The notes under the pieces: model-generated
Databases searched by the model: none
What the model was told of the DNA's origin: nothing
What the model saw: only the letters and a program-made list of their open reading frames with translations
Source of the DNA: Nanobdellati archaeon
GTDB taxonomy: Archaea > B1Sed10-29 > WALL01
Direction of reading: 5' to 3'
Length of the DNA stretch: 55,213 nucleotides
Assembly (NCBI GenBank): GCA_015522845.1
Contig: WALL01000009.1
Location: 1-55,213, forward strand
Part shown: piece after piece, positions 1-55,213 of the stretch
Position numbering within the stretch: position 1 is the first letter of the stretch
Layout of the letters: the number at the start of each line of letters is the position of its first letter
Translations under genes and position numbers: made by a program

Positions 1-17
1 TTCATTTCCCCACCACC

Positions 18-78
18 GGCCCTTTTTCTGTTACGGGGCCACAAGGGCCCCGCCCGATGGAAAAGCGTCGACGGAAAA
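18..78. repeat. Short interspersed element (core-1 family, gene-sense orientation) lying between two copies of the 3' end of the adjacent pilin gene
   Basis: ggccctttttctgttac...ggaaaagcgtcgacggaaaa matches the ends of the 41-nt core seen at 21882, 23937 and 30171. It has an internal hairpin CGGGGCC-acaa-GGGCCCCG and is flanked by the 16-nt direct repeat tcatttccccaccacc (2..17 and 79..94). Confidence 0.6.
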
Positions 79-510
79 TCATTTCCCCACCACCAGCGTT
101 GCTATTGCATATTTTCCAGCTATTGAGTTTGGCTTGAAGGGGATTGCTATTGCATATGCCCTCTTCCCGACTGGCCCGCTCTGCACCGAGAATGTGCCCG
201 CCGGTGCCATCGAGCCGTTGTATTCGCGTATGTTCAGCAGCGCATTCATTGGCAGGCCGTAGTTGGACAGCTCGGAGAGCACCAGCGCCCTCGCGCTGCC
301 TGTGTCCCCCCTATCGGTTAGCGCAACCGCTGCTGCCAGTGTGCCGTCGCTTTTCATAGCATATAGCGCGCTCTCCCCCTGCTTGTAACTAGCAAGGCTC
401 ACCATGTCTGAGCGGCTTACGTTTGAGAGCGTAATGAGCAGCAGCATAAGTATGGCAATCCCAATGGCAACAGCAATTGAGATATCTATGCTTAGGTAAA
501 ATCCCCTCAC
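79..510 (-). CDS. Small prepilin-like protein (class III signal peptide)
   Basis: The GTG start overlaps the upstream stop (GTGA) and has GGAGGTG about 6 nt upstream. The N-terminus MRGFYLSIDISIAVAIGIAILMLLLI is a short charged leader, a Gly, then a hydrophobic helix. The ORF-track start at 534 is TTG and looks less likely. Confidence 0.6.
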   Translation of the reverse strand: MRGFYLSIDISIAVAIGIAILMLLLITLSNVSRSDMVSLASYKQGESALYAMKSDGTLAAAVALTDRGDTGSARALVLSELSNYGLPMNALLNIREYNGSMAPAGTFSVQSGPVGKRAYAIAIPFKPNSIAGKYAIATLVVGK

Positions 511-950
511 GGCAGCACCTCCCTTTGTGCCCAAATGGCCATCACAAGCTTTGCCGGAGTGCCACCGTAGTCAACAGCCCTGCTAAATGACATTACCTTT
601 TCTGCCCCATAGCTGTAGCTGCCTGCACCGAGTGCCTCGGTCCCATTAAGCCACAGCAGCTTTAGCGAGTAGTTCCAGCCTGGCCCGAGCTCGCTCCGTA
701 TGGCGCTGTCGCCCTGGGCGAAGAACTGCTGCACTGCTGTCTTGTTCAGGCAGTAGGGGGCGTATGTGTACTCATCCGAATAGCATAGGTAGTCCAGCCC
801 GGCAATTGCCTTTGCGCTCATTTCATCCGTAAGGTCTTTCTCGCGCATTGTGGTGCTGACCCAGACAGCCATCATGCTTATGGCAAGCATCATGACCATG
901 AAGATTCCATATGCAGCAATTAGGTCCATTGTAAATACCTGGCCCCTCAT
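507..950 (-). CDS. Small prepilin-like protein (class III signal peptide)
   Basis: The ATG at 950 overlaps the upstream stop (ATGA) and is preceded by GGAGG. The N-terminus MRGQVFTMDLIAAYGIFMVMMLAI fits the archaeal prepilin peptidase motif [KR]G followed by a hydrophobic segment. Confidence 0.65.
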   Translation of the reverse strand: MRGQVFTMDLIAAYGIFMVMMLAISMMAVWVSTTMREKDLTDEMSAKAIAGLDYLCYSDEYTYAPYCLNKTAVQQFFAQGDSAIRSELGPGWNYSLKLLWLNGTEALGAGSYSYGAEKVMSFSRAVDYGGTPAKLVMAIWAQREVLP

Positions 951-1360
951 ATGCGCCTCCATACAATAACTGTGCGGTTGCTATTGGTTACATAGTTTGT
1001 CCCGCCCCCGACGTTACTTAGCACTGCATCCCCAAAGAATTCCGCAACGCCGTAGCTGCTTGTATTCTCGTCCCCAATTATGTCTATTTCAATACTGCTG
1101 TTTCCGTAGTGCACGGTGTAGTTATGCCCTTCTATCTGTTCGGGCAGCTCAAATGAGCCGAAGTAGCCGTCGCCCGCGAGTTGTGCGGCGCTTATTGCAT
1201 CAGCAACCCTCTTCGCGTAGAACCCTGCCTCGTAGTTCTGGTTGTCGAATGGCAGCAGCCCGGCGAACGAAGTGGTTATGTAAAGCACAAAAATGCCATA
1301 AATGAGCACAGCTACGCCTGCTGTCCCAAGGAACTCATAGCTGAACTGGCCCTTTTCCAT
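947..1360 (-). CDS. Small prepilin-like protein (class III signal peptide)
   Basis: ATG start with GAGGT upstream. The N-terminus MEKGQFSYEFLGTAGVAVLIYGIFVLYI has the same MEKGQ..(E)(Y/F)L signature as the pilin at 54511. Confidence 0.7.
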   Translation of the reverse strand: MEKGQFSYEFLGTAGVAVLIYGIFVLYITTSFAGLLPFDNQNYEAGFYAKRVADAISAAQLAGDGYFGSFELPEQIEGHNYTVHYGNSSIEIDIIGDENTSSYGVAEFFGDAVLSNVGGGTNYVTNSNRTVIVWRRI

Positions 1361-1367
1361 AATTACC

Positions 1368-3821
1368 TCATGGCGAGCAGCTGATGTTGAGGTTTATGTT
1401 GTCAAACCGGAACTCCGCCCACTCGCCGTTGTCCCAATCATGCACCTTTCCGCCAAAGTCCGCGTAATATGTCCCCGCGCCGGTTATGTAGCTGCTTACG
1501 TCGATTGCCTCCGAGCCGGATGTGCTGGACGGGTTGGATTGGTAGAGTATGTCATTTGTTGAGTCGTCCCCGTACCCGCCGTCCTGGCTTCCGAGATAGT
1601 TCATCCCACTGCTGTTGCCAAACCTGGCCTTCACCCATATGTAGTCGTTGTCAAACAATCCGCCGAGCCCATGGTTTGTGAACGACCAGTCGAAGTAAAG
1701 TGTCGCATTCCCGCCATTACTTATTTCAGTGTACATCCCAGGCGTTATCGTGAACTGCACCCCGAAGGCGCCGCTTCCTGAACCGTCGTCTGAGCAGCCG
1801 TTGTTGACGTCGCCTATCTCTATCTTCAGGTCATCGTCGCTGTCGACACCGCTGCTGACAGCAGTTGTTGTTGGGTTGGTAGCACTTACGTACTGCTGCC
1901 CGGCGAAGTAAACACAGCTGCTCCCGCTGCTGTATGTGTTCCAGTCCCAGTCCCAGCCGTCGTCGCCCGCATCAGCACCGAATGTGTTTGCCGTTGTATT
2001 GAGCCCGCCCGTGAAGTCCACCGGCTGCGGCTTGTCGCTGTCAAGCTCCCATATGTCAACTGTGTAGGGGCAGCTCTTGTTGTTTGTGAACGACGTGCTG
2101 TTCGACAGCCAGTTGTCGTTGGTATCATTTGCGTAGAACACAACAGTATGCGCCCCGCCGCCAATGCCCGACACGTATTTAGATGCGCTCTTGTTGGTAG
2201 TGTTCATGCTCTGGTTTGCCCCGCCATCCAGCGAATACCATGCACTGTCAAGCACGGCGTTCGAGCTCACGTTAAACCACATGGAACTTGTCTGGTATGT
2301 TGTGTTTTCCGGCGAAAGGATGTTTAGCTCCCTGATTGCCTCCCCGTAACACACCTCAAAAGCCATCCAGTCTATGTATGCTGTAGTCTTAGTAAGCGAA
2401 TCTGAGAGGTAGTCCACCCGCGTGCCTATCCATTTTGCCTGGCCGATTGTGCTTGAGACATTTGTTTTGTTCACTGTGCATACATCTATTATGTCGGACA
2501 AGGAGCTGCTAGACATTGTGCACACGGTCTTTCCCCAGCCGTTGCTGGTGAGCCACTGGAGTATAGGTGTGATATCCTCCATCCCATCCCCCTCGTGGTG
2601 CTCCACCCACTCGGTCATGTTGTAAATCACAGTATCGCTCCCGCTTCCCGGAAGCGCGAACGAGAAAGCACCCTCTATAAACGCAAGATTGTCCTTCTGG
2701 ACATTTGGCTCCTCAACATAAACATCATCGCTGTAGCGGGCGTTTTCAGTTTCGTTTTCGTATTCCCCATTTATGGCCCAGAGCAGCGACGCATTGAAGC
2801 ACCACGGCTCCGGCCCGTAGTCCGTCGTGAACCAGACGTCGTCAGTCCCCGACTTGCCGTTGTCCCCGACACACATGAGTGTCAGGTGCTGCGGGCCGCC
2901 GGTTGTCATTATTGTGGTGTTTCCCCCTATCGTGACCACGTCCCCCCCATTGATTGTGTAGCCGCACCAGTCGGTGGTCCCGTTGACAGTGTAGGTGAGG
3001 TTTGTGGGATAGCTAGTGTAAGTGGTGTTCGTTGGCTCGATTATGTGCACAAGCAGCCCGCCTGCTATGCCATTACCTGTCCCGCTGCCGGTGACTATGA
3101 CCTTCAGGTAGATGCTGTCCGTGGCGTTGCCGTCGCTTGCCACGATCGTTCCGGTGTATTCGCCAAATGCAGTCCCTGAAGGCACGCTTATTGTCACATT
3201 AGTGGAGTTGCTTGATAGTGCATTGAGCGAGAGCGAGCTATCCCCAAGCGATGCCCATGACCCGACATCCCCTGCAGCGCTAAGCGATATCTGCCGCGCA
3301 TAGCCGCCAACTTCAGTTGCGTTCAGCACAAAGCTAGAGTTTTGCCCAGGCTCCAGGTTCACGGTGTAGCTTGTCGGGCTAAGCACAAAGCCAAGCTCGT
3401 ATGGAGAGATAAGGACATACCCTTCAGGCATCTTCTCCACCTGGAAACGGAAGTTCCCGCTGTTGCCCGGCCATGCCCCCCGGACCTCTCCCTGTGTGTC
3501 CTTAAACACATCCGTGATTCCGCCCGTTTGAGTGTAGACGGCAAGGTTTATTTCCTGCCCGCCCGTTGCGGTGGGATGGCCGATGTAGCTGTCGGCCCAC
3601 TTGACCCCGCTAGGGATATAGGCATCGACAAGCTGCTTCGCGCCCGGAGCCTGGTAATAAATGTAGTCCGCCGTCTTCGCCAGCGAGCTCACGGCCAGGT
3701 CCGCCTGCAGCACCCTTGACGACTCGCTTGCCTGTGTGAACACGTAATAGCCCGCCGGAAGTATCAAAAGCAATATAAATCCTAGTATCAAAAGGAACTC
3801 TGTGGCAGCCTGCCCGCGCAT
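1368..3821 (-). CDS. Giant (817 aa) prepilin-like surface protein/adhesin, N-x-S/T-rich
   Basis: The N-terminus MRGQAATEFLLILGFILLLILPAGYYVF is a class III signal peptide. The rest is rich in Asn/Ser/Thr/Gly with many N-x-S/T sequons (NSS, NAT, NST, NVT, NTT, NLT, NGT and others). It is the first gene of a four-gene pilin operon. Confidence 0.75.
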   Translation of the reverse strand: MRGQAATEFLLILGFILLLILPAGYYVFTQASESSRVLQADLAVSSLAKTADYIYYQAPGAKQLVDAYIPSGVKWADSYIGHPTATGGQEINLAVYTQTGGITDVFKDTQGEVRGAWPGNSGNFRFQVEKMPEGYVLISPYELGFVLSPTSYTVNLEPGQNSSFVLNATEVGGYARQISLSAAGDVGSWASLGDSSLSLNALSSNSTNVTISVPSGTAFGEYTGTIVASDGNATDSIYLKVIVTGSGTGNGIAGGLLVHIIEPTNTTYTSYPTNLTYTVNGTTDWCGYTINGGDVVTIGGNTTIMTTGGPQHLTLMCVGDNGKSGTDDVWFTTDYGPEPWCFNASLLWAINGEYENETENARYSDDVYVEEPNVQKDNLAFIEGAFSFALPGSGSDTVIYNMTEWVEHHEGDGMEDITPILQWLTSNGWGKTVCTMSSSSLSDIIDVCTVNKTNVSSTIGQAKWIGTRVDYLSDSLTKTTAYIDWMAFEVCYGEAIRELNILSPENTTYQTSSMWFNVSSNAVLDSAWYSLDGGANQSMNTTNKSASKYVSGIGGGAHTVVFYANDTNDNWLSNSTSFTNNKSCPYTVDIWELDSDKPQPVDFTGGLNTTANTFGADAGDDGWDWDWNTYSSGSSCVYFAGQQYVSATNPTTTAVSSGVDSDDDLKIEIGDVNNGCSDDGSGSGAFGVQFTITPGMYTEISNGGNATLYFDWSFTNHGLGGLFDNDYIWVKARFGNSSGMNYLGSQDGGYGDDSTNDILYQSNPSSTSGSEAIDVSSYITGAGTYYADFGGKVHDWDNGEWAEFRFDNINLNISCSP

Positions 3822-3836
3822 GAGCTACTAAATGAG

Positions 3837-3851
3837 TATATAATATATAAA
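3837..3851. promoter_or_regulatory. TATA-like element in a 39-nt divergent intergenic spacer (possible bidirectional, leaderless promoters)
   Basis: tatataatatataaa lies about 10-24 nt from the ATG at 3861 (+) and about 16-30 nt from the ATG at 3821 (-). There is no room for a leader or SD on either side. Confidence 0.35.
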
Positions 3852-3860
3852 GCTGATTAA

Positions 3861-4496
3861 ATGGCTAAAATAAAAACAGGCATCAAAGAATTCAATGAGA
3901 TAGCCACAGGGCTTCCAATGCCGTCTGCAATCCTCGTGCAAGGCCCGCCGGGTGCTGGCAAGTCAATATTTTCGCTGCTGCTAATGGACACCAGGGGGAA
4001 GGAGAAAAAAGTTGTGCTGCTCACAAACAACACCCCTGCTGAAATCAAGGAGGAGATGAAGGCCTCTAAAATAGGGTTCGAGCCAGGCATAATTGACTGC
4101 TATTCCTGGCTAAGCGGCGGCAAGGCGGCGGTTGACTCCCTTGCCAACTTGAGCAAGGTAACATTCCTCATTGAGGATGCCATCAGTGAGGGGGCCATCG
4201 TGCTTTTTGACTCGCTGACGCCGCTTATTCTCTACAATTCCGAGGAGGAGATAGAGCGCTTCATGCAGCAGGCCATTGCAATTGTTAAGTCCAAGGGCGC
4301 ACTGATACTGTTCACTCTTGACTCTAGCACCTATCCAAGCGATGCAGAGGAGACCTTCCGCTCGCTCTGCGATGGGGTGATAAGCCTAGACCCTGCTAAG
4401 GGGCTCACCATACTAAAAATGCGCGGCATGCAGGCACCCTCAAAGCCGTTCTTCTATGAGATAGGCGCAAAAGGGTTTAAGCTGAGGGCAAGATAG
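3861..4496 (+). CDS. KaiC/RecA-superfamily single-domain ATPase (paralog 1)
   Basis: Walker A GPPGAGKS, Walker B-like IVLFDSLT, and C-terminal LTILKMRG as in KaiC/RadA-like ATPases. Confidence 0.8.
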   Translation: MAKIKTGIKEFNEIATGLPMPSAILVQGPPGAGKSIFSLLLMDTRGKEKKVVLLTNNTPAEIKEEMKASKIGFEPGIIDCYSWLSGGKAAVDSLANLSKVTFLIEDAISEGAIVLFDSLTPLILYNSEEEIERFMQQAIAIVKSKGALILFTLDSSTYPSDAEETFRSLCDGVISLDPAKGLTILKMRGMQAPSKPFFYEIGAKGFKLRAR

Positions 4497-4542
4497 CAAG
4501 TTTAAACCCCCCTTAGAAAGGTTTAAATTCGCTGTTGCTGTA

Positions 4543-4881
4543 ATGTATCCAATGGCTAAGCTAAAGGGGATTGAGCTAGAAGACGACCACTTCCTTGTTA
4601 GCTTCCGCATAAGCAAAAGGGAATATGACCTTTTCAAGCACGGGAATAAGCACTTTTTGCTGGTCCCATTAAGTGGGATGTACAACCAGCTGACAATAGG
4701 CACACTTGGCAACTCCTACCGCCTTATGCTCCCCAAGAAATTCCTGAAGGAGCACGGGATAGCCGAGGACAAGCTGCCAAAAAAAGCAGATGCAGGGGTG
4801 TTTTCGATAGGCGGCGAGAAATACCTCACGGTTAGGATATCTAGCTCCACACTTGGGGAGCCACAGTTTGAGGGTGAATGA
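4543..4881 (+). CDS. AbrB/SpoVT-like small DNA-binding protein (tentative)
   Basis: GNSYRLMLPKKFLKEHGIAEDK resembles the swapped-hairpin (x-x-IPK-x-x-R-x-x-LGI) signature. The gene sits between two KaiC-like genes. Confidence 0.4.
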   Translation: MYPMAKLKGIELEDDHFLVSFRISKREYDLFKHGNKHFLLVPLSGMYNQLTIGTLGNSYRLMLPKKFLKEHGIAEDKLPKKADAGVFSIGGEKYLTVRISSSTLGEPQFEGE

Positions 4882-4882
4882 A

Positions 4883-5557
4883 ATGAAGCGCTATACTACT
4901 GGGCTATCCAACCTGGATAAGCTCATTGGGGGGGGGCTGCCAGAGCATACTGTTACGCTGCTGAGCGGCAATGCGGGCACAGGCAAAACCCTGTTTGCAC
5001 TTAATTTCCTCCTTGCTGGCGCAAAGAAAGGCGAGAAGGGCGTGTTCGTCTCCCTCAATGAGGGCAAGGGCGACCTGCTCCGCGCCTGCGATGGCATTGC
5101 CCAGCTAAAGCCAATCAGGAAATACCTCAACAAGAGCATACTAATCCAGGAGATTGACCTTGAGGAGGTAATCGACCTGGAATACTTCACAAAGATATTT
5201 GAGAAGTACTCAAATGTAGACCGCGTTGCCATTGACAACGTCAACAAGCTGCTTCTCTTTTCGAACGGCGACAAGGACTACCGCATCAACCTATCCCGTG
5301 TAATTAAGAACCTCCGCGCAAACGTCGGCTCCTCACTGCTGCTTTGCGAAACGCTCGACCATACGCTTGACACCAACCGTGGCGAGACCTACGAGGCAGA
5401 CGGTGTCATCAACCTATCCTTCCTTGAGGTAGAGGAAAAGCCAAGCCGCACGCTCGAAATAACAAAGATGCGCTACACCCCGTTTGATGCCTATGTCCAG
5501 CACGAGCTCTCAATCTCGAAGAAAGGCTTAAAACTGACCAAGGCGAAATTTATCTGA
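4883..5557 (+). CDS. KaiC/RecA-superfamily single-domain ATPase (paralog 2)
   Basis: MKRYTTGLSNLDKLIGGGLPEHTVTLLSGNAGTGKT (Walker A), VAIDNVN (Walker B) and LEITKMR. The ATG at 4883 lies 1 nt after the upstream stop, with GAGGGTGA upstream. Confidence 0.8.
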   Translation: MKRYTTGLSNLDKLIGGGLPEHTVTLLSGNAGTGKTLFALNFLLAGAKKGEKGVFVSLNEGKGDLLRACDGIAQLKPIRKYLNKSILIQEIDLEEVIDLEYFTKIFEKYSNVDRVAIDNVNKLLLFSNGDKDYRINLSRVIKNLRANVGSSLLLCETLDHTLDTNRGETYEADGVINLSFLEVEEKPSRTLEITKMRYTPFDAYVQHELSISKKGLKLTKAKFI

Positions 5558-6582
5558 TGAGGCTTTCCCACTCGCTGCATAGGGGCATACTTGAAGCAAC
5601 AGTGGGAGCACTTTTTAACCAGCTGATGATGGCCAGCGTTAGGCGGCGGAGGAATACGCTTTTTTTTGAGGGGATTGTGGCGGAGTACATCCGGGTATGC
5701 GAGCAGAGTGGCTACGCTGACAGGATGTTCAGCATTGGGCATAAGTGGTTCAGCATGATATTCTCAAGGCTATTCTCAAACAGGATATGGCATATGGGCC
5801 AAATGCTCGTCTTGGATAATGTCATACGCCCCCTTTGGATATCGCTGGGGGCGTTGGATGACATGGAAGTGGAGCTGCATGGCAGGGAGATATCCGTTGT
5901 AACGTACAACGACTCAATCATCCGGCTCATTGGGCCAAACCAGTTCTATGTGGGGATGGTGGTCGGGGGGCTTTCCCTCCTTTTCGGCAAAAAGGCAAAA
6001 TGCATAAAGGCACTGCAGACAAAGGCCAAGAGCAGCTACAGGCTGGTGCTTTTAGACGAGCCCCCCACGCAGTACCCCTCCATTCCGCTTGATGCCTACA
6101 ACGAAAAAAACCGCTTCACTCCGGAACCCGGGTTCAACCTGCAAATGGCCCTAAAGCAGAGAATGTTCGTTTTGGACGGCAACCATATAAAGTTTAGAGG
6201 GCGGGGGATATGGCATGTTGAGAACACAATATTCCACCTGCTCAGCAGCGAGAAAATCCTTCTCGACAAGGTTCCCCGTATATCCTATAACTACTTTAGG
6301 GAGGTTATCCAAAAAGGGGCAGGCAGCAAGGAAAAGCTCCGGATTCTAAAAACCCTTCTGCAGGTGATGGGATGGGGCAAGTTTAGCTTTGAGATGCAAG
6401 GGAAGTCAATTATCGTGAAAGCAACCAACCTGCCGGTTGGCTTCCAGAAAGGGAAAAGCGACTGGTCATTCCTATTCAGAGTCATAGAGGGGTATAGCTG
6501 GCTGATAAATAGGGGATACCGCCTGGCCTCGCTGGAGCAGGCACACAACTCTGCAATTGCCCGCTATTCCCTAACGGAATAG
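5557..6582 (+). CDS. Hypothetical protein with two V4R-like halves (tentative)
   Basis: The start overlaps the upstream stop (TGATG). The C-terminal part LLQVMGWGKFSFEMQGKSIIVKATNLP...FRVIEGYSWLINRGY, and the central part YVGMVVGGLSLLFGKKAKCI, resemble V4R (4-vinyl reductase) domains but lack the full Cys set. Confidence 0.4.
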   Translation: MRLSHSLHRGILEATVGALFNQLMMASVRRRRNTLFFEGIVAEYIRVCEQSGYADRMFSIGHKWFSMIFSRLFSNRIWHMGQMLVLDNVIRPLWISLGALDDMEVELHGREISVVTYNDSIIRLIGPNQFYVGMVVGGLSLLFGKKAKCIKALQTKAKSSYRLVLLDEPPTQYPSIPLDAYNEKNRFTPEPGFNLQMALKQRMFVLDGNHIKFRGRGIWHVENTIFHLLSSEKILLDKVPRISYNYFREVIQKGAGSKEKLRILKTLLQVMGWGKFSFEMQGKSIIVKATNLPVGFQKGKSDWSFLFRVIEGYSWLINRGYRLASLEQAHNSAIARYSLTE

Positions 6583-7365
6583 GCCGATAACGGACACAAG
6601 GATTATCCCAACGCGCATATAGTGGTGTGCCAGCCCGCTGTCTGAGCTTGCATAGGCAACAAGAGTGGAGGCAGCCAAAAAGGGGACAAGCCACAGCAGG
6701 AAAGGGACATTGCTGGCAATGACCATAATGCCCGCAACAGCAAAAGACAGCGCAACCACAGGTCTTGCCCGCCCAATCCCAAATAATGCGGCATATGTCC
6801 TCACTCCTGCCAGGCGGTCGCCATGTACATCCCGCATATCAGCAAGGACGCTCATCCCGAATATGATGGCAAATACCGCAATGGCGACCGCCGCCACAGC
6901 TGTGCTGAGCGGCCCGCCAGAGAAAACACCATAAAGAAAGTCAAGCAAGAAGCCAACTGCTATCGACATGTTCTTCAGATGCAAAATTCTCTTCCAGCCG
7001 AGCACGGAGTACATAAAGCCAATGGCGCCACCTCCCAGCAGCAACAAGAGGGGGAGCATCCCAAGCGCACCTGCCATGCATGCCGCGGCTATGGCACAGG
7101 CAGCTGAGACAAGCACCCCACTTTTTGAGGTGGCATAGCTGTTGATTCCCCTTCTGTTTGCGTAATCCTCTACAGTGTCAGTGTGTGTGTTGAACGAGTA
7201 GATGGAAATGATAAACAAGAACGCAGAGAGGAAGACAGTGGGCAGCTGGGCTGGAGCCCCACCCGCAAGCGTATAGCCCAGCACAGATATGGCCGCTGCA
7301 GATAGCCCAATCTTTATCCGGAGGTATCCCAAAATCTCAGAAAGGGGCAGCCTATTTTTTCTCAC
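6571..7365 (-). CDS. UbiA-family aromatic/isoprenoid prenyltransferase (polytopic membrane protein)
   Basis: Two Asp-rich motifs, NTHTDTVEDYANRRG and DMRDVHGDRLAGVRT, embedded in 8-9 hydrophobic helices. Confidence 0.75.
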   Translation of the reverse strand: MRKNRLPLSEILGYLRIKIGLSAAAISVLGYTLAGGAPAQLPTVFLSAFLFIISIYSFNTHTDTVEDYANRRGINSYATSKSGVLVSAACAIAAACMAGALGMLPLLLLLGGGAIGFMYSVLGWKRILHLKNMSIAVGFLLDFLYGVFSGGPLSTAVAAVAIAVFAIIFGMSVLADMRDVHGDRLAGVRTYAALFGIGRARPVVALSFAVAGIMVIASNVPFLLWLVPFLAASTLVAYASSDSGLAHHYMRVGIILVSVIGLFR

Positions 7366-8308
7366 TATGCTTCCCCTTCACAAACCGCCGCTTTTGACCG
7401 ATTGTTTCCGGCGGAAAGTTCTCATAGGTTAGAGGGTTTTTACGGACGCTCTTCACATGTATCCCTGACTCGTGTGCAAACGCGTTGTCGCCCACCCACG
7501 GCTTGTGCGGGCTGAGGGGGATGCCGCTGTACTCCCGCACCATTTTGCCTATCTCATGTATGAGCCCGATTTTCCACCCCCCATCCTGCCCGTACAGGTA
7601 CTTCAAGGCGAGTGTGACCTCCTCAATTGGCGCATTGCCCGCCCGCTCGCCAATGCCGCAGAACGTTCCGGAGAACGCATCTGCCCCCGCCTCGATTGCC
7701 GCAAGCGTGTTTGCGGTCGCCATCCCAAAGTCGTTGTGGTGGTGCGCCTCGATTCTGCAGTGCGCCCTTTCCTTCAGCTCGCTGAACAGCGAGTGGCTTT
7801 GTGCCGGCGTCATACAGCCAAGCGTATCGCCAACAAGCAGGTAGCCGATGTCGTCCTGTACAGCTTCCATGAACTCAAACAGGTACGCTTTGTCGGCACG
7901 GCTTGAGTCCTCGGCGGCATAATCAACACTCATGCCATAGTCGTGGCAGTAGTCAATCATGTCAAGCGCATAGCTAATGTTCTCCTCCCGTGTCCAGCCG
8001 AGCTTGTGCTCGAGGTGGATGTCCGAGACCGGCGAGACGAGAAGCACCCTCTTAACGCCGCAGCGTGCTGCAGCATCAACATCCGTCCTGCGCAGCCTGG
8101 CCAGCGCCCGTATCTCCGCCTTCAGGCCAAGCTCAACAAGCTCTTTTGTCACCCTTTCCTCTTCGGCTGACACTATGGGCATGTTTTCAATGAGCGATAC
8201 GCCAAACTCATCGATTTTCTCCGCGAGTGCCAGCTTCTGCTCAGGCGAGAAGCTTACGCCCGGCATCTGCTCCCCATCGCGCAGTGTCGTGTCAAAGATT
8301 TCGACCAT
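7352..8308 (-). CDS. HMGL-like synthase (homocitrate/2-isopropylmalate/citramalate synthase family), catalytic domain only
   Basis: MVEIFDTTLRDGEQMPGVSF..., HHHNDFGMATANTLAAIEAGA and HESGIH. At 318 aa it has no C-terminal LeuA-type regulatory domain. Confidence 0.8.
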   Translation of the reverse strand: MVEIFDTTLRDGEQMPGVSFSPEQKLALAEKIDEFGVSLIENMPIVSAEEERVTKELVELGLKAEIRALARLRRTDVDAAARCGVKRVLLVSPVSDIHLEHKLGWTREENISYALDMIDYCHDYGMSVDYAAEDSSRADKAYLFEFMEAVQDDIGYLLVGDTLGCMTPAQSHSLFSELKERAHCRIEAHHHNDFGMATANTLAAIEAGADAFSGTFCGIGERAGNAPIEEVTLALKYLYGQDGGWKIGLIHEIGKMVREYSGIPLSPHKPWVGDNAFAHESGIHVKSVRKNPLTYENFPPETIGQKRRFVKGKHSEKK

Positions 8309-8417
8309 CAGCGTGAATACTGCCGCCGTATATAAATAGCTTTCATTTTGTTAAAACAATTCATCAATGCGTTTAAACCACTATCTGTTTTTATATAAGA
8401 ACTTCCTCCTAGATATA

Positions 8418-9137
8418 ATGGTGAAGATAACTAGGGTGCCCACAGGCATTGATGGCTTAGACAGGCTTTTGCATGGGGGGTTTCCGCTGGGAAGCACAAC
8501 ACTTTTAGTTGGTGCCGCAGGCACAGGGAAGTCGACCTTCTGCAAGCAGTTTGCGTGGGAGGGCATAAGGGAAGGGGAATTAGCCATAGTGCTGCTCTCC
8601 GGCGAGCCCGTGTCCTCATTTATAGGCACAATGCAGGGGATGGGCTGGGCTATTGAAGGGCATAAGCAGGGCATACAGTTTGTCGACCTCTATTCATGGA
8701 GGGCACAGGCATCATTTAAAGACTCCAACCCGGGATACAATATCGCAAGCCCATCTGACTTGAACGACCTAAACAAGGAATTTAAGGGCCTGCTGGAGAA
8801 GGCAGATGGGAGGAGGGTAAGGGTTATTGTTGACTCTATCTCAGATGCCCTCTTATACAACTCACCACAGTCAGTCTTCAAGTTTATGCAGCTCTTTGTT
8901 GCGCAGGTAAGGCACAAGGGCGCAACAGCGCTGGCAGTCCTGGAGGGCGGGCTCCATCCTGAAGACCAAAGCAACACGCTGGAGTACATTACCGACAATT
9001 TAATTGAGATGAAGCTTGGTGGCGGCAAAAGGCAAATGCGCATACGGAAGATGGCATCAACACAGCACCCCCTAAATTGGATAAGCTACACAATTGGCAA
9101 GGGGATAGAGATGAAAGTGTCGCCAATTTTCGGGTAA
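8418..9137 (+). CDS. KaiC/RecA-superfamily single-domain ATPase (paralog 3, HPLxW subtype)
   Basis: MVKITRVPTGIDGLDRLLHGGFPLGSTTLLVGAAGTGKSTFCKQF, VIVDSIS, and a C-terminal QHPLNWISYTIGKGIEMKV. tttttatataag lies about 20-30 nt upstream, suggesting a leaderless transcript. Confidence 0.8.
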   Translation: MVKITRVPTGIDGLDRLLHGGFPLGSTTLLVGAAGTGKSTFCKQFAWEGIREGELAIVLLSGEPVSSFIGTMQGMGWAIEGHKQGIQFVDLYSWRAQASFKDSNPGYNIASPSDLNDLNKEFKGLLEKADGRRVRVIVDSISDALLYNSPQSVFKFMQLFVAQVRHKGATALAVLEGGLHPEDQSNTLEYITDNLIEMKLGGGKRQMRIRKMASTQHPLNWISYTIGKGIEMKVSPIFG

Positions 9138-9176
9138 TTATTTATACCTTACTGGAGTTATCTGCTTGGTGGTTGT

Positions 9177-9857
9177 ATGATAGAGCGAGTTCCAACCGAC
9201 ATAGAAGGCCTTGACGAGATGCTTGGCGGCGGCTTCCTTAAGAAGAGGCATGTCCTTGTTACAGGCGGGCCAGGCACAGGCAAGACCACATTTGGGATGG
9301 AGTTCCTTTACCGCGGCGCGCTGCGCGGGGAAAAGGGGCTCATGGTGATGCTTGAGGAAAAGCCAGAGAAGCTCGTCGAAAACCTCCAGCAGGGCATGGA
9401 CTGGGACCTGGAGGAACAGCTAAAAAACGACAACATAATCCTTGTTTCCATTGACAGCTTTAGCTGGGAGCGCCTTAGTGACACGCTGCAGTCGTACATT
9501 ACCCGCCACAACGTGAAGCGCGTTGTGGTGGACACGCTTACGCTGCTAAAGATGAACACAAAGGACCCGTTTGAGTTCAGGAGGCAGATAATCGGGCTGC
9601 TTGGGTTTTTAGAGAACTTGGACTGTACGGTGCTCTTTACCTCGGAGGCACCTTACCCAACACGTGAGGGTGCAAGGTATTCCATCGAAGAGTTTATCGT
9701 AGATGGCGTCATTGCGCTTTACAACATCCCAATCAAGAACGAGCGCAGGCGGGCGCTGGAGATCCTAAAGATGCGGGGGGTTGACCACTCCAATGCAATG
9801 TACCCATTTAAGATTACCAAGTCGGGCATCGTCATCTACCCGGAGGAGATAATCTAA
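9177..9857 (+). CDS. KaiC/RecA-superfamily single-domain ATPase (paralog 4, KMRG subtype)
   Basis: MIERVPTDIEGLDEMLGGGF...VTGGPGTGKTTF, VVVDTLT and LEILKMRGVDHS. Confidence 0.85.
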   Translation: MIERVPTDIEGLDEMLGGGFLKKRHVLVTGGPGTGKTTFGMEFLYRGALRGEKGLMVMLEEKPEKLVENLQQGMDWDLEEQLKNDNIILVSIDSFSWERLSDTLQSYITRHNVKRVVVDTLTLLKMNTKDPFEFRRQIIGLLGFLENLDCTVLFTSEAPYPTREGARYSIEEFIVDGVIALYNIPIKNERRRALEILKMRGVDHSNAMYPFKITKSGIVIYPEEII

Positions 9858-10642
9858 TGGACACAGCCTGCTACCAGTACAGCCTTGGGGCTTCCCTTGA
9901 CATGAAGAAGCTGGCAAAAGTTAAGGGGCTCAAGAGGGTGTCAAAGCTAGATGTCATGGAAGCGCACTTTGGCGACCTAGTCATACAGCTATTTAAAAGC
10001 GGCGAAATGAGGGCCTTTGTGCCGGGGCAGGGGATTGATAGGCTGCAGCCTGCCCTCCTGTCTGTTGGGGTAAAGCTAATTGAGCTGCTTGCAGCAATAA
10101 AGGGCCTTGGCTACAAGATAGACGAGCAGAAGGTGCTATCCTCCGGCCACCCGATGCCCTTTGAGTATTTGGCACCGGAGGGCGTCAGGCCAAGCTTTAA
10201 GGGAGTGAGCATCAACGTGCTGCGCGAGCTTGCATATGCCCCTTACGACCTTGCCCAGGAGTTCCAGCTTGAGAGGAACGAGGTCCAGGCAGGGGAAAAT
10301 GCAGGCAGGCGGCTTGTTGAGAAGGCAAGCCCAAAGGATGTGAAAGAAGTTAATAAGGTGCTGGCAGGCTATATGAAAGGCAACGGCATAGGGGTGCCAT
10401 CCTTCTCCGAGGAGAAGGGCGAGCGCACCACCTATCCCGTGCAGGTGCTTGAGCTCCAAGAGAGCGCATTTGCGGCAGGGATGCCTGTGATAAACAAGCC
10501 ATACTGCCACTTCGTGCGGGGGCTGCTTCGCGGCGCCTATGTGGCATTTTACGAGCTAGAGAACATAGAGGTAAAGGAAACAAAGTGCTGGGGCCTTGGC
10601 GACAGCATCTGCACCTTTAAGGCAAGGATTTACCCCAAATGA
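9857..10642 (+). CDS. V4R (4-vinyl reductase) domain protein
   Basis: The C-terminus CHFVRGLLRGAYVAFYELENIEVKETKCWGLGDSICTFKARIYP is a textbook V4R signature with three Cys. The start overlaps the upstream stop (TAATG). Confidence 0.7.
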   Translation: MDTACYQYSLGASLDMKKLAKVKGLKRVSKLDVMEAHFGDLVIQLFKSGEMRAFVPGQGIDRLQPALLSVGVKLIELLAAIKGLGYKIDEQKVLSSGHPMPFEYLAPEGVRPSFKGVSINVLRELAYAPYDLAQEFQLERNEVQAGENAGRRLVEKASPKDVKEVNKVLAGYMKGNGIGVPSFSEEKGERTTYPVQVLELQESAFAAGMPVINKPYCHFVRGLLRGAYVAFYELENIEVKETKCWGLGDSICTFKARIYPK

Positions 10643-10672
10643 ATATAAACTGCCAAGTGCCATTGTTAAGCC

Positions 10673-11320
10673 ATGGAAGCGCTGGCACTGCTTGACTTGG
10701 CAGCGTTCATGGCAACCCTTGCCCTTTCAATTTACCTATTCCTGCGAAGGCCAGAGAGCAGCACAAGGGAGGTTTTTTCAATTTTCCTTTTTGTGGCTGC
10801 GCTTTCCACACTAATGATGTTTTATGCCTTCTATTCTACAGGCATGCTGCGTATAATCTTCCTTAAGGCAGAGTTTGCCTTGGCATTGTTTGCCATCTTT
10901 GTGCTGTTGCATTTTGCGTTCCTGCTGGCAGACCAGCGGTTTTACCTAGCGTATTATATATTCCCCCTGTCTATGGTTGTTATTGCGCTCTTTACTGACT
11001 TGTTTGTCTCTGCTGCCAATATGGCACCAGGCGGGTTTGGGGGCAGGCTTATTGCGCTGGCAGAGCTGTATATGGCCACGGTGGCTGCATCTGCCTTTTA
11101 TGTCCTGTTTAAGGTCTATTCAAAGGTAAGGGCAAAGCCGGCCAGGGAAAAGCTAAGGTGGGTTTTGCTTGGGATTGGCATCCTTTTAGCTGGTGTAGTG
11201 GGCAGCGTAGCTTGTAGGGCGCTTAGGCTTAGCTTTTTAAGCCCATACCTATACTCAATGCTGCTTATGTCCATCTTTGTTGCATACCCATTTGCCAGGA
11301 GGCGGAGAGATGGACGCTAA
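10673..11320 (+). CDS. Polytopic membrane protein (putative sensor module)
   Basis: Six to seven hydrophobic helices and no recognisable soluble domain. Its 3' end overlaps the next KaiC-like gene by 11 nt. Confidence 0.55.
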   Translation: MEALALLDLAAFMATLALSIYLFLRRPESSTREVFSIFLFVAALSTLMMFYAFYSTGMLRIIFLKAEFALALFAIFVLLHFAFLLADQRFYLAYYIFPLSMVVIALFTDLFVSAANMAPGGFGGRLIALAELYMATVAASAFYVLFKVYSKVRAKPAREKLRWVLLGIGILLAGVVGSVACRALRLSFLSPYLYSMLLMSIFVAYPFARRRRDGR

Positions 11321-12026
11321 GACTGCTACAGGCGTGCCAGGCCTTGACTCGATGCTTGGCGGGGGATTCCCAAGAAACTCAACAATACTCCTTGAGGCGC
11401 CCCCAGGGACGGGCAAGTCGACGTTTTGCAAGCAGTTTGTTAGGGAAGCCGTGAAGGTAGGAGAGCCATGCATTTATGTCGCCACATCTGAGCCTGTTGG
11501 CCAGGTTGTAACACGCCTTAAGGGGATGGGAGTGGCTAATTTCTCGCAGGTTTCCTTTATTGACGGGTACTCTTGGAGGATTCCGGAAGCAGCCGCCGAG
11601 CCAGCTGAAAACATAAAGGCGCTTAAGTCGCTAACGGAGCTGAACGAGCTCACGCGCATGATTAAAAAGGAGATGAAGCGCTTGCCTTTTGGAAAGGCTG
11701 GTGGCAGGATAATAATTGACTCGCTCTCAGATATGCTGCTTTATGCTGACCCAGCAAGCGTATTTAGGTTCTTGCAGCTCTTTGTTGGCATAGTAAAAAG
11801 CTCACACTCCACTGCAATGGTGGTCCTTGAGCAGGGCCTCCATGAGCCAAGGCATGTTGCAACGATTAGCTACATCTGTGATGGGACAATACACCTCAAG
11901 CTTGATGGCGACAAGCGAAGCATCTATGTGGAAAGGATGTTTAATACCGTGCATCCGCTCAAGTGGATACCATTCACGCTTGGCGAGCATGGTGTTGAGA
12001 TAAAGGTGGAGGACTTCTTTAAGTAA
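11310..12026 (+). CDS. KaiC/RecA-superfamily single-domain ATPase (paralog 5, HPLxW subtype)
   Basis: MDAKTATGVPGLDSMLGGGFPRNSTILLEAPPGTGKSTFCKQF, IIIDSLS and VHPLKWIPFTLGEHGVEIKV. GGAGG lies upstream of the ATG at 11310. Confidence 0.8.
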   Translation: MDAKTATGVPGLDSMLGGGFPRNSTILLEAPPGTGKSTFCKQFVREAVKVGEPCIYVATSEPVGQVVTRLKGMGVANFSQVSFIDGYSWRIPEAAAEPAENIKALKSLTELNELTRMIKKEMKRLPFGKAGGRIIIDSLSDMLLYADPASVFRFLQLFVGIVKSSHSTAMVVLEQGLHEPRHVATISYICDGTIHLKLDGDKRSIYVERMFNTVHPLKWIPFTLGEHGVEIKVEDFFK

Positions 12027-12877
12027 TGGACTTTGAGAGGATAGTCAATGCTGCCGCTGAGGCGATTTTTGTCTTAGACCGGTCCGGCAACTTTTCTTTT
12101 ATAAATAAGCATGCCATTCGCCAGAGCGGCTACAGCAAAAAGGACATAATTGGGAAGAATGCGCTGCGCTTAATCCCAAAAAGCCATTGGAAGAGGGCAA
12201 TGGAAACATTCAGCCAGATACTTTTAGGCAGGGTGGTAAAGTCGGTGGAGTATCCCGTCCGCTACAAGTCTGGCAAGGTTGTAATAATGGAATTCACTGG
12301 CAAGCCGCTTAGCGAGAACGGCAAGATTGTTGGGGCGATAGGGACTGCGCGTGACATAACAAAAAGGAAGGAATTAGAGGAGGGGCGGGAACAGGCCAGG
12401 CGGATGCTGCGCTTTATCATAGACAGCCTGCCAATGCGTGTCTTTTGGAAAGGCAGGAGCTTGCGCTATCTTGGCTGCAACCGGGCATTTGCGGAGGACG
12501 CTGGCTATCATTCCCCCAGCGAGATAATTGGGAAGACAGACTTTGAAATGGCATGGAAAAAGCAGGCAAGGCAGTATAGGAGAGACGACCGCTATGTAAT
12601 ACGCACAGGAAGGGAAAAGCTAAACTACGAGGAGCCGCAGGCATCGGCTGGCGGGAAGCTCCGCTGGTTGAGGACAAGCAAGCGGCCGCTAAGGGGCGCA
12701 AGCGGCAAGGTGATTGGTGTCCTTGGGGTTTACGAGGATATAACCAAGCAAAAGGGCATTAACAGCAGCTTAAAGGAGAAGATTGCAGAGCTAGAGCGCT
12801 TCCAGAGGTTTTCAGTTGGACGGGAGCTGCGCATGGTTGAGCTGAAGAAAAAGCTAAGGGAGTGCAAAAAGAGATGA
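12026..12877 (+). CDS. Tandem PAS-domain sensor protein with a C-terminal coiled coil (no output domain)
   Basis: PAS 1: AAEAIFVLDRSGNFSFINKHAIRQSGYSKKDIIGKN. PAS 2: IIDSLPMRVFWKGRSLRYLGCNRAFAEDAGYHSPSEIIGKTDFE. The start overlaps the upstream stop. Confidence 0.75.
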   Translation: MDFERIVNAAAEAIFVLDRSGNFSFINKHAIRQSGYSKKDIIGKNALRLIPKSHWKRAMETFSQILLGRVVKSVEYPVRYKSGKVVIMEFTGKPLSENGKIVGAIGTARDITKRKELEEGREQARRMLRFIIDSLPMRVFWKGRSLRYLGCNRAFAEDAGYHSPSEIIGKTDFEMAWKKQARQYRRDDRYVIRTGREKLNYEEPQASAGGKLRWLRTSKRPLRGASGKVIGVLGVYEDITKQKGINSSLKEKIAELERFQRFSVGRELRMVELKKKLRECKKR

Positions 12878-13815
12878 TTCCCATCCCCTTTTCTGGGGCT
12901 GCCCCCCTTGCACTGCTGCTGATAATAATCCTGCTCCTAACGGCAATGGCCATTCTTGTATGGGTGTACCAAGAGGATAGGCATGATGCGCGCAAGAAGG
13001 AGGCACGCATAAAGAGGGCGATGGCTGAGCTAAGGAGAAAGGAGAAAGAGGCACAGGAAAGCAAGGCTGAGCTTGAGAAGACAAAGCTTGCACTAATGAA
13101 CATGGTTGAGGACCTGAGCGGGTCCTACGAAAAGCTAAAGGAGCTTGACAGGCTAAAATCGGATTTTGTCACCAATGTGTCACATGAGCTTCGCACGCCA
13201 ATAACCACCATTACGCTGTCATTTGACCTGCTGCGGAAGGAAAAGGACAAGGCAAAGCGCAATGAGCTTTTAAGGATGATGCAGCGCAACGTTGGCAGGC
13301 TTAGCCGGACAGTAAATACCATCTTGGACTTCTCTGCAATGGAGGCTGGTGCAGTAAGGGTTTCTAAAGAGAAAGTTGAGCTGCGCAGCCTTATTAGGGA
13401 AGTTTCCCAAGAGGAAATGCCAAAGGCAAGGGTAAAAGGCATAGCACTAACGGTGAAGGCCCCAGCAGGGATATGGGTTTATGCTGACCGTGAGCTTGCC
13501 CACAGGGCACTGCTGAACATAGTTGATAATGCAATTAAGTTTACTGATAAGGGATGTGTAAGAATATATGCAAAGAAGCAAAAGGATTATATCATTGTAA
13601 GTGTTAAGGATAGTGGCAGGGGAATCCGCAAGTCTGACCTGCCAAAGATATTTGGAAAGTTCGCCAAGCTTGAAGAGCATGTTCCAGGCTCAGGAATTGG
13701 GCTTTGGGTCAGCAAGAAGATAATTGAACAGCATGGCGGCAAGATCGAAGCTAAAAGCAAGCGGGGGGCTGGCACTGAGATTACAGTCACCTTCCCAATG
13801 GCGGCAAAAAAATGA
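12874..13815 (+). CDS. Membrane-anchored histidine kinase (HisKA + HATPase_c)
   Basis: N-terminal TM helix, H-box SHELRTPITTI, N-box NAIKFT, and G-boxes DSGRGI and GSGIGL. The ATG at 12874 overlaps the PAS gene stop (ATGA). Confidence 0.85.
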   Translation: MIPIPFSGAAPLALLLIIILLLTAMAILVWVYQEDRHDARKKEARIKRAMAELRRKEKEAQESKAELEKTKLALMNMVEDLSGSYEKLKELDRLKSDFVTNVSHELRTPITTITLSFDLLRKEKDKAKRNELLRMMQRNVGRLSRTVNTILDFSAMEAGAVRVSKEKVELRSLIREVSQEEMPKARVKGIALTVKAPAGIWVYADRELAHRALLNIVDNAIKFTDKGCVRIYAKKQKDYIIVSVKDSGRGIRKSDLPKIFGKFAKLEEHVPGSGIGLWVSKKIIEQHGGKIEAKSKRGAGTEITVTFPMAAKK

Positions 13816-14168
13816 AAAAAATCCTTGTGGTTGAGGACGAGCCGGATGAGGCAAAGTCCATGCAGATGGTCCTTGAAGGGGAGGGGTATTCTGTTGCCAT
13901 AGCGCCAGATGGCAAGGAAGCAATTGACAGCATGCAAGGCGCTGACCTAATTGTGCTTGATATAATCTTGCCGCGGCTGCATGGGGATGCAGTCCTCCGG
14001 GAAATGAAGAAGAGGGGGATAAAGAAGCCAGTTGTAGTTGTTACTGCTGTCTCTAGGGAAGTAGGCGTTGAAAAAGACCTAAGGCAGATAAAAAGGGACA
14101 TAGTTTTCTTACAAAAGCCCTTTTCCTCAAGTGAGCTTGTGGCTGCAGTCTCCTCAAAAATCAGATAA
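13812..14168 (+). CDS. CheY-like single-domain response regulator (receiver only)
   Basis: MKKILVVEDEPDE..., phospho-acceptor context LIVLDIILP, and a conserved K in LQKPF. ATGA overlap with the kinase gene. Confidence 0.85.
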   Translation: MKKILVVEDEPDEAKSMQMVLEGEGYSVAIAPDGKEAIDSMQGADLIVLDIILPRLHGDAVLREMKKRGIKKPVVVVTAVSREVGVEKDLRQIKRDIVFLQKPFSSSELVAAVSSKIR

Positions 14169-14208
14169 CCTTTTAATTAATGATGCTGTAGCAAGGGCTG
14201 GTGAGCTT

Positions 14209-14958
14209 ATGGAACGGGTGCCAACTGGTATTGATGGGTTGGATGATATGATTGAAGGGGGCTTCCCCCGCGGAAGGACGGTCCTGCTAAGCGGCGGTTG
14301 CGGCACAGGAAAGTCCATCTTTGGCCTGCAGTTCCTTTATAAGGGAGCAGTTGACTATGATGAGCCCGGCGTTTATGTAACCGTTGATGAGCGCCCAGAG
14401 CTAACGCGGCAGGATATGCTCCGGTTTGGGTGGGACATAGCCTCACTTGAGGAGCAGGGAAAGCTTGTCATGCTGGACCTTACTGGCTCCAAGATTGGTG
14501 TCCAGACAGGGGAAAAATATGCGCTGAACTCCGCTCTGGACATAGACCGCCTTGTGCTAAAGATAATGCAGACTGCAGGCGAGATTGGGGCACGGCGGCT
14601 GGTCATTGACTCGCTCCCAGCGTTAGGCTTCCACCTAAAGGGGGAAGCAGAAGTCCGCAACATGATACTGAAGCTTACATATATGATTAGAAAGAGCGAC
14701 TTAACAGCAGTCTTGATCTCAGAAGTCCCAGAGCAGACGCCAGGAAGCGGCCCAATGATGTTTTCAAAATATGGCGTTGAGGAGTACGTGGCAGACAGTG
14801 TCATACTGCTGCACTACCTTGGCATGGGCACAGACACAAACCGCACGCTTTATGTCCGCAAGATGCGCGGGACAAAGCACATTGAAGACATAATCCCCAT
14901 GCATATAACCGAGGCAGGGATAAAGCTAGTTAACCCGGACGAGGCCTTTAGCGTATAG
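14209..14958 (+). CDS. KaiC/RecA-superfamily single-domain ATPase (paralog 6, KMRG subtype)
   Basis: MERVPTGIDGLDDMIEGGFPRGRTVLLSGGCGTGKSIF, LVIDSLP and LYVRKMRGTKH. Confidence 0.85.
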   Translation: MERVPTGIDGLDDMIEGGFPRGRTVLLSGGCGTGKSIFGLQFLYKGAVDYDEPGVYVTVDERPELTRQDMLRFGWDIASLEEQGKLVMLDLTGSKIGVQTGEKYALNSALDIDRLVLKIMQTAGEIGARRLVIDSLPALGFHLKGEAEVRNMILKLTYMIRKSDLTAVLISEVPEQTPGSGPMMFSKYGVEEYVADSVILLHYLGMGTDTNRTLYVRKMRGTKHIEDIIPMHITEAGIKLVNPDEAFSV

Positions 14959-14979
14959 CTGCCGCCCCCTTCCAACAAT

Positions 14980-15058
14980 CCTTTTTCTGTTGCGGGGGCA
15001 TTCGCTTGCCTGCCGTTTTCCTGGATGCTTTCCCCACAGCTTTCGCAGAAAAGGGTTC
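14980..15058. repeat. Inverted-repeat element of the core-1 family between convergent genes (candidate bidirectional terminator)
   Basis: cctttttctgttgcggggg...ccccacagctttcgcagaaaagggtt. The right arm is the reverse complement of the core (cccttttctgc.aaagctgtgggg). The termini CCTTTTTCTG and CAGAAAAGGG give a T-run on each strand. Confidence 0.55.
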
Positions 15059-15082
15059 CTTGCTAGGAAAAGGCCGCTACAC

Positions 15083-15394
15083 TTAATGCAGGACAAGGGC
15101 TAAGGCAACAGTTATAAGGACAATAAGCAGCAGCGCTAGGAATATTGTCAATATTTTAGCGGGGAGCGCCTCGGCCTTCTTTGAAATCTTCGCCTTTGGG
15201 TATCCGCCAGCAGGGCCTTCATTAGGAAGCTGCCGCATGGCTGCTGATGCGGTTTTTTGCTGCTCATAGTCTGCTATCTCCCTGACAACCTCGTCTTCCG
15301 TATACCCCTCCCCCTCAAAGTATTCTACCACTTTAAGCTGGGAAACCCCCTCATCAATCATCTTCCAAAGGAGGCGCTGGTGATTATACTTCAT
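15083..15394 (-). CDS. Small tail-anchored membrane protein, hypothetical
   Basis: From the ATG at 15394: MKYNHQRLLWKMIDEGVSQLKVVEYFEGEGYTEDEV..., with a C-terminal TM segment ILTIFLALLLIVLITVALALVL. The longer track ORF (to 15748) runs antisense into serS. Confidence 0.5.
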   Translation of the reverse strand: MKYNHQRLLWKMIDEGVSQLKVVEYFEGEGYTEDEVVREIADYEQQKTASAAMRQLPNEGPAGGYPKAKISKKAEALPAKILTIFLALLLIVLITVALALVLH

Positions 15395-15443
15395 CACAAA
15401 CAAAGAAGGAAGGTTTAAATTTAAAGATATCGCTAAAGCAGGT

Positions 15444-16709
15444 GTGTTGGACATAGCGCTGTTTAGGGATAACCCTGAGCTAATTAAAAAAGGGCTGGAA
15501 AGGCGAAAAGCCGACCCCCAGATTGTGGATAAGGTAATCCAGCTTGACAAGGAGTGGCGCGACGCACTTAAGGTGGCTGAAGAGCTAAAGCACCGCAGGA
15601 ATGTTGCCACAAGGGAAGTTGCTGAGCTTAAAAAGGGGGGCAAGGACGCTAGTGGGAAGATTGCTGAGCTAAAAGGGGTCTCTGACAGCATTGCGCAACA
15701 AGACCGCCTGATCTCAAAGAAGAAAAGCGCAAGGGACGCGCTGCTCATGCGCGTGCCAAACCTGCTCCATGAAAGTGTCCCCTACGGAGAAAGCGGGGAA
15801 GACAATGTTGAGGTTCGCAAATGGGGCAGCCCAAAGGCAAGGGAAATCCCCCCTCACGGCGAGATCCTTGAGCAGATGGGGCTTGCCGACTTCAAAGGTG
15901 CTGCGAAAATAGCGGGTGCAGGGTTTTATTTCTTAAAGGGTGATATTGCATTGCTGGACTATGCACTGCAGCGGCTTGCAATTGACTCGCTTGTTGAGAA
16001 AGGGTTTACGCTTATAGAGCCGCCGTTCATGATGAACAGGAAGGCTTATGAGGGCGTAACAGACCTTGCAGACTTTGAAAATGTGATGTACAAGATCGAA
16101 AACGAAGACCGTTACATGATTGCAACCTCCGAGCACCCACTCGTTGCGATGAAAATGGGGGGGGTTATTCCTGAGGAAGAGCTACCAATAAAGATGGTAG
16201 GCATAAGCACAAACTTCCGGAAGGAGATCGGTGCCCACGGCGTTGACACAAGGGGGATATTCCGCGTCCACCAGTTCAACAAAATTGAACAGATTGTGAT
16301 ATGCCGGCCAGAGAAGTCATGGGACTGGTTCGAAAGGCTGATAGGGAATGCAGAGGACATATTCCAAAGGCTGGAGCTGCCATACCGTGTAGTGAACATA
16401 TGCACAGGCGACATAGGGACGGTTGCCGCGAAGAAGTACGACCTTGAAGTGTGGTCACCAAGGCAGGGCAGGTATACTGAGGCAGTAAGCTGCTCCAATG
16501 TAACGGACTACCAGGCAAGGCGGCTGAACATAAAATATGGGAAGCGCGGCGGGGAAAAGGCGCTGGTGCACACGCTTAACTCGACGGCAATCGCTACATC
16601 CCGTGCAATTGTCGCACTTGTTGAGAACGGCTATGAAGAAGGTGTGGTGCGGCTGCCAAAGGCACTTTGGCCATATATGGGCGGGAAGAAAGAGATTAGC
16701 GGGAAATGA
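15444..16709 (+). CDS. serS: Seryl-tRNA synthetase
   Basis: N-terminal coiled-coil arm MLDIALFRDNPELIKKGLERRKAD and class II motifs (FRKEIGAHGVDTRGIFRVHQFNKIEQ, GRYTEAVSCSN, LNSTAIATSR). GTG start. Confidence 0.95.
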   Translation: MLDIALFRDNPELIKKGLERRKADPQIVDKVIQLDKEWRDALKVAEELKHRRNVATREVAELKKGGKDASGKIAELKGVSDSIAQQDRLISKKKSARDALLMRVPNLLHESVPYGESGEDNVEVRKWGSPKAREIPPHGEILEQMGLADFKGAAKIAGAGFYFLKGDIALLDYALQRLAIDSLVEKGFTLIEPPFMMNRKAYEGVTDLADFENVMYKIENEDRYMIATSEHPLVAMKMGGVIPEEELPIKMVGISTNFRKEIGAHGVDTRGIFRVHQFNKIEQIVICRPEKSWDWFERLIGNAEDIFQRLELPYRVVNICTGDIGTVAAKKYDLEVWSPRQGRYTEAVSCSNVTDYQARRLNIKYGKRGGEKALVHTLNSTAIATSRAIVALVENGYEEGVVRLPKALWPYMGGKKEISGK

Positions 16710-17400
16710 TCTCGACTCCCCTCTCCCCCTTTATCTTGAACTCAAACCACTGCAGGGGGTGTGGGGCATTTATCACCCTATCAAACTTAACAAAACGCTT
16801 GCCCCCTTCAATCTTAAATAATATTGTGTTGTCAGTTGCATAAATAAGCGTGTTCATCTCCTTTTCACTGTGGAGGCCCTTTTCCACAACAACGATTGAT
16901 GTTGCCTTAAGCGACCGCACAAAAGCAGTGAATAGCTGGAGGAACATGAACACCGACTTTGGCTCGGAATACAGCAGGAAGTCTGAAATAGAATCAATTA
17001 CAATCCTGCCGCCTTTGCCACGCCAGTTGGCTGCCTTTTTGATTATCCTAAGCAACTCATTTAGGTTGCTTAAAGAGGGAAGCATCTTAACATCTTCTGT
17101 TTCAGCGGGAGGGGAATCTGTCCTCCATGAATAGCAGTCAATGAAAATTAACTGGCCTTTGTAGCTTGCTGGATCATGCCCTTCCCGCCTCATTGTCTCT
17201 TTGACCTGGTCAATTGGCGCACAACTTACAATATAGATGCCAAATTCCCCCTGCCCTAGCCCCTCGTACAAAAACTGCCTCGCAAATGTGCTCTTGCCAG
17301 TTCCTGGAGATCCAACTACCAGCGAAGTGGATGGGGATGGGAATCCCCCGCTAATTATCTTATTCATTCCCTTAACTCCAAATGGCTTTTGACTGTCCAT
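16696..17400 (-). CDS. KaiC/RecA-superfamily single-domain ATPase (paralog 7, HPLxW subtype)
   Basis: GVKGMNKIISGGFPSPSTSLVVGSPGTGKSTFARQF, IVIDSIS and PHPLQWFEFKIKGERGVEI. Convergent with serS, overlapping it by 14 nt. Confidence 0.8.
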   Translation of the reverse strand: MDSQKPFGVKGMNKIISGGFPSPSTSLVVGSPGTGKSTFARQFLYEGLGQGEFGIYIVSCAPIDQVKETMRREGHDPASYKGQLIFIDCYSWRTDSPPAETEDVKMLPSLSNLNELLRIIKKAANWRGKGGRIVIDSISDFLLYSEPKSVFMFLQLFTAFVRSLKATSIVVVEKGLHSEKEMNTLIYATDNTILFKIEGGKRFVKFDRVINAPHPLQWFEFKIKGERGVEIISR

Positions 17401-17529
17401 TGCCTTATATATTTATGGAAGGTGCTAATTATATCTGCCTACTAAATGTTTATACATAAAGGCAAAATCCATTATAAAAGGTATGCCCTAAAGGGATATA
17501 TACCTGGATGCAAATAGTTGGGTGGGAAC

Positions 17530-18774
17530 ATGGGGATACATATCCAAGCAGGCACAGCCTGGTCAAAGGCAAAAAGCGCAAAAAAAGCTGGCGAGGAGGC
17601 AGCAAAGGCAGCCATGAAAAGGGCAGGGGCAGATAGCTGTAACTTCGTCCTGGTGTTTGCCTCTTCCAAATACGCCCCACAAAAGGTGCTTGACGGTGTG
17701 ACAAAAGTAACAGGGAATGCGCCACTCTACGGCTGCACAACGGCAGGGGAAATAAATGAGAAAGGGGCATATGACGGCTCCGTAACTGTAATGGTAATAA
17801 AGTCAAAATATGTGCGCGTGGGGGTTGGGGTTGCAACTGGCGTGCGCAAGAGCCCTGCTGCTGCAGGAGAAAAGGCAGCGACCAATGCGCTGAAAGCACT
17901 TAAAAGAGAGCCGCGCCTGCAGTCCCTTGCACTGTTTAAAAAATCCTCTTGGGAAATGGTCAAGTTTCACCCATATATCTGCCTTGACACAATAGATGGG
18001 CTTTCGGGCCAGGAAGAGGATGTTCTGAATGGGATAATGCAGGTAATGGGGACCAACCCAATTATCGGCGGGTCTGCCGGGGACGACCTAAAGCTGAAGA
18101 AAACCTACCAGTTCTGCAATGGCAAGGCGTACACCGATGCTGTTGTGGCGGCTGTAATTTCAACAGACCTCTACACAAGCATTGTCTCAAAGCATGGCTG
18201 GAAGCCATTGTCAAAGACAGTAGTTGCCACGAAAACAGATGGCAGGAAGCTCATTGAGATAAACCACCGCCCTGCTGTTGAGGGGTATGCAAAGCTGCTA
18301 AAATGCGACCCCAAAAAGCTAATACAAGAAGGCACAATCGCATTTGGGACTGGGCTGGAATACCCCCTTGCCATACCAGACATAAGCGGGGAGCCCTGGC
18401 TAAGGCATCCCTTTTCTGTTGAAAAGGATGGCTCAATAGACTTCTTCTCTAGAATCCCAAAAACTGCCGTCCTTCAGCTGATGAAGGGGAAGAAGGAATG
18501 GCTCATCCAAGCAGGAGAGCAGGCAGCACGGGAAGCAAAGAGAAAAGCGGGTGGCACGCCTGCCTGTGGCATAATGTTCAATTGCGTGGCAAGGAAAGCG
18601 CTGTTGGGCAAGCAGGCTGGCACTGAAATCAAGGAGATTAGCAAGCTATTGAATGCCCCCTTTGCAGGGTTTTATACCTATGGCGAGCAATCCCCAACCA
18701 GCCGTGGGGCGAATGGGCACAAGAACCAAACAATTAACCTGCTGCTGTTTGCTGACAAGCTGATAACTGACTAA
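17530..18774 (+). CDS. FIST-domain sensory protein (FIST_N + FIST_C)
   Basis: NFVLVFASSKYAPQKVLDGV...LYGCTTAGEI, IIGGSAGD, and FNCVARKALLGKQAGTEI...FAGFYTYGEQ are typical FIST signatures. Confidence 0.7.
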   Translation: MGIHIQAGTAWSKAKSAKKAGEEAAKAAMKRAGADSCNFVLVFASSKYAPQKVLDGVTKVTGNAPLYGCTTAGEINEKGAYDGSVTVMVIKSKYVRVGVGVATGVRKSPAAAGEKAATNALKALKREPRLQSLALFKKSSWEMVKFHPYICLDTIDGLSGQEEDVLNGIMQVMGTNPIIGGSAGDDLKLKKTYQFCNGKAYTDAVVAAVISTDLYTSIVSKHGWKPLSKTVVATKTDGRKLIEINHRPAVEGYAKLLKCDPKKLIQEGTIAFGTGLEYPLAIPDISGEPWLRHPFSVEKDGSIDFFSRIPKTAVLQLMKGKKEWLIQAGEQAAREAKRKAGGTPACGIMFNCVARKALLGKQAGTEIKEISKLLNAPFAGFYTYGEQSPTSRGANGHKNQTINLLLFADKLITD

Positions 18775-18901
18775 GGATAAAACCAAAGCGGGACACTGCT
18801 TCTTCGGCAAGGCATACTCGAGTGGTTAAGTTTGTTGTTATTCTAAACATGCAAAAGTACAGAAACATTAATAAAAAGAAAAATGCGAAAGACAACGGCA
18901 C

Positions 18902-18976
18902 GGGCCCGTAGCTCAGCCTGGCTAGAGCACTAGGCTTTTAACCTAGGTGTCGGGGGTTCGAATCCCCTCGGGCCCG
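18902..18976 (+). tRNA. tRNA-Lys (anticodon UUU)
   Basis: Hand-folded cloverleaf: GGGCCCG/CGGGCCC acceptor, GCTC/GAGC D stem, CTAGG/CCTAG anticodon stem with loop CTTTTAA, T arm GGGGG-TTCGAAT-CCCCT. No CCA is encoded. Confidence 0.9.
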
Positions 18977-18978
18977 CT

Positions 18979-19020
18979 GGGGGGCTTTATTCCCCCTCCT
19001 TGGGTTCTAGTTTTCCGCCA
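18979..19020 (+). terminator. tRNA trailer: G-rich hairpin plus AGTTTTCCGCC motif
   Basis: GGGGGG-ctttatt-CCCCC starts 2 nt after the discriminator and is followed by ttgggttctAGTTTTCCGCC. The same architecture follows tRNA-Arg and both tRNA-Gly genes. Confidence 0.5.
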
Positions 19021-19140
19021 GGTTATATTGCTCAAACGTCAGTTTCTTTGGATTCCCAAGAGCCTTTCTTTTCGAAAGAAAGGCTGCTGTTTGGATCCCC
19101 TCGGGCCCGCTACTATTTATTGTGTTGTTGGGTTGGCTGT

Positions 19141-19196
19141 TTTCCGCCGGCGCTTTTATACCGGGCGAGCGAAGCGAGTAACAGAAAGGGCCGTTT
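19141..19196. repeat. 56-nt module-2 repeat (copy 1)
   Basis: tttccgccggcgcttttataccgggcgagcgaagcgagtaAcagaaagggccgttt matches 30217..30272 at 55 of 56 positions. Confidence 0.85.
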
Positions 19197-19288
19197 CCGC
19201 CAGCGCTGTAGGTTATGCATCCCGCCATCCAGTTTGGGCGCCCACTCATGAAAGCTATAAAAAGGGACTAGCCACAACTAATTAGAGT

Positions 19289-20839
19289 ATGCATTGGGCA
19301 GAGCAGTATGCAAAGGAGATAATAAGGCGCAATCCGGACAAGGGAACCTATGTCGTAGAGTCGGGCATAACCCCAAGCGGTGTTGTGCACGCAGGCAACT
19401 TCCGCGAGGTGCTGACGCAGGACTTTGTCTACAAGTCGCTCCTGAAGGAGGGTATGGATGCCAAATACCTCTATATATGGGACGACTACGACCGGCTGCG
19501 GAAGGTTCCGAAGGGCATAAGTGGAGAGTGGGAGCAGTACATAGGGGTGCCCGTTTCAGACGTGCCCGACCCATGGGGCTGCCACGACAGCTATTCTGAG
19601 CATTTTGCAAGCAAGCTCATTGAGGAAAACGAGAGGTGTGGGGTGAATGCAGACTATGTGCGCATGAGCGACGAGTATAAGCGATGTGAGTTTGCAGAGG
19701 AGATGAGAACCGCACTTGAAAACAGGCTGAAGATAAAAGGCATATTGGACAGCTACAGAAAAGTGCCCCTCCCAGATGGCTGGATGCCCATACGTGTTTA
19801 TTGCGAGAAGTGCGGCAAGGATACAACAAAGGCGGAGTACCTTGGCGGCTATAGGGTTAGGTATACATGCGAGTGCGGGCACTCTGGCGAGTTTGACTTC
19901 CGCAAGAAGGGCAACGCAAAGATGGTCTGGCGCGTCTGCTGGGCGCAGCGCTGGAAGCACTACGGTGTTGACTTTGAGAGCAGCGGCAAGGACCATCATG
20001 CTGCTGGCGGGAGCTGGGATACAGGCACCCGGATAAGCCGGGAAGTATTCAACCATGAGCCGCCGCTTGGGCCAATGTACGAGTTTATCTATGCAAAAGG
20101 GCAGAAGGAGAAGATGAGCTCAAGCGCCGGGAATGTGTTCACAGTAAGCGACTTGCTGAAGATATATGAGCCGGAGATTGTAAGGTTCCTTTACACAGGA
20201 AAGATAAACCACGCGCTGGAAATCCCGTTTGACATGGGCGTGCTAAACAATTACAGCAACTATGATAGGATTGAGCGGCAGTACTTTGGCAAGGAAGCTG
20301 TAGCTGATGAGAAAGGGCAGGAGAACATGCGGGCAATATACGAGCTAAGCCAGCTTGGCGAGCCAAAGGAGCGGGCGCAGCCGCCATTTGGGTTTTGTGC
20401 GAGCCTCTCCCAGCTAACTGCTGATGTTGACGAGGCAATTAGCATATTGCAGCGGACAGGGCACATCAGTAAGGCACTTAGCAAGGAAGATCGTGAGCGC
20501 ATTGCCCTACGGCTAAGGCTGGCAAGGAACTGGGTAGATGAGTTTGCCCCAGACCAGGTGAGGATATTGCTGCTTAAGAAGATGCCTGATGTAGATCTTA
20601 CCCAAGCCCAAAGGGGGGCACTCTCAATGCTAGCTGGCGCAATTGGCAGGGCATCCAGTGCAGAAGCACTTGGCAAGGAGATAAAGGCAATAACAGAAAA
20701 AAAGGGGGTAAGGCCAAAGGAGCTTTTTGAAGCGGCTTACCTGCTGCTGCTTGGGAAGAGGCAAGGCCCGCGCCTAGCCCCGTTCCTGCTGTCGCTGGAT
20801 GAGAAGTTCGTTGTGAAAAGGCTTAGGATGGAGGGATAA
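19289..20839 (+). CDS. lysK: Class I lysyl-tRNA synthetase
   Basis: HIGH-type motif SGVVHAGNFRE and KMSKS-type motif EKMSSSAGN. Length and N-terminus match archaeal class I LysRS. Confidence 0.9.
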   Translation: MHWAEQYAKEIIRRNPDKGTYVVESGITPSGVVHAGNFREVLTQDFVYKSLLKEGMDAKYLYIWDDYDRLRKVPKGISGEWEQYIGVPVSDVPDPWGCHDSYSEHFASKLIEENERCGVNADYVRMSDEYKRCEFAEEMRTALENRLKIKGILDSYRKVPLPDGWMPIRVYCEKCGKDTTKAEYLGGYRVRYTCECGHSGEFDFRKKGNAKMVWRVCWAQRWKHYGVDFESSGKDHHAAGGSWDTGTRISREVFNHEPPLGPMYEFIYAKGQKEKMSSSAGNVFTVSDLLKIYEPEIVRFLYTGKINHALEIPFDMGVLNNYSNYDRIERQYFGKEAVADEKGQENMRAIYELSQLGEPKERAQPPFGFCASLSQLTADVDEAISILQRTGHISKALSKEDRERIALRLRLARNWVDEFAPDQVRILLLKKMPDVDLTQAQRGALSMLAGAIGRASSAEALGKEIKAITEKKGVRPKELFEAAYLLLLGKRQGPRLAPFLLSLDEKFVVKRLRMEG

Positions 20840-20840
20840 G

Positions 20841-21842
20841 ATGGATGTGATGGGGATACTTGCAAAGAAGAAAAAGCCAGTCATGGGAAAAGTAATGCAG
20901 CTGATAGGAGATGGCAAGCCAAAGGGGCTTTATGAGATGATGCGCGACTACCCGCTAAGGAGCGGCAAGGGGCTTAGGCCTTCACTGGTGCTTATAACTG
21001 CAGAGGCATATGGCGCAAGTCCAAGAGATGCCATGATCACGGCAGCAGCAATGGAGATGTTCCAGAACTGGGTGCTAATACATGATGACATAGAGGACAA
21101 AAGCAAGGAGAGGCGCGGAAAGCCGTGCCTGCACCGCATCTACGGCATCCCGCTTGCAATAAACGCTGGCGATGCCCTCCACATAAAAATGTGGGAAGCG
21201 CTAGCAAAAAATGAAAAATTGCTTGGCACGAGGAAGGCATTTGCCGTAATCAAAAAGATGGGCGAGATGCTTGACCGCACCGTCGAAGGCCAGACAATGG
21301 AGCTGTCATGGGTCCAAAACCAAAGCTGGAATGTAACTGAGAGGGACTATTACACGATGGTCTACAAGAAGACCTCATGGTACACTGTGATTGCACCCAT
21401 GCAGTTTGGGGCAATAATAGCAGGCAAGGGGAACATGAAAGCAATACACGCCTTTGGCGATGCGCTAGGAAAGGCGTTCCAGCTGCAGGATGACATATTA
21501 AACCTAACTGCGGGGGAGGCTTACGGCAAGGAGATTGCTGGCGACATTTACGAGGGGAAGAGGACCCTTATGCTAATCCACCTGCTTAAGCACTGCTCAG
21601 CAGCAGAGAGGAAGAGGATAATTAGGATAATGAACAAGCCGCGCGAGAAAAAGGCAAAGGCAGAGGTAAAGTCCATAGTTGCGCTAATGGACAAGTACGG
21701 CAGCATTAGCTATGCAAAAAGCGCTGCAGCAAGATATGCAGCAAAAGCAAAAAAGCTGTTCCCCCAGCTGCGCATACCAAGGGGGAAAGCAAGGCAGGAG
21801 CTTGAGGCAATAATCAGTTTCATCATCGAGAGGGAGCTGTAA
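20841..21842 (+). CDS. idsA: trans-Polyprenyl diphosphate synthase (GGPP synthase-like)
   Basis: First Asp-rich motif LIHDDIEDKSKERRGKP and second motif FQLQDDILN. Confidence 0.85.
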   Translation: MDVMGILAKKKKPVMGKVMQLIGDGKPKGLYEMMRDYPLRSGKGLRPSLVLITAEAYGASPRDAMITAAAMEMFQNWVLIHDDIEDKSKERRGKPCLHRIYGIPLAINAGDALHIKMWEALAKNEKLLGTRKAFAVIKKMGEMLDRTVEGQTMELSWVQNQSWNVTERDYYTMVYKKTSWYTVIAPMQFGAIIAGKGNMKAIHAFGDALGKAFQLQDDILNLTAGEAYGKEIAGDIYEGKRTLMLIHLLKHCSAAERKRIIRIMNKPREKKAKAEVKSIVALMDKYGSISYAKSAAARYAAKAKKLFPQLRIPRGKARQELEAIISFIIEREL

Positions 21843-21881
21843 TTGCGCACGGGGCTGTTCCCTTCAATGCTTCCCTACGAA

Positions 21882-21922
21882 CCCTTTTCTGCTAAAAGCT
21901 GTGGGAAAAGCGTTCACGGAAA
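21882..21922. repeat. 41-nt core-1 repeat between convergent idsA and tRNA-Gly(UCC)
   Basis: cccttttctgctaaaagctgtgggaaaagcgttcacggaaa is near-identical to 23937..23977 and 30171..30211. Confidence 0.85.
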
Positions 21923-21958
21923 CTAAAATCCAGCAAACGGGGAGCTTCGCCCCCCCAA

Positions 21959-22055
21959 TGCACCGGCCGGGATTCGAACCCGGGTTATTGGCTTTCTCCC
22001 AACCGATTTGCGGTTGTTGGAAGGCCAAAGTCCTACCAGGCTAGACTACCGGTGC
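21959..22055 (-). tRNA. tRNA-Gly (anticodon UCC) with a 24-nt intron at the canonical 37/38 position
   Basis: GCACCGG/CCGGTGC acceptor, and anticodon stem TTGGC/GCCAA interrupted after CTTCCA by ACAACCGCAAATCGGTTGGGAGAA. The intron helix CAACCG/CGGTTG is compatible with a bulge-helix-bulge. T arm CCGGG-TTCGAAT-CCCGG. Confidence 0.85.
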
Positions 22056-22078
22056 AAACTTGGCAGAAAAGGGCTGAG

Positions 22079-22151
22079 TGGGACGGGTGGGACTTGAACC
22101 CACGACATCACGGTCTTCAGCCGTGCACTCTCCCAGCTGAGTTACCGTCCC
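22079..22151 (-). tRNA. tRNA-Phe (anticodon GAA)
   Basis: GGGACGG/CCGTCCC acceptor, anticodon loop CTGAAGA, T arm GTGGG-TTCAAGT-CCCAC. It lies 23 nt upstream of tRNA-Gly(UCC), so the two are probably co-transcribed. Confidence 0.9.
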
Positions 22152-22186
22152 GCTATGGCAGTTTTGAGTGGTGGCATTTAAAACCT

Positions 22187-23791
22187 TTATCCCTTCCTTA
22201 GCTTCATTAGCTTAGCCCATTCCTCCCGCTCTTCAAAGGGTATCTTCTTGTTTTCTTGTATTGGCACAAGCAGGACCATGACAATCCCAATGGCTGCAAT
22301 GGCCATAACCGCAACAAATATCCAGCCAGAGTTGCTTATTAGGAAGTTGCTCACTGCTTCTTCCCCACTCTCCCCGCTGCCCTTACTTGGCACGGTTATC
22401 TCACCAAATGCATTTGCGGTTGAATTGCCTGTACTGACGCTTATCTCATAGTTATGTGGGCCTGCCTTAGCAGGGAAGAGGAACTCAAGCACTTTGGAGC
22501 TGCCGGATGCCAAGGGGAACGTCTGCTGTTGGGTCCCCATATCAGTTATTACGCTAGCGGCTACGCCTGCATAATCCGTGCTGCCAATGTTCTTTACCCC
22601 AACTTCAATGCGTATCTTGCTGCCCATGACTGAGGCGTAGACATTCTTAATCTCAAACTCGCTATAGCCCTTTGCGGATAGCATAGGGTCGACGGTGACA
22701 GGAAACCTTTTGCTGGCACGTGGGCCCACTAAAAAGACGTAATAGGTGTCCCTCTCCCCATAAGGCGCCACAAACTTCCACTGGATCATCTTTGTCTCGC
22801 CCGGCCCGATGATGGCGCTTTTCCTAAAGTCGGAAAGCAGCTCTATGCCAACGGTTTTCTGTGCGGCATATGTTGGGATGAGCACATTTGGGCCGGTGTT
22901 TGTCACATTAACATTAAGGAAGAAGCTGCCCTTTGGGGGGACGCGGCTGTGGGAGGTGCTGGCAGATACGGACAGTGGGATTGCATACCCCCCAGCTGAG
23001 TAGCCAAGCACCTTAATGTCCTCAAGTGACTGGGGGAATTGGTAAAACAAGTATGTTGGTGCGGCATACAGCTTGATATGCATAGCATTCACAAGGCCAA
23101 TCTCGCTGAAGGTTGGGTCTACCGGGATCCACTCCCCCCCTATGAGGCTTTCAGCCCACGCATGCCTTTGCCATTGCGTGCCCGTATAGACAAGCCCAGT
23201 GGCGAGGCGTGTTGGGATATTAAGGGAGCGTGCCAGTGCAATGTAGACATTAGTGAACTCATCGCATACCCCTTGCCTGCTCTTAAGGACAGCAGATGCA
23301 GGCTCAATCTTGTCCCAGTAGCTGGTGTTGTATTCGATATACGAGTTTACCCAGAGAGCCAAGTCCCTTATTGCCTCAAGGGCAGTGTGGCTATTTCTTG
23401 TTACATCCAGCGCCCTCTGTGCGATACTTGGGTCGCTTGGATCGTAGTATGCCCCACCACCAAGGTATTCAGGAGGGCCAGCAATGGCCACAGGGAATCT
23501 TTCATCCCTTGGTATTTTGGGCTTGCTGGCATCAATGGAGACATCAAATATGAACGAGTAATTTCCCTCAACAGTAAGCAGGGCATTGCCATAGCTGTCG
23601 TGCTTTACAGGGAGCTTCCCATAGTCAACCAGCTGCCTGCCGTCGTTCTGGGGTATGTAAAGGCTTTGCGGCCGCGGGGTATAGCCGCTTATCTTTATTG
23701 TGACATTGGCCCTGCCAGCACTTTCTGGAAGCTGTGCAATTGCCATTGAGAGCAGCAGCACAAGCAGCACTATGCGCCTCATCTGTACCAA
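22187..23791 (-). CDS. Secreted, C-terminally anchored transglutaminase-like protein
   Basis: Signal peptide MVQMRRIVLLVLLLSMAIA. An intact Cys-His-Asp core: QGVCDEFTNVYIALARSLNIPTRLATG...RHAWAE...WIPVDPT. C-terminal TM segment WIFVAVMAIAAIGIVMVLLV. Confidence 0.8.
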   Translation of the reverse strand: MVQMRRIVLLVLLLSMAIAQLPESAGRANVTIKISGYTPRPQSLYIPQNDGRQLVDYGKLPVKHDSYGNALLTVEGNYSFIFDVSIDASKPKIPRDERFPVAIAGPPEYLGGGAYYDPSDPSIAQRALDVTRNSHTALEAIRDLALWVNSYIEYNTSYWDKIEPASAVLKSRQGVCDEFTNVYIALARSLNIPTRLATGLVYTGTQWQRHAWAESLIGGEWIPVDPTFSEIGLVNAMHIKLYAAPTYLFYQFPQSLEDIKVLGYSAGGYAIPLSVSASTSHSRVPPKGSFFLNVNVTNTGPNVLIPTYAAQKTVGIELLSDFRKSAIIGPGETKMIQWKFVAPYGERDTYYVFLVGPRASKRFPVTVDPMLSAKGYSEFEIKNVYASVMGSKIRIEVGVKNIGSTDYAGVAASVITDMGTQQQTFPLASGSSKVLEFLFPAKAGPHNYEISVSTGNSTANAFGEITVPSKGSGESGEEAVSNFLISNSGWIFVAVMAIAAIGIVMVLLVPIQENKKIPFEEREEWAKLMKLRKG

Positions 23792-23832
23792 TAAAAGCAG
23801 AGTTGATATAAATAGTTGCTAGCCCCACCATG

Positions 23833-23872
23833 CCCTTTCTGCTAAAAGCCGCGAGAAAAGCATTCACAAAAA
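23833..23872. repeat. Diverged core-1 repeat copy
   Basis: ccctttctgctaaaagccgcgagaaaagcattcacaaaaa aligns with the core at 23937 with several substitutions. Confidence 0.6.
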
Positions 23873-23906
23873 AGAGCAATGTGCAAGGGGGCTTTACATC
23901 CCCTTG

Positions 23907-23932
23907 CCCCCAGTGCGCTAGAGGGGATTCGA
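23907..23932 (-). pseudogene. Duplicated 3' fragment of tRNA-Gly(GCC) (T-loop to 3' end plus 7 nt of trailer)
   Basis: cccccagtgcgctagaggggattcga is identical to 24010..24035. No 5' half is present. Confidence 0.8.
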
Positions 23933-23936
23933 CGAA

Positions 23937-23977
23937 CCCTTTTCTGTTAAAAGCTGTGGGAAAAGCGTTCACGGAAA
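23937..23977. repeat. 41-nt core-1 repeat in the tRNA-Gly(GCC) trailer
   Basis: cccttttctgttaaaagctgtgggaaaagcgttcacggaaa. Similarity to the tRNA-Gly(UCC) trailer continues to the tRNA 3' end (23931..24016 versus 21876..21958). Confidence 0.85.
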
Positions 23978-24016
23978 CTGAAATCCAGCAAGCAGGGGGA
24001 GCTTCGCTCCCCCCAG

Positions 24017-24090
24017 TGCGCTAGAGGGGATTCGAACCCCTGTTACAGGATTGGCAACCCTGAGTCCTAACCAGACTAGACTACTAGCGC
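24017..24090 (-). tRNA. tRNA-Gly (anticodon GCC)
   Basis: GCGCTAG/CTAGCGC acceptor, anticodon loop TTGCCAA, T arm AGGGG-TTCGAAT-CCCCT. Confidence 0.9.
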
Positions 24091-24096
24091 ACCCAG

Positions 24097-24171
24097 AGGG
24101 CCCGACGGGATTCGAACCCGCGACACCGAGGTTAAGAGCCTCGTGCTCTATCCAGGCTGAGCTACGGGCCC
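24097..24171 (-). tRNA. tRNA-Lys (anticodon CUU)
   Basis: GGGCCCG/CGGGCCC acceptor, anticodon loop CTCTTAA, T arm GCGGG-TTCGAAT-CCCGT. It lies 6 nt upstream of tRNA-Gly(GCC). Confidence 0.9.
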
Positions 24172-24228
24172 AAGGGCACCGCCTTAAGCAGCGGAGCTTT
24201 TTATACGGCTAGTTATATAAAAAGGATT

Positions 24229-24726
24229 ATGCCAGTAACGGTGCTTAGGATGGGCCACAGGCCGCAGCGCGACAAGCGAGTGACAACTCACTGCGCCCTA
24301 GTGGCAAGGGCATTTGGCGCAGAGGGCATCATTTATTCCGGGGTTAAAGACCCAAAGTTTGAGGAAACCATACACAAAGTTGTGGGTAGCTGGGGCGGCC
24401 CCTTCTTTGTGCGCTATGAGAAGAGCTGGCGCAAGGCAATAAGGGAGTTCAAGGGGAAAAAGGCACACCTTACGATGTATGGGCTCCCGTTTGAGGAAGT
24501 GCATATCCCAAAAGGGAACCTCTTAGTGATAGTCGGTGCTGAAAAGGTTCCCGGCGAGGTATACAGCCTTGCAGACTATAACATTGCAATAGGCAGCCAG
24601 CCCCATTCTGAGATTGCAGCGCTGGCGGTTTTCCTTTATCATATTAGCGGCGTAAAGGAAGAATTTGATGGGGCAAGGCTAAGGATTACCCCTTCCATAC
24701 GGGGCAAAAAGGTTAATATACCTTAA
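24229..24726 (+). CDS. trm56: tRNA (cytidine56-2'-O)-methyltransferase aTrm56 (SPOUT)
   Basis: [31 protein letters not shown] and [13 protein letters not shown]...[11 protein letters not shown] match the aTrm56 family signature. Confidence 0.8.
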
Positions 24727-24742
24727 TCCCCATAACAACGGG

Positions 24743-25258
24743 GTGGCAGTTTCATTAACTAACCGCCAGGTTAACAAGCTTCTTGAAGAAGTAATCGGCC
24801 ATGACGGCGTTCTAGTTCTAAAGGCTTGTGATCTAAAGAACGGGATAACCGACGAGGGTATACAGAGAAAGACAGGCCTCTCATTGCCAAAGATACGGTC
24901 CCAGCTAAACCAGCTGCACTACCGCGGCCTAATCCGCTACAACCGTGAGAAAAACCAAAACACAAACTGGTACACTTACACGTGGTTTGCAAACAAGGAT
25001 AAGATCCATGAGGTCATCTCGTCGGAGTGGGCGAACTACTTGGAGAAGCTGGAGAAGCAATTGGACTATGAGTCAAACTACATATTTTACGCCTGCGAGA
25101 ATGGCTGCGGCAAGCTGCCTTTTGAGCTGGCAAGCGAGTATGACTTTAAGTGCCCTGACTGTGGGGGGGAGCTTAAGCACATTGACAACAAAGCAAAAGT
25201 TAGGGAGATACTTAAGGAGATAAAAGAAGTGAAAGCATTAATGAAGCAGCTGGCTTGA
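24743..25258 (+). CDS. tfe: Transcription factor E (TFIIE-alpha homolog)
   Basis: Winged helix (ITDEGIQRKTGLSLPKIRSQLNQLHYRGLIRY) followed by a Zn ribbon (C-x4-C ... CPDCGGEL). GTG start. Confidence 0.8.
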   Translation: MAVSLTNRQVNKLLEEVIGHDGVLVLKACDLKNGITDEGIQRKTGLSLPKIRSQLNQLHYRGLIRYNREKNQNTNWYTYTWFANKDKIHEVISSEWANYLEKLEKQLDYESNYIFYACENGCGKLPFELASEYDFKCPDCGGELKHIDNKAKVREILKEIKEVKALMKQLA

Positions 25259-25259
25259 C

Positions 25260-25775
25260 ATGTTGACACGTGAAGAGGCACTACAAATCCTTGAGGAGGA
25301 GAATACCCCGCAAAATGTTATTGAGCACTGCAAGGCAGTCGCAAGGAAGGCAGTTGCAATAGCAAAGGAAATCAAGGCCGCAGGGCACGATGTTAACCTA
25401 CAGCTTGTAGAGACCGGTGCGCTTCTTCATGACATAGGCCGCTCCCAGACACATGGGATTGACCATGGCTATATGGGCGGCGTTATCCTCCGTGCACGCG
25501 GGCTGAAGGAATATGCACACATATGCGAGAGGCACATAGCTGCCGGGCTATCAAAGGCCGAGGCAAAGCGGTTTGGGCTCCCCCCAAAGGAATACATACC
25601 CCAAACAATTGAGGAGAAGATAATTGCCGATGCCGATAACCTCACAGAGGACACGCACCCAATACAGATAGGCGAAGAAATCCAAAAGCTAAGGGATGCT
25701 GGCGTCCCAGAGGAAGCCATCACCCGCGTGCGCGAGCTTTACGAGGAGATTGAGGCACTATCTTCTTCGGCTTGA
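25260..25775 (+). CDS. HD-domain phosphohydrolase
   Basis: LLHDIGRSQTHGIDHG...ICERHIAAGL...IADADN are the HD metal ligands. Confidence 0.75.
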   Translation: MLTREEALQILEEENTPQNVIEHCKAVARKAVAIAKEIKAAGHDVNLQLVETGALLHDIGRSQTHGIDHGYMGGVILRARGLKEYAHICERHIAAGLSKAEAKRFGLPPKEYIPQTIEEKIIADADNLTEDTHPIQIGEEIQKLRDAGVPEEAITRVRELYEEIEALSSSA

Positions 25776-25822
25776 GCAGAGTTTCAGCAACACTTTAATA
25801 TCCCCTTTTCCTGTTCTTATCT

Positions 25823-26443
25823 ATGCGTACAAATGACGAGCTTGTTGACTACCTCAAGGGGACTGGTGCGCTGTATGATGAGGCAGTAGAGGAGGCAATG
25901 CGGCGTGTGGACAGGATAGCGTTCGTCCCGCAGCGATACCGAAGCCATGCTTATGAGGACCGTGCTCTCCCAAACTTGCTTGGCCAAACAACATCACAGC
26001 CAACAATGGTTGCGCTTATGCTGCAGCATCTGGCAGCTTCAGCCGGGATGAAGGCACTTGAGGTTGGGGCAGGCACAGGCTATGTTGCAGCCATCCTTAG
26101 CGAGCTTGTTGGCCCGGAGGGGGAAGTCCATGCCATCGAGCGCATTCCTGCCATAGCGCACGAGGCCCAAAAGCGCCTTGTTGCATACTCTAATGTATAT
26201 GTCCATATAGGCAATGGCATAACAGGGCTGAAGGGCAAGGCGCCCTTCGACCGCATAATTGTAAGTGCAGCTGCGGAGAATCCGCCACAGGCGCTCATTG
26301 ACCAGCTGTCTGGCAGCGGCAAGATAGTAATGCCAGTTGGGCATAGCAATATGCAGCGCCTCACGCTTGTGGAAAAGCTTGCCGGCAGTGTGCGGAAAAC
26401 AGACTTGGGCATAAACTGTGTGTTTGTCCCGCTCATCTATTAA
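25823..26443 (+). CDS. pcm: Protein-L-isoaspartate O-methyltransferase
   Basis: GQTTSQPTMVALMLQHL, the SAM motif ALEVGAGTGYVAAILSELVG, and DRIIVSAAA. Confidence 0.9.
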   Translation: MRTNDELVDYLKGTGALYDEAVEEAMRRVDRIAFVPQRYRSHAYEDRALPNLLGQTTSQPTMVALMLQHLAASAGMKALEVGAGTGYVAAILSELVGPEGEVHAIERIPAIAHEAQKRLVAYSNVYVHIGNGITGLKGKAPFDRIIVSAAAENPPQALIDQLSGSGKIVMPVGHSNMQRLTLVEKLAGSVRKTDLGINCVFVPLIY

Positions 26444-26448
26444 GCTTA

Positions 26449-26482
26449 CAGAAAGGGGGTGCCAGCGGCACTCCTTTTTCTG
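26449..26482. terminator. Bidirectional hairpin terminator between convergent pcm and rad50
   Basis: CAGAAAGGGGGTGCC-agc-GGCACTCCTTTTTCTG forms a stem of about 15 bp. It carries a T-run on the plus strand and its complement on the minus strand, and shares the CCTTTTTCTG motif with the repeat family. Confidence 0.6.
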
Positions 26483-26491
26483 GCATGCGGC

Positions 26492-28819
26492 TTAATCCTT
26501 TCCGCTTGACACAAGCACTATTTTTGTTGGCCCATCTTTTTCCTTCTCACGCTCAAGCCGATATAGGTTGCCTGTTGCTGCCGCCTCCATTGCATCATCG
26601 TGGGTTATTAGGAATATTTGGCTTACAACCTCAGGAAGCGGCCCCTGCATGGCCTCTGTCAGCCGCATGACCCCGTTTGAGTCAAGATTATGTGTTGGCT
26701 CGTCAAGAACAAGCCATGAAAGCTGGGGGGCAAGGACTATTGAAAACGCAATCCTAAGTGCAAGTGCTGCTGTGCTCCTCTCGCCCCCCGAGGCAAACCC
26801 CTCTATGTTTGCCCAGCCACCGATTAGGGTTAGCACCTGTAGCGCATAGTCTCCCTGCTCAATACCAAGCCTAATCCGTGGATAGTCAGCATAAGGGTAA
26901 AGCTTGCCCCATATCTCATCAAGCCCCAGATTTACTGCAGAGACAAACTGCTCCCTTAGCTGTACCTGTGTATCCTCAAGGCTTTTCTTGAATATTGACA
27001 TCTTGTCAGCTGCTTTTGAAAGGAGCCCAATGCGCTCCCTCATAGCCGCAGCTTCTTCTTCCCTTTCCCTCATCTCGCTGATTAGCCGCCTTTTCTCAGT
27101 TGCAAGCCTCTCTGCTGATGAGACAAGCGACTCTAGCTCACCTGCTTTGGAAGACAGCTGCCTTATTCCGGCCTGCAATCCAGACAGCTCGCCCTCATCA
27201 AAGTGTAGCTTGCTTAGCTTTTCTTTTAGCCTTGCCTCCTTCTCTTTAAGGCTTGTGATTTCCCTTATGGCAGCATCAAGCTCCCCCCTTTTCTCGAGTA
27301 GCATCTCAAGCTCCTTGGCCCTGGCGGATAGCACTTCCCTTTCTTTTTGCAGCGCACCAATGGCGGCTTGCTCTTTTTTGGCAGCCTCCTTTAGGGAACT
27401 AAGCCTTGCCAGCGCATTGCTAAGGTCCTGCTTAAGCTTTGCAATATCCCCAGCAGCACCAAGCGCCTCTATTTGTGCGCTTATCCTGTCAAGCTCCCTG
27501 GCCTTTTCCTCAATGGGGCCAATGCTAATGGCACTAAGCCTTTTTTGGGTGCTAAGCAGGAGTGCCTTGCTATCGCTAATGTCCTTGGCTGCAGCCATTT
27601 CAAGCTCCCCCCGTTTCTCTAGGGTTATTGGGCTTTCACATACCGGGCACCTATCACCTGCCCCTGCAAGTGCCTTAATCCTCTTCTCTGCGTTGGCTAT
27701 TGCAAGCTCGCACCTCTCCTGCTTTTCCAGCAGCGAATCGCGCTCTGCCCTTGCCGTTTCCAGCTTCTTGTGCCATTCGCCCTTCTCCAGGGCGGCTTTC
27801 CTTTTGGCAAGTGCTTCCCTTTCAGCAGCCTTTTCCTCAGCTTGCCTTAGCTGCTCGTTGAGGACAGCTACTTCCTGCTCTGCCTTGGCTGCCTCCCTTC
27901 CTGCCTTTGGCTCAGCTGCAGCCGCTAGCCCCTTAAGCTGCTGCTGTGTGTGCTGTAGCTCTGCAGTTATGTCCCCCGCTGCTTCAAGCTCTTTCTTAAG
28001 CTCAGAGGCGGCCTTTGAATGCACATCGAGGCGCGAGGATATTGAAGCCAGCTCTTCCCTAGCTGCCCCTGCCTGCTTTCTTGTATCCTCCATTGTAGCC
28101 CGCCTTTCCTCTAGTTCGGACAGCTTTGTGCGCACGCTTAAAAGCAGCTTCTGGTTTCTAGCTTTCTCATCTTCTATTGCTGCAAGTGCCTTTTCCTCCT
28201 TAGCTATATCTGGCAGCTCAAGGCTGCCAAGCTGCTGCCTTAGCGCATTGGCTTCGCTTGAAAACTGCCTTGCAAGCGCAGAAGCATTCTTCCTTGCCTC
28301 GCCAAACCTGTCAATTCTGAGCAGCTCATCAATCTTTCTCTTCCTTTGTCCTGAGGGTATTTGCAAGAAATAGTCAAGCTGGTTTTGCTCGCTATAAACC
28401 GCTCTAGAGAAGAGGTCATAGTCCATGCCGAGTATTTTTGTAATCTCCTCACTAACGCGCTTTGTCTGCGGGCCCTCAATAAGGCGCCCCCCCTCGCGCA
28501 GCTCGCTTCTTGTTGTGCCCTTCCCAAGCGCTACTTCCCTAACAACCGTATAGCTTTTGCCTTTTGCAGTGAAATCCACCTCCACTGATGCCTTGCCCCT
28601 CTGTTCTGGCTTGTTAGTTATGCAGGCGTCAAGCGAAGCTTTTTTCGAGCTTAGCGCGGGGAATGTCCCAAAAAGGGCGAAGCTTATCGCGTCAAGGACG
28701 GCGCTCTTCCCGGCCCCCATTACACCGACTAGCACGTTTGTCCCCGGCAGGAAGCTTAGCTTGCTGTTGGCATGGCTCTTCCAGTTGGTCAGCCTTACTT
28801 CTGTAATCACGCCCTTCAT
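26492..28819 (-). CDS. rad50: Rad50-type SMC-like ATPase with zinc hook
   Basis: Walker A GVMGAGKSAVLDAISFALFG, a long Glu/Lys/Ala/Leu coiled coil with a central CPVC hook (GDRCPVCESPI), signature motif SGGERSTAALALRIAF, and Walker B LVLDEPTHNLD. Confidence 0.85.
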   Translation of the reverse strand: MKGVITEVRLTNWKSHANSKLSFLPGTNVLVGVMGAGKSAVLDAISFALFGTFPALSSKKASLDACITNKPEQRGKASVEVDFTAKGKSYTVVREVALGKGTTRSELREGGRLIEGPQTKRVSEEITKILGMDYDLFSRAVYSEQNQLDYFLQIPSGQRKRKIDELLRIDRFGEARKNASALARQFSSEANALRQQLGSLELPDIAKEEKALAAIEDEKARNQKLLLSVRTKLSELEERRATMEDTRKQAGAAREELASISSRLDVHSKAASELKKELEAAGDITAELQHTQQQLKGLAAAAEPKAGREAAKAEQEVAVLNEQLRQAEEKAAEREALAKRKAALEKGEWHKKLETARAERDSLLEKQERCELAIANAEKRIKALAGAGDRCPVCESPITLEKRGELEMAAAKDISDSKALLLSTQKRLSAISIGPIEEKARELDRISAQIEALGAAGDIAKLKQDLSNALARLSSLKEAAKKEQAAIGALQKEREVLSARAKELEMLLEKRGELDAAIREITSLKEKEARLKEKLSKLHFDEGELSGLQAGIRQLSSKAGELESLVSSAERLATEKRRLISEMREREEEAAAMRERIGLLSKAADKMSIFKKSLEDTQVQLREQFVSAVNLGLDEIWGKLYPYADYPRIRLGIEQGDYALQVLTLIGGWANIEGFASGGERSTAALALRIAFSIVLAPQLSWLVLDEPTHNLDSNGVMRLTEAMQGPLPEVVSQIFLITHDDAMEAAATGNLYRLEREKEKDGPTKIVLVSSGKD

Positions 28820-28947
28820 TATTAGCTTTCTCGAATAAATAAGCAAAGGCTTTTAAACCACCTCTTGCCCAATAGCGCCGGGGAGTTTCTCCCCCGCGAG
28901 GCGCCCCGTTCTCCTCTCCCCCGGGGGCCTCGCGTTATGGTGCTAAT

Positions 28948-29349
28948 ATGCGCTTTTTCTGCGATGCAATGCTGGGGAAGCTAGCGCGGTGGCTGAGGAT
29001 TTTTGGCTATGACTGCGGGCTTGCTCCTGAAAGGGCAGCAGACAGCGAGGTCCTTAGCCTTGCCGAAGGCCGCATACTCCTCACGCGCGACAAGGAGCTG
29101 GCTAGGCTGCCAAATGCGCTTTATGTGCCCGGCAATACCATCAAGTCACAGCTGTCGCTGCTTTACAGGAGATACCACATCCGCCTGGCCATAACCCCAA
29201 CGCGCTGCCCGCTATGCAATGGAAAGCTTGTTAAGGCAGAGACGCCTAATGGCCCTGGCTGGAAATGCACCAGCTGCGGCAAGGAATACTGGCAGGGCTC
29301 ACATTGGAAAAGGATAGCAGAGCTGGCTGAAGAGGTAAGAAGGGAATAG
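28948..29349 (+). CDS. Mut7-C (DUF82) PIN-like RNase domain protein with a Zn ribbon
   Basis: MRFFCDAMLGKLARWLRIFGYD...LLTRDKEL plus CPLCNG...CTSCGKEYWQGSHW. Confidence 0.75.
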   Translation: MRFFCDAMLGKLARWLRIFGYDCGLAPERAADSEVLSLAEGRILLTRDKELARLPNALYVPGNTIKSQLSLLYRRYHIRLAITPTRCPLCNGKLVKAETPNGPGWKCTSCGKEYWQGSHWKRIAELAEEVRRE

Positions 29350-29376
29350 CGCTTACATAAGCCTTGCGAGGTCTAC
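29348..29376. repeat. 29-nt duplicate of the aEF-1beta 3' end (last 7 codons, stop, plus 5 nt)
   Basis: agcgcttacataagccttgcgaggtctac is identical to 29443..29471, and it overlaps the stop codon of the Mut7-C gene. Confidence 0.85.
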
Positions 29377-29447
29377 AACGGCCCGACTGAGCCGGCGCGT
29401 AGGCGCTTGCGGGGGCACAGGCCCCCGTAATAGACAGGCAACAGCGC

Positions 29448-29705
29448 TTACATAAGCCTTGCGAGGTCTACGACTTGCACATCGCCAACTTCTGGCAGCG
29501 CCTTCAGCTTTTCCTCTAGCTTCTCGGTCCCTCCCTCGGAGTCGGGGATGACAACGGTCAGCTTTAGTGCCTTAAGGCCAAAGGCAATTGGCTCCTCTGC
29601 CACATTGTCTACCTTCCCGGCGGCTGCAACAGCAGCGCCCTTTAGCTTCTCAAAATCAGTACCCTCAGCGGGCATGAGCTTTAAGACAGCAACTACGTCT
29701 CCCAT
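29448..29705 (-). CDS. ef1b: Translation elongation factor aEF-1 beta
   Basis: MGDVVAVLKLMPAEGTDFEKL...PIAFGLKALKLTVVIPDSEGGTEKLEEKL is a typical ~85-aa aEF-1beta. Confidence 0.9.
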   Translation of the reverse strand: MGDVVAVLKLMPAEGTDFEKLKGAAVAAAGKVDNVAEEPIAFGLKALKLTVVIPDSEGGTEKLEEKLKALPEVGDVQVVDLARLM

Positions 29706-29709
29706 GTGC

Positions 29710-29859
29710 TCACGGCCCCTCGAACCCGCACTCTGGGCACACGTACCTGCTTGCCCTCTCCCTGCAGTCCTGGCACCTAATTATCTCATGGCCACAGCTA
29801 GGGCACTTGAACCGCACATAATTGTCAGTAACTTCCTTATTGCACGACGTGCACTTCAT
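29710..29859 (-). CDS. Zn-ribbon RNA-binding protein (COG2888-like) upstream of aEF-1beta
   Basis: MKCTSCNKEV...FKCPSCGHEIIRCQDCRERASRYVCPECGFEGP has four CxxC pairs. The conserved archaeal gene pair with ef1b supports the call. Confidence 0.7.
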   Translation of the reverse strand: MKCTSCNKEVTDNYVRFKCPSCGHEIIRCQDCRERASRYVCPECGFEGP

Positions 29860-30040
29860 CAAATCACTCCAGGGCGTTATTCTGAGGGCGATGCTTTTTA
29901 AATGTTTAGGCACATTCTCGGCAATTCATGGAGAGCGGGCACCACTATTTTCAGTAGTGCTTAAAAAGAAAGAGGCCCAAAAATACCTCCCTGAAGTGTC
30001 CTTTAGGCACCAATACAAACAAGGCAAGCTGTTACAGAAA

Positions 30041-30114
30041 GCCTCCGTGATCTAGCCTGGATAGGATGTAAGCTTGCGGAGCTTATCGCGAGGGTTCAAA
30101 TCCCTCCGGAGGCG
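30041..30114 (+). tRNA. tRNA-Arg (anticodon GCG)
   Basis: GCCTCCG/CGGAGGC acceptor, anticodon stem TAAGC/GCTTA with loop TTGCGGA, T arm GAGGG-TTCAAAT-CCCTC. Confidence 0.9.
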
Positions 30115-30117
30115 CTC

Positions 30118-30158
30118 GGGGAGCTAACGGCTCCCCCTTGCTCTATTTTCCGCCGGCT
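30118..30158 (+). terminator. tRNA trailer: perfect 7-bp hairpin plus TTTTCCGCC motif
   Basis: GGGGAGC-taacg-GCTCCCC followed by ttgctctaTTTTCCGCCgg. The stem sequence matches that of the tRNA-Gly trailers. Confidence 0.55.
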
Positions 30159-30170
30159 CTTTCCCACGAA

Positions 30171-30272
30171 CCTTTTTCTGCTAAAAGCTGTGGGAAAAGC
30201 GTTCACGGAAAAAGCATTTCCGCCGGCGCTTTTATACCGGGCGAGCGAAGCGAGTAGCAGAAAGGGCCGTTT
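30171..30272. repeat. Composite repeat: core-1 (30171..30211) plus module-2 (30217..30272), bounded by about 12-nt inverted termini
   Basis: The left end is cctttttctgcta. The right end, tagcagaaagggcc, is the reverse complement of ggccctttctgcta. Both halves recur elsewhere in the window. Confidence 0.75.
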
Positions 30273-30324
30273 GGATCCCGATAGGGGCGTTCCTTTTTTT
30301 AACCCCAACTGCCTTATCCCAACC

Positions 30325-31176
30325 ATGAAGGGGCCAACCAAGCTGAAAGAGTATGGCGCCAAGAAGGCGTTCGGCAAGCTGCGCTCCGTGCTGATGCACC
30401 GCCCATATCATGAGCTAGAGCTTGTTGGCGATCCAGATAAATGGGGCTTTGCCTCCAAGCCAAACAAGGACATTGCTGCCAAAGAATTTGATAACCTTGT
30501 GGATATCCTAAAGGAAAACAAGGTAGATGTCTACAAAGTCCAGACTGACCGCGCCCCCCCGCCAAACCTCTACTACACGCGGGACCTTGGCCTGTGCACA
30601 AGCAACGGCATTGTGCTTGCTAACTTTTATGCCAACTACCGCCAGGGGGAGGAGCTTTACCTGCAGATAACTGCACAGGAGCTTGGCATTCCTGTCTTTG
30701 GGAAGCTAAGGGACACTTATTTTGAAGGGGGCGACTTTGTCCAGATAAGCGACAGTACAGCGGCGCTTGGCCTCCAGAGAAGCAGCTACGGCGGCTATGA
30801 GGATGTCTCAGAGTTTGTTGATGTCGACCTCTTGCCAGTCCCGCATTCGGAGAAGTTTGCCCACCTGGATGTTGTCTTTAACATGGTTGGCCCCAAGCTA
30901 TGTGTTGCATGCACCAAGGCGCTCCCCGCAGAGTTCATAGACTTTCTCAAGCAAGAAAAGATAGATATAATTGACATAACTGTTGCACAGCAAAAGGAAC
31001 TTAGCTCAGACGTGCTTATGCTCAAAGGGGGCAGGGCCATAATAAGCGATGAGTGCACTAAAACAATTAGGGAGCTTGAGAAGAGGGGGGCCGATGTCAT
31101 TCCTATCCCCTTACATGAGCTGAAGAAGGGCAAGGGGGGGCCGGGGTGCCTTACCCTTCCGCTCTTGAGGAAGTAA
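30325..31176 (+). CDS. Guanidino-group-modifying enzyme superfamily protein (arginine deiminase/DDAH/amidinotransferase-like)
   Basis: The C-terminal GGPGCLTLPL is the catalytic-Cys motif of this fold, and YTRDLG and FEGGDF are consistent with it. The ATG at 30325 is chosen because the upstream part of the track ORF is repeat DNA. Confidence 0.6.
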   Translation: MKGPTKLKEYGAKKAFGKLRSVLMHRPYHELELVGDPDKWGFASKPNKDIAAKEFDNLVDILKENKVDVYKVQTDRAPPPNLYYTRDLGLCTSNGIVLANFYANYRQGEELYLQITAQELGIPVFGKLRDTYFEGGDFVQISDSTAALGLQRSSYGGYEDVSEFVDVDLLPVPHSEKFAHLDVVFNMVGPKLCVACTKALPAEFIDFLKQEKIDIIDITVAQQKELSSDVLMLKGGRAIISDECTKTIRELEKRGADVIPIPLHELKKGKGGPGCLTLPLLRK

Positions 31177-31579
31177 TTTTCTCAATGATCTTGCTTGTCT
31201 TATGGAGCTTGCCATTTGTAAGCTCCCTTATCCTGACAATTTTTGGGCTCAGCCCGCGCTGCTTCAGGTCATAGGCTAATTTATCCTCATCTACCTCCTG
31301 ATCTGGGCCAAGTATGATTACATCAGGCTGCTTTTCAGCAACGACCTTATACCAGTCCTTACTGTCCCCAACTATTGCCTCATCAACGGGCTTTAGCGCT
31401 GCAATCACTTCCCGCCTTTGCTCTGCGGGAATAATCACCTTCCCCTTTGCCTTCCTAACGGTCTCATCGCTGGCAACAACTACTATTAGCCTGTCGACAA
31501 AGGACTTTGCTTCTGTAAGATAGCGGATGTGCCCGCTGTGGAGGAGCACAAACTTGCCGAAGGCCATCCCAACCCGCAT
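31151..31579 (-). CDS. ribL: FMN adenylyltransferase (archaeal FAD synthetase RibL, cytidylyltransferase fold)
   Basis: GKFVLLHSGH, LIVVVASDETVRKAKGKVIIPAEQRREVIAALKPVDEAIVG and PDVIILGPDQ closely parallel characterised RibL. Confidence 0.75.
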   Translation of the reverse strand: MRVGMAFGKFVLLHSGHIRYLTEAKSFVDRLIVVVASDETVRKAKGKVIIPAEQRREVIAALKPVDEAIVGDSKDWYKVVAEKQPDVIILGPDQEVDEDKLAYDLKQRGLSPKIVRIRELTNGKLHKTSKIIEKITSSRAEG

Positions 31580-31631
31580 GAGGATATTCAGCTGGCAAAG
31601 CTTTTAAACCTTGTATTAGTTTATCTAGCAG

Positions 31632-32483
31632 ATGCTCCTAGAATTAGATGCCCCGCCAGATAAGGTGGAGGCAAAGATGGTCAGGCTGATATTGCCAGAC
31701 TTCATGCTGCTATTCCTTGTGCTTGCAATAGCAGGCAATGCCGCAGTAATCCTCTCCGGCATAGTAAAGTTCCCGCAGGTGCTCCTGCTTGTGCCAGCAA
31801 TTTCAATACTTGCAATCATATTTGCATTTGTGCGGTTCTATGGCTACCTTTCAACTGTGCTTCGTGTAATGGGGGCACTATCAGCCGTTTACGATGAGCT
31901 TGGGGGGGGCAAGGCCAGGGTGCGCATAGCCTTCCCCGCACCAATCCTGCTATTTGGCTTCCTCTCAGAAGGGGGCTTTTCTAAAAGCACAGATAAGGTG
32001 TTTTCCTTCCTGATGAAGTCTGATTCTGCAAAGTACCAGGCCAGCCTTGCTATCCTGGTTGACCATGGCTATAAGCTTGATATTACAGTAACTGACTGGC
32101 GTAACCAAGCCCATTCCCGCCAGGCGGAAGGCAAGCTGCCGAAGTTGCAGAATGCAGCCATTGGTGTGGTAGAGGATATAAGAAGGTCAGTCCTTGAATC
32201 AAAGGGCGTCCCCATCCAAAGGATTGTCACGTCCCACGAAGGCTACCTGCCGCAGCCAGTTAAGAGGATGGCACTAGCTAGGAAGCCAGCCATTGTGCCG
32301 GCCCCCCCAAGGCGGGTTCCCACTCCCCCCCTCCCACCGGTGCTTGAGAAGAAGGCAGTTGAGCAAAAGAGAGATGAGCTAAGGGCAAAGCTCAGCACCA
32401 CAAGGAAAAAGTCAGAAAAGGAGGCGCTGCAGGACGTGCTCTACCAGCTCGAGGAAATAGACAAGGTAATCAAGAGCGGCTAG
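31632..32483 (+). CDS. Hypothetical membrane protein with a Pro-rich linker and a C-terminal coiled coil
   Basis: Two to three N-terminal TM helices, then PAIVPAPPRRVPTPPLPPV, then a charged helical tail. Confidence 0.5.
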   Translation: MLLELDAPPDKVEAKMVRLILPDFMLLFLVLAIAGNAAVILSGIVKFPQVLLLVPAISILAIIFAFVRFYGYLSTVLRVMGALSAVYDELGGGKARVRIAFPAPILLFGFLSEGGFSKSTDKVFSFLMKSDSAKYQASLAILVDHGYKLDITVTDWRNQAHSRQAEGKLPKLQNAAIGVVEDIRRSVLESKGVPIQRIVTSHEGYLPQPVKRMALARKPAIVPAPPRRVPTPPLPPVLEKKAVEQKRDELRAKLSTTRKKSEKEALQDVLYQLEEIDKVIKSG

Positions 32484-32713
32484 TAAAGCTTTTTCTTCAT
32501 GTATCTGGCGTTAGAGTACCCAAATCCCAGTAGCCCGTATGTGTGCACCACATGCGGTGCCGGGCCCGCATGGTGAGCACTTCAACAGGCCTTAGCTGCC
32601 CTGTCCTATCCATTAGCTCATTCATCAGCGCCTTTCCCCTCCTTTTCCTGTGCTCCGGAAGGACTGCCAGGTGGTGGGTGGTTGCCTGTAGCCTTCGTCC
32701 CTGTACTCCCGTA

Positions 32714-33985
32714 TCATGGCGTTATCCTATCCATTGTCCGCGGGAACCCTATTGCCTCATGTATGGAGTCCAGCCCGCAGATCCATTCTACAACCCTGTC
32801 AATACCCATGCCAAAGCCGCTGTGGGGGACAGAGCCATACCGCCTGGTGTCAATATACCACCCATAATCTTCAGGCTTTTCTCCCTGTGCTGCGAGCTTC
32901 TTTTTTATCTCCCCTATGTCCTCCTCACGCTCGCTGCCGCCAATTATCTCACCAACGTGCGGGACAAGCATGTCCATACCAAGCACGGCATCCTTATCAT
33001 CGGGCGCCTGCTTCATGTAAAATGCCTTTATCTCTTTTGGGTAGTGGGTAACAATTAATGGCTTGTCATACATCTCGCAAAGCTTTGCCTCTTCCTTTGT
33101 GCGTAGGTCCTTGCCATAAGGGACATCCATTCCTGCGCTTGCCAGCTTCTTTAGCGCATCCCTATACCTAATCCGCGGGAATGGGGGCTTTACACGCCCC
33201 AGCGCCCCAATGTCTGCTCCAAGCAGCTCAAGCTCCTTCTTGTTTTCCTTAAGCACTTTCTGCACTATGAACGACACCAGCTCCTCCCCCTGCTTCTGCA
33301 GCTCATCAAACTGCTGCCAGGCAGTCTCAACCTCGGCATGCCAGAACTCTGTCAAATGCCGTGATGTGCTGCTCCTTTCTGCGCGGAATGATGGGGCAAT
33401 TGTGTATATCTTCTCTAGTGCGAATATCGCCGCCTCCGCATAAAGCTGCCAGGTCTGCGTCAGATAAGCCTTCTTTCCAAAGTAGTCCACTTCAAAAAGA
33501 GTTGAGCCACCTTCTGCTGCAGTCCCAACAAACATCGGGCTTTGGAACTCGTAGTACCCTCGCGAGCGGAAGAACTCGTCCACTGCGCCAAACACCGTGC
33601 TCCTTACCTTTAGCACGGCAGCCATTGGCTGGCTGCGCAGCCAGAGGTGGCGCATATCCCTTAGGAACTCCTTGCTTTGATCCTTTGTAATGGGAAACCT
33701 CTCCGCCTTGTGGACTACATCCAACTTTTTAACAGCCACCTCGTAGCCGCCCGGCGCACGCTTGTCCTCCTTTACGGTACCTTCAACAGCAACTGACGAC
33801 TCGACAAGAAGGCTTTTTGCCTTCTCGTATTCCTTTCCCTTCACAGCACACTGGACAATGCCGCTGCTGTCGCGCAGCACTATAAACACAACACCCTTGC
33901 TTGCACGATGCCGGTAAATCCAGCCCCGCAGTGACACCTTTTTCCCCGTGTGCTTTGCTATCTCACCAATTGGAACAAATTTCAT
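32714..33985 (-). CDS. asnS: Asparaginyl-tRNA synthetase (class IIb)
   Basis: OB-fold N-terminus, FRAERSSTSRHLTEFWHAEVE, GGSEREED, and RRYGSVPHSGFGMGIDRVVEWICGL...FPRTMDRITP. These match archaeal AsnRS rather than AspRS signatures. Confidence 0.85.
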   Translation of the reverse strand: MKFVPIGEIAKHTGKKVSLRGWIYRHRASKGVVFIVLRDSSGIVQCAVKGKEYEKAKSLLVESSVAVEGTVKEDKRAPGGYEVAVKKLDVVHKAERFPITKDQSKEFLRDMRHLWLRSQPMAAVLKVRSTVFGAVDEFFRSRGYYEFQSPMFVGTAAEGGSTLFEVDYFGKKAYLTQTWQLYAEAAIFALEKIYTIAPSFRAERSSTSRHLTEFWHAEVETAWQQFDELQKQGEELVSFIVQKVLKENKKELELLGADIGALGRVKPPFPRIRYRDALKKLASAGMDVPYGKDLRTKEEAKLCEMYDKPLIVTHYPKEIKAFYMKQAPDDKDAVLGMDMLVPHVGEIIGGSEREEDIGEIKKKLAAQGEKPEDYGWYIDTRRYGSVPHSGFGMGIDRVVEWICGLDSIHEAIGFPRTMDRITP

Positions 33986-35220
33986 GCATGCAGCCTCCAG
34001 AACTTCCTACGGTACTCTTTCCACGCCTCTGTTTTCTTTGCCTTTGCATCCTCAAGTATTGTAAACTTTTTCCTCTTCAGGTGTGTTACCGGCTGTTTAA
34101 TCAATTCCTTAAGCAGCGCCTTGGCAGTCGGGTATTCTCTCTTCCTTTCGGTAACTACCTTGTTTCCCCGCACAATCGCCTTCCTGTATTTTTTAATAAA
34201 CTTCTCAATGTGCTCCCTGTCATAAACCGTAGGTCCCCAGTGGTCATTCACCGGCGGGAGCTGCCATACCTCAAGCTCAAGCAGTATCTGTGCCTTTGCC
34301 TTTGAGTCTGTCCAGCTCCAGCTGTCAATAACCTTAAATTCCCTCTCATGCAGTTTCTTGACAAGCTTTTTCTCAAAGCGCTGTAGCTGGGACCAGATGA
34401 TCTCCTCGTTCTCTTCCCCGATCTTCCATTCAATGACAAAGACCTTCCCGCGCCTCGGGAGCAGCGTTGCCCTTTCAGCTATTTTTCTTGTCTTCAGGTA
34501 TTCGCGGGCAAGCATAATAAATTCGCAGAGCTTTTGCTCGCTTACTGCTGCTGCTACATTCCGCTCAGGGTCAACAGGGTCAATAACTACAAGGGGGTCG
34601 CTAAATTTCCTTTTTCCTTTTACAATCTCTATGTGCTCGCCGTATTTCCAGTCGCTTGCTGCTTCAAGCACGCGCTGGAATGAGCCATAGTGCAGCACAA
34701 GCAGCTCGCAGAGGTATCCAGAGAACCCATGTGTCTCCACCTCCGCGCCATAAACCCCTATCCGCTTGGCAAAATACTTTAAGAGCCGCACTTCATCTGG
34801 GTTTTTGAGGTTTGCAAGCATGTATTCTGTGTGGAGCGGGGAGCGGTCAACCGCAGAGATTATTTTCTCCCCCTTCCTTATCTTATAGCAGGGCACAAGG
34901 TCAATGTCGTAGCCCCGTATCTTCATCTTAGTATAGGGGTGCTCTGCATAATGGGTATGGCTCTTTACGCCAAATGCCTTTGCAACCTCCCTTCCAATTT
35001 CAAGGCCGACTTTCTCAAGCTGCTTTCGTGGGGCCCCCTTGTCGAACAGCACAAATATATCTAGGTCCTTGTCTCCCTTTAGGCAAGTGTCCTTTGCTAT
35101 GGAGCCGGCAAGTATGGCATCGTGGCCAAGCCCGTTAATGACGCGGATTATGTCCTCTGAGAGCTTTAGCTCCTTTGCCCTTTCAGCAGGGCTTGACTTT
35201 AGCTCGGAAATCTTTTTCAT
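33982..35220 (-). CDS. cca: CCA-adding tRNA nucleotidyltransferase (archaeal class I)
   Basis: GSIAKDTCLKGDKDLDIFVLF catalytic motif and an archaeal-type length of 412 aa. Confidence 0.9.
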   Translation of the reverse strand: MKKISELKSSPAERAKELKLSEDIIRVINGLGHDAILAGSIAKDTCLKGDKDLDIFVLFDKGAPRKQLEKVGLEIGREVAKAFGVKSHTHYAEHPYTKMKIRGYDIDLVPCYKIRKGEKIISAVDRSPLHTEYMLANLKNPDEVRLLKYFAKRIGVYGAEVETHGFSGYLCELLVLHYGSFQRVLEAASDWKYGEHIEIVKGKRKFSDPLVVIDPVDPERNVAAAVSEQKLCEFIMLAREYLKTRKIAERATLLPRRGKVFVIEWKIGEENEEIIWSQLQRFEKKLVKKLHEREFKVIDSWSWTDSKAKAQILLELEVWQLPPVNDHWGPTVYDREHIEKFIKKYRKAIVRGNKVVTERKREYPTAKALLKELIKQPVTHLKRKKFTILEDAKAKKTEAWKEYRRKFWRLHA

Positions 35221-36755
35221 TTTATCCTCCTAATTATCCCGCGCTCAACGAGCTTTTCTATTGCTGACTTCACCAGCACCTCCGAGAATCCAGTTTCTGT
35301 TGCATAGCCTGCTGAATCAAATGCGCCCCCCCTTCTACGGAGGGCGTTCCATACTAAGGATTCAAGGGGCCCGTTAGGGATAAACTTCTCATTTACTATG
35401 GCATAGCTGCCGTTTATCTTGTCTTTGATTATGGCTTTTTTCCCCTTTTGCAGCCCCATCATCTTATAGACAACATCAGTCTTGTACTGGAAAACCGCAA
35501 AGACCGCTATTGCCACAATGGCCAGGGCAGCAATTAGGATATATGCCGAAAAGCATATTGGCCCAAGGCAGACCATGCCAGTGCGTAAGCCAGCAGACCA
35601 TGGGCAGCTGTACATGTCCCCTCTGCAGTTTGGCGGCTCAGGCTCTGTATAGACCACCTTGTAATCCCTCATCTTTCCTGCCGGGTCATAAGTAAACTTG
35701 CTAAGCCCAAGGTATGCCACTGCCCACGCATAGTAGTTCCCCCCCTTGTAGCCAACCACAATTCCGCAAGGTATTCCCTGGCTACGGCTCATCTCGCGGA
35801 AGAGCAAGGCCTTCTCAATGCTGTCTAGCCCAAGCCCACTTTTTTTAACAGCATCGTTGAGGTTGACATTTAGCGTAGCAAGGGTTGACTCAGATGTGGG
35901 CGTGCTTGCTATCGAGTCAAGCACCTGCTTGAATGCATCAAGGGCGTCGGTTCCTGTTGCCGTCTTATCAAGGCTTGGCTTTATTGAGCTTGATGCGCCA
36001 GCCCCTTCTATCTTGAACAGCGGCTCGCTGTCTGTGTTGAGCAAGTACTGCTTGCTGTATGACGGGCTGTAGGGGTCCCCTTCAAGCAAGGTTTCATTGT
36101 TTACATACCCTGATGCATACTTTATGCTAATGTCTTTCTTTTCACCAGCCGCCAGCTGCAAGTTCCATGAAAGCACCTGTGCAAGGCTATCCTTTAGGTT
36201 TATCTCCTTTGGCTGGTCAAAGGTTGGCCGTACCCTATCAAATGTTGCAACCACACCGTCCGCCCTTTCCTTTGCAAGCGGCGGGGAAAACCACAGGTAG
36301 CTTGAGCTGGGATTTCTCTTGTATGGGGCAAAAATATAATACGGACCCCCATTGGTAGGGTTTATGCTGACTTCTACAGTTAGTGCCTTCTCCCCGTTGT
36401 TGTCCAGGTGGATTACTTGGCTTACATAGCTGTCTGTGGCCTCTATGTCAACAGACGCAAAAACGTCCCCCCCAAAGTTCTCAGGATAGCTTAGCCCATA
36501 GCTGCTAACTTCCTCCCCTGCACGGAATGGCGTTTCCTTTGGGGTGCTTGCCTTAATAGTTACCCCCTTGGACTTCACTATGGGGAACATGGGGACGGAT
36601 AGCGTCCCGCCAATGTCCATTAGGTTTTGCCTTGAATTTAGCTTTACAGTAAGCGAGGGGGACGACAGGACTGCAGTCCCGTCCTCTGTTTTCACTACCA
36701 TACTCATCGCTGAGCAAAGCGCGACAATTAGCAGCAGGCTAAAGAGTCTTTTCAT
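35217..36755 (-). CDS. Membrane protein: extracytoplasmic degenerate transglutaminase-like region, one TM helix, and a cytoplasmic winged-helix-like tail
   Basis: Signal peptide MKRLFSLLLIVALCSA. ALLFREMSRSQGIPCGIVVGYKGGNYYAWAVAY aligns with a transglutaminase core but lacks the Cys and His. TM segment YILIAALAIVAIAVFAVF. The tail is LESLVWNALRRRGG...FSEVLVKSAIEKLVERGIIRR. Confidence 0.55.
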   Translation of the reverse strand: MKRLFSLLLIVALCSAMSMVVKTEDGTAVLSSPSLTVKLNSRQNLMDIGGTLSVPMFPIVKSKGVTIKASTPKETPFRAGEEVSSYGLSYPENFGGDVFASVDIEATDSYVSQVIHLDNNGEKALTVEVSINPTNGGPYYIFAPYKRNPSSSYLWFSPPLAKERADGVVATFDRVRPTFDQPKEINLKDSLAQVLSWNLQLAAGEKKDISIKYASGYVNNETLLEGDPYSPSYSKQYLLNTDSEPLFKIEGAGASSSIKPSLDKTATGTDALDAFKQVLDSIASTPTSESTLATLNVNLNDAVKKSGLGLDSIEKALLFREMSRSQGIPCGIVVGYKGGNYYAWAVAYLGLSKFTYDPAGKMRDYKVVYTEPEPPNCRGDMYSCPWSAGLRTGMVCLGPICFSAYILIAALAIVAIAVFAVFQYKTDVVYKMMGLQKGKKAIIKDKINGSYAIVNEKFIPNGPLESLVWNALRRRGGAFDSAGYATETGFSEVLVKSAIEKLVERGIIRRIK

Positions 36756-37230
36756 GCAGCACCTTATAGGATGGCCCGCTTGGCGTTAGTGTGCTGTTTA
36801 TGAGCACAACGCCCTTGACTGCCACATCCACCCTTATTTTTTTGCTGAGCATTCCCGCCAGCACATCATCCGGCTTGCCCTTTATCCGGGCCAGCGTGAT
36901 GTGCGGGATAAGCTCTCCGCCCCCTATAACCCGATGTATGTTTAAAAGGCTTTCCACAGGCTCACAGCCAGCCCACAACACGCGCACGCGCTTTTCATCC
37001 GGGAATGCGCCAATCCTGTCAAGCACAATGCTGAACGGCTTTTCCCTTATCTGCCCAATTTTCCTTATCCACCTCTCCGGCTTATCGTCGCCGACAAACC
37101 GCAAAGTCATATGCAAATTTTCCTTTTCAACAAGCTTTACCCTTGCACTTGACTTTTCCATCTCTTGCTGTATGGCGGCAAGTTTGTCTTTGGCGGTATT
37201 GCCCAGCGGGATAGCCACAAAAAGCCTCAC
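36739..37230 (-). CDS. thpR: RNA 2',3'-cyclic phosphodiesterase (LigT/ThpR, 2H family)
   Basis: Two HxT motifs, HMTLRF and HITLAR. The GTG at 37230 gives MRLFVAIPL, the usual family N-terminus. Confidence 0.85.
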   Translation of the reverse strand: MRLFVAIPLGNTAKDKLAAIQQEMEKSSARVKLVEKENLHMTLRFVGDDKPERWIRKIGQIREKPFSIVLDRIGAFPDEKRVRVLWAGCEPVESLLNIHRVIGGGELIPHITLARIKGKPDDVLAGMLSKKIRVDVAVKGVVLINSTLTPSGPSYKVLHEKTL

Positions 37231-37272
37231 GCATGAAAGAAGCAACTTGTTTTTTTAATAGTTTCCGCTGCA

Positions 37273-37863
37273 TTACCTTATTGCCTTTTCGCCGTTTTGG
37301 TTCCGCACCTTAATGTGCTTTGGCCCCTCGAGGTCGCGGGCAATCCTTTCAAGCCCACTAAGCTCCCTGTCTGCATATATGATAAGCGTACCCGTTAGCT
37401 GCGAGGCGGCATCGCGTATATCCCCATCCTGAAGGCCATTTGCATCAAGCACTACCTCATGCGCAACGCCGGACGACTCCAGCATCCTGATGCTTTTCCT
37501 TACCTCTTCAAAGCTATGCTTCCCCGCCTTCTCAAACGAGTCCCTGTAAAGCGGCGCAGGGATATGGACAGAAACGTAGTCAACTACTTTCCTAGCAATC
37601 ATTTTCCCAAGCTGTTTTGGGTTGGAGCCATCGGTCTCAATGCGGACAAGCTTCCCCTTTAGCTTCATCCTCTTTGCTATTATTGGCAGGTCGCTTTGCC
37701 CTTCCACATCCCCCCTAAAGATGACTGCATTCGTGGTAAAGTTCTTGTGGAGCTCAGCCTCTAGCTCCCGCATGCTGTGCCGGCCATTCCCAGCCACAAT
37801 TACCATTGAGATTTTGCCAGGCCACGCTTTTGTGTCTTGGCTGGTGTAGCTGGCTATGTCCAT
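37273..37863 (-). CDS. NrdG-like radical-SAM fold protein lacking all cluster cysteines (cysteine-free paralog)
   Basis: It aligns with the NrdG at 38509 (AWPGKISMVIVAGNGRHSMRELEAEL versus DYPGNVSTIIFTGGCNMRCPFCHNFEL; LVRIETDGSNP versus LVKLDSNGLNP; VDYVSVHIPAP versus IDYIAMDVKAP). The protein contains no Cys at all. Confidence 0.65.
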   Translation of the reverse strand: MDIASYTSQDTKAWPGKISMVIVAGNGRHSMRELEAELHKNFTTNAVIFRGDVEGQSDLPIIAKRMKLKGKLVRIETDGSNPKQLGKMIARKVVDYVSVHIPAPLYRDSFEKAGKHSFEEVRKSIRMLESSGVAHEVVLDANGLQDGDIRDAASQLTGTLIIYADRELSGLERIARDLEGPKHIKVRNQNGEKAIR

Positions 37864-37864
37864 A

Positions 37865-38074
37865 TCACCACTTTATGTGCTTGTACCCATTTACCAAGGA
37901 AAACGTCGATGCGACGGTTCCGATAATCCCAAGGATGGAGAATGCCTGCCCTGCCTTTGTGCCGATGATGACCATCCCAATCACGAGGAGCGTAAAGTAA
38001 ACAGGCAGCGTGAGCACGCCAATCTCGAACTCGTATTTCGTGAAGAGGCACTGCCTCTTTTCCCTTGATGCCAT
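37865..38074 (-). CDS. Small two-TM membrane protein, hypothetical
   Basis: From the ATG at 38074: MASREKRQCLFTKYEFEIGVLTLPVYFTLLVIGMVIIG...FSILGIIGTVASTF. Its stop lies 1 nt from the next gene's start. Confidence 0.5.
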   Translation of the reverse strand: MASREKRQCLFTKYEFEIGVLTLPVYFTLLVIGMVIIGTKAGQAFSILGIIGTVASTFSLVNGYKHIKW

Positions 38075-38508
38075 GAGGCAATAATGCGGAGGATGTATAA
38101 AAAGATAGCTAACGCTATTGAAAAGGGAAGTTAAATGCAAGAGAATGAGAGCACCACAAGCTTTTTATCTCCCCTGTGTGTTATCGACTTGCACATGTAA
38201 CACAGGGGGATGAGGCTCGCTTGCGGGCCTCGTTCTCACATCCACTAACCGTTAAATGCTCTGGCTATTGCACCAGCTATTGCTGCGAGAACAATTAACT
38301 GGACTCCAGTTATGGCTATGGAGCCGAGTAATGCTGAGTCAACCAAGCTAATCACCTCTTTATCTTTATCACTAAACCAAAAATTGGTAAATATGAAAAA
38401 TCAGCTCCTTGCATTCCTTTTCATGCAGTTGTTTTCATAAAAATAAAAGGTGGCTCCGCCCTGCGAGGTGAGAAGGGCGGAACCGTGTGGCTGGGTGGGC
38501 TCTCTTGG

Positions 38509-39201
38509 TCAAATTCCACGAATGCAAGTCTTTTTCACTTTCTTCTTTGCGATTTCCTCGAATTGCCTGAGCACCTTTGGCTCGTAAGCCTTTGAAAGCG
38601 GGCCCTCTTTTTTTACGGCGTTGTACTGCTGGAGGCAGTACTTCTCGGCACCCTCGACAAGCGAGACAACATCTGCAAACTCATCCTGGGGTATGAATGC
38701 GGGGACGACGGTGGTCCTAAACTCATATTCCACGCCAGAGCCCATTATAAGGCGTATGCTTTCCCTTATCTTTGACATGTCTATGGGCACGCCAGTTGCT
38801 TCGCTGTAATGCTTCTCAGGCGCCTTGACATCCATTGCGATGTAGTCAATCACAGGGAAAAGCTCCTTCAGCGCATTAGGGTTCAGGCCATTGCTGTCAA
38901 GCTTAACTAGCAGGCCAGTCCTTTCCCTTATGCGCTCTATGAACCCCTTCAGCGCAGGCATCCAAAGCGTTGGCTCCCCACCGGTTATGACAACGCCATC
39001 TATGAACTTTTTCCTCTCGTCAAGGTAGTCAAGCACCTGCTGTTCCGGGATTTTCTCAAACTTCTCCGGCTCTGTTGCCAGCTCGAAGTTGTGGCAGAAC
39101 GGGCAGCGCATGTTACATCCGCCGGTGAAAATTATGGTTGATACATTGCCTGGATAGTCTATCAGTGTCTGCGGAAGGATCCCGCGGATATCAACTTCCA
39201 T
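38509..39201 (-). CDS. nrdG: Anaerobic ribonucleoside-triphosphate reductase activating protein (radical SAM)
   Basis: GGCNMRCPFCHN is the CxxxCxxC cluster motif, and VVITGGEPTL is the SAM-binding motif. The ATG at 39201 lies 4 nt after the stop of the glycyl-radical mini-ORF. Confidence 0.85.
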   Translation of the reverse strand: MEVDIRGILPQTLIDYPGNVSTIIFTGGCNMRCPFCHNFELATEPEKFEKIPEQQVLDYLDERKKFIDGVVITGGEPTLWMPALKGFIERIRERTGLLVKLDSNGLNPNALKELFPVIDYIAMDVKAPEKHYSEATGVPIDMSKIRESIRLIMGSGVEYEFRTTVVPAFIPQDEFADVVSLVEGAEKYCLQQYNAVKKEGPLSKAYEPKVLRQFEEIAKKKVKKTCIRGI

Positions 39202-39205
39202 TGGC

Positions 39206-39364
39206 TCACGCAGTGCTCTTTTTTGGCGCAGTTGCAACCGCTGCTTGCTTCAGGTTAAAGAATTTCCTGTCCCTGAACTCTTCCTGCTTTCCTTCGTTCC
39301 AGTTGCTAATTGGCCTAAAATAGCCAACAACCCTGCTGTAAACTTCAACTTTTTCATCACACAT
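39206..39364 (-). CDS. Stand-alone glycyl-radical peptide of the class III RNR (52 aa)
   Basis: MCDEKVEVYSRVVGYFRPISNWNEGKQEEFRDRKFF... carries the NrdD C-terminal glycyl-radical signature (R-V-V-G-Y ... W-N-x-G-K-x-x-E-F). AAGGAGGT lies about 8 nt upstream of the ATG. The ORF is below the 60-aa cutoff of the supplied track. Confidence 0.7.
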   Translation of the reverse strand: MCDEKVEVYSRVVGYFRPISNWNEGKQEEFRDRKFFNLKQAAVATAPKKSTA

Positions 39365-39379
39365 TTTTCATTACCTCCT

Positions 39380-41335
39380 TTAGTCGTATGGGCATTTTTC
39401 GTGTGCCCCGGGTATGTACCCATGTACCGGGCATATTGTGAATGTTGGCGTCACAGAGAAGTAAGGCAGCTTGTAGTTCTCTGCAACCCTCCGCACGAGC
39501 TTCTTGGTCGACTCCGCATCCTCAAGCCTTTCGCCGAGGTATGCATGGAGCACTGTCCCGCCGGTGTACCTCCTCTGCAGCTCGTCCTGGTGCTCAAGCA
39601 CCTTAAACAAGTCGTCAGAGTAGTTGGCAGGGAGCTGTGTGGAGTTAGTGTAGTATGGTGCCTTTGTCCCCTGGGTAAATATGTTTGGGAATTCCTTCTT
39701 GTCTATCTTTGCCAGGCGGTAGCTTGCCCCCTCAGCCGGCGATGCTTCAAGGTTGTAGATGTGGCCTGTCTCCTCCTGGAAGTCAGATATCCTATCGCGC
39801 ATAAAGTCCATTACCTTTATTGCGAACTTCCTCCCGTCGTCAGTGTATATCCCCTCGCCAAGGAAGTTTACGCAGCTTTCATTCATGCCTACAAGCCCAA
39901 TGGTTGTGAAGTGGTGGTCCAGCGTGCCAAGGTAGCGCTTTGTATAAGGCAGCAGGCCACGGTCTATGTTCCCCTGGACCTCTTTCCTCTTTATCTCAAG
40001 CGAGGTCTTTGCAAGCAGCATGAGGTGGTCAAGGTTCTCGAAATAGCTGTCCTCATCGCGTGAGAGGTAGCCAAGGCGCGACATATTGATTGTGACGACA
40101 CCGACAGAGCCTGTTGACTCCCCTGAGCCAAACAGGCCGCCGGTCTTATTCCTTAGCTCGCGGAGGTCTAGCTGGAGGCGGCAGCACATTGAGCGCACAT
40201 CGCTTGGGTCTAGGTCACTGTTTATGAAATTCTGGAAGTAGGGAATCCCATACTTTGCAGTCATCTCAAACAGCAGGTTCGAGTTTTCGGAATCCCAGTC
40301 AAAGTCTTTTGTTATGTTGTAGGTTGGTATTGGGAACGTGAATATCCTCCCATTTGCGTCCCCCTCCATCATCACCTCAAGGAATGCCTTATTAACTAAG
40401 TCCATCTCTGGCTGGTAGTCTGCATAAGTCTCATCGGTTATCTCGCCGCCATAGACAATTGGGCTGTCCCTCAAGTCTTTTGGGACAACCCAGTCAAAGG
40501 TTAGGTTTGTGAATGGCGTTTGGTTCCCCCACCTGCTCGTTTGGTTAGCCGAGAATATGAACTCCTGTATGCCCTGCTTTATTTGGTCGTAGGAGAGGCG
40601 GTCCTTGCGGACAAAGGGGGCAAGGTAAGTGTCGAAGCTTGAGAACGCCTGTGCGCCAGCCCACTCATTCTGCAATGTTCCTAAGAAGTTCACCATCTGC
40701 CCAAGCGCAGCATCAAAGTGCCTTGCTGGCTTTGCGGATACCCTCCCGGGCACACCGTTAAACCCCTCATTAAGCAGCTGCGCAAGCGACCAGCCAGCGC
40801 AGTAGCCAGCAAGCGTGCCATAGCTAAGGTCGTGGATGTGGAAGTCGCCCTCACGGTGTGCCTGGGCAACGTCTTTTGGATATACATTATTAAGCGTGTA
40901 TTCTGCGACAACCGTGCCACTCAGGTTCGCCTGCAGCCCGCTTAGCGAGTAGCTTGCATTGCTGTTCTCCTTGACGCGCCAGTCCTGGAGGTTGACATAG
41001 CCATCAATCATCTCCGTTACTTTTTCAACGAAGCTCTTTTCGCTCCTCATCCGCGCACGCTGCTCACGGTAAAGTATGTATGCCTTCGCGGTTGAGGCAT
41101 GGCCATCCTCAATAAGCACCTTCTCGACAGCATCCTGTACTTCCTCAATGGAGGGCATCTGGTTATCAAATTTTTTCTCCAGTGCTGCAACTACTTCACC
41201 TGCCAGCTTGGCTGCTAGCTCGCGGTTATTGCCGCCAACCGCACGGGCAGCCTTAAATATGGCATTAGTGATCCTGCTCTTGTCGAAATCAACTACACGC
41301 CCATCGCGCTTGCGTATCTTACGGATTTTAGCCAT
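39380..41335 (-). CDS. nrdD: Anaerobic (class III) ribonucleoside-triphosphate reductase, large chain truncated before the glycyl-radical domain
   Basis: N-terminal ATP-cone (IRKRDGRVVDFDKSRITNAI...), active-site motifs GYCAGWS and SMCCRLQLD. It ends ...CPVHGYIPGAHEKCPYD-stop, in the middle of the Zn-site. Confidence 0.85.
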   Translation of the reverse strand: MAKIRKIRKRDGRVVDFDKSRITNAIFKAARAVGGNNRELAAKLAGEVVAALEKKFDNQMPSIEEVQDAVEKVLIEDGHASTAKAYILYREQRARMRSEKSFVEKVTEMIDGYVNLQDWRVKENSNASYSLSGLQANLSGTVVAEYTLNNVYPKDVAQAHREGDFHIHDLSYGTLAGYCAGWSLAQLLNEGFNGVPGRVSAKPARHFDAALGQMVNFLGTLQNEWAGAQAFSSFDTYLAPFVRKDRLSYDQIKQGIQEFIFSANQTSRWGNQTPFTNLTFDWVVPKDLRDSPIVYGGEITDETYADYQPEMDLVNKAFLEVMMEGDANGRIFTFPIPTYNITKDFDWDSENSNLLFEMTAKYGIPYFQNFINSDLDPSDVRSMCCRLQLDLRELRNKTGGLFGSGESTGSVGVVTINMSRLGYLSRDEDSYFENLDHLMLLAKTSLEIKRKEVQGNIDRGLLPYTKRYLGTLDHHFTTIGLVGMNESCVNFLGEGIYTDDGRKFAIKVMDFMRDRISDFQEETGHIYNLEASPAEGASYRLAKIDKKEFPNIFTQGTKAPYYTNSTQLPANYSDDLFKVLEHQDELQRRYTGGTVLHAYLGERLEDAESTKKLVRRVAENYKLPYFSVTPTFTICPVHGYIPGAHEKCPYD

Positions 41336-41832
41336 TTAAACGCCCCTAGTTCATTTTGCAACTATTATTATGCAATATTATTCGGAATTCGAAACACCAC
41401 TCGTGTGGAGTAGTTAGTGCATACTTATTTATAAAGATATTTATTAGGATACCGAACTAAAATATGCATGATACACATACTTTCCAAACCATATGCCTGC
41501 AGAGTGTAGGGAAACCACACTTTTACGCTATTTTATGGCGGAGAAGTATGCGGCCATTACAGCAATTACGAGCTCGCTTACAACCCTTTGCTTCCTCATA
41601 AGCTCGCTGTCCCCTGACCCAAGCTTTGCATTTGCAGCCGCATTTGCGAAGGGGGTGAGGATGAACACCCGCCCAGCCGCCGCCGGAAGCATGTTGTTGT
41701 TGCCCAGGAAGACGAGTATGATGTTCAGCACGAAATAGTATCCCGCCCGGATAGAAGCACTATCCCGTATTTGCTGGTCATGCCAAAAAGCTAACCGGGC
41801 ATTTAATAAAACCCTTTTGTTAAAACACTGGC

Positions 41833-42339
41833 ATGCAAGCAAGGCCAACTAAAGATGAGTACTATCTTGAGATAGCAAAGGCGGTCGGTCTCCGCTCGCC
41901 CTGCCTGCGCAAGAAGTTTGGCGCCATAATTGTCCTTAATGATGCAATTGTCTCAACCGGCTACAACGGACCGCCCCGCGGCGGGGTAAACTGCTATGAC
42001 GTTGGCTGCCTGCGCGAGAAGATGAACCGCCCCCACTACTCAGCCTATGATGACTCCTGCCCTGCAGTGCATGCTGAGGAGAACAGCATCATCAATGCGG
42101 CACGCAACGGCACTAAGGTGATGGGCGGCGTGCTTTACATACAGGGAGTATCCCCAGAAGACGGCTCGCTTGTTGAGTCTAGGCCCTGCCACCGATGCCG
42201 CCGTGCACTAATAAATGCGGGCATTGAAGAGGTGGTTACCCGCAACACTGGCGGAGAGATACTGCACTACAATGTTGCTGAGTGGATACGCGAGGACACC
42301 GAGGAATACATAAGAAAATATAACGAAGTGGCAAAATGA
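41833..42339 (+). CDS. dCMP/CMP deaminase (zinc-dependent)
   Basis: HAEENSIINAA (H-A-E) and PCHRCRRALINAGI (PCxxC). Confidence 0.85.
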   Translation: MQARPTKDEYYLEIAKAVGLRSPCLRKKFGAIIVLNDAIVSTGYNGPPRGGVNCYDVGCLREKMNRPHYSAYDDSCPAVHAEENSIINAARNGTKVMGGVLYIQGVSPEDGSLVESRPCHRCRRALINAGIEEVVTRNTGGEILHYNVAEWIREDTEEYIRKYNEVAK

Positions 42340-42647
42340 AGGTTTTCTTATTTGTGTCCTCGAGGTGCACCCATTGCCCAAAGGCAGAGAAGATGGCAAA
42401 GAGGATGTTCCCTGAATACTATGATAAGGGGCTCTCATTTACGAAGGTGCGCATGAAGACAAGCGAGGGAAAGCACATGGCAAAGGAATACAGCATACGT
42501 GGCACCCCCACATTTATCTTCCTTGATGACAGTGGCAGCTACCTTGACAGGATTGTTGGCGTGCCAAGCGAGGGCACACTCCGCGGTGCGGTTGAGAAGC
42601 ACCTTGGGATTAGGAAATCAATTTTTAGCAAGCTTCTTGGAAAATGA
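42336..42647 (+). CDS. Thioredoxin/glutaredoxin-fold protein (CxxC)
   Basis: MKVFLFVSSRCTHCPKAEKMAK...IRGTPTFIFLD. ATGA overlap with the deaminase gene. Confidence 0.7.
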   Translation: MKVFLFVSSRCTHCPKAEKMAKRMFPEYYDKGLSFTKVRMKTSEGKHMAKEYSIRGTPTFIFLDDSGSYLDRIVGVPSEGTLRGAVEKHLGIRKSIFSKLLGK

Positions 42648-42675
42648 TTTAAACCCCAAAAGACAATATTATTGC

Positions 42676-42966
42676 ATGCCGGAGAAAGAGCCGCTTCTCC
42701 GCCGCCTTAGGAAATGGATGGCCAACGGCGTGAAGAGGCGCAAGCGCTATGAGATTGAGAACCACATGGGGCCTTCAAGGGATGCACTTAGGGACGAGGG
42801 CTTTGCCCCTGAGGAGGTGGGGGCACTTGAGCAGCACTACTTTGAGCACCCTGAAGAGCTCGAGGAGTTCCCTATCTTTTGGGCGCAGGTGGGCAGGGAG
42901 CGCGAGGCCTCAGTCCTAAAATTTAAGGAACTGCTGAAGAAGATAGGCGCTTCAGAAAAGAGGTAA
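42676..42966 (+). CDS. Hypothetical acidic/basic small protein
   Basis: From the ATG at 42676: MPEKEPLLRRLRKWMANGVKRRKRYEIENH... The upstream part of the track ORF overlaps the thioredoxin gene in another frame. Confidence 0.4.
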   Translation: MPEKEPLLRRLRKWMANGVKRRKRYEIENHMGPSRDALRDEGFAPEEVGALEQHYFEHPEELEEFPIFWAQVGREREASVLKFKELLKKIGASEKR

Positions 42967-43082
42967 CTGCTGCTGTAGCCAAATAGTGAGGGTGCGGGGG
43001 AGAGGAGATCACACCCTCACAGGGCTGGCTCTTCGTGCATGGCACCAAGAAAAGCCCCGCTATATTCCCCCTGAATCCCTAT

Positions 43083-45038
43083 TTATTCTTTTCGCTTTAA
43101 GGTAAATGCCAAGGCACCCTTCCTTAAGAGCTCGTAGGCCTTGCTGCTTGGGCTCTCATAGCTGCTTATGTCCAGTTTTGCAGCCCCCTGGCAGTAGTGC
43201 TGGAGCCGGATTTCACTTTCAGCCCATGCGCCCTCGTCAGCAAGGCGGTGGGTAAAGCCATGGGATGGGTAAACCTCCTTAACGCCAAACCGCCTCTCGT
43301 TCATCTTTGAAAGCCGGGCGGAGGCTGCAGCAGCATCAAGGTTCCCAAACAAGAAATACCCCCCCTCACTGTTGTATTTTTCAAGCTTGTCCTTTGCGTA
43401 GGCAAGCACCCTCTCGGCAAACTTGAATGCTGACGTGCTCTTGTTTATCTCCTCGCCAGTGTAGTCTGCTACGGCATTGTCAAGCCCTAGCACGCTTATA
43501 ACCGCTGGCGCGCTATCCAGCGAATAGTACTCGTTCCCCCCAGACTTTTGGGATAGGAAGGGGAGTATCCTATCCTTGTGCAGGCGCGCTTCAATTATCT
43601 TCCTCTTCTCATCAACGGCCTTTTTTGAAAGCTCAAGCGCATGGTCAAACTCGCTAAAGAAGTCTGCATCATCCTTGGCAGAAAGGCCTATGGCAGGCAA
43701 GTTCAGCGTTACCTCCTGCAGCACCCCAGTCCTTAGCGTTGTAAACCACTTGCCATTCCGTGGGGACAGCATGTGGTTCGGGGAGACGGCGTTCATATTC
43801 TGCCCATGCCCGCGAAGGTTCAGCACAACAAGGTCGTTCTTTTCCAGGAATTGCGGGAGCACTTTTTCAGTGCTTAGCGGGATAGACCCCCCCCGCACTT
43901 TCAGCACTACCATTGGTGTTGTGAATGCCCTGCCATTGTAGTCGCCGGCAGCCATTGTCTCAAAGAAAAGGTTAAGGAAGCGGATGCTCTCACGCTCAAA
44001 GTCGTAGTAGCTGTCCTGGCCAGTGATGCCCTTTGGCAGTATTGCCCGCTCCTTCTTTAGGAAGGGAGGGGTCTCCAGCTCAAAGTTGAGGGTTGACTGT
44101 GCAAGGCTGCCGCCGCGCACAGAATATATTTGGTTTAGCTCGTAAAGGAAAGTTTGTATTGCCTGCCTGATTTCCTTATCCGATAGGCCAATGGTGTATG
44201 GCGCCATGAAGGTGTTAAAGAAGTCGAAGGACTGCCCCCCGCTAAGGTGCGTTTCCCCAGAAAGCATGACACGTATTGCGTGTGATATTGCGACCGCCGC
44301 GTGCTTTGCTGGGCCTGCAACCGTGGCCTTCCCAAGCCCGTCAGTGGCAACGCCGTTCTGCAGGAACCAGCGGAGGTCGTTTTGCAGGCTTACGGGCCTC
44401 GTTGCAAAATAGGGCAGGTCATGGATATGGATGACCCCACTAAGGTGGGCCTTTGAGACATCCTCAGGCAGCAGCTTTACCAGCGCATATTCCCCAGCAA
44501 CGGTATCGCCAAACTTCTTGTGCAGCGCCTCAGGGTTTGGGGTGCCTGGCGTTTGTATTATCCTTGTAACGTCGTAAATTGGCAGGCCAAGCCGGGTGTA
44601 TTCGGTCTTTGCCTGCATATACCTCCTTTCAAGGAGCTTTGAGCTCACCATCTCGCGTATGAGCGGTGCAGATATGTACCTTAGCTCAAGGCGGCGGATA
44701 TCACCCTCAACCTCGCTTGCTATTTCAGCACACGTGTTTTGCGGGAGGGTGGTCTCCTTCATCAGCGACTCAGCTATCTTCTGCTTCTTAAATGACTCAA
44801 GCATGCCGTCGCTCGTGCGCACATAAATCCTGTGGTAGTTCTCAAACAGCCTTGCTGCCTGCTCGTCCCTTTTCTGGAGCTCCTTTACAACAAGGTCGTT
44901 CAGCTCCTCGTCAGTGATATCACTGCCCACCTTTGGCTGCAGTGCAAGCGCTACCTCGCTGGCGAGCCAGAAGCTGATGCCCGCCTTTTTGCACTTGTCT
45001 TCAATGACCTTTGGGTTGAAGTTCGAACCAGAAGCCAC
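43083..45038 (-). CDS. NrdD-like protein with an ATP-cone but without catalytic cysteines, Zn site or glycyl-radical motif
   Basis: It aligns with the nrdD at 39380 (HIHDLPYF versus HIHDLSYG; GDYNGRAFTTPMVVLKV versus GDANGRIFTFPIPTYNI; EVTLNLPAIGL versus VVTINMSRLGY). However, GYCAGW is replaced by TRPVSL and MCCRL by VVLNL. ATP-cone: IYVRTSDGMLESFKKQKIAESL... Confidence 0.7.
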   Translation of the reverse strand: MASGSNFNPKVIEDKCKKAGISFWLASEVALALQPKVGSDITDEELNDLVVKELQKRDEQAARLFENYHRIYVRTSDGMLESFKKQKIAESLMKETTLPQNTCAEIASEVEGDIRRLELRYISAPLIREMVSSKLLERRYMQAKTEYTRLGLPIYDVTRIIQTPGTPNPEALHKKFGDTVAGEYALVKLLPEDVSKAHLSGVIHIHDLPYFATRPVSLQNDLRWFLQNGVATDGLGKATVAGPAKHAAVAISHAIRVMLSGETHLSGGQSFDFFNTFMAPYTIGLSDKEIRQAIQTFLYELNQIYSVRGGSLAQSTLNFELETPPFLKKERAILPKGITGQDSYYDFERESIRFLNLFFETMAAGDYNGRAFTTPMVVLKVRGGSIPLSTEKVLPQFLEKNDLVVLNLRGHGQNMNAVSPNHMLSPRNGKWFTTLRTGVLQEVTLNLPAIGLSAKDDADFFSEFDHALELSKKAVDEKRKIIEARLHKDRILPFLSQKSGGNEYYSLDSAPAVISVLGLDNAVADYTGEEINKSTSAFKFAERVLAYAKDKLEKYNSEGGYFLFGNLDAAAASARLSKMNERRFGVKEVYPSHGFTHRLADEGAWAESEIRLQHYCQGAAKLDISSYESPSSKAYELLRKGALAFTLKRKE

Positions 45039-45115
45039 GCTATCAGCCTCTTTTTTATATTCCCAAGTTTATAACAGTTAAGCAGGGGTTAGCTTTCCTA
45101 ACCGCGGGTGTTCGC

Positions 45116-45556
45116 TTGGATATTGACGAGATAGATGCAAAGATACTTGAGCTGCTGGCAGCTAACGCTAGGATGAGCTACTCCGACATAGCCCGGCACT
45201 TTGGGTTTTCAGATGTTGCAATACGCAAGCGCGTCGAGAAGCTTACCGAGAGGGGGATAATCAAGCGGTTTACCATAGTTACTGACAGCAAGAAGCTTGG
45301 GAAGAACGTGACTGCATTCATCTTCTTTAACACTCGCTCTGATAAGACAAACGAGATAGCTGAGCAGCTCCTCAGCCTGGATGGCGTTGAGGAGGTGTAT
45401 ATCTCACTAGGCGTCTACGACATCATTGCAAAGGTGCATTGCAACGACGTTGTTGCGCTGAAGGAGCTGACAGAAAAGAAGCTTAACGACATAAACGGCA
45501 TAATCGAGGTTCGGCCATCGATTGTCTTTACTGAGGTTCAGAAGAATGGGCCTTGA
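45116..45556 (+). CDS. Lrp/AsnC-family transcriptional regulator
   Basis: HTH IDAKILELLAANARMSYSDIARHFGFSDVAIRKRVEKLTERGII plus a RAM domain. TTG start. Confidence 0.85.
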   Translation: MDIDEIDAKILELLAANARMSYSDIARHFGFSDVAIRKRVEKLTERGIIKRFTIVTDSKKLGKNVTAFIFFNTRSDKTNEIAEQLLSLDGVEEVYISLGVYDIIAKVHCNDVVALKELTEKKLNDINGIIEVRPSIVFTEVQKNGP

Positions 45557-46079
45557 GGTTGAGCTAAAGGCGCCAGCGCCGCGCGGCATTGTAGCGAGGC
45601 TGCGGGCTGCAGGTGCAATAAAGCAGTTATCCGCAACCAACATTGATACTTTTTACGACCTGCCTGGGGAGCCGCTGCGGGGGAGGGGCGAGACGCTCCG
45701 GCTGCGCAGGCAAGGGAAAAAGCTAATCCTCACCTATAAGTCCAGCTCTAAGTCAAAGCGGGCCAAGGCAAAGGAGGAGACCGAGCTTACAGTATCGCCA
45801 GCAATAAGGGCCTTACTGGCAGGGCTTGGCTACAGGGAGACCTTTAAGAAGGAGACAAGGCGCGAGGAATACAGGCTTGGCGGGGTTACGGTATGCGTTG
45901 ACCATGTAAAGGGCCTTGGCAGCTGGGTGGAGTTTGAGGCCTTTGGCCCGGTGGCGGCCTCGCGCAAGAGGATAGTCCAGACCGCCGGTAAGGTTGGCAT
46001 CCCTGAAGGCAAGCTTATCAGCGCATCTTATGTGGCGCTGCTTAGGGAAAAGCTAAAGAAGAAGAAAAGGAGGAAATAA
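45546..46079 (+). CDS. CYTH-domain protein (class IV adenylyl cyclase / triphosphate tunnel metalloenzyme)
   Basis: N-terminal MGLEVELK is the ExExK signature, and the length is about 175 aa. Confidence 0.75.
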   Translation: MGLEVELKAPAPRGIVARLRAAGAIKQLSATNIDTFYDLPGEPLRGRGETLRLRRQGKKLILTYKSSSKSKRAKAKEETELTVSPAIRALLAGLGYRETFKKETRREEYRLGGVTVCVDHVKGLGSWVEFEAFGPVAASRKRIVQTAGKVGIPEGKLISASYVALLREKLKKKKRRK

Positions 46080-46082
46080 GAT

Positions 46083-46868
46083 ATGCGAAGGCTCGTTGCA
46101 CTGCTAGTCCTAATTGCGTCGGTATCGGCAACAATCCAGCTTGTTACACCAAAGCACATAGCGCTGGAGCCGCTCGGCACGCTTGAGATCTCCCCGGTTG
46201 GGCCTGGCCATGACATAGTGCTAAAGTTCCAGCGGAAGGTTGGGGGCTATGTTTGGGACAGCGTCCGCATCATAAACACTATTGACCCTGATTGGCAGAC
46301 AGCCAGCTACAGCGACTATAAGTACATATACTACAAAATTCACGTCCCGCCAAACAAGCCATCTGGCAGGTACACATTCCAATTTGAGATAAGGGACAAC
46401 GAGGGGCTGGAGGACCCTGAGACTGCAGTTGCCCAGGTGGTAGTAACACACAATCAGGATGAGCTGCTTGAGGTGCTTCCAATGCCCGCCTCCGCAACAG
46501 GATATGCTGCAGAGAACTTTTCGGTGGGGTTCAAGCTGCATAACAAGGCCCTTTCCCAGGCAAGCTATGAGGTAACCTCATGGGTAAAGGAGCTGCCGTC
46601 GCTTGGCAACACCACCATTGCCCACCGCTTTATGGGCGGCGAGGCCAGCAGCGTGAGCGTTCCAGTGGCAATCCCAGAGGAGGGGCACTATACGCTTGTT
46701 GCGCATGTGTGGAGCAAGGACAACCCAACCATAAGCAAGACCGTGTCCACGCACCTGCTGATAAGGCCAACCTTCCGCTCAAAGCTCCGCAGCATTGGCG
46801 AAGGCTTTCCGCTTGTGCCCCTGACGATGGCGCCGTTCTATGCGCTGCTAGGCGTGTTTGGCTGGTAG
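46083..46868 (+). CDS. Secreted protein with a C-terminal hydrophobic anchor, hypothetical
   Basis: Signal peptide MRRLVALLVLIASVSA, a beta-rich body, and the C-terminal segment MAPFYALLGVFGW. Confidence 0.5.
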   Translation: MRRLVALLVLIASVSATIQLVTPKHIALEPLGTLEISPVGPGHDIVLKFQRKVGGYVWDSVRIINTIDPDWQTASYSDYKYIYYKIHVPPNKPSGRYTFQFEIRDNEGLEDPETAVAQVVVTHNQDELLEVLPMPASATGYAAENFSVGFKLHNKALSQASYEVTSWVKELPSLGNTTIAHRFMGGEASSVSVPVAIPEEGHYTLVAHVWSKDNPTISKTVSTHLLIRPTFRSKLRSIGEGFPLVPLTMAPFYALLGVFGW

Positions 46869-46872
46869 TGCT

Positions 46873-48342
46873 ATGGGATTTTATTCCGATATAATATCCG
46901 AGATTGAGCAAGGCAAAATAACAACCCGCTTACAGCTTGAGAAAAGGAAGAAGCAGCTTTGCAAGAGGTATGGCATTTCAAAAATCCCAACCAATGCCGA
47001 CATACTATCCCGTGCAGACAGCGAGTTGCCCCTGCTAATAACCAAGCCAACGCGCTCACTCTCAGGGGTATCAGTTGTTGCAGTCATGACCAAGCCACAG
47101 CCTTGCCCTGGCAAGTGCATTTATTGCCCCCGGGGCAAGGCAGCACAGAGCTATACTGGCTACGAGCCAGCAGCAATGCGCGCAAGGCAGAATAATTTTG
47201 ACCCTTACCTGCAGGTAGCAAGCAGGCTGAAGCAGCTCACAGATGCGGGCCACCCAACCGATAAGATAGAAGTGATTGTGATGGGCGCCACGTTCACCGC
47301 CATGCCAGTTAGCTATCAGGAGCAGTTTGTGCTTGGCATATTCAACGCCCTAAACGGGGCAAAGTCCCAAGCGATTGCCGATGCCCAGCACGCAAATGAG
47401 ACAGCAAAGCACCGCTGTGTTGGCCTAACCTTTGAGGTCCGGCCCGACTATTGCAGCGCGGAAGACATTGCCCGGATGCTCTCTTACGGTGCAACTCGCG
47501 TTGAGCTTGGCGTGCAAACGGTCTTTGATAGCATTTATAAGAAGGTGCAGCGCGGGCACACCGTGAAGGACGTTGCCGACGCAACCAAGCGCCTTAAGGA
47601 TGCTGGGCTAAAAGTTTGCTACCACCTTATGCCCGGCCTGCCTGGCTCTTCCGTGAAGAAGGACCTCGAGATGTTCCGCATCGTCTTTGAGGATGAGCGC
47701 TTTAAGCCAGACATGATAAAAATATACCCGTGCCTCCTTGCAAAGCGGGAGTTTTACGACAATGACATAGTGCACTCGATGTACCGCAGCGGCGAGTGGA
47801 AGCCCCTAGGCAACGAGGAAGCTGCTTTGCTCATAGCCGAGGCAAAGAAGTATTTCCCCTATTGGGTGCGCGTTATGCGCATACAGCGTGATATTCCCGC
47901 ACCATATATAGAGGCAGGGGTAACCGCAGGGAACCTAAGGCAGCTGGCCCATGAGATAAACCCGCACTGTAACTGCATACGCTGCCGTGAGATAGGCCGA
48001 GTTGATGAGACGCGCAAGCCAAAGCTTGTCCGCCGCGAATACCGCGCAAGCGGCGGCACTGAGATATTCTTTTCCTACGAGACAAGCAAGGCCTTGTTTG
48101 GCTTCATCCGGCTGCGGAAGGCAAGCCAAAACTTTATCCGCGAGCTGCATGTTTATGGCCCAGAGGTGCCAATTGGCGGCAAGGGGAAGGTGCAGCACAC
48201 AGGCATAGGAAGGGCGCTCCTTGCTGCCGCAGAAAGTGAGTGCACGGGGAAGCTTTACATCATTGCCGGCATTGGAGTGCGTGAGTATTACCGCTCACTT
48301 GGCTATTCCCTGGAAGCGCCCTACATGGTGAAGTATTTATAA
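46873..48342 (+). CDS. elp3: Elp3-type radical SAM/GNAT tRNA modification enzyme
   Basis: The radical-SAM cysteines in QPCPGKCIYCP, and a C-terminal GNAT with HTGIGRALLAAAE. Confidence 0.85.
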   Translation: MGFYSDIISEIEQGKITTRLQLEKRKKQLCKRYGISKIPTNADILSRADSELPLLITKPTRSLSGVSVVAVMTKPQPCPGKCIYCPRGKAAQSYTGYEPAAMRARQNNFDPYLQVASRLKQLTDAGHPTDKIEVIVMGATFTAMPVSYQEQFVLGIFNALNGAKSQAIADAQHANETAKHRCVGLTFEVRPDYCSAEDIARMLSYGATRVELGVQTVFDSIYKKVQRGHTVKDVADATKRLKDAGLKVCYHLMPGLPGSSVKKDLEMFRIVFEDERFKPDMIKIYPCLLAKREFYDNDIVHSMYRSGEWKPLGNEEAALLIAEAKKYFPYWVRVMRIQRDIPAPYIEAGVTAGNLRQLAHEINPHCNCIRCREIGRVDETRKPKLVRREYRASGGTEIFFSYETSKALFGFIRLRKASQNFIRELHVYGPEVPIGGKGKVQHTGIGRALLAAAESECTGKLYIIAGIGVREYYRSLGYSLEAPYMVKYL

Positions 48343-48364
48343 TCCCTCTGCCCTAAATGCAGCT

Positions 48365-48556
48365 ATGCAGCCAACTAAGTCGCAGCTTGACACGCTTGAG
48401 GCATACTTGTGCACCCTTGTTTCCGCGGGCAAGGCGGAATTGCTTAGGCGCAAGTTTGAGAAGTCAGATGGGAATAAGTCAGATGAGGCAATAAGGCTCT
48501 TCGAGACGCGGAGCCATGTCCGGCTGCAGGATATTGAGCGCTTGGTGGGAAGCTAA
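48365..48556 (+). CDS. Hypothetical small protein
   Basis: A 63-aa ORF whose stop overlaps the next start (TAATG). No recognisable motif. Confidence 0.35.
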   Translation: MQPTKSQLDTLEAYLCTLVSAGKAELLRRKFEKSDGNKSDEAIRLFETRSHVRLQDIERLVGS

Positions 48557-48831
48557 TGGCATACTGCAGCATCTGCAAGGCAGAGGGGAAAAAGGTGCCT
48601 GCGGTAATGTTCTGTGCCAACTGCGGAAAGCCAATTTGCGCTGCGCATGTTGTGCATGGCCGCTACTGCTCTGAGGAGTGCTACCGCGAACATCAGCTTA
48701 AGGAGCTTGACAAGGTGAAGCCAATAGCCCATGCCAGCAGGCCAAGCTATTGGCTTTGGGCTGCTGGCGTAGCCATATTCTTGCTTGCCTTTGCCATTAC
48801 ATACCTGCTCCTGCCTTATCTGGGGGTTTAG
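48556..48831 (+). CDS. Cys-rich zinc-finger protein with a C-terminal TM anchor
   Basis: CSICKAEGKKVPAVMFCANCGKPICAAHVVHGRYCSEEC followed by WLWAAGVAIFLLAFAITYLLL. Confidence 0.5.
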   Translation: MAYCSICKAEGKKVPAVMFCANCGKPICAAHVVHGRYCSEECYREHQLKELDKVKPIAHASRPSYWLWAAGVAIFLLAFAITYLLLPYLGV

Positions 48832-48832
48832 C

Positions 48833-50518
48833 ATGAGGATAGTGGCACTGCATTCAAACTTTATTGAGTTCGAGCCCAAGAAGAGGGCGGTAGAGGCAGC
48901 TGAAGACATTAGGATGGCCAGCAAGCGCATCGAGGGCTGCCTTGTTGTCTTAACGGCGATAGAGAAGCAAGACGAGCAGGGCATTGGGAGCGTTGTAAGC
49001 CAGGCAGCAGAGAGCATACGCAAGATTGCATTGCAGCTAAAGGTGGATAAGGTTGTAATATACCCTTGGGTGCACCTGACACACGATCCCTCCTCGCCGG
49101 GCAGTGCAAAGCTGGCCCTATCAATGCTTGAGGACGAGCTGTCGGGCAGCCTTACTACAAGCCATGCGCCCTTTGGGTGGTATAAGGCATTCACACTTTC
49201 AGTGAAGGGGCACCCGCTAGCAGAGCTGTCCCGCCAGTTCTCCCCAAAGGGAAAGCCAAAAGAGTTTGACTACAGGAAGGCACTTAACTCAATCACCAAG
49301 GCAACACTTGACAGCTCCAAGCTAAAGGGGAACGACCATCGCATCATAGGCCAGAACCTCGACCTATTCAGCTTTTACAATGTTGCGCCGGGGATGGTGT
49401 TCTGGCACCCAAAAGGGCTTGCCATATGGAATGAGCTCGTGCGTTACTGGCGCGAGGAGCACAGGAAGGCAGGCTACCAGGAAGTATCCACCCCCCAAGT
49501 TATGGATACCCTGCTTTGGAAGGTATCAGGGCACTGGGACCACTACCGTGAGAATATATTCCTTACCGAGTACGAAGGGAGGAAGTTTGCAGTCAAGCCA
49601 ATGAACTGCCCTGGAGGGATACTTATCTTTAAGAGCAGGCCGCGCAGCTACCGCGAGCTGCCCATGCGTATCTCGGAGCTGGGGGTGGTGCACCGCCTTG
49701 AGCTGTCTGGTGTGCTTTCCGGGCTATTCCGCGTGGTAAAGTTTACACAGGACGATGCACACATCTACTGCACTGAAAGCCAGCTTGAGGGCGAGATAGC
49801 GGGCGTGATAGCGCTTACTGAGAAGATTTACAGGAAATTTGGGTTTGAATATTCGCTTGAGCTCTCAACAAGGCCAGAGAAGGCAATGGGCAGCAAGGCG
49901 CTTTGGGACAAGGCAGAGAGCGCCCTCCGCAATGTGCTTGACAAGCAAAAGCTGCCCTACAAGGTCAATGAGGGCGACGGCGCATTTTACGGCCCTAAGA
50001 TAGACTTCCATATAACTGACTCGCTTGGCAGGTCTTGGCAGCTTGGGACAATACAGCTTGACTTCCAGATGCCCGAGCGCTTTGACATTACATATGCTGG
50101 CGAAGACGGGAAGCTGCACAGGCCAATAATGCTTCACCGCGCCATATACGGCTCCCTCGAGCGCTTCATAGGCATACTCCTAGAGCACTGGAACGGCAAC
50201 CTTCCACCCTGGCTAGCGCCAGTACAGGCAAAGGTCCTCTCCTTTAGCGGGAAGAACGACGCTGCAGCAGCCAGCATATCCCAAAAGCTGTTTAGCATGG
50301 GCTACCGCACGGAGCTTGACACCAGGCCAGCAACAATACAGTCGAAGATAAGGGATGCCGAGATGCAGAAAGTCCCTTACATCATTGTCATCGGGGACAA
50401 GGAGGAGAAAAGCGGCACCCTTGCAGTTAGGAGGCACGGCGAGAAAAAGGCGCGCTTTGGCATTAGCTTTAGCGACTTTGAAGCCCAGCTAGCAAGGGAA
50501 GTTTCAGAAAGGGTATAG
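48833..50518 (+). CDS. thrS: Threonyl-tRNA synthetase with an archaeal-type N-terminal editing domain
   Basis: MRIVALHSNFIEFEPKK... is the DTD-like editing domain. The class II core is FWHPKG, MNCPG, HRLELSG and HRAIYGS, followed by an anticodon-binding domain. Confidence 0.9.
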   Translation: MRIVALHSNFIEFEPKKRAVEAAEDIRMASKRIEGCLVVLTAIEKQDEQGIGSVVSQAAESIRKIALQLKVDKVVIYPWVHLTHDPSSPGSAKLALSMLEDELSGSLTTSHAPFGWYKAFTLSVKGHPLAELSRQFSPKGKPKEFDYRKALNSITKATLDSSKLKGNDHRIIGQNLDLFSFYNVAPGMVFWHPKGLAIWNELVRYWREEHRKAGYQEVSTPQVMDTLLWKVSGHWDHYRENIFLTEYEGRKFAVKPMNCPGGILIFKSRPRSYRELPMRISELGVVHRLELSGVLSGLFRVVKFTQDDAHIYCTESQLEGEIAGVIALTEKIYRKFGFEYSLELSTRPEKAMGSKALWDKAESALRNVLDKQKLPYKVNEGDGAFYGPKIDFHITDSLGRSWQLGTIQLDFQMPERFDITYAGEDGKLHRPIMLHRAIYGSLERFIGILLEHWNGNLPPWLAPVQAKVLSFSGKNDAAAASISQKLFSMGYRTELDTRPATIQSKIRDAEMQKVPYIIVIGDKEEKSGTLAVRRHGEKKARFGISFSDFEAQLAREVSERV

Positions 50519-50712
50519 CTTTTTAAGTATGCAGTTTCTCTTTTAATTGTGAAGAACCTGCTTGCCCAGTGGGCAGTCATCATTGCCGCCGCCGGCGTAG
50601 CGCTATTTGTTATGGTGGTGGTAGTATTCTTTGCTAAAATTGCCCTTGGCATGCTGCTAGGGTAACTATTTAAATGCCCAGCCCATTATTGGTTTGGTGT
50701 AGCGTGAGGCAT

Positions 50713-52329
50713 ATGGGATACTTGGATGACTTAATGCACCGGTCTAAGGAAAAGGCAGGGGCTGCTGCCTTGCCAAAGCCAATCCGCCAGCAGCCGCCCG
50801 CCCCAGCCGCAGCACAGGAGGCGCCAGCCGCAGCCGTGCAGAAGCCTAAGCCCCACCTTGAGGAGATATCCCCACCTGCCCTTGCGGAGCCAACAGCACC
50901 AGAGGGCGCAGTGCTTGTTAGCGAGTCCGGTGTTGGGAGGATATACAAGACAAAGAAGGGAAAATTCATTTATTCAGTCCCTGTGCCGCGGCCAAGCGGT
51001 CCAGAGCGCGAGATACTTGACACTGTTAAGGAAGCAGCAACCCGCCTAATCACTGTAACACCGGAGGAGATTGCAGACGTTAAGGAGCGCCGCGCCTTCT
51101 TTAAGAAGCGCATACTTGAGATAATTGACTCGTCGCCAGAGCTTGGCATTGCACCATCAAAAATTGACTTCTATGCAGACACCATAGTCCGCGAGATGAT
51201 TGGCTACGGCCCGCTGGACTTGCTTCTTGTTGATGACCAGCTTGAGGAGATAATGGTAATCGCGCCAAACAAGCCGGTTTATGTCTTCCACCGCCACTAC
51301 GAGATGATGCCAACCAACGTTGTCTTCGGCAGGGACGACGACATACGCGGCATAATCGACCGCATTGCCCGTGATGTTGGCAGGCGCATAGATGTGAAGG
51401 ACCCGCTGCTTGATGCGCGCCTTCCTGACGGTTCCCGTGTAAATGCCACCATACCGCCAATATCACTTGAGGGCTCAACGATAACAATACGCAAGTTCCG
51501 CCAGGACCCATTTACCGTTGTTGACCTAGTTAAGTTTGGGACGATTAATTCCGAGCTTGCTGCATTCATGTGGGTTGCTACTGAAGGCATGAAGGCAAAG
51601 CCAGCAAACGTTGTTGTTTCAGGCGGCACTGGCTCCGGGAAGACAACAACGCTCAACACACTTGCTGCATTTATCCCTGATGGGGAGAGGATAATTACAA
51701 TGGAGGACACTGCCGAGATAAAGCTCCCGGTGAAGCACTGGATACGCTTTGAGACAAGGCCCCCCGGCATTGAGGGCACTGGTGAGGTCACCATGGACAC
51801 GCTGGTCAAGAACTCGCTGCGTATGAGGCCCGACCGCGTGATAGTCGGCGAGGTCCGCGGCAAGGAGGCTTTTACGCTTTTCACTGCAATGAACACGGGC
51901 CACGACGGCTCAATGGGGACGGTCCATGCTAATGATGCCCGTGAGACGATAGTCCGCCTAACCAGCCCGCCAATGAGCGTCCCGCAGCTTATGCTTGCAG
52001 CCCTCAACCTAATAATTGTCCAAAAGCGCATACACGACCGGCGCAAGGGGACCATTAGGAGGGTTACAGAGGTCGCTGAAGTGACCGGGGTGCTTGAGGA
52101 CAACCCCCAGGTGATTTACCTTTATGAGTGGGACGCGGCAACTGATACAATCAAGCCGACCGGCGTGCCAAGCAAGTACTTGCAGGAGCTTAGCAAGTAC
52201 ACAGGCATGTCATATGCAGAGATCCAGGCAGAGATACAGCGGAGGAAGGAGTTCATTGAGCGCATGGTCATGGATGGGGTCTCCGGCATAGATGCAGTTT
52301 CAGCAAGGATACAGGGGTTCTTTGGCTAA
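50713..52329 (+). CDS. Type IV pilus/secretion ATPase (PilB/FlaI/TadA superfamily)
   Basis: Walker A VVSGGTGSGKTTTLN, Asp box and Walker B RVIVGEVRG, and His box GHDGSMGTVHAN. It has a Pro/Ala-rich N-terminal extension. Confidence 0.85.
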   Translation: MGYLDDLMHRSKEKAGAAALPKPIRQQPPAPAAAQEAPAAAVQKPKPHLEEISPPALAEPTAPEGAVLVSESGVGRIYKTKKGKFIYSVPVPRPSGPEREILDTVKEAATRLITVTPEEIADVKERRAFFKKRILEIIDSSPELGIAPSKIDFYADTIVREMIGYGPLDLLLVDDQLEEIMVIAPNKPVYVFHRHYEMMPTNVVFGRDDDIRGIIDRIARDVGRRIDVKDPLLDARLPDGSRVNATIPPISLEGSTITIRKFRQDPFTVVDLVKFGTINSELAAFMWVATEGMKAKPANVVVSGGTGSGKTTTLNTLAAFIPDGERIITMEDTAEIKLPVKHWIRFETRPPGIEGTGEVTMDTLVKNSLRMRPDRVIVGEVRGKEAFTLFTAMNTGHDGSMGTVHANDARETIVRLTSPPMSVPQLMLAALNLIIVQKRIHDRRKGTIRRVTEVAEVTGVLEDNPQVIYLYEWDAATDTIKPTGVPSKYLQELSKYTGMSYAEIQAEIQRRKEFIERMVMDGVSGIDAVSARIQGFFG

Positions 52330-53597
52330 TGGCAGAGATAAGGAAGATTATAACCGCTGAGCAGAAGCGGAAGAAGGAAGCAGAGGAGCAGGAGAAGAGG
52401 CTTGGCCGCATAAAGGTCGAGGAGCTCCCCTCAAGGGGATATTCACATGCCCGCGTTGACGAGATAGTTGCCCGCATGAAGCAGCGCTATGAGCTGAGGG
52501 GGTATGGCAAGAAGGAAGGCAAGGGCGCAGAGCTAAAGCGGAAAGTCCTTGGTGCGCGGGCATTGAAGCTTGACCAGCGCGAGGCGGGAGAGCTCATCCA
52601 TTCAAAGGGGTTTGCAAGGCTTGTTGGCACATTATATTCCTATTTTCCTTTCCTAAATGCGCTTACAAAGAGGGTTTCCTCATACTCAATTGCAAAGCGC
52701 ATCCCCTACGACCTTGAAAAGGCAAATATGGACTATAGCGCTAACCAGTATGTAAGCATGGCTGTTGTTGCCTCAATAGCCAGCGGGCTAGTTGTGGCAC
52801 TTACCACACTTGCCCTTGTGCTAACCACCTTTTCCAAGCCGCTGGCTGACATGGCGGCTAAGATGTCAACGACGAACGGGCCGCTGATATCCTCGGTTGT
52901 GCTTGAGGGGATTAGCTCCTCGCTTGTTGCATCGGCCATACAATACTTCCTGGCATTTGCCCTCGTGTTCCTCATTACTTTTGTTGTCTCCGTGATGGTG
53001 CTTCTTATAACTTTCCAGTACCCGCCAAGCAAGGCAAAGCAGCGCGGCAAGGCAATTGACAAGGAGCTGCCCTTTGCCCTTAGGCATATGGCAACTGAAG
53101 TTAAGGCAGGGGTAGGCATCCATAGGACAATGAAGAGCATTGTTGAGGCAGGCTATGGGGAGCTAAGCGTTGAGTTTAACCGCACCATCCGGGAGATAGA
53201 GAAAGGCACAAGCACAAGCGACGCGCTTATTGAGATGAGCGAGCGAGCGCCATCTGAGAACCTCAGCCGGGCAGTGATGCACATGGTCCGCACGCTGAAT
53301 ACCGGAGGCAACCTTTCGGAGATAATCGAGACAATTGCAGGTGAGGTTTCGTTTGAGCTGCGCATGAAGATGCGCGACTTTGTTGAGAGGCTAAATCTTG
53401 TTGGCTTGTTCTACATGATGGTTGGCATAGTTGGGCCCGTCTTCATTGCAATCCTCGCCGGGATATTTAATGCAATCCCAACAATTGGGCTTACCGGGAT
53501 ACTTGGCACACAGGCGCTTTTCCTTATATATTTTGTCCTTATCCCATTGGCCCTTTCGCTCATACTTTACATAATCAAGGTAATGCAGCCGATGTGA
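52329..53597 (+). CDS. Pilus platform membrane protein (T2SS-F/TadB-C/FlaJ-like), chain 1
   Basis: LPFALRHMATEVKAGVGIHRTMKSIVEAGYGELSVEFNR is a T2SSF domain flanked by TM helices. TAATG overlap with the ATPase gene. Confidence 0.7.
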   Translation: MAEIRKIITAEQKRKKEAEEQEKRLGRIKVEELPSRGYSHARVDEIVARMKQRYELRGYGKKEGKGAELKRKVLGARALKLDQREAGELIHSKGFARLVGTLYSYFPFLNALTKRVSSYSIAKRIPYDLEKANMDYSANQYVSMAVVASIASGLVVALTTLALVLTTFSKPLADMAAKMSTTNGPLISSVVLEGISSSLVASAIQYFLAFALVFLITFVVSVMVLLITFQYPPSKAKQRGKAIDKELPFALRHMATEVKAGVGIHRTMKSIVEAGYGELSVEFNRTIREIEKGTSTSDALIEMSERAPSENLSRAVMHMVRTLNTGGNLSEIIETIAGEVSFELRMKMRDFVERLNLVGLFYMMVGIVGPVFIAILAGIFNAIPTIGLTGILGTQALFLIYFVLIPLALSLILYIIKVMQPM

Positions 53598-53598
53598 T

Positions 53599-54459
53599 AT
53601 GGAGCTATATACAAGCTACAAGAATGCCGTCAAGTATGTGAACCCCTCGCTGGAGGCGGACTTTGTCATAGGCCTTGCCATGTTCCTTTCCGCCATATTC
53701 CTTGTCTATGCTGGCTTCTTCATTGACCTTGTATTTGGCGGCCTGCTTGCGGTCCTTACTTTTGACATTGCGCTTGGCTACCCCCTCTTCATACGCAGCA
53801 AGCGCATTGCCGAGATAGAGGATACCCTGCCGGATGTCCTTTCAAACATGTCTACGAGCCTGCGCGCTGGCGCAACGGTCGAGTCAGCGCTTAAGGAGGT
53901 TGCGGAAGCTGGCTACGGGCCAATAAGCATGGACCTGCGCACAATGCTCCGTGAGATAAACGAGGGCAAGACCTTTGAGGAGGCGTTCATTGAGTTTGGG
54001 AAGCGCACCGAGTCAAGGATTGTCCAGCGCAGCATCAACGTCATCGTATCCGCCAAGCGCACGGGCGGCGGGCTTGTCGAGGCACTCTCAAGCATAGCGG
54101 ATGACATGCGCCAGAACCTTCGTATCCAGAAGGAGAGGAGGGCGAAGACCATGGTGCAAGTGCTTTTCATAATCATTGCAGCCAATTTTGTTGCGCCATT
54201 CATATTTGGGCTTGTGGCAGGCATAATGCTCTTCCTTGGCAGCATATCCTCAAATGCGTCGCCAGCCCTCTTTGGCACGCTGATATTCTATTTCAAGGGC
54301 TACCTCATCGTGTCCGCGCTCTTCTCCTCGCTTGCTGCCTCGCTCATCCGTGAGGGAAACGCCACGAAGACCGTCATATATGCGCCCCTTCTGCTTTTAG
54401 TGTCTTACGTGATATTCATTGCCGTGCACTACTTTGCGGGCATCTTCTTTGCAGTGTGA
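53599..54459 (+). CDS. Pilus platform membrane protein (T2SS-F/TadB-C/FlaJ-like), chain 2
   Basis: LPDVLSNMSTSLRAGATVESALKEVAEAGYGPISMDLR is a second T2SSF domain on a separate ORF. Confidence 0.7.
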   Translation: MELYTSYKNAVKYVNPSLEADFVIGLAMFLSAIFLVYAGFFIDLVFGGLLAVLTFDIALGYPLFIRSKRIAEIEDTLPDVLSNMSTSLRAGATVESALKEVAEAGYGPISMDLRTMLREINEGKTFEEAFIEFGKRTESRIVQRSINVIVSAKRTGGGLVEALSSIADDMRQNLRIQKERRAKTMVQVLFIIIAANFVAPFIFGLVAGIMLFLGSISSNASPALFGTLIFYFKGYLIVSALFSSLAASLIREGNATKTVIYAPLLLLVSYVIFIAVHYFAGIFFAV

Positions 54460-54510
54460 GCGCAACGTTTATAAATGCCTAGCTATTAACGCTATTTGGA
54501 GGCAACTCTT

Positions 54511-54855
54511 ATGGAAAAAGGACAAGGCTCTCTTGAATATTTATTGATACTTGCAGCAATACTCGCAATCGCAGTCGTCGTTGTCGTGGTGGCGAACTCG
54601 ATGCTCCAGGCGCCCCAGTCGCAGTCCAAGCTGCAGCAGGACAAGTACGCTTGCAGCCTGCAGGGGATTGAGCTTGTTGGCTACACAGAGATAGGGACCG
54701 TGAGCACCCTCAACTATGGCGGGAACCCCTGCGAAAAAAAGACTAACTCCATCGGCGGTGTCGTAGCTAGCTGCCAGTTGGGGGATGGTTCGACAGTCTA
54801 TGTGAACACAACCGCAAGCGGCTGTTCCTTTAACGTAACATCGTCGTCGCCTTAG
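54511..54855 (+). CDS. Archaeal type IV pilin (class III signal peptide)
   Basis: GGAGG lies upstream of the ATG. MEKGQGSLEYLLILAAILAIAVVVVVVA matches the archaeal class III/pilin N-terminal signature. Confidence 0.8.
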   Translation: MEKGQGSLEYLLILAAILAIAVVVVVVANSMLQAPQSQSKLQQDKYACSLQGIELVGYTEIGTVSTLNYGGNPCEKKTNSIGGVVASCQLGDGSTVYVNTTASGCSFNVTSSSP

Positions 54856-54927
54856 GGGCCCTTAACCCCTTTTTTTTACTCCCGCCCAGCCACAGCATTT
54901 TTATACCCCCCTTCCCTTTATCCATTG

Positions 54928-55110
54928 ATGAGACTCCCCCGCGGGCAAAGGGCACAGACCAGCTTGGAATACCTTTATCTCACAGCCTTTGTCATAGGTC
55001 TTGCCGCAATCACGGCCATGCTAGTGACCGATGTCCTGCACATACAGGAGCAGGCAAAGGCACGCGTTGCTGAGATACGCGACCGCCTAATTGACAAGCT
55101 TACGCAGTGA
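54928..55110 (+). CDS. Short pilin-like protein (class III signal peptide)
   Basis: MRLPRGQRAQTSLEYLYLTAFVIGLAAITAML followed by a short helical tail. Confidence 0.6.
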   Translation: MRLPRGQRAQTSLEYLYLTAFVIGLAAITAMLVTDVLHIQEQAKARVAEIRDRLIDKLTQ

Positions 55111-55114
55111 TCCC

Positions 55115-55213
55115 ATGCTTAACACGATTGCTGCGCTAGCCGGGCTTGCATACGCATCCTATACCGACCTTAAGGAGACAATAGTGCCTGACTGGCTGAA
55201 CTACCTCCTCATC
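55115..55213 (+). CDS. Prepilin/preflagellin peptidase (A24 family), N-terminal fragment truncated by the window end
   Basis: MLNTIAALAGLAYASYTDLKETIVPDWLNYLLI is a first TM helix followed by the conserved catalytic Asp context (Y-x-D-L-K-x-x-x-I-P). Confidence 0.6.
   Translation, partial: MLNTIAALAGLAYASYTDLKETIVPDWLNYLLI

What the first reader, a model, noticed from the sequence alone, without database searches (positions are those of the whole stretch)
3861..18774. Seven single-domain KaiC/RecA-like ATPase paralogs in 13.5 kb, embedded in sensor and regulator genes
ORFs starting at 3861, 4883, 8418, 9177, 11310 and 14209 (all +) and at 17400 (-) each carry Walker A G-x-x-G-x-GK[ST], a hydrophobic-D-S/T/N Walker B, and the xGxxGLDxxLxGGxP N-terminal motif.

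They fall into two visibly different subtypes:
- One ends in ...KMRG/KMR (3861, 4883, 9177, 14209).
- One has GTGKSTF[CA][KR]QF and a C-terminal HPLxW...G.E motif (8418, 11310, 16696).

Between them lie two V4R-type proteins, an AbrB-like protein, a polytopic membrane protein, a tandem-PAS protein, a TM histidine kinase, a CheY-like receiver and a FIST protein.

Comparative genomics has proposed KaiC-like ATPases as archaeal signalling hubs. This density and the alternation of two subtypes suggest a multi-ATPase signalling or switch complex whose wiring is uncharacterised.
Basis: partly seen in the sequence, partly recalled or inferred. Interest (0 to 1): 0.75.

Follow-up and report, generated by a model that had tools for sequence, protein, structure and literature searches.

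The report
KaiC-like ATPase cluster beside pilus genes
A small uncultured DPANN archaeon carries seven KaiC-like ATPase genes of two alternating classes, mixed with sensor genes and sitting next to pilus genes; this is an expanded form of a pilus-linked regulatory module shared by several DPANN phyla, and it extends an already published idea.

Summary
Seven single-domain PF06745 (KaiC) genes lie in 3861-17400, and the window has no others. They are not RadA, RadB, ArlH or circadian KaiC by curated cut-offs.

Bootstrapped phylogeny and Pfam DUF7504 hits give:
- Class I (4883, 9177, 14209): canonical catalytic Glu pair and K-M-R finger.
- Class II (3861, 8418, 11310, 17400): the three B copies lack the Arg finger. 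The 3861 copy lacks the catalytic Glu and is closest to ArlH/FlaH.

Gene order alternates perfectly: II-I-II-I-II-I-II.

Synteny is conserved. Iainarchaeum relatives have a core 3861-type/9177-type/V4R/11310-type/HK/RR/14209-type, divergent from a type IV pilus operon. A Micrarchaeota genome has the same class I + class II + V4R + HK + RR set. Nanohaloarchaeota loci place the pair (an Aenigmatarchaeota locus the class II gene with V4R genes) directly beside an ArlI/PilB-type ATPase, where arlH sits in archaellum operons.

Best reading (confidence 0.55): a sensor-fed KaiC-like module controlling a type IV filament, expanded here by merging two modules and adding PAS, 7TM and FIST inputs.

KaiC-T4P association and "KaiC hubs" are published, so this is a new variant of a known kind. 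Interest 0.5.

The parts
79..3821 (-). Four type IV pilin-like genes: 79-534, 507-962, 947-1360 and 1368-3821 (817 aa). This is the near end of a type IV filament operon that runs off the contig.
   Evidence: All four have class III-type signal peptides: [KR]G followed by a hydrophobic helix, e.g. MRGQAATEFLLILGF. Orthologues in L004/L022/L006/L010 continue into T2SSE and T2SSF genes. There are no significant Pfam hits, only weak DUF7287/DUF7266.
3822..3860 (.). 39-bp divergent intergenic region containing the palindromic AT-rich element TATATAATATATAAA (3836-3852). Inferred to be a shared bidirectional TATA region for leaderless transcripts.
   Evidence: Read directly from the sequence. Promoter function is an inference and was not tested.
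3861..4496 (+). A1: class II KaiC-like protein, ArlH/FlaH-like. Walker A and B are intact. The catalytic Glu pair is replaced by Asn-Asn.
   Evidence: PF06745 67 bits and DUF7504 48 bits. Best PDB sequence match is S. acidocaldarius FlaH 4yds, E 8e-10. Best NCBIfam hits are FlaH/ArlH at 64/50 bits against cut-offs of 194/215. NN is conserved in the four orthogroup members compared (window plus three orthologues). The clade has 100% bootstrap and its grouping with B has 98%. It lies next to the large pilin-like gene in five genomes.
4543..4881 (+). Small putative SpoVT/AbrB-type protein. The likely start is 4552, judging from orthologues.
   Evidence: PF04014 E 0.007, below cut-off. Three of four orthologues hit. 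No PDB sequence match. It precedes the A2-type gene in L010, L021 and L023.
4883..5557 (+). A2: class I KaiC-like ATPase (N-E at the catalytic pair, KMRY finger).
   Evidence: PF06745 119 bits. Motifs. Orthogroup has 100% bootstrap.
5557..6582 (+). 341-aa protein made of two alpha/beta domains with a Bet3/BcsD/H-NOX-like (V4R-related) fold. It lacks the V4R Cys cluster. Putative ligand- or partner-binding protein.
   Evidence: No Pfam or NCBIfam hit. Only 7 clusters among 5.8e9 proteins. AF2 model has pLDDT 83 and pTM 0.84. Foldseek top matches are BcsD, TRAPP TPC6/Bet3, YslB and H-NOX, E from 5e-4, TM 0.5-0.6 per domain. hhalign against V4R is not significant.
6571..8308 (-). UbiA prenyltransferase (6571-7365) and HMGL-like synthase (7352-8308). 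These metabolic genes recur between KaiC-like genes in Iainarchaeia. Whether they belong to the system is uncertain.
   Evidence: Pfam hits. The same pair lies between the A2/341-aa genes and a B-type gene in L021. UbiA alone occupies that position in L010 and L023.
8418..9137 (+). B1: class II KaiC-like protein. Walker A and B and one catalytic Glu are kept. The Arg of the K-x-R finger is lost (RKMAS).
   Evidence: PF06745 119 bits and DUF7504 44 bits. Motifs. TTTATATAA at 8391-8399 favours the 8418 start over 8367.
9177..9857 (+). A3: class I canonical KaiC-like ATPase (EE, KMRG). It is the conserved partner of B-type genes.
   Evidence: PF06745 215 bits. Adjacent to a B-type gene in L009/L019, L011-L014, L017 and L018, and one gene (V4R) away from B2 in L004/L006. 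Clade has 99% bootstrap.
9857..10642 (+). V4R-domain protein (V4R at residues 198-257 with Cys217/Glu241/Cys244/Cys252). Predicted small-molecule or redox sensor.
   Evidence: PF02830 48 bits against a cut-off of 31. Similar to the MsvR V4R region, E 1.5e-9. V4R genes sit next to the KaiC pair in L004, L006, L009, L011-13, L015 and L023.
10673..11320 (+). Polytopic membrane protein (about 6-7 hydrophobic segments). Possible membrane sensor, specific to this lineage.
   Evidence: Hydropathy analysis. Weak HisKA_7TM hit, E 0.003. Absent at this position in L004/L006.
11310..12026 (+). B2: class II KaiC-like protein, the member of the conserved core. The finger Arg is lost (VERMFN).
   Evidence: PF06745 114 bits and DUF7504 57 bits. 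AF2 pLDDT 93, closest fold is PH0284, TM 0.83. Orthologues in L004/L006 are 63-65% identical.
12026..12877 (+). Tandem-PAS protein, a lineage-specific input.
   Evidence: PAS_4/PAS hits with two stretches. Absent in L004/L006.
12862..14168 (+). Two-component pair. Membrane-anchored histidine kinase (12862-13815) and stand-alone receiver (13812-14168).
   Evidence: HisKA 62 bits, HATPase_c 93 bits, Response_reg 70 bits. H-box H108, N/G1/G2 boxes, and D50/T78/K102 are present. Conserved in L004, L006 and Micrarchaeota L019.
14209..14958 (+). A4: class I canonical KaiC-like ATPase (DE, KMRG). It is the copy closest to the KaiC CI domain and PH0186.
   Evidence: PF06745 235 bits. PDB hits PH0186 at 197 bits and KaiC at about 195-219 bits. 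Clade has 100% bootstrap.
16696..17400 (-). B3: class II KaiC-like protein, the most degenerate copy. The catalytic Glu is lost (CAP) and the finger is lost (DRVIN). Probably binds nucleotide without hydrolysing it.
   Evidence: PF06745 103 bits and DUF7504 35 bits. Motifs. Outside this organism's own contigs (L001) no copy next to SerRS/FIST was seen.
17530..18774 (+). FIST_N+FIST_C sensor protein, divergent from B3 across a 129-bp gap.
   Evidence: FIST 162 bits and FIST_C 100 bits. Intergenic sequence.

Best explanation
The locus belongs to an uncultured Iainarchaeia (Diapherotrites, DPANN) archaeon. It is an expanded version of a regulatory module that DPANN archaea keep in or beside their type IV filament (pilus) loci.

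Unit of the module:
- A canonical KaiC-like ATPase (class I): catalytic Glu pair plus the trans-acting K-x-R residues.
- A divergent KaiC-like partner (class II). It keeps Walker A and B but has lost the finger Arg. In the 3861 and 17400 copies the catalytic Glu is lost.
- A V4R sensor protein.

Proposed mechanism (inferred, not shown):
- Ligand or redox state is sensed by V4R. In this genome, the added PAS, 7TM, FIST and histidine kinase/receiver proteins also sense inputs.
- These inputs set the nucleotide, phosphorylation and oligomeric state of the class I ATPases.
- The class I ATPases act on or assemble with the ArlH-like class II proteins.
- The class II proteins then modulate the PilB/ArlI-type assembly ATPase, as ArlH does for ArlI. 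Alternatively, they affect transcription of the divergent pilin operon through the small AbrB-like protein, as the KaiC-like CirA affects arl gene expression.

Origin of the seven copies: fusion of two modules that are separate in a relative (A1-A3-V4R-B2-HK-RR-A4 and AbrB-A2-341aa/UbiA-HMGL/B1), plus an extra B3-FIST pair.
For: Shown:
- Seven PF06745 genes with Walker A and B.
- Two superclasses. The split {A1 + B} versus the rest has 98% bootstrap, and each Iainarchaeia orthogroup has 90-100%. Independently, DUF7504 hits occur only in A1, B1, B2 and B3.
- Class-specific, lineage-conserved changes at residues that in KaiC are catalytic (E77/78, E318/319) or act from the neighbouring subunit (K457/R459; PMC2777353).
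- Gene order is II-I-II-I-II-I-II. In L004 it is II-I-II-I.
- The nine genes from 8418 to 14958 are co-directional, with overlaps or gaps of 40 bp or less.
- The core is conserved in three Iainarchaeum genomes at 63-65% identity. The same five-gene set (class I, V4R, RR, HK, class II) occurs in Micrarchaeota.
- The class I/class II pair directly abuts an ArlI/FlaI-like T2SSE gene in five of the six Nanohaloarchaeota loci, and the class II gene alone does so in L016 and in the Aenigmatarchaeota locus L015. A pilin gene lies nearby in L013 and L015, and split ArlJ-like genes in L013.
- In five Iainarchaeia genomes the A1-type gene is the immediate divergent neighbour of the large pilin-like gene, even where the rest is rearranged (L010, L023).
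- A1's best matches are FlaH/ArlH.

Precedents:
- ArlH binds ATP, does not hydrolyse it, autophosphorylates, and forms a hexamer on ArlI (bioRxiv 10.1101/2021.03.19.436134; PMC8978795).
- cirA is divergent from the arl genes and represses them (PMC10983859).
- KaiC-family genes are associated with archaeal T4P loci (PMC4858521).
- Two kaiC copies were noted in Nanohaloarchaeota T4P clusters (PMC9563170).
Against: - No experiment exists, and no interaction was computed because no multimer prediction was available.
- Within Iainarchaeia, wider synteny is also conserved (SerRS, LysRS, polyprenyl synthase, transglutaminase). Adjacency to the pilus operon there could therefore reflect shared ancestry rather than function.
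- In Micrarchaeota the nearest T2SSE gene is about 3.3 kb from the histidine-kinase end of the module (about 6 kb from the class I gene), with unrelated genes between.
- None of the seven reaches the ArlH cut-off.
- The T2SSE and T2SSF of the adjacent operon lie beyond the contig end and are inferred from relatives.
- B1, A2 and B3 have metabolic or tRNA-synthetase neighbours and no pilus link of their own.
- The loss of the finger Arg is read from alignments, not from structures of assemblies.
Confidence: 0.55

Rival explanations
1. General-purpose KaiC-like signalling hub, essentially the first reader's reading. The ATPases integrate several sensors and control unknown, possibly many, targets. 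Proximity to pilus genes is incidental.
For: Several different sensor types are present: V4R, PAS, FIST, 7TM and HK/RR. In the Micrarchaeota locus no T2SSE gene abuts the module; the nearest is about 3.3 kb away. B1, A2 and B3 have no pilus neighbours. Wider synteny is conserved in Iainarchaeia. The hub hypothesis is published (cited in PMC5847659 and PMC6393860).
Against: It does not explain why the class II gene directly abuts an ArlI-type ATPase gene in eight loci from two further phyla. It also does not explain why A1 stays next to the pilin gene across rearrangements.
Confidence: 0.25
2. At least the second module (AbrB-A2-341aa / UbiA-HMGL / B1) regulates isoprenoid or membrane-lipid metabolism rather than pili.
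For: UbiA, HMGL-like, undecaprenyl-type prenyltransferase, polyprenyl synthase or FAD oxidoreductase genes are interleaved with KaiC-like genes in the window, L010, L021 and L023.
Against: All cases come from one class (Iainarchaeia), so this may be inherited gene order. The metabolic genes are on the opposite strand. No such genes lie next to the pair in other phyla.
Confidence: 0.1
3. A KaiC-based timer (circadian or hourglass clock).
For: Class I copies resemble the KaiC CI domain strongly (A4 scores 194-219 bits to KaiC structures). A histidine kinase and receiver are present, loosely recalling SasA/RpaA.
Against: All copies are single-domain. Scores are far below the circadian KaiC cut-offs (at most 192 against 408; at most 154 against 546). 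No KaiB- or KaiA-like hit occurs among the cluster genes. The kinase has no KaiB-like N-terminal domain.
Confidence: 0.04
4. RadA paralogues (aRadC/RadB-like) acting in recombination or repair, an Elp4/5/6-like ring acting with Elp3, or an anti-phage defence island.
For: Weak hits to Rad51, RadB and PAXNEB/Elp4 (B2 scores 49 bits on PF05625). An Elp3-like gene lies at 46858-48342. The structural neighbour SSO2452 is a RadA paralogue. Weak mad8 hits in PADLOC.
Against: RadA and RadB models score at most 28 bits against cut-offs of 172-361. KaiC hits are two- to five-fold stronger than the PAXNEB hits. Elp3 is 30 kb away. No nuclease, helicase or defence partner is in the cluster. PADLOC hits cover only the P-loop. 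The conserved neighbours are sensors and pilus genes.
Confidence: 0.04

Closest known systems
ArlH (FlaH), the KaiC-like component of the archaellum motor
   Same: Single RecA/KaiC-like domain with Walker A and B. Encoded beside an ArlI-type ATPase and an ArlJ-type platform gene. A1's best PDB and NCBIfam matches are FlaH/ArlH. The DPANN pairs sit between ArlJ-like and ArlI-like genes. A1 has an amide (Asn) where euryarchaeal ArlH has Gln at the catalytic position (bioRxiv 10.1101/2021.03.19.436134).
   Different: Scores are far below ArlH cut-offs (at most 62 against 215). No protein examined reached the curated ArlF or ArlG cut-off, and archaellin models were not specifically searched. Two distinct KaiC-like classes plus a V4R protein stand where an archaellum operon has a single ArlH.
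T4P-associated KaiC-family ATPases of archaea (Makarova, Koonin & Albers 2016, PMC4858521) and the 'KaiC hubs' proposal (Makarova et al. 2017; not held in the library, known from citing papers)
   Same: KaiC-family genes sit in or next to archaeal type IV pilus loci and are linked with sensor and two-component genes. They are predicted regulators.
   Different: That work was based mainly on euryarchaeal and TACK genomes. I did not find the following in the accessible literature: the class I + finger-less class II pairing, its constant V4R partner, its DPANN distribution, and a seven-copy alternating array. The 2017 paper could not be read, so overlap cannot be excluded.
CirA of Haloferax volcanii
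   Same: KaiC-like gene transcribed divergently from type IV filament (arl) genes, and it controls their expression (PMC10983859).
   Different: CirA is a single gene in a haloarchaeon. No orthology was tested, and it has no V4R or class II partner.
Pyrococcus horikoshii PH0284 / PH0186 and cyanobacterial KaiC CI domain
   Same: Same fold. The B2 model matches PH0284 at TM 0.83. A4 scores 197 bits to PH0186 and about 195-219 bits to KaiC. Class I keeps the Glu pair and the K-x-R.
   Different: Those proteins are homo-hexamers, or double-domain in the case of KaiC. Class II here lacks the Arg that KaiC supplies from the neighbouring subunit (PMC2777353).

Membership tests
KaiC/RecA-like ATPase family (Pfam PF06745) | Profile score above the gathering cut-off (26.6 bits) over the whole domain | tested here: met
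   All seven score 67-235 bits and cover about 220 of 231 profile positions.
KaiC/RecA-like ATPase family (Pfam PF06745) | Walker A GK[ST] and Walker B hhhhD | tested here: met
   Present in all seven and in all orthologues compared.
Circadian KaiC | Two tandem KaiC domains and a score above NCBIfam cut-offs (NF006799 408; TIGR02655 546) | tested here: not met
   All are single-domain, 211-249 aa. Best scores are 192 and 154 bits.
Circadian KaiC | KaiB (and KaiA) partner genes | tested here: not met
   No KaiB or KaiA Pfam hit in any gene of the 1.4-20.8 kb region. The rest of the window was only partly scanned.
ArlH/FlaH | Score above the NCBIfam equivalog cut-off (NF052589 215; PRK06067 194) | tested here: not met
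   Best scores are 62 bits (B1) and 64.5 bits (A1). A1's top PDB match is FlaH 4yds, E 8e-10.
ArlH/FlaH | Encoded in an archaellum operon with arlI, arlJ, archaellins and arlF/G | tested here: inconclusive
   ArlI-like and ArlJ-like genes flank the pair in DPANN loci, but they fall below the equivalog cut-offs (397 against 550; 92 against 550). No protein examined reached the ArlF or ArlG cut-off; the L013 pilin hits both only weakly (22-26 bits against 110). In the window only pilin-like genes are present before the contig ends.
RadA / RadB recombinases | Score above NCBIfam cut-offs (RadB 172; RadA 259-361) | tested here: not met
   At most 28 bits.
GvpD | PF07088 above its cut-off (24 bits) and a gas-vesicle gene context | tested here: not met
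   At most 22 bits, and there are no gvp genes.
DUF7504 (PF24336), a divergent KaiC-like group | Score above the cut-off (27 bits) | tested here: met
   A1 47.7, B1 44.1, B2 57.0 and B3 35.5 bits. A2, A3 and A4 have no hit. The hits overlap the stronger PF06745 hits.
V4R domain (PF02830) | Profile score above the cut-off (31 bits) and the conserved Cys/Glu cluster | tested here: met
   For 9857-10642: 48 bits, with C217, E241, C244 and C252.
V4R domain (PF02830) | The same features, applied to 5557-6582 | tested here: not met
   No Pfam hit. hhalign gives E 0.06 and probability below 1%. Only fold-level resemblance to BcsD/Bet3/YslB/H-NOX. The Cys cluster is absent.
Two-component system | HisKA with the phospho-accepting His plus HATPase_c N/G boxes; a receiver with the phospho-accepting Asp | tested here: met
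   Pfam hits. H108, N219, G1 at 250, G2 at 276, and D50/T78/K102 are present.
SpoVT/AbrB (PF04014) | Score above the cut-off (24.7 bits) | tested here: inconclusive
   16.7 bits. Three of four orthologues hit sub-threshold. No PDB sequence match.
Type IV filament locus | Prepilin-like class III signal peptides, a T2SSE ATPase and a T2SSF/TadC/ArlJ platform protein | tested here: met
   Signal peptides are present in four window proteins. T2SSE and T2SSF are found in the orthologous operon of L022. In the window itself these two genes lie beyond the contig end.
Anti-phage defence systems (PADLOC) | A full-length hit to a defence protein model | tested here: not met
   Only partial P-loop hits to mad8, at most 32 bits.

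The most novel reading that the evidence does not exclude
Class I and class II proteins form obligate mixed rings. Only interfaces where a class I subunit donates its K-x-R finger are hydrolysis-competent, so the assembly is asymmetric, like alpha3beta3 or Elp456.

With the V4R protein, this ring would be the DPANN equivalent of ArlH. It would be a ligand-gated clutch on the pilus assembly ATPase that lets these host-dependent archaea extend or retract attachment pili in response to host or metabolite cues.

The seven-gene alternating array would then encode several such rings with different sensors converging on one filament.
Probability: 0.2. Interest if true: 0.75.

Novelty: new variant of a known kind. 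Interest (0 to 1): 0.5.

Why it matters
Archaeal KaiC-like ATPases are abundant. One is among the most abundant proteins of the DPANN archaeon Nanoarchaeum equitans (PMC3149612). Apart from ArlH, GvpD and CirA, they have no demonstrated function.

DPANN archaea live attached to hosts, and pili are thought to mediate that contact (PMC9563170). How they regulate pili is unknown, and they have few classical signalling genes (PMC5847659).

A conserved, compact module of two KaiC-like classes plus a V4R sensor beside the pilus ATPase gives concrete hypotheses that can be tested in vitro:
- which proteins bind which;
- which subunit hydrolyses ATP;
- which ligand V4R binds.

The class-specific loss of the trans-acting Arg also offers a natural experiment on how RecA-type rings divide labour.

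Tried and rejected
- The Makarova 2017 mBio paper (DOI and PMC5717392) is not held. I rely on papers that cite it, so overlap with my class II/V4R observations cannot be excluded.
- Literature searches for KaiC with V4R, 4VR or FIST gave nothing relevant. One returned only 'fistula' papers.
- BLASTP of 5557-6582 against the V4R protein showed no similarity. hhalign of their family alignments was not significant.
- A profile of the AbrB-like family against PDB sequences gave only chance-level hits.
- Pfam and NCBIfam scans of the pilus-operon proteins gave only weak DUF hits. Their pilin nature rests on the signal peptides.
- The first bootstrap script timed out. It was redone with a faster distance routine.
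- Rejected readings: RadA/RadB recombinases, GvpD, circadian KaiC and a defence island. An Elp456-like partner of the Elp3 gene at 46.9 kb was also rejected, because there is no linkage and the KaiC scores are stronger.
- I first assumed from memory that ArlH lacks a catalytic Glu. The ArlH paper shows E57 is conserved, and is Gln in Euryarchaeota, so I dropped that argument.
- Monophyly of all B-type proteins including the Nanohaloarchaeota ones is weak (44%). The affinity of the Nanohaloarchaeota class I partners (A3 versus A4) is unresolved at 22-28%.

Full report
**1. What is in the sequence**

ORF listing and translation followed by Pfam scans show seven single-domain proteins. All hit PF06745 (KaiC) above its 26.6-bit cut-off.

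| Name | Coordinates | Bits |
|---|---|---|
| A1 | 3861-4496 | 67 |
| A2 | 4883-5557 | 119 |
| B1 | 8418-9137 | 119 |
| A3 | 9177-9857 | 215 |
| B2 | 11310-12026 | 114 |
| A4 | 14209-14958 | 235 |
| B3 | 16696-17400 (-) | 103 |

A profile built from the seven finds nothing else in the 55 kb window. The density therefore cannot be a chance effect.

Other genes in the interval:
- A sub-threshold AbrB-like gene (4543-4881).
- A 341-aa protein with no family hit (5557-6582).
- UbiA and an HMGL-like synthase on the minus strand (6571-8308).
- A V4R protein (9857-10642).
- A polytopic membrane protein (10673-11320).
- A tandem-PAS protein (12026-12877).
- A one-TM histidine kinase with an intact H-box and N/G boxes (12862-13815).
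- A receiver with D50/T78/K102 (13812-14168).
- Seryl-tRNA synthetase (15444-16709).
- A FIST_N+FIST_C protein (17530-18774).

The nine genes from 8418 to 14958 are co-directional, with overlaps or gaps of at most 40 bp. That layout is operon-like.

**2. What the seven are not**

Against NCBIfam, none approaches the curated cut-offs for these families:
- ArlH: best 62 bits against 215.
- FlaH subfamily: 64.5 against 194.
- RadB: 28 against 172.
- RadA: at most 25 against 259-361.
- Circadian KaiC: 192 against 408, and 154 against 546.

PADLOC gives only partial P-loop hits.

**3.

Pairwise identities and NJ trees with orthologues from related loci resolve five orthogroups. Bootstrap support is A1 100%, A2 100%, A3 99%, A4 100%, and B of Iainarchaeia plus Micrarchaeota 90%.

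A deep split separates {A1 + all B-type} from the rest at 98%. Pfam agrees independently. Only A1, B1, B2 and B3 also exceed the DUF7504 cut-off. I therefore call A2, A3 and A4 class I, and A1, B1, B2 and B3 class II.

Key columns across 34 sequences, with the B-family alignment, were read against KaiC. In KaiC, E77/78 and E318/319 are catalytic, and K457/R459 reach the ATP of the neighbouring subunit (PMC2777353).
- Class I keeps the Glu pair (EE, DE or NE) and K-M-R.
- Every B-type protein keeps [RK]-M but has lost the Arg.
- The four A1-type sequences compared have Asn-Asn instead of the Glu pair.
- B3 alone among B copies has also lost the Glu (CAP).

The B family also has invariant F[IV]DxYSW[RK] and ExGxH motifs, and a nearly invariant HPLxW motif.

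The B2 model is confident (pLDDT 93). It is a standard KaiC-like fold, closest to the P. horikoshii PH0284 hexamer at TM 0.83.

With A1 reassigned, the chromosomal order is II-I-II-I-II-I-II. Only one of the 35 possible orders of four class II and three class I genes alternates perfectly.

**4. Source and relatives**

Identical segments occur in metagenome contigs. The closest homologues are from Candidatus Iainarchaeum / Diapherotrites MAGs and a single-cell genome.

B-type homologues are scarce. A word-indexed search of 5.8e9 proteins found about 15 close clusters. About 60 of the 1.84e9 representatives carry the YSW and ExGxH motifs without KMR.

In GTDB species genomes, B-type genes were found only in DPANN lineages: Iainarchaeum, Micrarchaeota, Nanohaloarchaeota and Aenigmatarchaeota. 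That scan used a single peptide pattern, so absence elsewhere is not proven.

**5. Synteny**

Two Iainarchaeum genomes and a related single-cell genome (L004/L022, L005, L006) share a simpler core: A1 - A3 - V4R - B2 - HK - RR - A4. It is transcribed divergently from an operon that runs from a 913-1213 aa pilin-like gene through several small pilin-like genes. In L022, where the flank reaches far enough, that operon continues to T2SSE and T2SSF.

In the same lineage, a second module lies about 50 kb into a different contig (L021). It reads AbrB-like - A2 - 341aa | prenyltransferase, UbiA, HMGL (minus strand) | B-type - double-domain KaiC.

The window therefore combines both modules. Module II is inserted between A1 and A3. 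The window also adds a 7TM protein, a PAS-PAS protein and a B3/FIST pair that the relatives lack.

More divergent Iainarchaeia (L010, L023) are rearranged. They still keep A1 directly divergent from the large pilin-like gene, and AbrB-A2 beside UbiA, followed by the 341-aa gene in L010 and perhaps by a 361-aa unannotated gene in L023.

Outside this class:
- A Micrarchaeota genome has class II | class I - V4R - 59aa - RR - 130aa - HK. This is the same five gene types as the core.
- Five of the six Nanohaloarchaeota loci have class I and class II genes back to back (L016 shows only the class II gene); three of the five also carry a small V4R gene. In all six the class II end is followed immediately by a FlaI/ArlI-like T2SSE gene. 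In L013 a pilin gene and a split ArlJ-like gene lie upstream.
- An Aenigmatarchaeota locus has V4R - class II - V4R | T2SSE - pilin.

In L013 the pair occupies the place between arlJ-like and arlI-like genes that arlH occupies in archaellum operons.

As a rough estimate (my own, not computed), a random gene in a genome of about 1 Mb lies within 10 kb of one of two or three T2SSE genes a few percent of the time. Repeated adjacency in separate phyla is therefore unlikely to be chance.

**6. The pilus side in the window**

The four minus-strand genes at 79-3821 all begin with class III (prepilin-type) signal peptides. The contig ends before the ATPase.

The gap to A1 is 39 bp and consists largely of the palindrome TATATAATATATAAA. 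I read this as a shared bidirectional TATA region for leaderless transcripts. That reading is an inference.

A1 is the copy whose best PDB and NCBIfam matches are FlaH/ArlH.

**7. The other reader claims**

- The 341-aa protein belongs to a tiny family of 7 clusters.
- Its model (pLDDT 83, pTM 0.84) has two alpha/beta domains. Their best structural neighbours are BcsD, TRAPP TPC6/Bet3, YslB and H-NOX.
- From general knowledge, these folds are grouped with V4R. However, no V4R structure was among the top matches, and profile comparison is not significant. 'V4R-type' is supported only at superfamily-fold level.
- The AbrB assignment remains sub-threshold.

**8. Mechanism**

Shown:
- Gene content.
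- Class-specific residue patterns.
- Conserved pairing of the two classes.
- Conserved V4R partner.
- Conserved linkage to type IV filament genes.

Inferred by analogy:
- ArlH binds ATP without hydrolysing it, autophosphorylates, and forms a hexamer on ArlI. Phosphorylation weakens that interaction (PMC8978795).
- CirA, a KaiC-like gene divergent from the arl genes, represses their transcription.

I propose that class II proteins are the ArlH-like effectors on the assembly ATPase. Class I proteins would be the catalytically competent partners that set their state, possibly within mixed rings where class I supplies the missing Arg. V4R, PAS, FIST, 7TM and the HK/RR pair would feed in signals. 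My confidence is 0.55.

The main rival is a general hub with incidental pilus proximity (0.25). A lipid-metabolism link for module II is possible (0.1). Clock, recombination, Elp456-like and defence readings are unlikely.

**9. Comparison with the literature and novelty**

- Association of KaiC-family ATPases with archaeal T4P loci, and their prediction as regulators, is published (PMC4858521).
- The hub hypothesis is published (cited).
- Two kaiC copies in Nanohaloarchaeota T4P clusters have been noted in passing (PMC9563170).

I did not find the following in the accessible literature:
- The split into a canonical class and a finger-less class.
- Their obligate pairing with a V4R protein.
- The DPANN-wide distribution.
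- The seven-copy alternating array.

The key 2017 paper could not be read. I rate this a new variant of a known kind, with interest 0.5. It is solid and testable, but not a surprise to a specialist.

Noticed in passing
window 50674-54459 (+): A second type IV filament core lies here: a T2SSE ATPase (50674-52329, PF00437 175 bits) followed by two T2SSF/ArlJ-like membrane proteins (52329-53597 and 53599-54459). The ATPase is a paralogue, not the orthologue, of the T2SSE in the operon next to the KaiC cluster in relatives (310 bits to the L022 T2SSE). No KaiC-like gene lies beside it.
   Followed up: partly
window 3822-3860: Only 39 bp separate the start codons of the divergent pilin-like gene and A1. 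Most of it is the palindrome TATATAATATATAAA, which suggests one bidirectional TATA element and leaderless mRNAs.
   Followed up: partly
window 21959-22055 (-): Rfam finds a 97-nt tRNA match (57 bits) that ARAGORN does not report. It is probably an intron-containing archaeal tRNA next to tRNA-Phe.
   Followed up: no
L006 13832-15352 versus window 19289-20839 and L004 13943-15493: The window and two Iainarchaeum MAGs have a class I lysyl-tRNA synthetase (PF01921) between the polyprenyl synthase and SerRS genes. At the same syntenic position, single-cell genome AM-311-L14 has a class II-type synthetase (tRNA_anti-codon + tRNA-synt_2). This may be an in-place displacement.
   Followed up: no
window 6571-8308 (-), 20841-21842 (+); L021 8989-11488; L023 2617-3798 and 6696-8448: Isoprenoid/lipid-type genes are repeatedly interleaved with KaiC-like genes in Iainarchaeia loci. 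They include UbiA, an HMGL-like synthase, a cis-prenyltransferase, polyprenyl synthase and an FAD oxidoreductase.
   Followed up: partly
L021 12431-13894: In a related Iainarchaeum genome, the B-type gene of module II is followed by a double-domain (487 aa) KaiC-like protein and three small ORFs of about 100 aa. In the window, the single-domain A3 follows B1 instead.
   Followed up: no
window 39380-41335 (-) and 43083-45038 (-): Two anaerobic ribonucleotide reductase (NrdD + ATP-cone) paralogues, both 651 aa, lie 1.7 kb apart. The second is much more divergent (209 against 587 bits).
   Followed up: no
window 15083-15748 (-) and 18947-19285 (+): Two ORF-list artefacts. The 221-aa ORF is probably only a conserved 106-aa C-terminally anchored protein (15083-15403), as called in L001 and seen in L004/L006. 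The 112-aa ORF overlaps tRNA-Lys (18902-18977) and is spurious.
   Followed up: partly
window 46858-48342 (+): An Elp3-like radical SAM protein is present (ELP3_N, Radical_SAM, Radical_SAM_C). I noted it because class II KaiC-like proteins give secondary hits to Elp4/Elp5 families. No linkage was found.
   Followed up: partly
L013 10691-11280: In the Nanohaloarchaeota locus L013, two tandem hydrophobic ORFs of 98 aa each lie between the class II KaiC gene and the V4R gene. In the window a 7TM protein lies between V4R and B2. No similarity was tested.
   Followed up: no

Follow-up and report, generated by a model that had tools for sequence, protein, structure and literature searches.

Organization of the nrdD locus

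The window analysed here is the complete 55,213-nt stretch of contig WALL01000009.1, from a Nanobdellati archaeon. On its minus strand, three genes lie in the order nrdD large chain, 52-codon radical peptide and nrdG, and the features of the locus are the following:

41335..39380, minus strand: nrdD large chain, 651 aa, with ATP-cone and ten-stranded barrel; of the four zinc ligands it carries three
41054..41320, minus strand: ATP-cone of the large chain, residues 6-94 (PF03477, E 5.5e-26)
40181..40186, minus strand: finger-loop Cys384-Cys385 (SMCCRL), the expected thiyl-radical site, from sequence reading and our alignment A3
39392..39433, minus strand: zinc-ribbon ligands Cys635-x2-His638 ... 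Cys648 at the C-terminal end of the large chain, invariant in A3
39365..39382, minus strand: junction, with the stop TAA (39382..39380), the SD AGGAGGT (39379..39373) and the 8-nt spacer AATGAAAA (39372..39365)
39206..39364, minus strand: mini-ORF of 52 codons encoding a separate glycyl-radical chain (PF13597 positions 527-562, E 7e-11)
39361..39359, minus strand: Cys2 of the peptide, putative fourth zinc ligand, aligned in A3 with a Cys that is nearly invariant in the unsplit homologues
39325..39323, minus strand: Gly14 of the peptide, the radical site in the RVVGY glycyl-radical loop, which is followed by the C-terminal tail
38509..39201, minus strand: nrdG, radical-SAM activase, 230 aa from the ATG at 39201

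A preliminary description of this DNA had reported an nrdD reading frame without a glycyl-radical loop, followed in the same frame by a mini-ORF with the glycyl-radical signature, and sequence and profile placement agree with it throughout. The large ORF ends in ...ICPVHGYIPGAHEKCPYD-TAA (...HEKCPYD). The next 15 nt are AGGAGGT AATGAAAA, after which the mini-ORF begins with ATG-TGT at 39364, reads MCDEKVEVYSRVVGYFRPISNWNEGKQEEFRDRKFFNLKQAAVATAPKKSTA and stops with TGA at 39208..39206. Both ORFs share one frame, and the 24 nt from TAC to TGT hold three in-frame stops along with the SD and the ATG. The nrdG ATG (39201) lies 4 nt past the mini-ORF stop, as described, and nrdG might instead start at a TTG further upstream, at 39237.

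Profile searches place the break at one point of the family. Of PF13597 (Pfam NRDD, 562 positions), positions 1-525 fall on large-chain residues 123-649 and positions 527-562 on the mini-ORF, and NF006126 is cut likewise (positions 3-645 and 647-683, respectively). Since both the Pfam and the NCBIfam profile are divided between adjacent positions, the break coincides with a clean domain boundary. The joined chains match the NrdD profiles end to end, in line with the earlier remark that removal of the 24 nt restores a normal NrdD C-terminus.

Judged by the marks of a class III RNR NrdD, the large chain scores 587 bits against PF13597 and 1061 bits against NF006126 (cut-off 548), and it carries the finger-loop cysteines Cys384/385 in SMCCRL, invariant in A3. 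The gene next in the operon but one supplies the adjacent activase, with 197 bits against TIGR02495 (NrdG2; cut-off 131) and further matches to Radical_SAM and Fer4_12. The large chain ends after the third ligand and so does not have a C-terminal zinc ribbon and an RVxGY loop on the same polypeptide; the two chains together have both. A glycyl-radical motif elsewhere in the large chain would have spoken against a split; the large chain contains no second such motif, and no other NrdD C-terminal peptide is encoded within the window. Scans for promoters and terminators inside the operon returned nothing above chance. Rfam and ARAGORN found tRNAs alone and no rRNA on the window. A second NrdD-like paralogue, catalytically dead, lies 1.7 kb from the split nrdD, and a thioredoxin is encoded in the neighbourhood.

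The junction and its conservation

The motif GGAGGTRA occurs three times in the window against 2.2 matches expected and is thus not rarer than chance; the weight of the SD comes from its conservation at exactly the same spot in relatives. A stop followed by AGGTGAT or AGGAGGT, 4-8 nt and ATG-TGY is kept in six lineages. The last residue of the large chain varies across relatives (D, N, S, K) while stop-AGGTGAT-N4-8-ATG-TGY stays, and in the loci L007-L009 a gap shorter by 4 nt puts the two ORFs into different frames. The constancy of these elements beside a variable last residue and a frame-shifting 4-nt indel argues that the two pieces are translated separately. No stable RNA fold was predicted at the junction (minimum free energy -13.5 kcal/mol, z = 0.44 against shuffles). 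We also considered a tandem-duplication origin of the linker (GGTAATGAAAAA beside TGTGATGAAAAA); the repeats are A-rich and short, and we keep this as a possible origin and not as evidence.

Whether the stop-SD-start cassette recurs in related genomes had been proposed as a check, and it does. The same breakpoint is found in five further loci of independent assemblies (GCA_027007625.1, three ENA metagenome contigs and one JGI contig), and three more divergent relatives (L033, L090 and L091) retain stop-AGGTGAT-ATG-TGY. Breakpoint, SD and ATG-TGY are kept down to ~58% peptide identity, where the large chains share 68-81% identity. The dN/dS ratio is 0.04 for the peptide (at dS 0.8-1.4), 0.03 for the large chain against L007/L008 and 0.04-0.08 for nrdG, all from comparisons in which synonymous sites are near saturation. 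Strong purifying selection acts on all three genes. Together with the conserved breakpoint, SD and ATG-TGY, this selection upholds the original view of a functional split and not of decay.

A proposed zinc site shared by two chains

The break had been placed within the second Cys pair of the zinc site. It does fall inside the zinc ribbon, but in this NrdD subfamily the first 'pair' is Cys-x2-His (CPVH) and not CxxC. Cys635, His638 and Cys648 are left on the large chain, in columns that are invariant in A3 and align with the T. maritima NrdD zinc ribbon VCEDGH...CPVC, and the putative fourth ligand, Cys2, is found on the peptide. A comparison of about a dozen split lineages places a ligand Cys on the peptide exactly where the large chain is without the fourth ligand; in split lineages with CPxC or CPxxH on the large chain, the peptide has no ligand Cys. 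This complementarity lends indirect support to the earlier proposal that the zinc site would be assembled in trans from both chains, a physical assembly that we infer from the distribution of the ligands.

Distribution of split NrdD

When the peptide was used as a query, all 120 listed matches of 221 proved to be 43-89 aa long. Among the 120 large chains closest to that of the window, ~85 are without the radical motif. Operons with large chain, peptide and nrdG were found in Calditerrivibrio, Spirochaetota, Verrucomicrobia, Victivallis, Caldisericota, Thermodesulfobacteriota, Aenigmatarchaeota and a Diapherotrites MAG. Among the cultured carriers are Calditerrivibrio nitroreducens, whose 59-aa protein is RefSeq WP_049770148.1, and Victivallis vadensis. 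Split operons extend across DPANN-like archaea (a label taken from how the closest homologues are named), Spirochaetota, Verrucomicrobia/Lentisphaerota, Calditerrivibrio, Caldisericota and others, and their junctions differ: in other lineages, the pieces are separated by gaps of at least 100 nt, encoded by overlapping genes, or have nrdG between them. Extra or orphan copies of the peptide occur in Patescibacteria, Pacearchaeota, Desulfobacteraceae and Victivallaceae. A full NrdD accompanied by an extra small radical protein, which is a GrcA-like arrangement, is present at the loci L023, L029, L031, L050 and L051 and not in the window.

By rough parsimony, the 181 large chains require at least 16 changes between split and unsplit states, on neighbour-joining trees that are themselves rough (BLOSUM62 distances, midpoint root, no support values). 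The two forms are interleaved among close relatives, and the split form dominates a large clade. Taken at face value, these trees point to several origins or reversals of the split. The split is not peculiar to this genome: it is widespread, and most of the closest NrdD relatives have it, with prevalence figures that are biased by a genome scan retaining the 80 loci most like split peptides. In a profile search of 1.84 billion representatives, 148 of the 150 top matches were shorter than 200 aa, a number that is not usable as a frequency: the short matches include contig-end fragments (which form a separate cluster), and the HMMER length correction favours short targets.

Comparison with known systems

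Single-chain NrdD with NrdG, as in phage T4, E. coli, Thermotoga maritima and Prevotella copri, shares with this locus the ATP-cone, the barrel, the finger-loop cysteines, the Cys/His zinc ribbon, the RVxGY loop, the C-terminal tail and the adjacent nrdG. In contrast to these enzymes, the chain is cut here inside the zinc ribbon, and a gene with its own SD and start codon encodes the 52-residue product that bears the last ligand, the radical loop and the tail.

The preliminary description had likened the peptide to GrcA/YfiD. GrcA/YfiD (and T4 Y06I) is an autonomous glycyl radical cofactor; it restores pyruvate formate-lyase after cleavage by oxygen (PMC8683613, PMC13450708). The functional likeness holds, as in both cases a small free polypeptide with a radical loop would dock on a large chain that is without a working radical domain (PMC8683613, PMC13450708), and in both cases activation presumably falls to the cognate radical-SAM activase. 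Homology does not: the peptide matched PF13597 positions 527-562 only, and no Gly_radical/PFL-type (GrcA/YfiD, IPR011140) match was obtained at E <= 0.01. Nor does the role of a spare, since GrcA serves an enzyme that has its own radical domain, whereas the peptide is here the sole radical domain and probably also a donor of a zinc ligand.

Other split RNRs are class II NrdJa/NrdJb (Pseudomonas aeruginosa, Thermus phage phiYS40) and class Ia NrdA-a/NrdA-b (Aeromonas phage Aeh1). Each of these catalytic subunits is reported to be encoded by two adjacent genes and to reassemble from their products (PMC9669993, PMC3653736, PMC3045599). They differ from the present case in class and breakpoint, and the radical-storing element is not parted from the catalytic barrel. 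Moreover, the Aeh1 NrdA split was made by insertion of a homing endonuclease, and none lies at the nrdD of the window. The phage nrdD 'splits' covered in PMC3653736 are introns, inteins or frameshift-like breaks and not a separate radical peptide. Our search of open-access papers and bioRxiv found no paper on a two-chain NrdD with a separate radical peptide, which agrees with the initial impression that no such split had been described.

Proposed mechanism and alternative explanations

We consider it probable, from the conservation and the profile assignments, that the locus encodes a genuine obligate two-chain class III (anaerobic) RNR, expressed from one operon of nrdD large chain, peptide and nrdG. 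According to this model, the ribosome would stop the 651-aa catalytic chain at TAA and restart the peptide at the conserved SD-ATG 15 nt downstream, so that the two would be translationally coupled. The peptide would contribute the fourth zinc ligand (Cys2), the RVVGY loop and the C-terminal tail, and NrdG would convert Gly14 of RVVGY into a glycyl radical. The peptide may then dock on the barrel, tethered by a zinc site made of three large-chain ligands and Cys2, and the docked loop would bring the radical beside the finger-loop Cys384/385, with catalysis proceeding as in single-chain NrdD. The finger-loop cysteine is the thiyl-radical site that takes the radical from the glycine in class III RNR (PMC11226230). 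The ~64-residue glycyl radical domain of P. copri NrdD is mobile and acts as one rigid body (PMC11226230), which makes the split structurally plausible. An AlphaFold2 model of a virtual covalent fusion has a confident NrdD fold (pLDDT 82; residues 631-690 at 74-90) and matches solved NrdD structures, which speaks for compatibility with the NrdD fold and not for assembly in trans. The data themselves show the gene arrangement with its conservation, the purifying selection, the wide distribution and the complementary zinc ligands; assembly in trans, activation by NrdG of the free or docked peptide, and any benefit, such as cheap replacement of a peptide cut by oxygen at the radical glycine, are what we infer on top of them.

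As the window comes from a metagenome-assembled genome, the break might be an artefact of assembly or sequencing at 39360..39385, but the junction is identical in GCA_027007625.1 and one independent ENA contig, and diverged yet homologous junctions are found in JGI, ENA and Logan assemblies of other samples, which leaves an artefact a negligible chance. It is scarcely more credible that a recent insertion disrupted nrdD and that the gene is now being lost while the genome relies on another RNR. Only 55 kb of the genome is seen, leaving room for another RNR elsewhere, and the dead paralogue nearby demonstrates that NrdD-family genes of this lineage can lose catalytic residues. Against this, dN/dS is 0.03-0.04 on both pieces with synonymous divergence near saturation, the catalytic and ligand residues are all intact (A3), nrdG is kept and constrained too, neither frameshifts nor relaxed constraint were seen in either piece in relatives, and the split is older than the divergence of the lineages that now differ to the extent given above. 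We also give a very low probability to recoding, in which a stop readthrough or a hop over the 24-nt gap in the style of T4 gene 60 would yield one fused NrdD. The common frame in the window, the stop directly after the last sense codon and the SD-like element in the gap would suit such an event, and the last large-chain codon, GAC, and peptide codon 3, GAT, both encode Asp, just as AAG and AAA both encode Lys in L033. This pairing suggested take-off and landing codons for ribosomal bypass, an idea that we abandoned because the match is broken in L090 (Asn versus Asp) and L091 (Ser versus Asn). Three stops stand in frame, gap length and frame vary as in L007-L009, no stable take-off stem-loop is predicted at the junction, and elsewhere the pieces are far apart, overlapping or separated by nrdG. 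Furthermore, the invariant ATG-TGY suits initiation and a ligand cysteine, and an Asp-to-Asp hop would remove that cysteine.

The remaining alternatives concern what the split is good for. A functional but selectively neutral fission, in which the chains form an ordinary NrdD with no exchange, repair or regulatory benefit, is a serious contender to which we give somewhat less than an even chance. The split would then be tolerated because the radical domain is mobile and self-contained, with translational coupling holding the stoichiometry. The many junction types, the frequent changes of state and the interleaving of both forms in close relatives suggest that fission, and perhaps re-fusion, is easy. 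On the other side, the split form is long-lived and dominant in a large clade, and the extra or orphan peptide copies elsewhere hint at a use of the free radical peptide in its own right; neither point is decisive. Neutral fission and the two-chain enzyme proposed above differ on the benefit only; the mechanism is the same. A further reading, which we hold as a tentative and rather unlikely possibility, is that the peptide is an exchangeable protein cofactor: NrdG would charge it off the enzyme, the charged peptide would insert into the barrel, and once oxygen had cut it at the radical glycine, its fragments would come away and a fresh copy would restore activity.

Significance of a separate radical domain

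To our knowledge, all glycyl radical enzymes characterised so far have the radical glycine and the active site on one chain. This glycine lies buried inside the barrel and nevertheless has to reach the activase, and the exit and re-entry of the radical domain is a long-standing question. A natural enzyme with a separate 52-residue radical domain would make this step directly testable.

A 2021 study raised the question of whether other glycyl radical enzymes have spare parts (PMC8683613), and a 2026 review lists spare-part proteins for formate lyases only (PMC13450708). If the peptide were indeed an exchangeable cofactor, a large unrecognised branch of class III RNR (in DPANN-like archaea, Spirochaetota, Lentisphaerota and others) would have built-in repair, the extra and orphan copies of Patescibacteria, Pacearchaeota, Desulfobacteraceae and Victivallaceae would serve as genuine spares, and the GrcA principle would extend beyond formate lyases. 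In some genomes, for example GCA_002688035.1, the small ORF is unannotated, and genome surveys and RNR classifications then show such NrdDs as truncated or inactive.

Organization of the split nrdD operon

Re-reading of the minus strand and ORF listing showed that the nrdD stop, the SD, the ATG-TGT mini-ORF and the start of nrdG, whose ATG lies 4 nt past the mini-ORF stop, are all exactly as set out in the preliminary description. The relevant features are:

41335..39380, minus strand: nrdD large-chain ORF, 651 aa, C-terminus ...TPTFTICPVHGYIPGAHEKCPYD, then TAA
39379..39373, minus strand: SD AGGAGGT, directly after the nrdD stop and followed by an 8-nt spacer
39364 (start, ATG-TGT), minus strand: mini-ORF of 52 codons, MCDEKVEVYSRVVGYFRPISNWNEGKQEEFRDRKFFNLKQAAVATAPKKSTA
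41833..42339, plus strand: dCMP deaminase, divergent, upstream of nrdD
42336..42647, plus strand: thioredoxin-like gene with a CTHC motif, divergent, upstream of nrdD

The glycyl-radical motif, as had been claimed, is on the mini-ORF only; no second motif or further NrdD C-terminus was found elsewhere in the window, the large chain included. Between large chain and mini-ORF, the Pfam NRDD profile is broken between positions 525 and 527 and the NCBIfam NF006126 profile between positions 645 and 647, while NrdG scores over the TIGR02495 cut-off in the NCBIfam search. Jointly, the large chain and the peptide qualify as an NrdD by all sequence criteria, whereas neither chain does so alone. Given established knowledge of NrdD subtypes, the thioredoxin-like neighbour and the Cys-Cys finger loop suggest a reductant of the thioredoxin type and not of the formate type.

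Conservation of the junction and selection

A functional gene split, as opposed to decay, had been proposed, and this reading held: the breakpoint is conserved among relatives, and the peptide, large chain and nrdG are under purifying selection. An assembly artefact was rejected because the exact peptide is also encoded in GCA_027007625.1 and in one independent ENA contig, and the junction is kept in further relatives. Peptides 90-94% identical to it were found on one JGI contig and two ENA contigs. In the junction alignment, the near relatives L007-L009 retain CPYD-stop, SD and ATG-TGT; the more distant L090, L091 and L033 (single-cell genome of an archaeon), whose large chains share 68-81% identity with that of the window, retain CP[YF]x-stop-AGGTGAT-N5-ATG-TGY. 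The final large-chain residue varies among relatives (D, N, S or K). Of the proposed 24-nt stop-SD-start cassette, the stop, SD and ATG-TGY are kept, but the length is not. Since the linker in L007-L009 is 4 nt shorter, their large-chain and peptide ORFs differ in frame, which rules out read-through into the mini-ORF. A gene-60-like bypass was suspected because the last large-chain codon matches peptide codon 3, but this match fails in L090 and L091; no stable RNA fold was found at the window junction. Decay of nrdD was rejected on the values below (dN/dS 0.03-0.08 for all three genes at dS 0.8-1.4), as low dN/dS at high dS indicates that the genes were kept by selection long after the split.

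Nei-Gojobori estimates against relatives L007 and L008
Peptide: dN/dS 0.04, dS 0.8-1.4
Large chain: dN/dS 0.03, dS 1.2-1.4
nrdG: dN/dS 0.04-0.08, dS 1.1-1.3

Zinc ligands and the proposed two-chain enzyme

The window break falls within the zinc ribbon. In the alignment with unsplit homologues, Cys635, His638 and Cys648 of the large chain are invariant, and peptide Cys2 aligns to their near-invariant fourth cysteine, the counterpart of the last Cys in T. maritima CPVC. Across split lineages, the ligands of the two chains are complementary. Large chains with three ligands only (window clade, L093, L010, L069, L021) go with a peptide Cys 5-6 residues ahead of E[VI]Y; those with CPxC (L003, L076, L072, L065/68, L082) or with CPxxH and a helical tail (L001/24/52/84/79/81) go with peptides lacking a ligand Cys. 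This pattern supports the earlier proposal of a zinc site assembled in trans, which on these alignments we consider fairly probable and which would tether the peptide to the large chain.

The AlphaFold2 model of the large chain and peptide joined as one chain gave a confident predicted NrdD fold (pLDDT 82, pTM 0.80; 74-90 pLDDT in the zinc-ribbon and radical-loop region), with the P. copri, S. thermophilus, T. maritima and T4 NrdDs as best structural matches. This covalent fusion shows compatibility with the NrdD fold only. The glycyl radical domain of P. copri NrdD behaves like a rigid body that is mobile (PMC11226230).

Judged from sequence, the large chain and peptide very probably form an obligate two-chain enzyme, in which the peptide would be activated by NrdG. 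The small chain might be replaced following oxygen cleavage; its exchange as a repairable cofactor is a tentative idea that we hold to be rather unlikely. Unlike GrcA/YfiD, to which it is not homologous by Pfam search, the peptide of the window does not act as a spare. According to a 2026 review, proteins that serve as spare parts are known for formate lyases alone among glycyl radical enzymes. Known split RNRs (class II NrdJa/b, phage Aeh1 class Ia) and phage nrdDs interrupted by introns or inteins differ from the window in that the radical element is not parted from the barrel. The earlier supposition that no such split had been described agrees with our search of open-access literature and bioRxiv, which returned no split class III RNR, although it may have been mentioned elsewhere. 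There is no NCBIfam or Pfam model specific to the small protein.

Distribution of split NrdDs

The split in the window is real, conserved and functional, and is one of a large overlooked group. A search with the 52-aa peptide gave 221 clusters; all 120 matches listed are 43-89 aa long, several of them on megabase contigs. About 85 of the 120 closest large-chain clusters, with Candidatus Diapherotrites and Nanoarchaeota as named members, end shortly past the third zinc ligand and lack the radical motif. By gene context, Calditerrivibrio nitroreducens has an operon of 675 aa, 59 aa (RefSeq WP_049770148.1) and NrdG; in a 4.8-Mb Spirochaetota genome, the large chain ends ...CPYDHSQDELIEHGIEVDGA and is followed by a 104-nt spacer, a 54-aa peptide and NrdG. 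Upstream of the genuine split, gene calling divides this Spirochaetota large chain (L001 2862-4896, 4.8 Mb contig) into two ORFs that overlap (288 + 393 aa), owing to a frameshift or to an error in the long-read assembly. The scan of GTDB species genomes, with loci analysed by script, recovered split operons in bacteria (Verrucomicrobia, Victivallis, Spirochaetota/Leptospirales, Thermodesulfobacteriota, Caldisericota and Bacillota, the last in the order large-nrdG-peptide) and in archaea (Aenigmatarchaeota and unclassified archaea).

In a TARA Diapherotrites MAG, which is among these large-chain clusters without the motif, a 48-aa peptide (MSECGEKTEIYSRVVGY...) overlaps the large chain, with the SD inside the latter's last codons. 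The gene for this peptide, L094 4506-4652 (GCA_002688035.1, NZBU01000009.1), is called on the ENA contig copy and missing from the NCBI/GenBank annotation, so split NrdDs can appear truncated in annotations. In rough neighbour-joining trees, split forms are scattered over many positions, with at least 16 split/unsplit changes among 181 large chains by Fitch parsimony; together with junctions that differ from lineage to lineage, this shows that fission occurred repeatedly, perhaps along with re-fusion.

Additional radical peptides and related genes

Loci of Patescibacteria and Pacearchaeota carry an unsplit full-length NrdD plus an extra ~95-aa ORF between nrdD and nrdG (L023 3622-3939, L029 3622-3921, L031 3631-3924, L050 3632-3928, L051 3687-3983). 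The extra ORF brings a four-Cys ribbon of its own (CHDCG...KCNEC) and a radical loop, EVYSRVVGY. For class III RNR this is the true GrcA-like arrangement, and the extra ORF is a possible spare part. Orphans, either NrdD-type radical peptides or small proteins, occur in Lentisphaeria/Victivallaceae (L011, L012, L020, L025, L026, L035, L039, L042) and Desulfobacteraceae-like genomes (L040, L059), where neither an NrdD large chain nor NrdG lies within 3.5 kb; examples are MSKCGAICEVFSRVCGYFRP... and a 130-aa protein, CHDCG...KCDPC...EVYSRVVGY. Victivallis vadensis genomes hold a split operon (L069) as well as an orphan copy (L035). The profile-search match P0141 (192 aa) joins an N-terminal NrdD radical peptide (MNKRCGEECEVYSRVVGYFRP...) to a dCMP-deaminase-like domain (HAEQ...PCVICAK); this may be a genuine fusion or the result of a missed stop. 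In the window, L090 and L092, the divergent neighbour of nrdD is likewise a dCMP deaminase.

Further observations in the window concern:

43083..45038, minus strand: second NrdD-like ORF, 651 aa, 1.7 kb from nrdD
37273..37863, minus strand: 196-aa ORF downstream of nrdG
21959..22055, minus strand: 97-nt tRNA match reported by Rfam and not called by ARAGORN

The second NrdD-like ORF has an ATP-cone and NRDD barrel (24% identity to NrdD), VSPNH in place of the finger-loop Cys-Cys, and neither zinc ribbon nor glycyl-radical loop; by these features it appears to be a paralogue without catalytic activity. It belongs to a family conserved in Diapherotrites-like archaea (49-83% identity), whose members share contigs with split nrdD in L090 and L033. 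By tblastn, the 196-aa ORF is weakly similar to NrdG in the latter's C-terminal half (31% over 67 aa, E 1e-6), and its Pfam Radical_SAM match (E 2e-4) stays under cut-off. It has no cysteine, which precludes Fe-S cluster binding; same-size counterparts occupy the same position in L005 and L008. The tRNA match may be an intron-containing archaeal tRNA.

Aenigmatarchaeota nrdD, here too separated from its radical peptide, has ~330 aa inserted in frame into the large chain (L065 1600-2594, L068 1606-2594), exactly between the counterparts of window Cys384 and Cys385. The insertion probably represents an intein at the active-site cysteine, and related intein-containing NrdDs (Pfam PF14528/PF14890) are among the search matches.

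Follow-up and report, generated by a model that had tools for sequence, protein, structure and literature searches.

A constrained NrdD-like protein of DPANN archaea lacks the catalytic elements of class III ribonucleotide reductases and may act as a nucleotide sensor

What role is left for a homolog of the anaerobic ribonucleotide reductase (RNR) NrdD once the residues for radical chemistry are gone? This question is raised by a gene in the window analyzed here, the whole 55,213-nt stretch of contig WALL01000009.1 (assembly GCA_015522845.1) from a Nanobdellati archaeon. The gene product (hereafter, PARA) and its orthologs are named 'anaerobic ribonucleoside-triphosphate reductase' in databases, and because of this label metabolic reconstructions of DPANN genomes can wrongly count a capacity for dNTP synthesis that PARA cannot provide. 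The genes and the intergenic element considered are as follows.

43083..45038, minus strand: PARA, a 651-aa Cys-less, glycyl-radical-less NrdD-like protein (ORF call; GTG start, stop codon within the coordinates)
45087..45103, no strand: palindrome GGTTAG-N5-CTAACC, a putative operator, within the 77-bp intergenic region (45039-45115) between PARA and the Lrp/AsnC gene
45116..45556, plus strand: Lrp/AsnC-family regulator gene, divergent from PARA (Pfam; synteny)
39380..41335, minus strand: large ORF of the window's functional NrdD, itself without RxxGY
39206..39364, minus strand: separate 52-aa ORF with the glycyl-radical motif (RxxGY) of the functional NrdD
37276..37863, minus strand: Cys-less NrdG-like protein of 196 aa (phmmer match to NrdG; CxxxCxxC and GGEP lost in alignment)

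The first-pass annotation had described PARA as a full-length, intact ORF, and the comparison agreed, with all nine compared coding sequences intact and a dN/dS of ~0.10. Read from stop to stop, the frame spans 43086-45068, just 10 codons beyond the ORF, which rules out room for a hidden N-terminal domain. Its orthologs are P0002-P0026, and the intact full-length ORF recurs across independent assemblies (ENA, JGI, NCBI, and Logan), in 26 clusters with identities of 49-100%. They come from eight GTDB species, and the family is confined to Iainarchaeota-like DPANN archaea. For the genome pair L005-L006, dN/dS was 0.097 for PARA versus 0.096 for the real NrdD; elsewhere dS was saturated and dN was 0.2-0.45. 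The family alignment of 24 orthologs contains 117 invariant columns. PARA would be a prokaryotic RNR pseudoenzyme family constrained as strongly as the working enzyme, and no description of Cys-less NrdD paralogs, NrdD pseudoenzymes, or DUF7347 was found in the literature searched. Matches in Methanobacteriaceae from a genome scan were rejected as further dead paralogs, since MGCR and RITGY are present and mark them as real NrdDs.

The domain layout of PARA is as follows.

44832..45026, minus strand: remnant of a first ATP-cone, residues 5-69, four helices without the N-terminal beta-hairpin (hhalign and model)
44598..44828, minus strand: complete second ATP-cone of the VRTSDG type, residues 71-147 (Pfam PF03477; 27 of 77 positions invariant among 24 orthologs)
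43086..44591, minus strand: NrdD alpha/beta-barrel core, residues 150-651, stopping at the point at which real NrdDs continue into the Zn ribbon and glycyl-radical domain

Both Pfam profiles suggested at first pass matched PARA: NRDD at E=1.6e-61 (profile positions 8-434 of 562) and the ATP-cone at E=7e-13 (residues 71-141, 49.3 bits against a gathering cut-off of 25.8). NrdD and ATP-cone matches were the only ones in the Pfam and NCBIfam searches, and neither a DNA-binding domain nor a Zn ribbon was detected with Pfam. The AlphaFold2 model had a pLDDT of 90.5 and a pTM of 0.83, and the best 36 matches of a Foldseek search against the PDB were all class III RNRs (NrdD; probability 1.0), with TM values of 0.55-0.73 to the NrdD barrels. 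PARA scored 198.3 bits with TIGR02487, versus the cut-off of 326.35, and was far below the cut-offs of the remaining NCBIfam NrdD equivalogs, whereas the window's real NrdD scored 1061 versus 548 in its equivalog test.

The HIHDL, GD-NGR-FT-P, and VT-N blocks noted at first pass as common to PARA and the window's NrdD are all present, and BLASTP aligned the two over residues 73-584 (E=2e-41) with 24% identity. The implied origin of PARA by degeneration of the nrdD located 2 kb from it did not hold, as its identity to catalytic archaeal members of the QCCR/A type is 33-39%; PARA belongs to this QCCR/A ('NrdD3') lineage. NrdD3 and PARA share the barrel, the VRTS-type cone, the linker, and the motifs NPE..HK, HxHD, PAK(H/R), GD, and VxxNLP, but NrdD3 also has the beta-1 Cys, the CC pair, NxN, TPAES, YYTN, the Zn ribbon, and the glycyl domain, all of which are missing from PARA. 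The sites of three of these losses are listed below.

44388..44390, minus strand: codon of Ser217, at the beta-1 cysteine position (T4 Cys79 / Tm Cys125); Ser is invariant in 24 of 24 orthologs
[quoted passage not shown]
43323..43340, minus strand: L567-DAAAA572, where catalytic NrdDs have the bridging Glu and the TPAES loop that binds phosphate (alignments)

The beta-1 cysteine is conserved across all known RNRs (PMC4493059). As claimed at first pass, the cysteine of GYCAGW is replaced in PARA, and the BLAST, phmmer-PDB, and MAFFT family alignments independently place Ser217 opposite it. The finger loop of NrdDs carries MGCR, MCCR, or QCCR (10.1101/2022.04.23.489257). PARA has only three cysteines (residues 16, 103, and 616) and none between 104 and 615, so the loss of the finger-loop Cys is independent of any alignment. 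The earlier claim that the thiyl-radical CC of MCCRL is gone stands; it gave VVLNL as the replacement, the family alignment places the CC opposite S419-P-N-H422, and BLAST places it opposite GHGQN. Also in line with the first-pass annotation, the C-terminus has neither Zn site nor R-x-x-G-Y: the CxxC pairs and RxxGY are both absent, and the Zn ribbon of a real NrdD would start right where the protein stops. Also gone, by alignment, are the NxN flap, GGQxxF of loop 2, the phosphate loop TPAES, and YYTN. Neither cysteines nor a glycine-radical motif align at the catalytic positions of PARA, and all radical-chemistry elements are missing in 24 of 24 aligned orthologs. A search around PARA for glycyl-radical peptide ORFs, covering the window and 12 related loci, found just those of real NrdDs; in the window the sole RxxGY ORF, at 39206-39364, is the peptide of the real NrdD. 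As a correction to the first-pass annotation, the large ORF of the functional NrdD lacks RxxGY too, its motif lying on this separate ORF.

Two motifs of the nucleotide sites were retained.

44418..44429, minus strand: H204-I-H-D207, the HxHD motif; orthologs invariably have H204, H206, and D207
44301..44315, minus strand: G242-P-A-K-H246, the PAK(H/R) motif common to all NrdDs; G242 and P243 are invariant

HxHD is the substrate-triphosphate motif of class III RNRs (PMC4493059, PMC11226230). The GPAKH motif aligned with PDB NrdDs and the window's NrdD and is probably tied to the specificity site; the base-reading Gln of T4/Tm/St lies opposite R256 in PARA and is K in catalytic NrdD3-type relatives. 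Across the 24 orthologs, mean identity was 0.83 in the second cone (27 invariant positions), 0.88 in HxHD plus beta-1, 0.89 in beta-B, and 0.85 in beta-F, while the former TPAES loop and the C-terminus were the least conserved. Very high conservation is also seen for polar residues newly present in the old pocket (S217-LQND, E262-T-H264, and N421-H422).

The earlier statement that the ATP-cone looks intact holds in part: the first cone is truncated, and the second is complete but lacks the canonical K-R pair (see below). Residues 5-69 matched cone 1 of two-cone NrdDs of 755-800 aa in hhalign (probability 98.9%, E=3.6e-17), and the truncated cone, with helices at 9-18, 23-33, 43-57, and 59-69 in the AlphaFold2 model, was detectable only by profile-profile comparison; a duplication of PARA's own second cone was rejected as the source of residues 1-70 (hhalign E=0.19, not significant). 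The Lys-Arg pair of the ATP-cone hairpin (Ec K9/R10, St K19/R20) touches the nucleotide phosphates (PMC12662201). This pair is missing in PARA, as cone 1 has no hairpin and cone 2 reads V73-R-T-S-D-G78, with R-T-S for the canonical K-R, and adenine-nucleotide binding is therefore not assured. The VRTS-type cone is also present in catalytic relatives and in a winged helix-turn-helix (wHTH)-fused family (see below), and cone and linker are conserved alike in all three groups. PARA is a natural experiment on the roles of the ATP-cone and the RNR barrel after catalysis has been removed.

The Lrp/AsnC gene was divergent from PARA at each PARA and PARA-like locus examined, including those of PARA-like genes with 35-38% identity that keep this neighbor and have no RNR genes nearby. 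Palindromes similar to that of the window occur at the equivalent place in L005 and L002. The pair may be functionally associated; where a regulator and its target stay divergently paired, the usual meaning is control of the target by the regulator rather than interaction between their proteins. The adjacency may be mere conserved gene order, since ThrRS-Elp3-p261-CYTH-Lrp-PARA-LigT is syntenic as a block. The 512-aa gene conserved downstream was rejected as RNR-linked, as it encodes a membrane protein with a transglutaminase-like core. The Cys-less NrdG-like gene of the window is orthologous by position to the intact NrdG of archaeal type found downstream of PARA in other genomes, and its dN/dS is 0.165 versus 0.148 for the real NrdG; that its product is a partner of PARA is speculative.

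Proteins with a wHTH, an ATP-cone, and an NrdD-like barrel occur in Bathyarchaeia and other archaea, and the searched literature yielded no description of this family. An ArsR/DUF7347 winged helix stood at the N-terminus of 10 of 10 sampled members and of P0092, and was not found in PARA with Pfam; the genomic surroundings of P0092 were uninformative. PARA and the wHTH-fused family formed one clade in 93 of 100 neighbor-joining bootstraps, though with simple distances and fast-evolving Cys-less lineages this sister link could be long-branch attraction. The two share a Cys-less barrel without a functional glycyl motif and the same cone and linker. They differ in that the winged helix stands where PARA has its truncated cone, and in that the wHTH-fused family retains the Zn-ribbon CxxC pairs and has lost HxHD, the reverse of PARA. 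Among the six wHTH-fused loci examined, the neighbors are nrdD and/or pyrB-pyrI, with the gene directly upstream of real nrdD at L046, L048, and L090 and beside pyrB-pyrI at L048 and L090-L092, whereas PARA adjoins the Lrp gene.

We tentatively read PARA as a non-catalytic nucleotide-binding sensor or regulator descended from a QCCR/A-type NrdD, and give this reading somewhat less than an even chance. As PARA lacks the parts for radical chemistry and keeps parts for nucleotide binding, nucleotide sensing rather than synthesis of DNA precursors is its likeliest role. The cone would bind adenine nucleotides, the remodelled former active or specificity sites would bind NTP or dNTP, and PARA would signal nucleotide-pool status to a partner without any reduction. 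The output would most likely be transcriptional, given the 77-bp control region common with the divergent Lrp/AsnC gene and the fusion of the sister module to a winged helix near nrdD and pyrBI. The first-pass proposal of a nucleotide-sensing pseudoenzyme or regulator thus fared well as far as a non-decaying pseudoenzyme is concerned (24 of 24 orthologs without the catalytic elements, dN/dS ~0.10), and its sensing and regulatory part is plausible. The retained second cone, HxHD, and GPAKH, with the strands of the former pocket among the most conserved segments, are in favor of a sensor; against it stand the missing DNA-binding domain of PARA itself, the changes in both cones, the usual meaning of a divergent regulator-target pair, the synteny of the block, the possible long-branch attraction, and the very highly conserved new polar residues of the pocket, which would fit a new catalytic site equally well.

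Those residues are central to an alternative that we consider unlikely, in which PARA is a neofunctionalised enzyme that would bind a nucleoside triphosphate at HxHD and carry out a reaction without radicals on a nucleotide or a related metabolite, with S217, Q219, N220, E262, T263, H264, N421, H/Q422, and E442 as candidate residues. Conservation in PARA peaks in the strands of the former active site, with invariant replacements rather than drift, constraint equals that on the working NrdD, and PARA-like genes persist at loci without RNR genes. HxHD is kept in PARA and lost in the wHTH-fused sister, suggesting that the pocket matters more in PARA. The TPAES loop, which is the main phosphate-binding loop of NrdD, and the NxN flap, which closes its substrate site (PMC11226230), are however both gone. 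No recognisable metal-binding or catalytic motif was seen, Pfam and NCBIfam showing only NrdD and ATP-cone. We know of no non-radical activity of an RNR or glycyl-radical-enzyme barrel. The conditions in PARA's lineage, where the glycyl-radical domain is a separate peptide, also make it conceivable that a second barrel could host this peptide, and PARA might then be a non-catalytic component of the RNR, either as a heterodimer partner of NrdD or as a docking or storage platform for the glycyl-radical peptide or activase, possibly with the Cys-less NrdG-like protein, whose gene is also under purifying selection. Gene order fits this in part, as PARA lies directly upstream of an intact archaeal-type NrdG at L003/L011 and L013 (at L010 with an intervening dCMP deaminase) and near NrdD-GlyPep-NrdG in the window, L005, L006, L014, and probably L008+L049. 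PARA and NrdG occur with no NrdD nearby at L003/L011, L010, and L013. Yet the half-site of the Zn ribbon, which the real large subunit supplies beside the peptide, is missing from PARA, and PARA remains constant while the resident catalytic NrdD differs by genome (of SMCCRL type in the window and of QCC type in L014). Neither NrdD, NrdG, nor the glycyl peptide was found near the PARA-like genes at L087-L089, and no RxxGY ORF within 10 kb at L003, L010, or L013, so that a role as RNR component is in our estimation rather improbable.

That PARA is still a ribonucleotide reductase, using an unconventional radical path or residues in trans, is very improbable. The fold and HxHD are retained, an intact NrdG follows PARA in some genomes, and, as T. 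maritima NrdD shows, crystal structures and alignments can mislead on the position of the radical Cys (PMC4493059), but the stretch between residues 104 and 615 offers no cysteine at all, no glycyl-radical motif is present in cis or in a neighboring ORF, and the score of 198 bits compares with 326. That so many of the parent enzyme's functional motifs are lost could be taken for pseudogene decay or an assembly or annotation artefact; this is refuted by the independent intact ORFs in 26 clusters, the range of eight GTDB species, and the dN/dS of ~0.1, alongside the 117 invariant columns and the confident model, and its probability is close to nil.

A broader picture is possible, though more doubtful than the sensor reading of PARA: archaea without NrdR may have built nucleotide-pool sensors from dead NrdD, in one branch fused to a wHTH at nrdD and pyrBI and in the DPANN branch, represented by PARA, acting in trans with Lrp/AsnC. 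This would be an unrecognised, widespread archaeal system linking ATP/dATP or dNTP levels to the transcription of nucleotide-metabolism genes. To our knowledge, NrdR is rare in archaea and archaeal dNTP-pool sensing is largely unknown, and PARA and its wHTH-fused sister are concrete, testable candidates for it.

The proposed model resembles NrdR, the bacterial RNR repressor, whose ATP-cone reads ATP/dATP and controls RNR gene expression (PMC9110341, PMC12176259). The likeness lies in ATP-cone sensing and for PARA is one of model only; in NrdR the DNA-binding domain is a Zn ribbon and an RNR barrel is absent, while PARA has a dead barrel and no DNA-binding domain, and PARA is not a member of NrdR. 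A catalytic-subunit homolog of RNR kept as a non-enzymatic protein is described for the inactive large-subunit homologs of betaherpesviruses such as MCMV M45 (10.1101/324590). These homologs are viral, derive from class I R1, and act on host cell-death signalling through an added RHIM motif, and have no evolutionary or mechanistic link to PARA. An enzyme-derived nucleotide-binding domain serves as the effector domain of a regulator in the Nudix-related NrtR (PMC2330246); NrtR is bacterial, has another fold, and carries its wHTH fused in cis.

The 651-aa NrdD-like protein under study (hereafter, PARA) is encoded beside the split class III RNR genes of the window. Its stop-to-stop frame is merely 10 codons longer than the ORF, so there is no concealed upstream part.

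Features of the window
37276-37863, minus strand: NrdG-like protein, 196 aa, without CxxxCxxC and GGEP
38509-42966, both strands: NrdG, glycyl peptide and NrdD (minus) with dCMP deaminase, thioredoxin and p109 (plus), in the interval from the old NrdG-like gene to PARA
39206-41335, minus strand: split functional NrdD (651-aa ORF plus 52-aa ORF); the former ends CPYD-TAA, followed by an AGGAGG Shine-Dalgarno and ATG
43083-45038, minus strand: PARA, intact ORF, 651 aa, GTG start
45039-45115, unstranded: PARA-Lrp intergenic region, 77 bp, with a palindrome and two TATA-like boxes
45051-45060 and 45067-45074, unstranded: TATA-like boxes
45087-45103, unstranded: palindrome GGTTAG-N5-CTAACC

PARA matches Pfam NRDD (E=1.6e-61, profile positions 8-434 of 562) and falls far under the cut-off of every NCBIfam NrdD equivalog (TIGR02487, 198 vs 326 bits), whereas the functional NrdD encoded at 39380-41335 (minus strand) reaches 1061 against a cut-off of 548. 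An AlphaFold2 model made from 68 relatives was confident (pLDDT 90.5, pTM 0.83), and its best 36 PDB matches were all class III RNRs (36/36), from Prevotella copri, Streptococcus thermophilus, Thermotoga maritima and phage T4. By structure PARA belongs to the NrdD superfamily, but it fails five defining catalytic features of NrdD.

The homology to the neighbouring NrdD proposed in the first-pass annotation was recovered (24% identity, E=2e-41, PARA residues 73-584), with the HIHDL, GD-NGR-FT-P and VT-N blocks present. The beta-1 cysteine is replaced as described, with Ser217 opposite it in the BLAST, phmmer-PDB and family MAFFT alignments, and the Zn site and glycyl-radical motif are indeed absent, as PARA stops where the Zn ribbon starts and has no RxxGY. 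The finger-loop CC is also lost. VVLNL had been proposed as its replacement; in the family alignment, S419-P-N-H422 stands where catalytic relatives have QCC. This loss is independent of the alignment, because the whole of PARA contains just three cysteines (residues 16, 103 and 616). Comparison of group consensus sequences showed that the NxN flap, loop-2 GGQxxF, the TPAES phosphate loop with the bridging Glu, and YYTN are lost too, while HxHD, NPE..HK, PAK(H/R), GD and VxxNLP are kept (for motif roles, see PMC11226230 and PMC4493059). Judged from sequence, the parts kept are the nucleotide-binding ones. The ATP-cone, earlier called intact, is complete at residues 71-147 (Pfam reports one cone, residues 71-141), but PARA has two: hhalign pairs residues 5-69 with cone 1 of NrdDs that have two (probability 98.9%, E=3.6e-17), and the match begins past the beta-hairpin, which this cone lacks. 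The complete cone has R-T-S where canonical cones have a K-R pair, a form common to PARA and its catalytic relatives.

An origin as a degenerate copy of the adjacent nrdD was rejected: PARA is 24% identical to that SMCCRL enzyme vs 33-39% to catalytic archaeal NrdDs carrying RPYCFQHD, QCCRL/QCCAY and SRITGYYQ. The QCCR/A finger loop is a defining feature of the NrdD3 clade (10.1101/2022.04.23.489257). Orthologs with identical substitutions and equal length form 25 further clusters (49-83% identity) and occur in eight Iainarchaeota/Diapherotrites-type DPANN assemblies (GTDB data, one genome per species); about a dozen distant 'SLQND'-type clusters (558-628 aa) widen the family. As first assumed, the ORF is not decaying, with 9/9 compared coding sequences intact. 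For loci L005-L006, the only compared pair with unsaturated synonymous sites, dN/dS was 0.097 for PARA and 0.096 for the real NrdD. Constraint is tightest in cone 2 and the old nucleotide-pocket strands (HxHD/beta-1, beta-B, beta-F), and loosest in the ex-TPAES loop and the C-terminus.

The functional NrdD that had served as reference needs a correction, as this gene is itself split, with the glycyl-radical motif RVVGY on the separate 52-aa ORF (MCDEKVEVYSRVVGYF...); the Zn-site cysteines are consequently shared out over two polypeptides. The arrangement is reminiscent of GrcA/YfiD, which serves pyruvate formate-lyase as a free 'spare part'. NrdD is split likewise in L005 and L006, and L014 and L049 have overlapping-frame versions with another NrdD type. 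The window enzyme, an SMCCRL-type NrdD, has a canonical KRDG cone, while those of related DPANN genomes are of the QCC type. L003, L013 and L087-L089 lack the block 38509-42966 at that position. The block appears to have been acquired as a replacement cassette. Beyond it, the NrdG-like protein has an 18-residue segment with CxxxCxxC deleted and has also lost GGEP, while its positional ortholog in L003, L010, L013 and L049 is an intact archaeal-type NrdG adjoining LigT. The old NrdG of L005 and L006 has lost both motifs as well. Purifying selection nevertheless acts on the NrdG-like protein (omega 0.165 vs 0.148 for real NrdG), which is a second pseudoenzyme at the PARA locus.

At every locus examined, an Lrp/AsnC gene is transcribed divergently from PARA, LigT is encoded downstream, and the block ThrRS-Elp3-p261-(CYTH)-Lrp is syntenic around PARA. 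Between PARA and LigT, the RNR genes vary in presence. Intact archaeal-type NrdG directly follows PARA in L003/L011 and L013, and follows a dCMP deaminase in L010; the order in L014 is PARA-like, NrdD, glycyl peptide, NrdG. L008 and L049 belong to one MAG and together probably read PARA, NrdD, glycyl peptide, Trx, NrdG, LigT. In the window, L005 and L006, a dCMP-deaminase/NrdD/peptide/NrdG cassette separates PARA from LigT, to which the window adds Trx and p109. The distant loci L087-L089 have Lrp, PARA-like and LigT only, with no RNR genes. L005 and L002 have palindromes of a similar form, GGTTCG-N5-CGAACC, at the equivalent place. The order ThrRS-Elp3-p261-(CYTH/Alba-like)-Lrp-PARA-...-LigT-p512-CCA enzyme is retained in the window (45116-50518) and L002-L013, across genomes whose PARA proteins are merely 35-50% identical. 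Such unusually stable synteny weakens functional inference from adjacency alone.

The PARA profile was run against 1.84 billion representatives, and about 60 of the best 144 new matches had neither cysteine. One large group (about 710-800 aa) has an ATP-cone and the whole NRDD domain behind an N-terminal ArsR/DUF7347 winged helix (wHTH), a layout found in 10/10 sampled members and in P0092.

Genes of the wHTH-fused family
L046: 9713-11956
L048: 2980-5226
L090: 5859-8159
L091: 3368-5677
L092: 6001-8214

This family shares the VRTS cone and linker with PARA and has lost HxHD. Its genes lie directly upstream of real nrdD in L046, L048 and L090 (in L090 with thioredoxin too) and adjoin pyrB-pyrI in L048 and L090-L092. 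When 483 columns were used for an NJ tree with 100 bootstraps, the PARA orthologs and the wHTH-fused family were each monophyletic (100/100), PARA grouped with its distant members in 89/100, and the two families grouped together in 93/100, where long-branch attraction is possible. The sister family points to regulation, and it is a candidate archaeal nucleotide-responsive transcription factor. The literature searched contained no description of this family or of Cys-less NrdD paralogs.

Known RNR chemistry is beyond PARA, which selection nonetheless preserves as it would an enzyme. With both cysteines and the glycyl radical gone, an unconventional reductase is highly improbable, and with intact ORFs and NrdD-like constraint a pseudogene is even less credible. 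The same constraint would suit a new non-radical enzyme, a reading we consider unlikely given the lost phosphate loop, and the adjacent NrdD and NrdG genes would suit a non-catalytic partner or docking platform inside the split RNR system, which is slightly less likely again, RNR genes being absent from L087-L089. We tentatively favour PARA as a nucleotide-binding sensor with a regulatory output, which would probably be relayed by the conserved Lrp/AsnC neighbour or via the RNR machinery. The ATP-cone would report the nucleotide pool, alike in principle to NrdR, although PARA does not belong to that family, as the Zn ribbon is missing. Betaherpesviruses provide a known case of inactive RNR homologs (M45; 10.1101/324590), and NrtR exemplifies a regulator with an enzyme-derived effector domain (PMC2330246).

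Other Cys-less NrdD-like proteins branch away from PARA (P0073/P0075, P0083-P0085, P0061, L031 9962-12148 and L037 9929-12025), including Methanobacteriota and Altiarchaeota examples, and in some of them a Zn ribbon persists together with a degenerate form of the glycyl motif (e.g. ISRAGGAVSR). This suggests that archaeal NrdD paralogs lost catalysis repeatedly and independently. Public records label the PARA orthologs P0005, P0006, P0011, P0012 and P0018-P0020 'anaerobic ribonucleoside-triphosphate reductase', a functional misannotation because the catalytic residues are missing, and one that could inflate the dNTP-synthesis capacity inferred for DPANN genomes.
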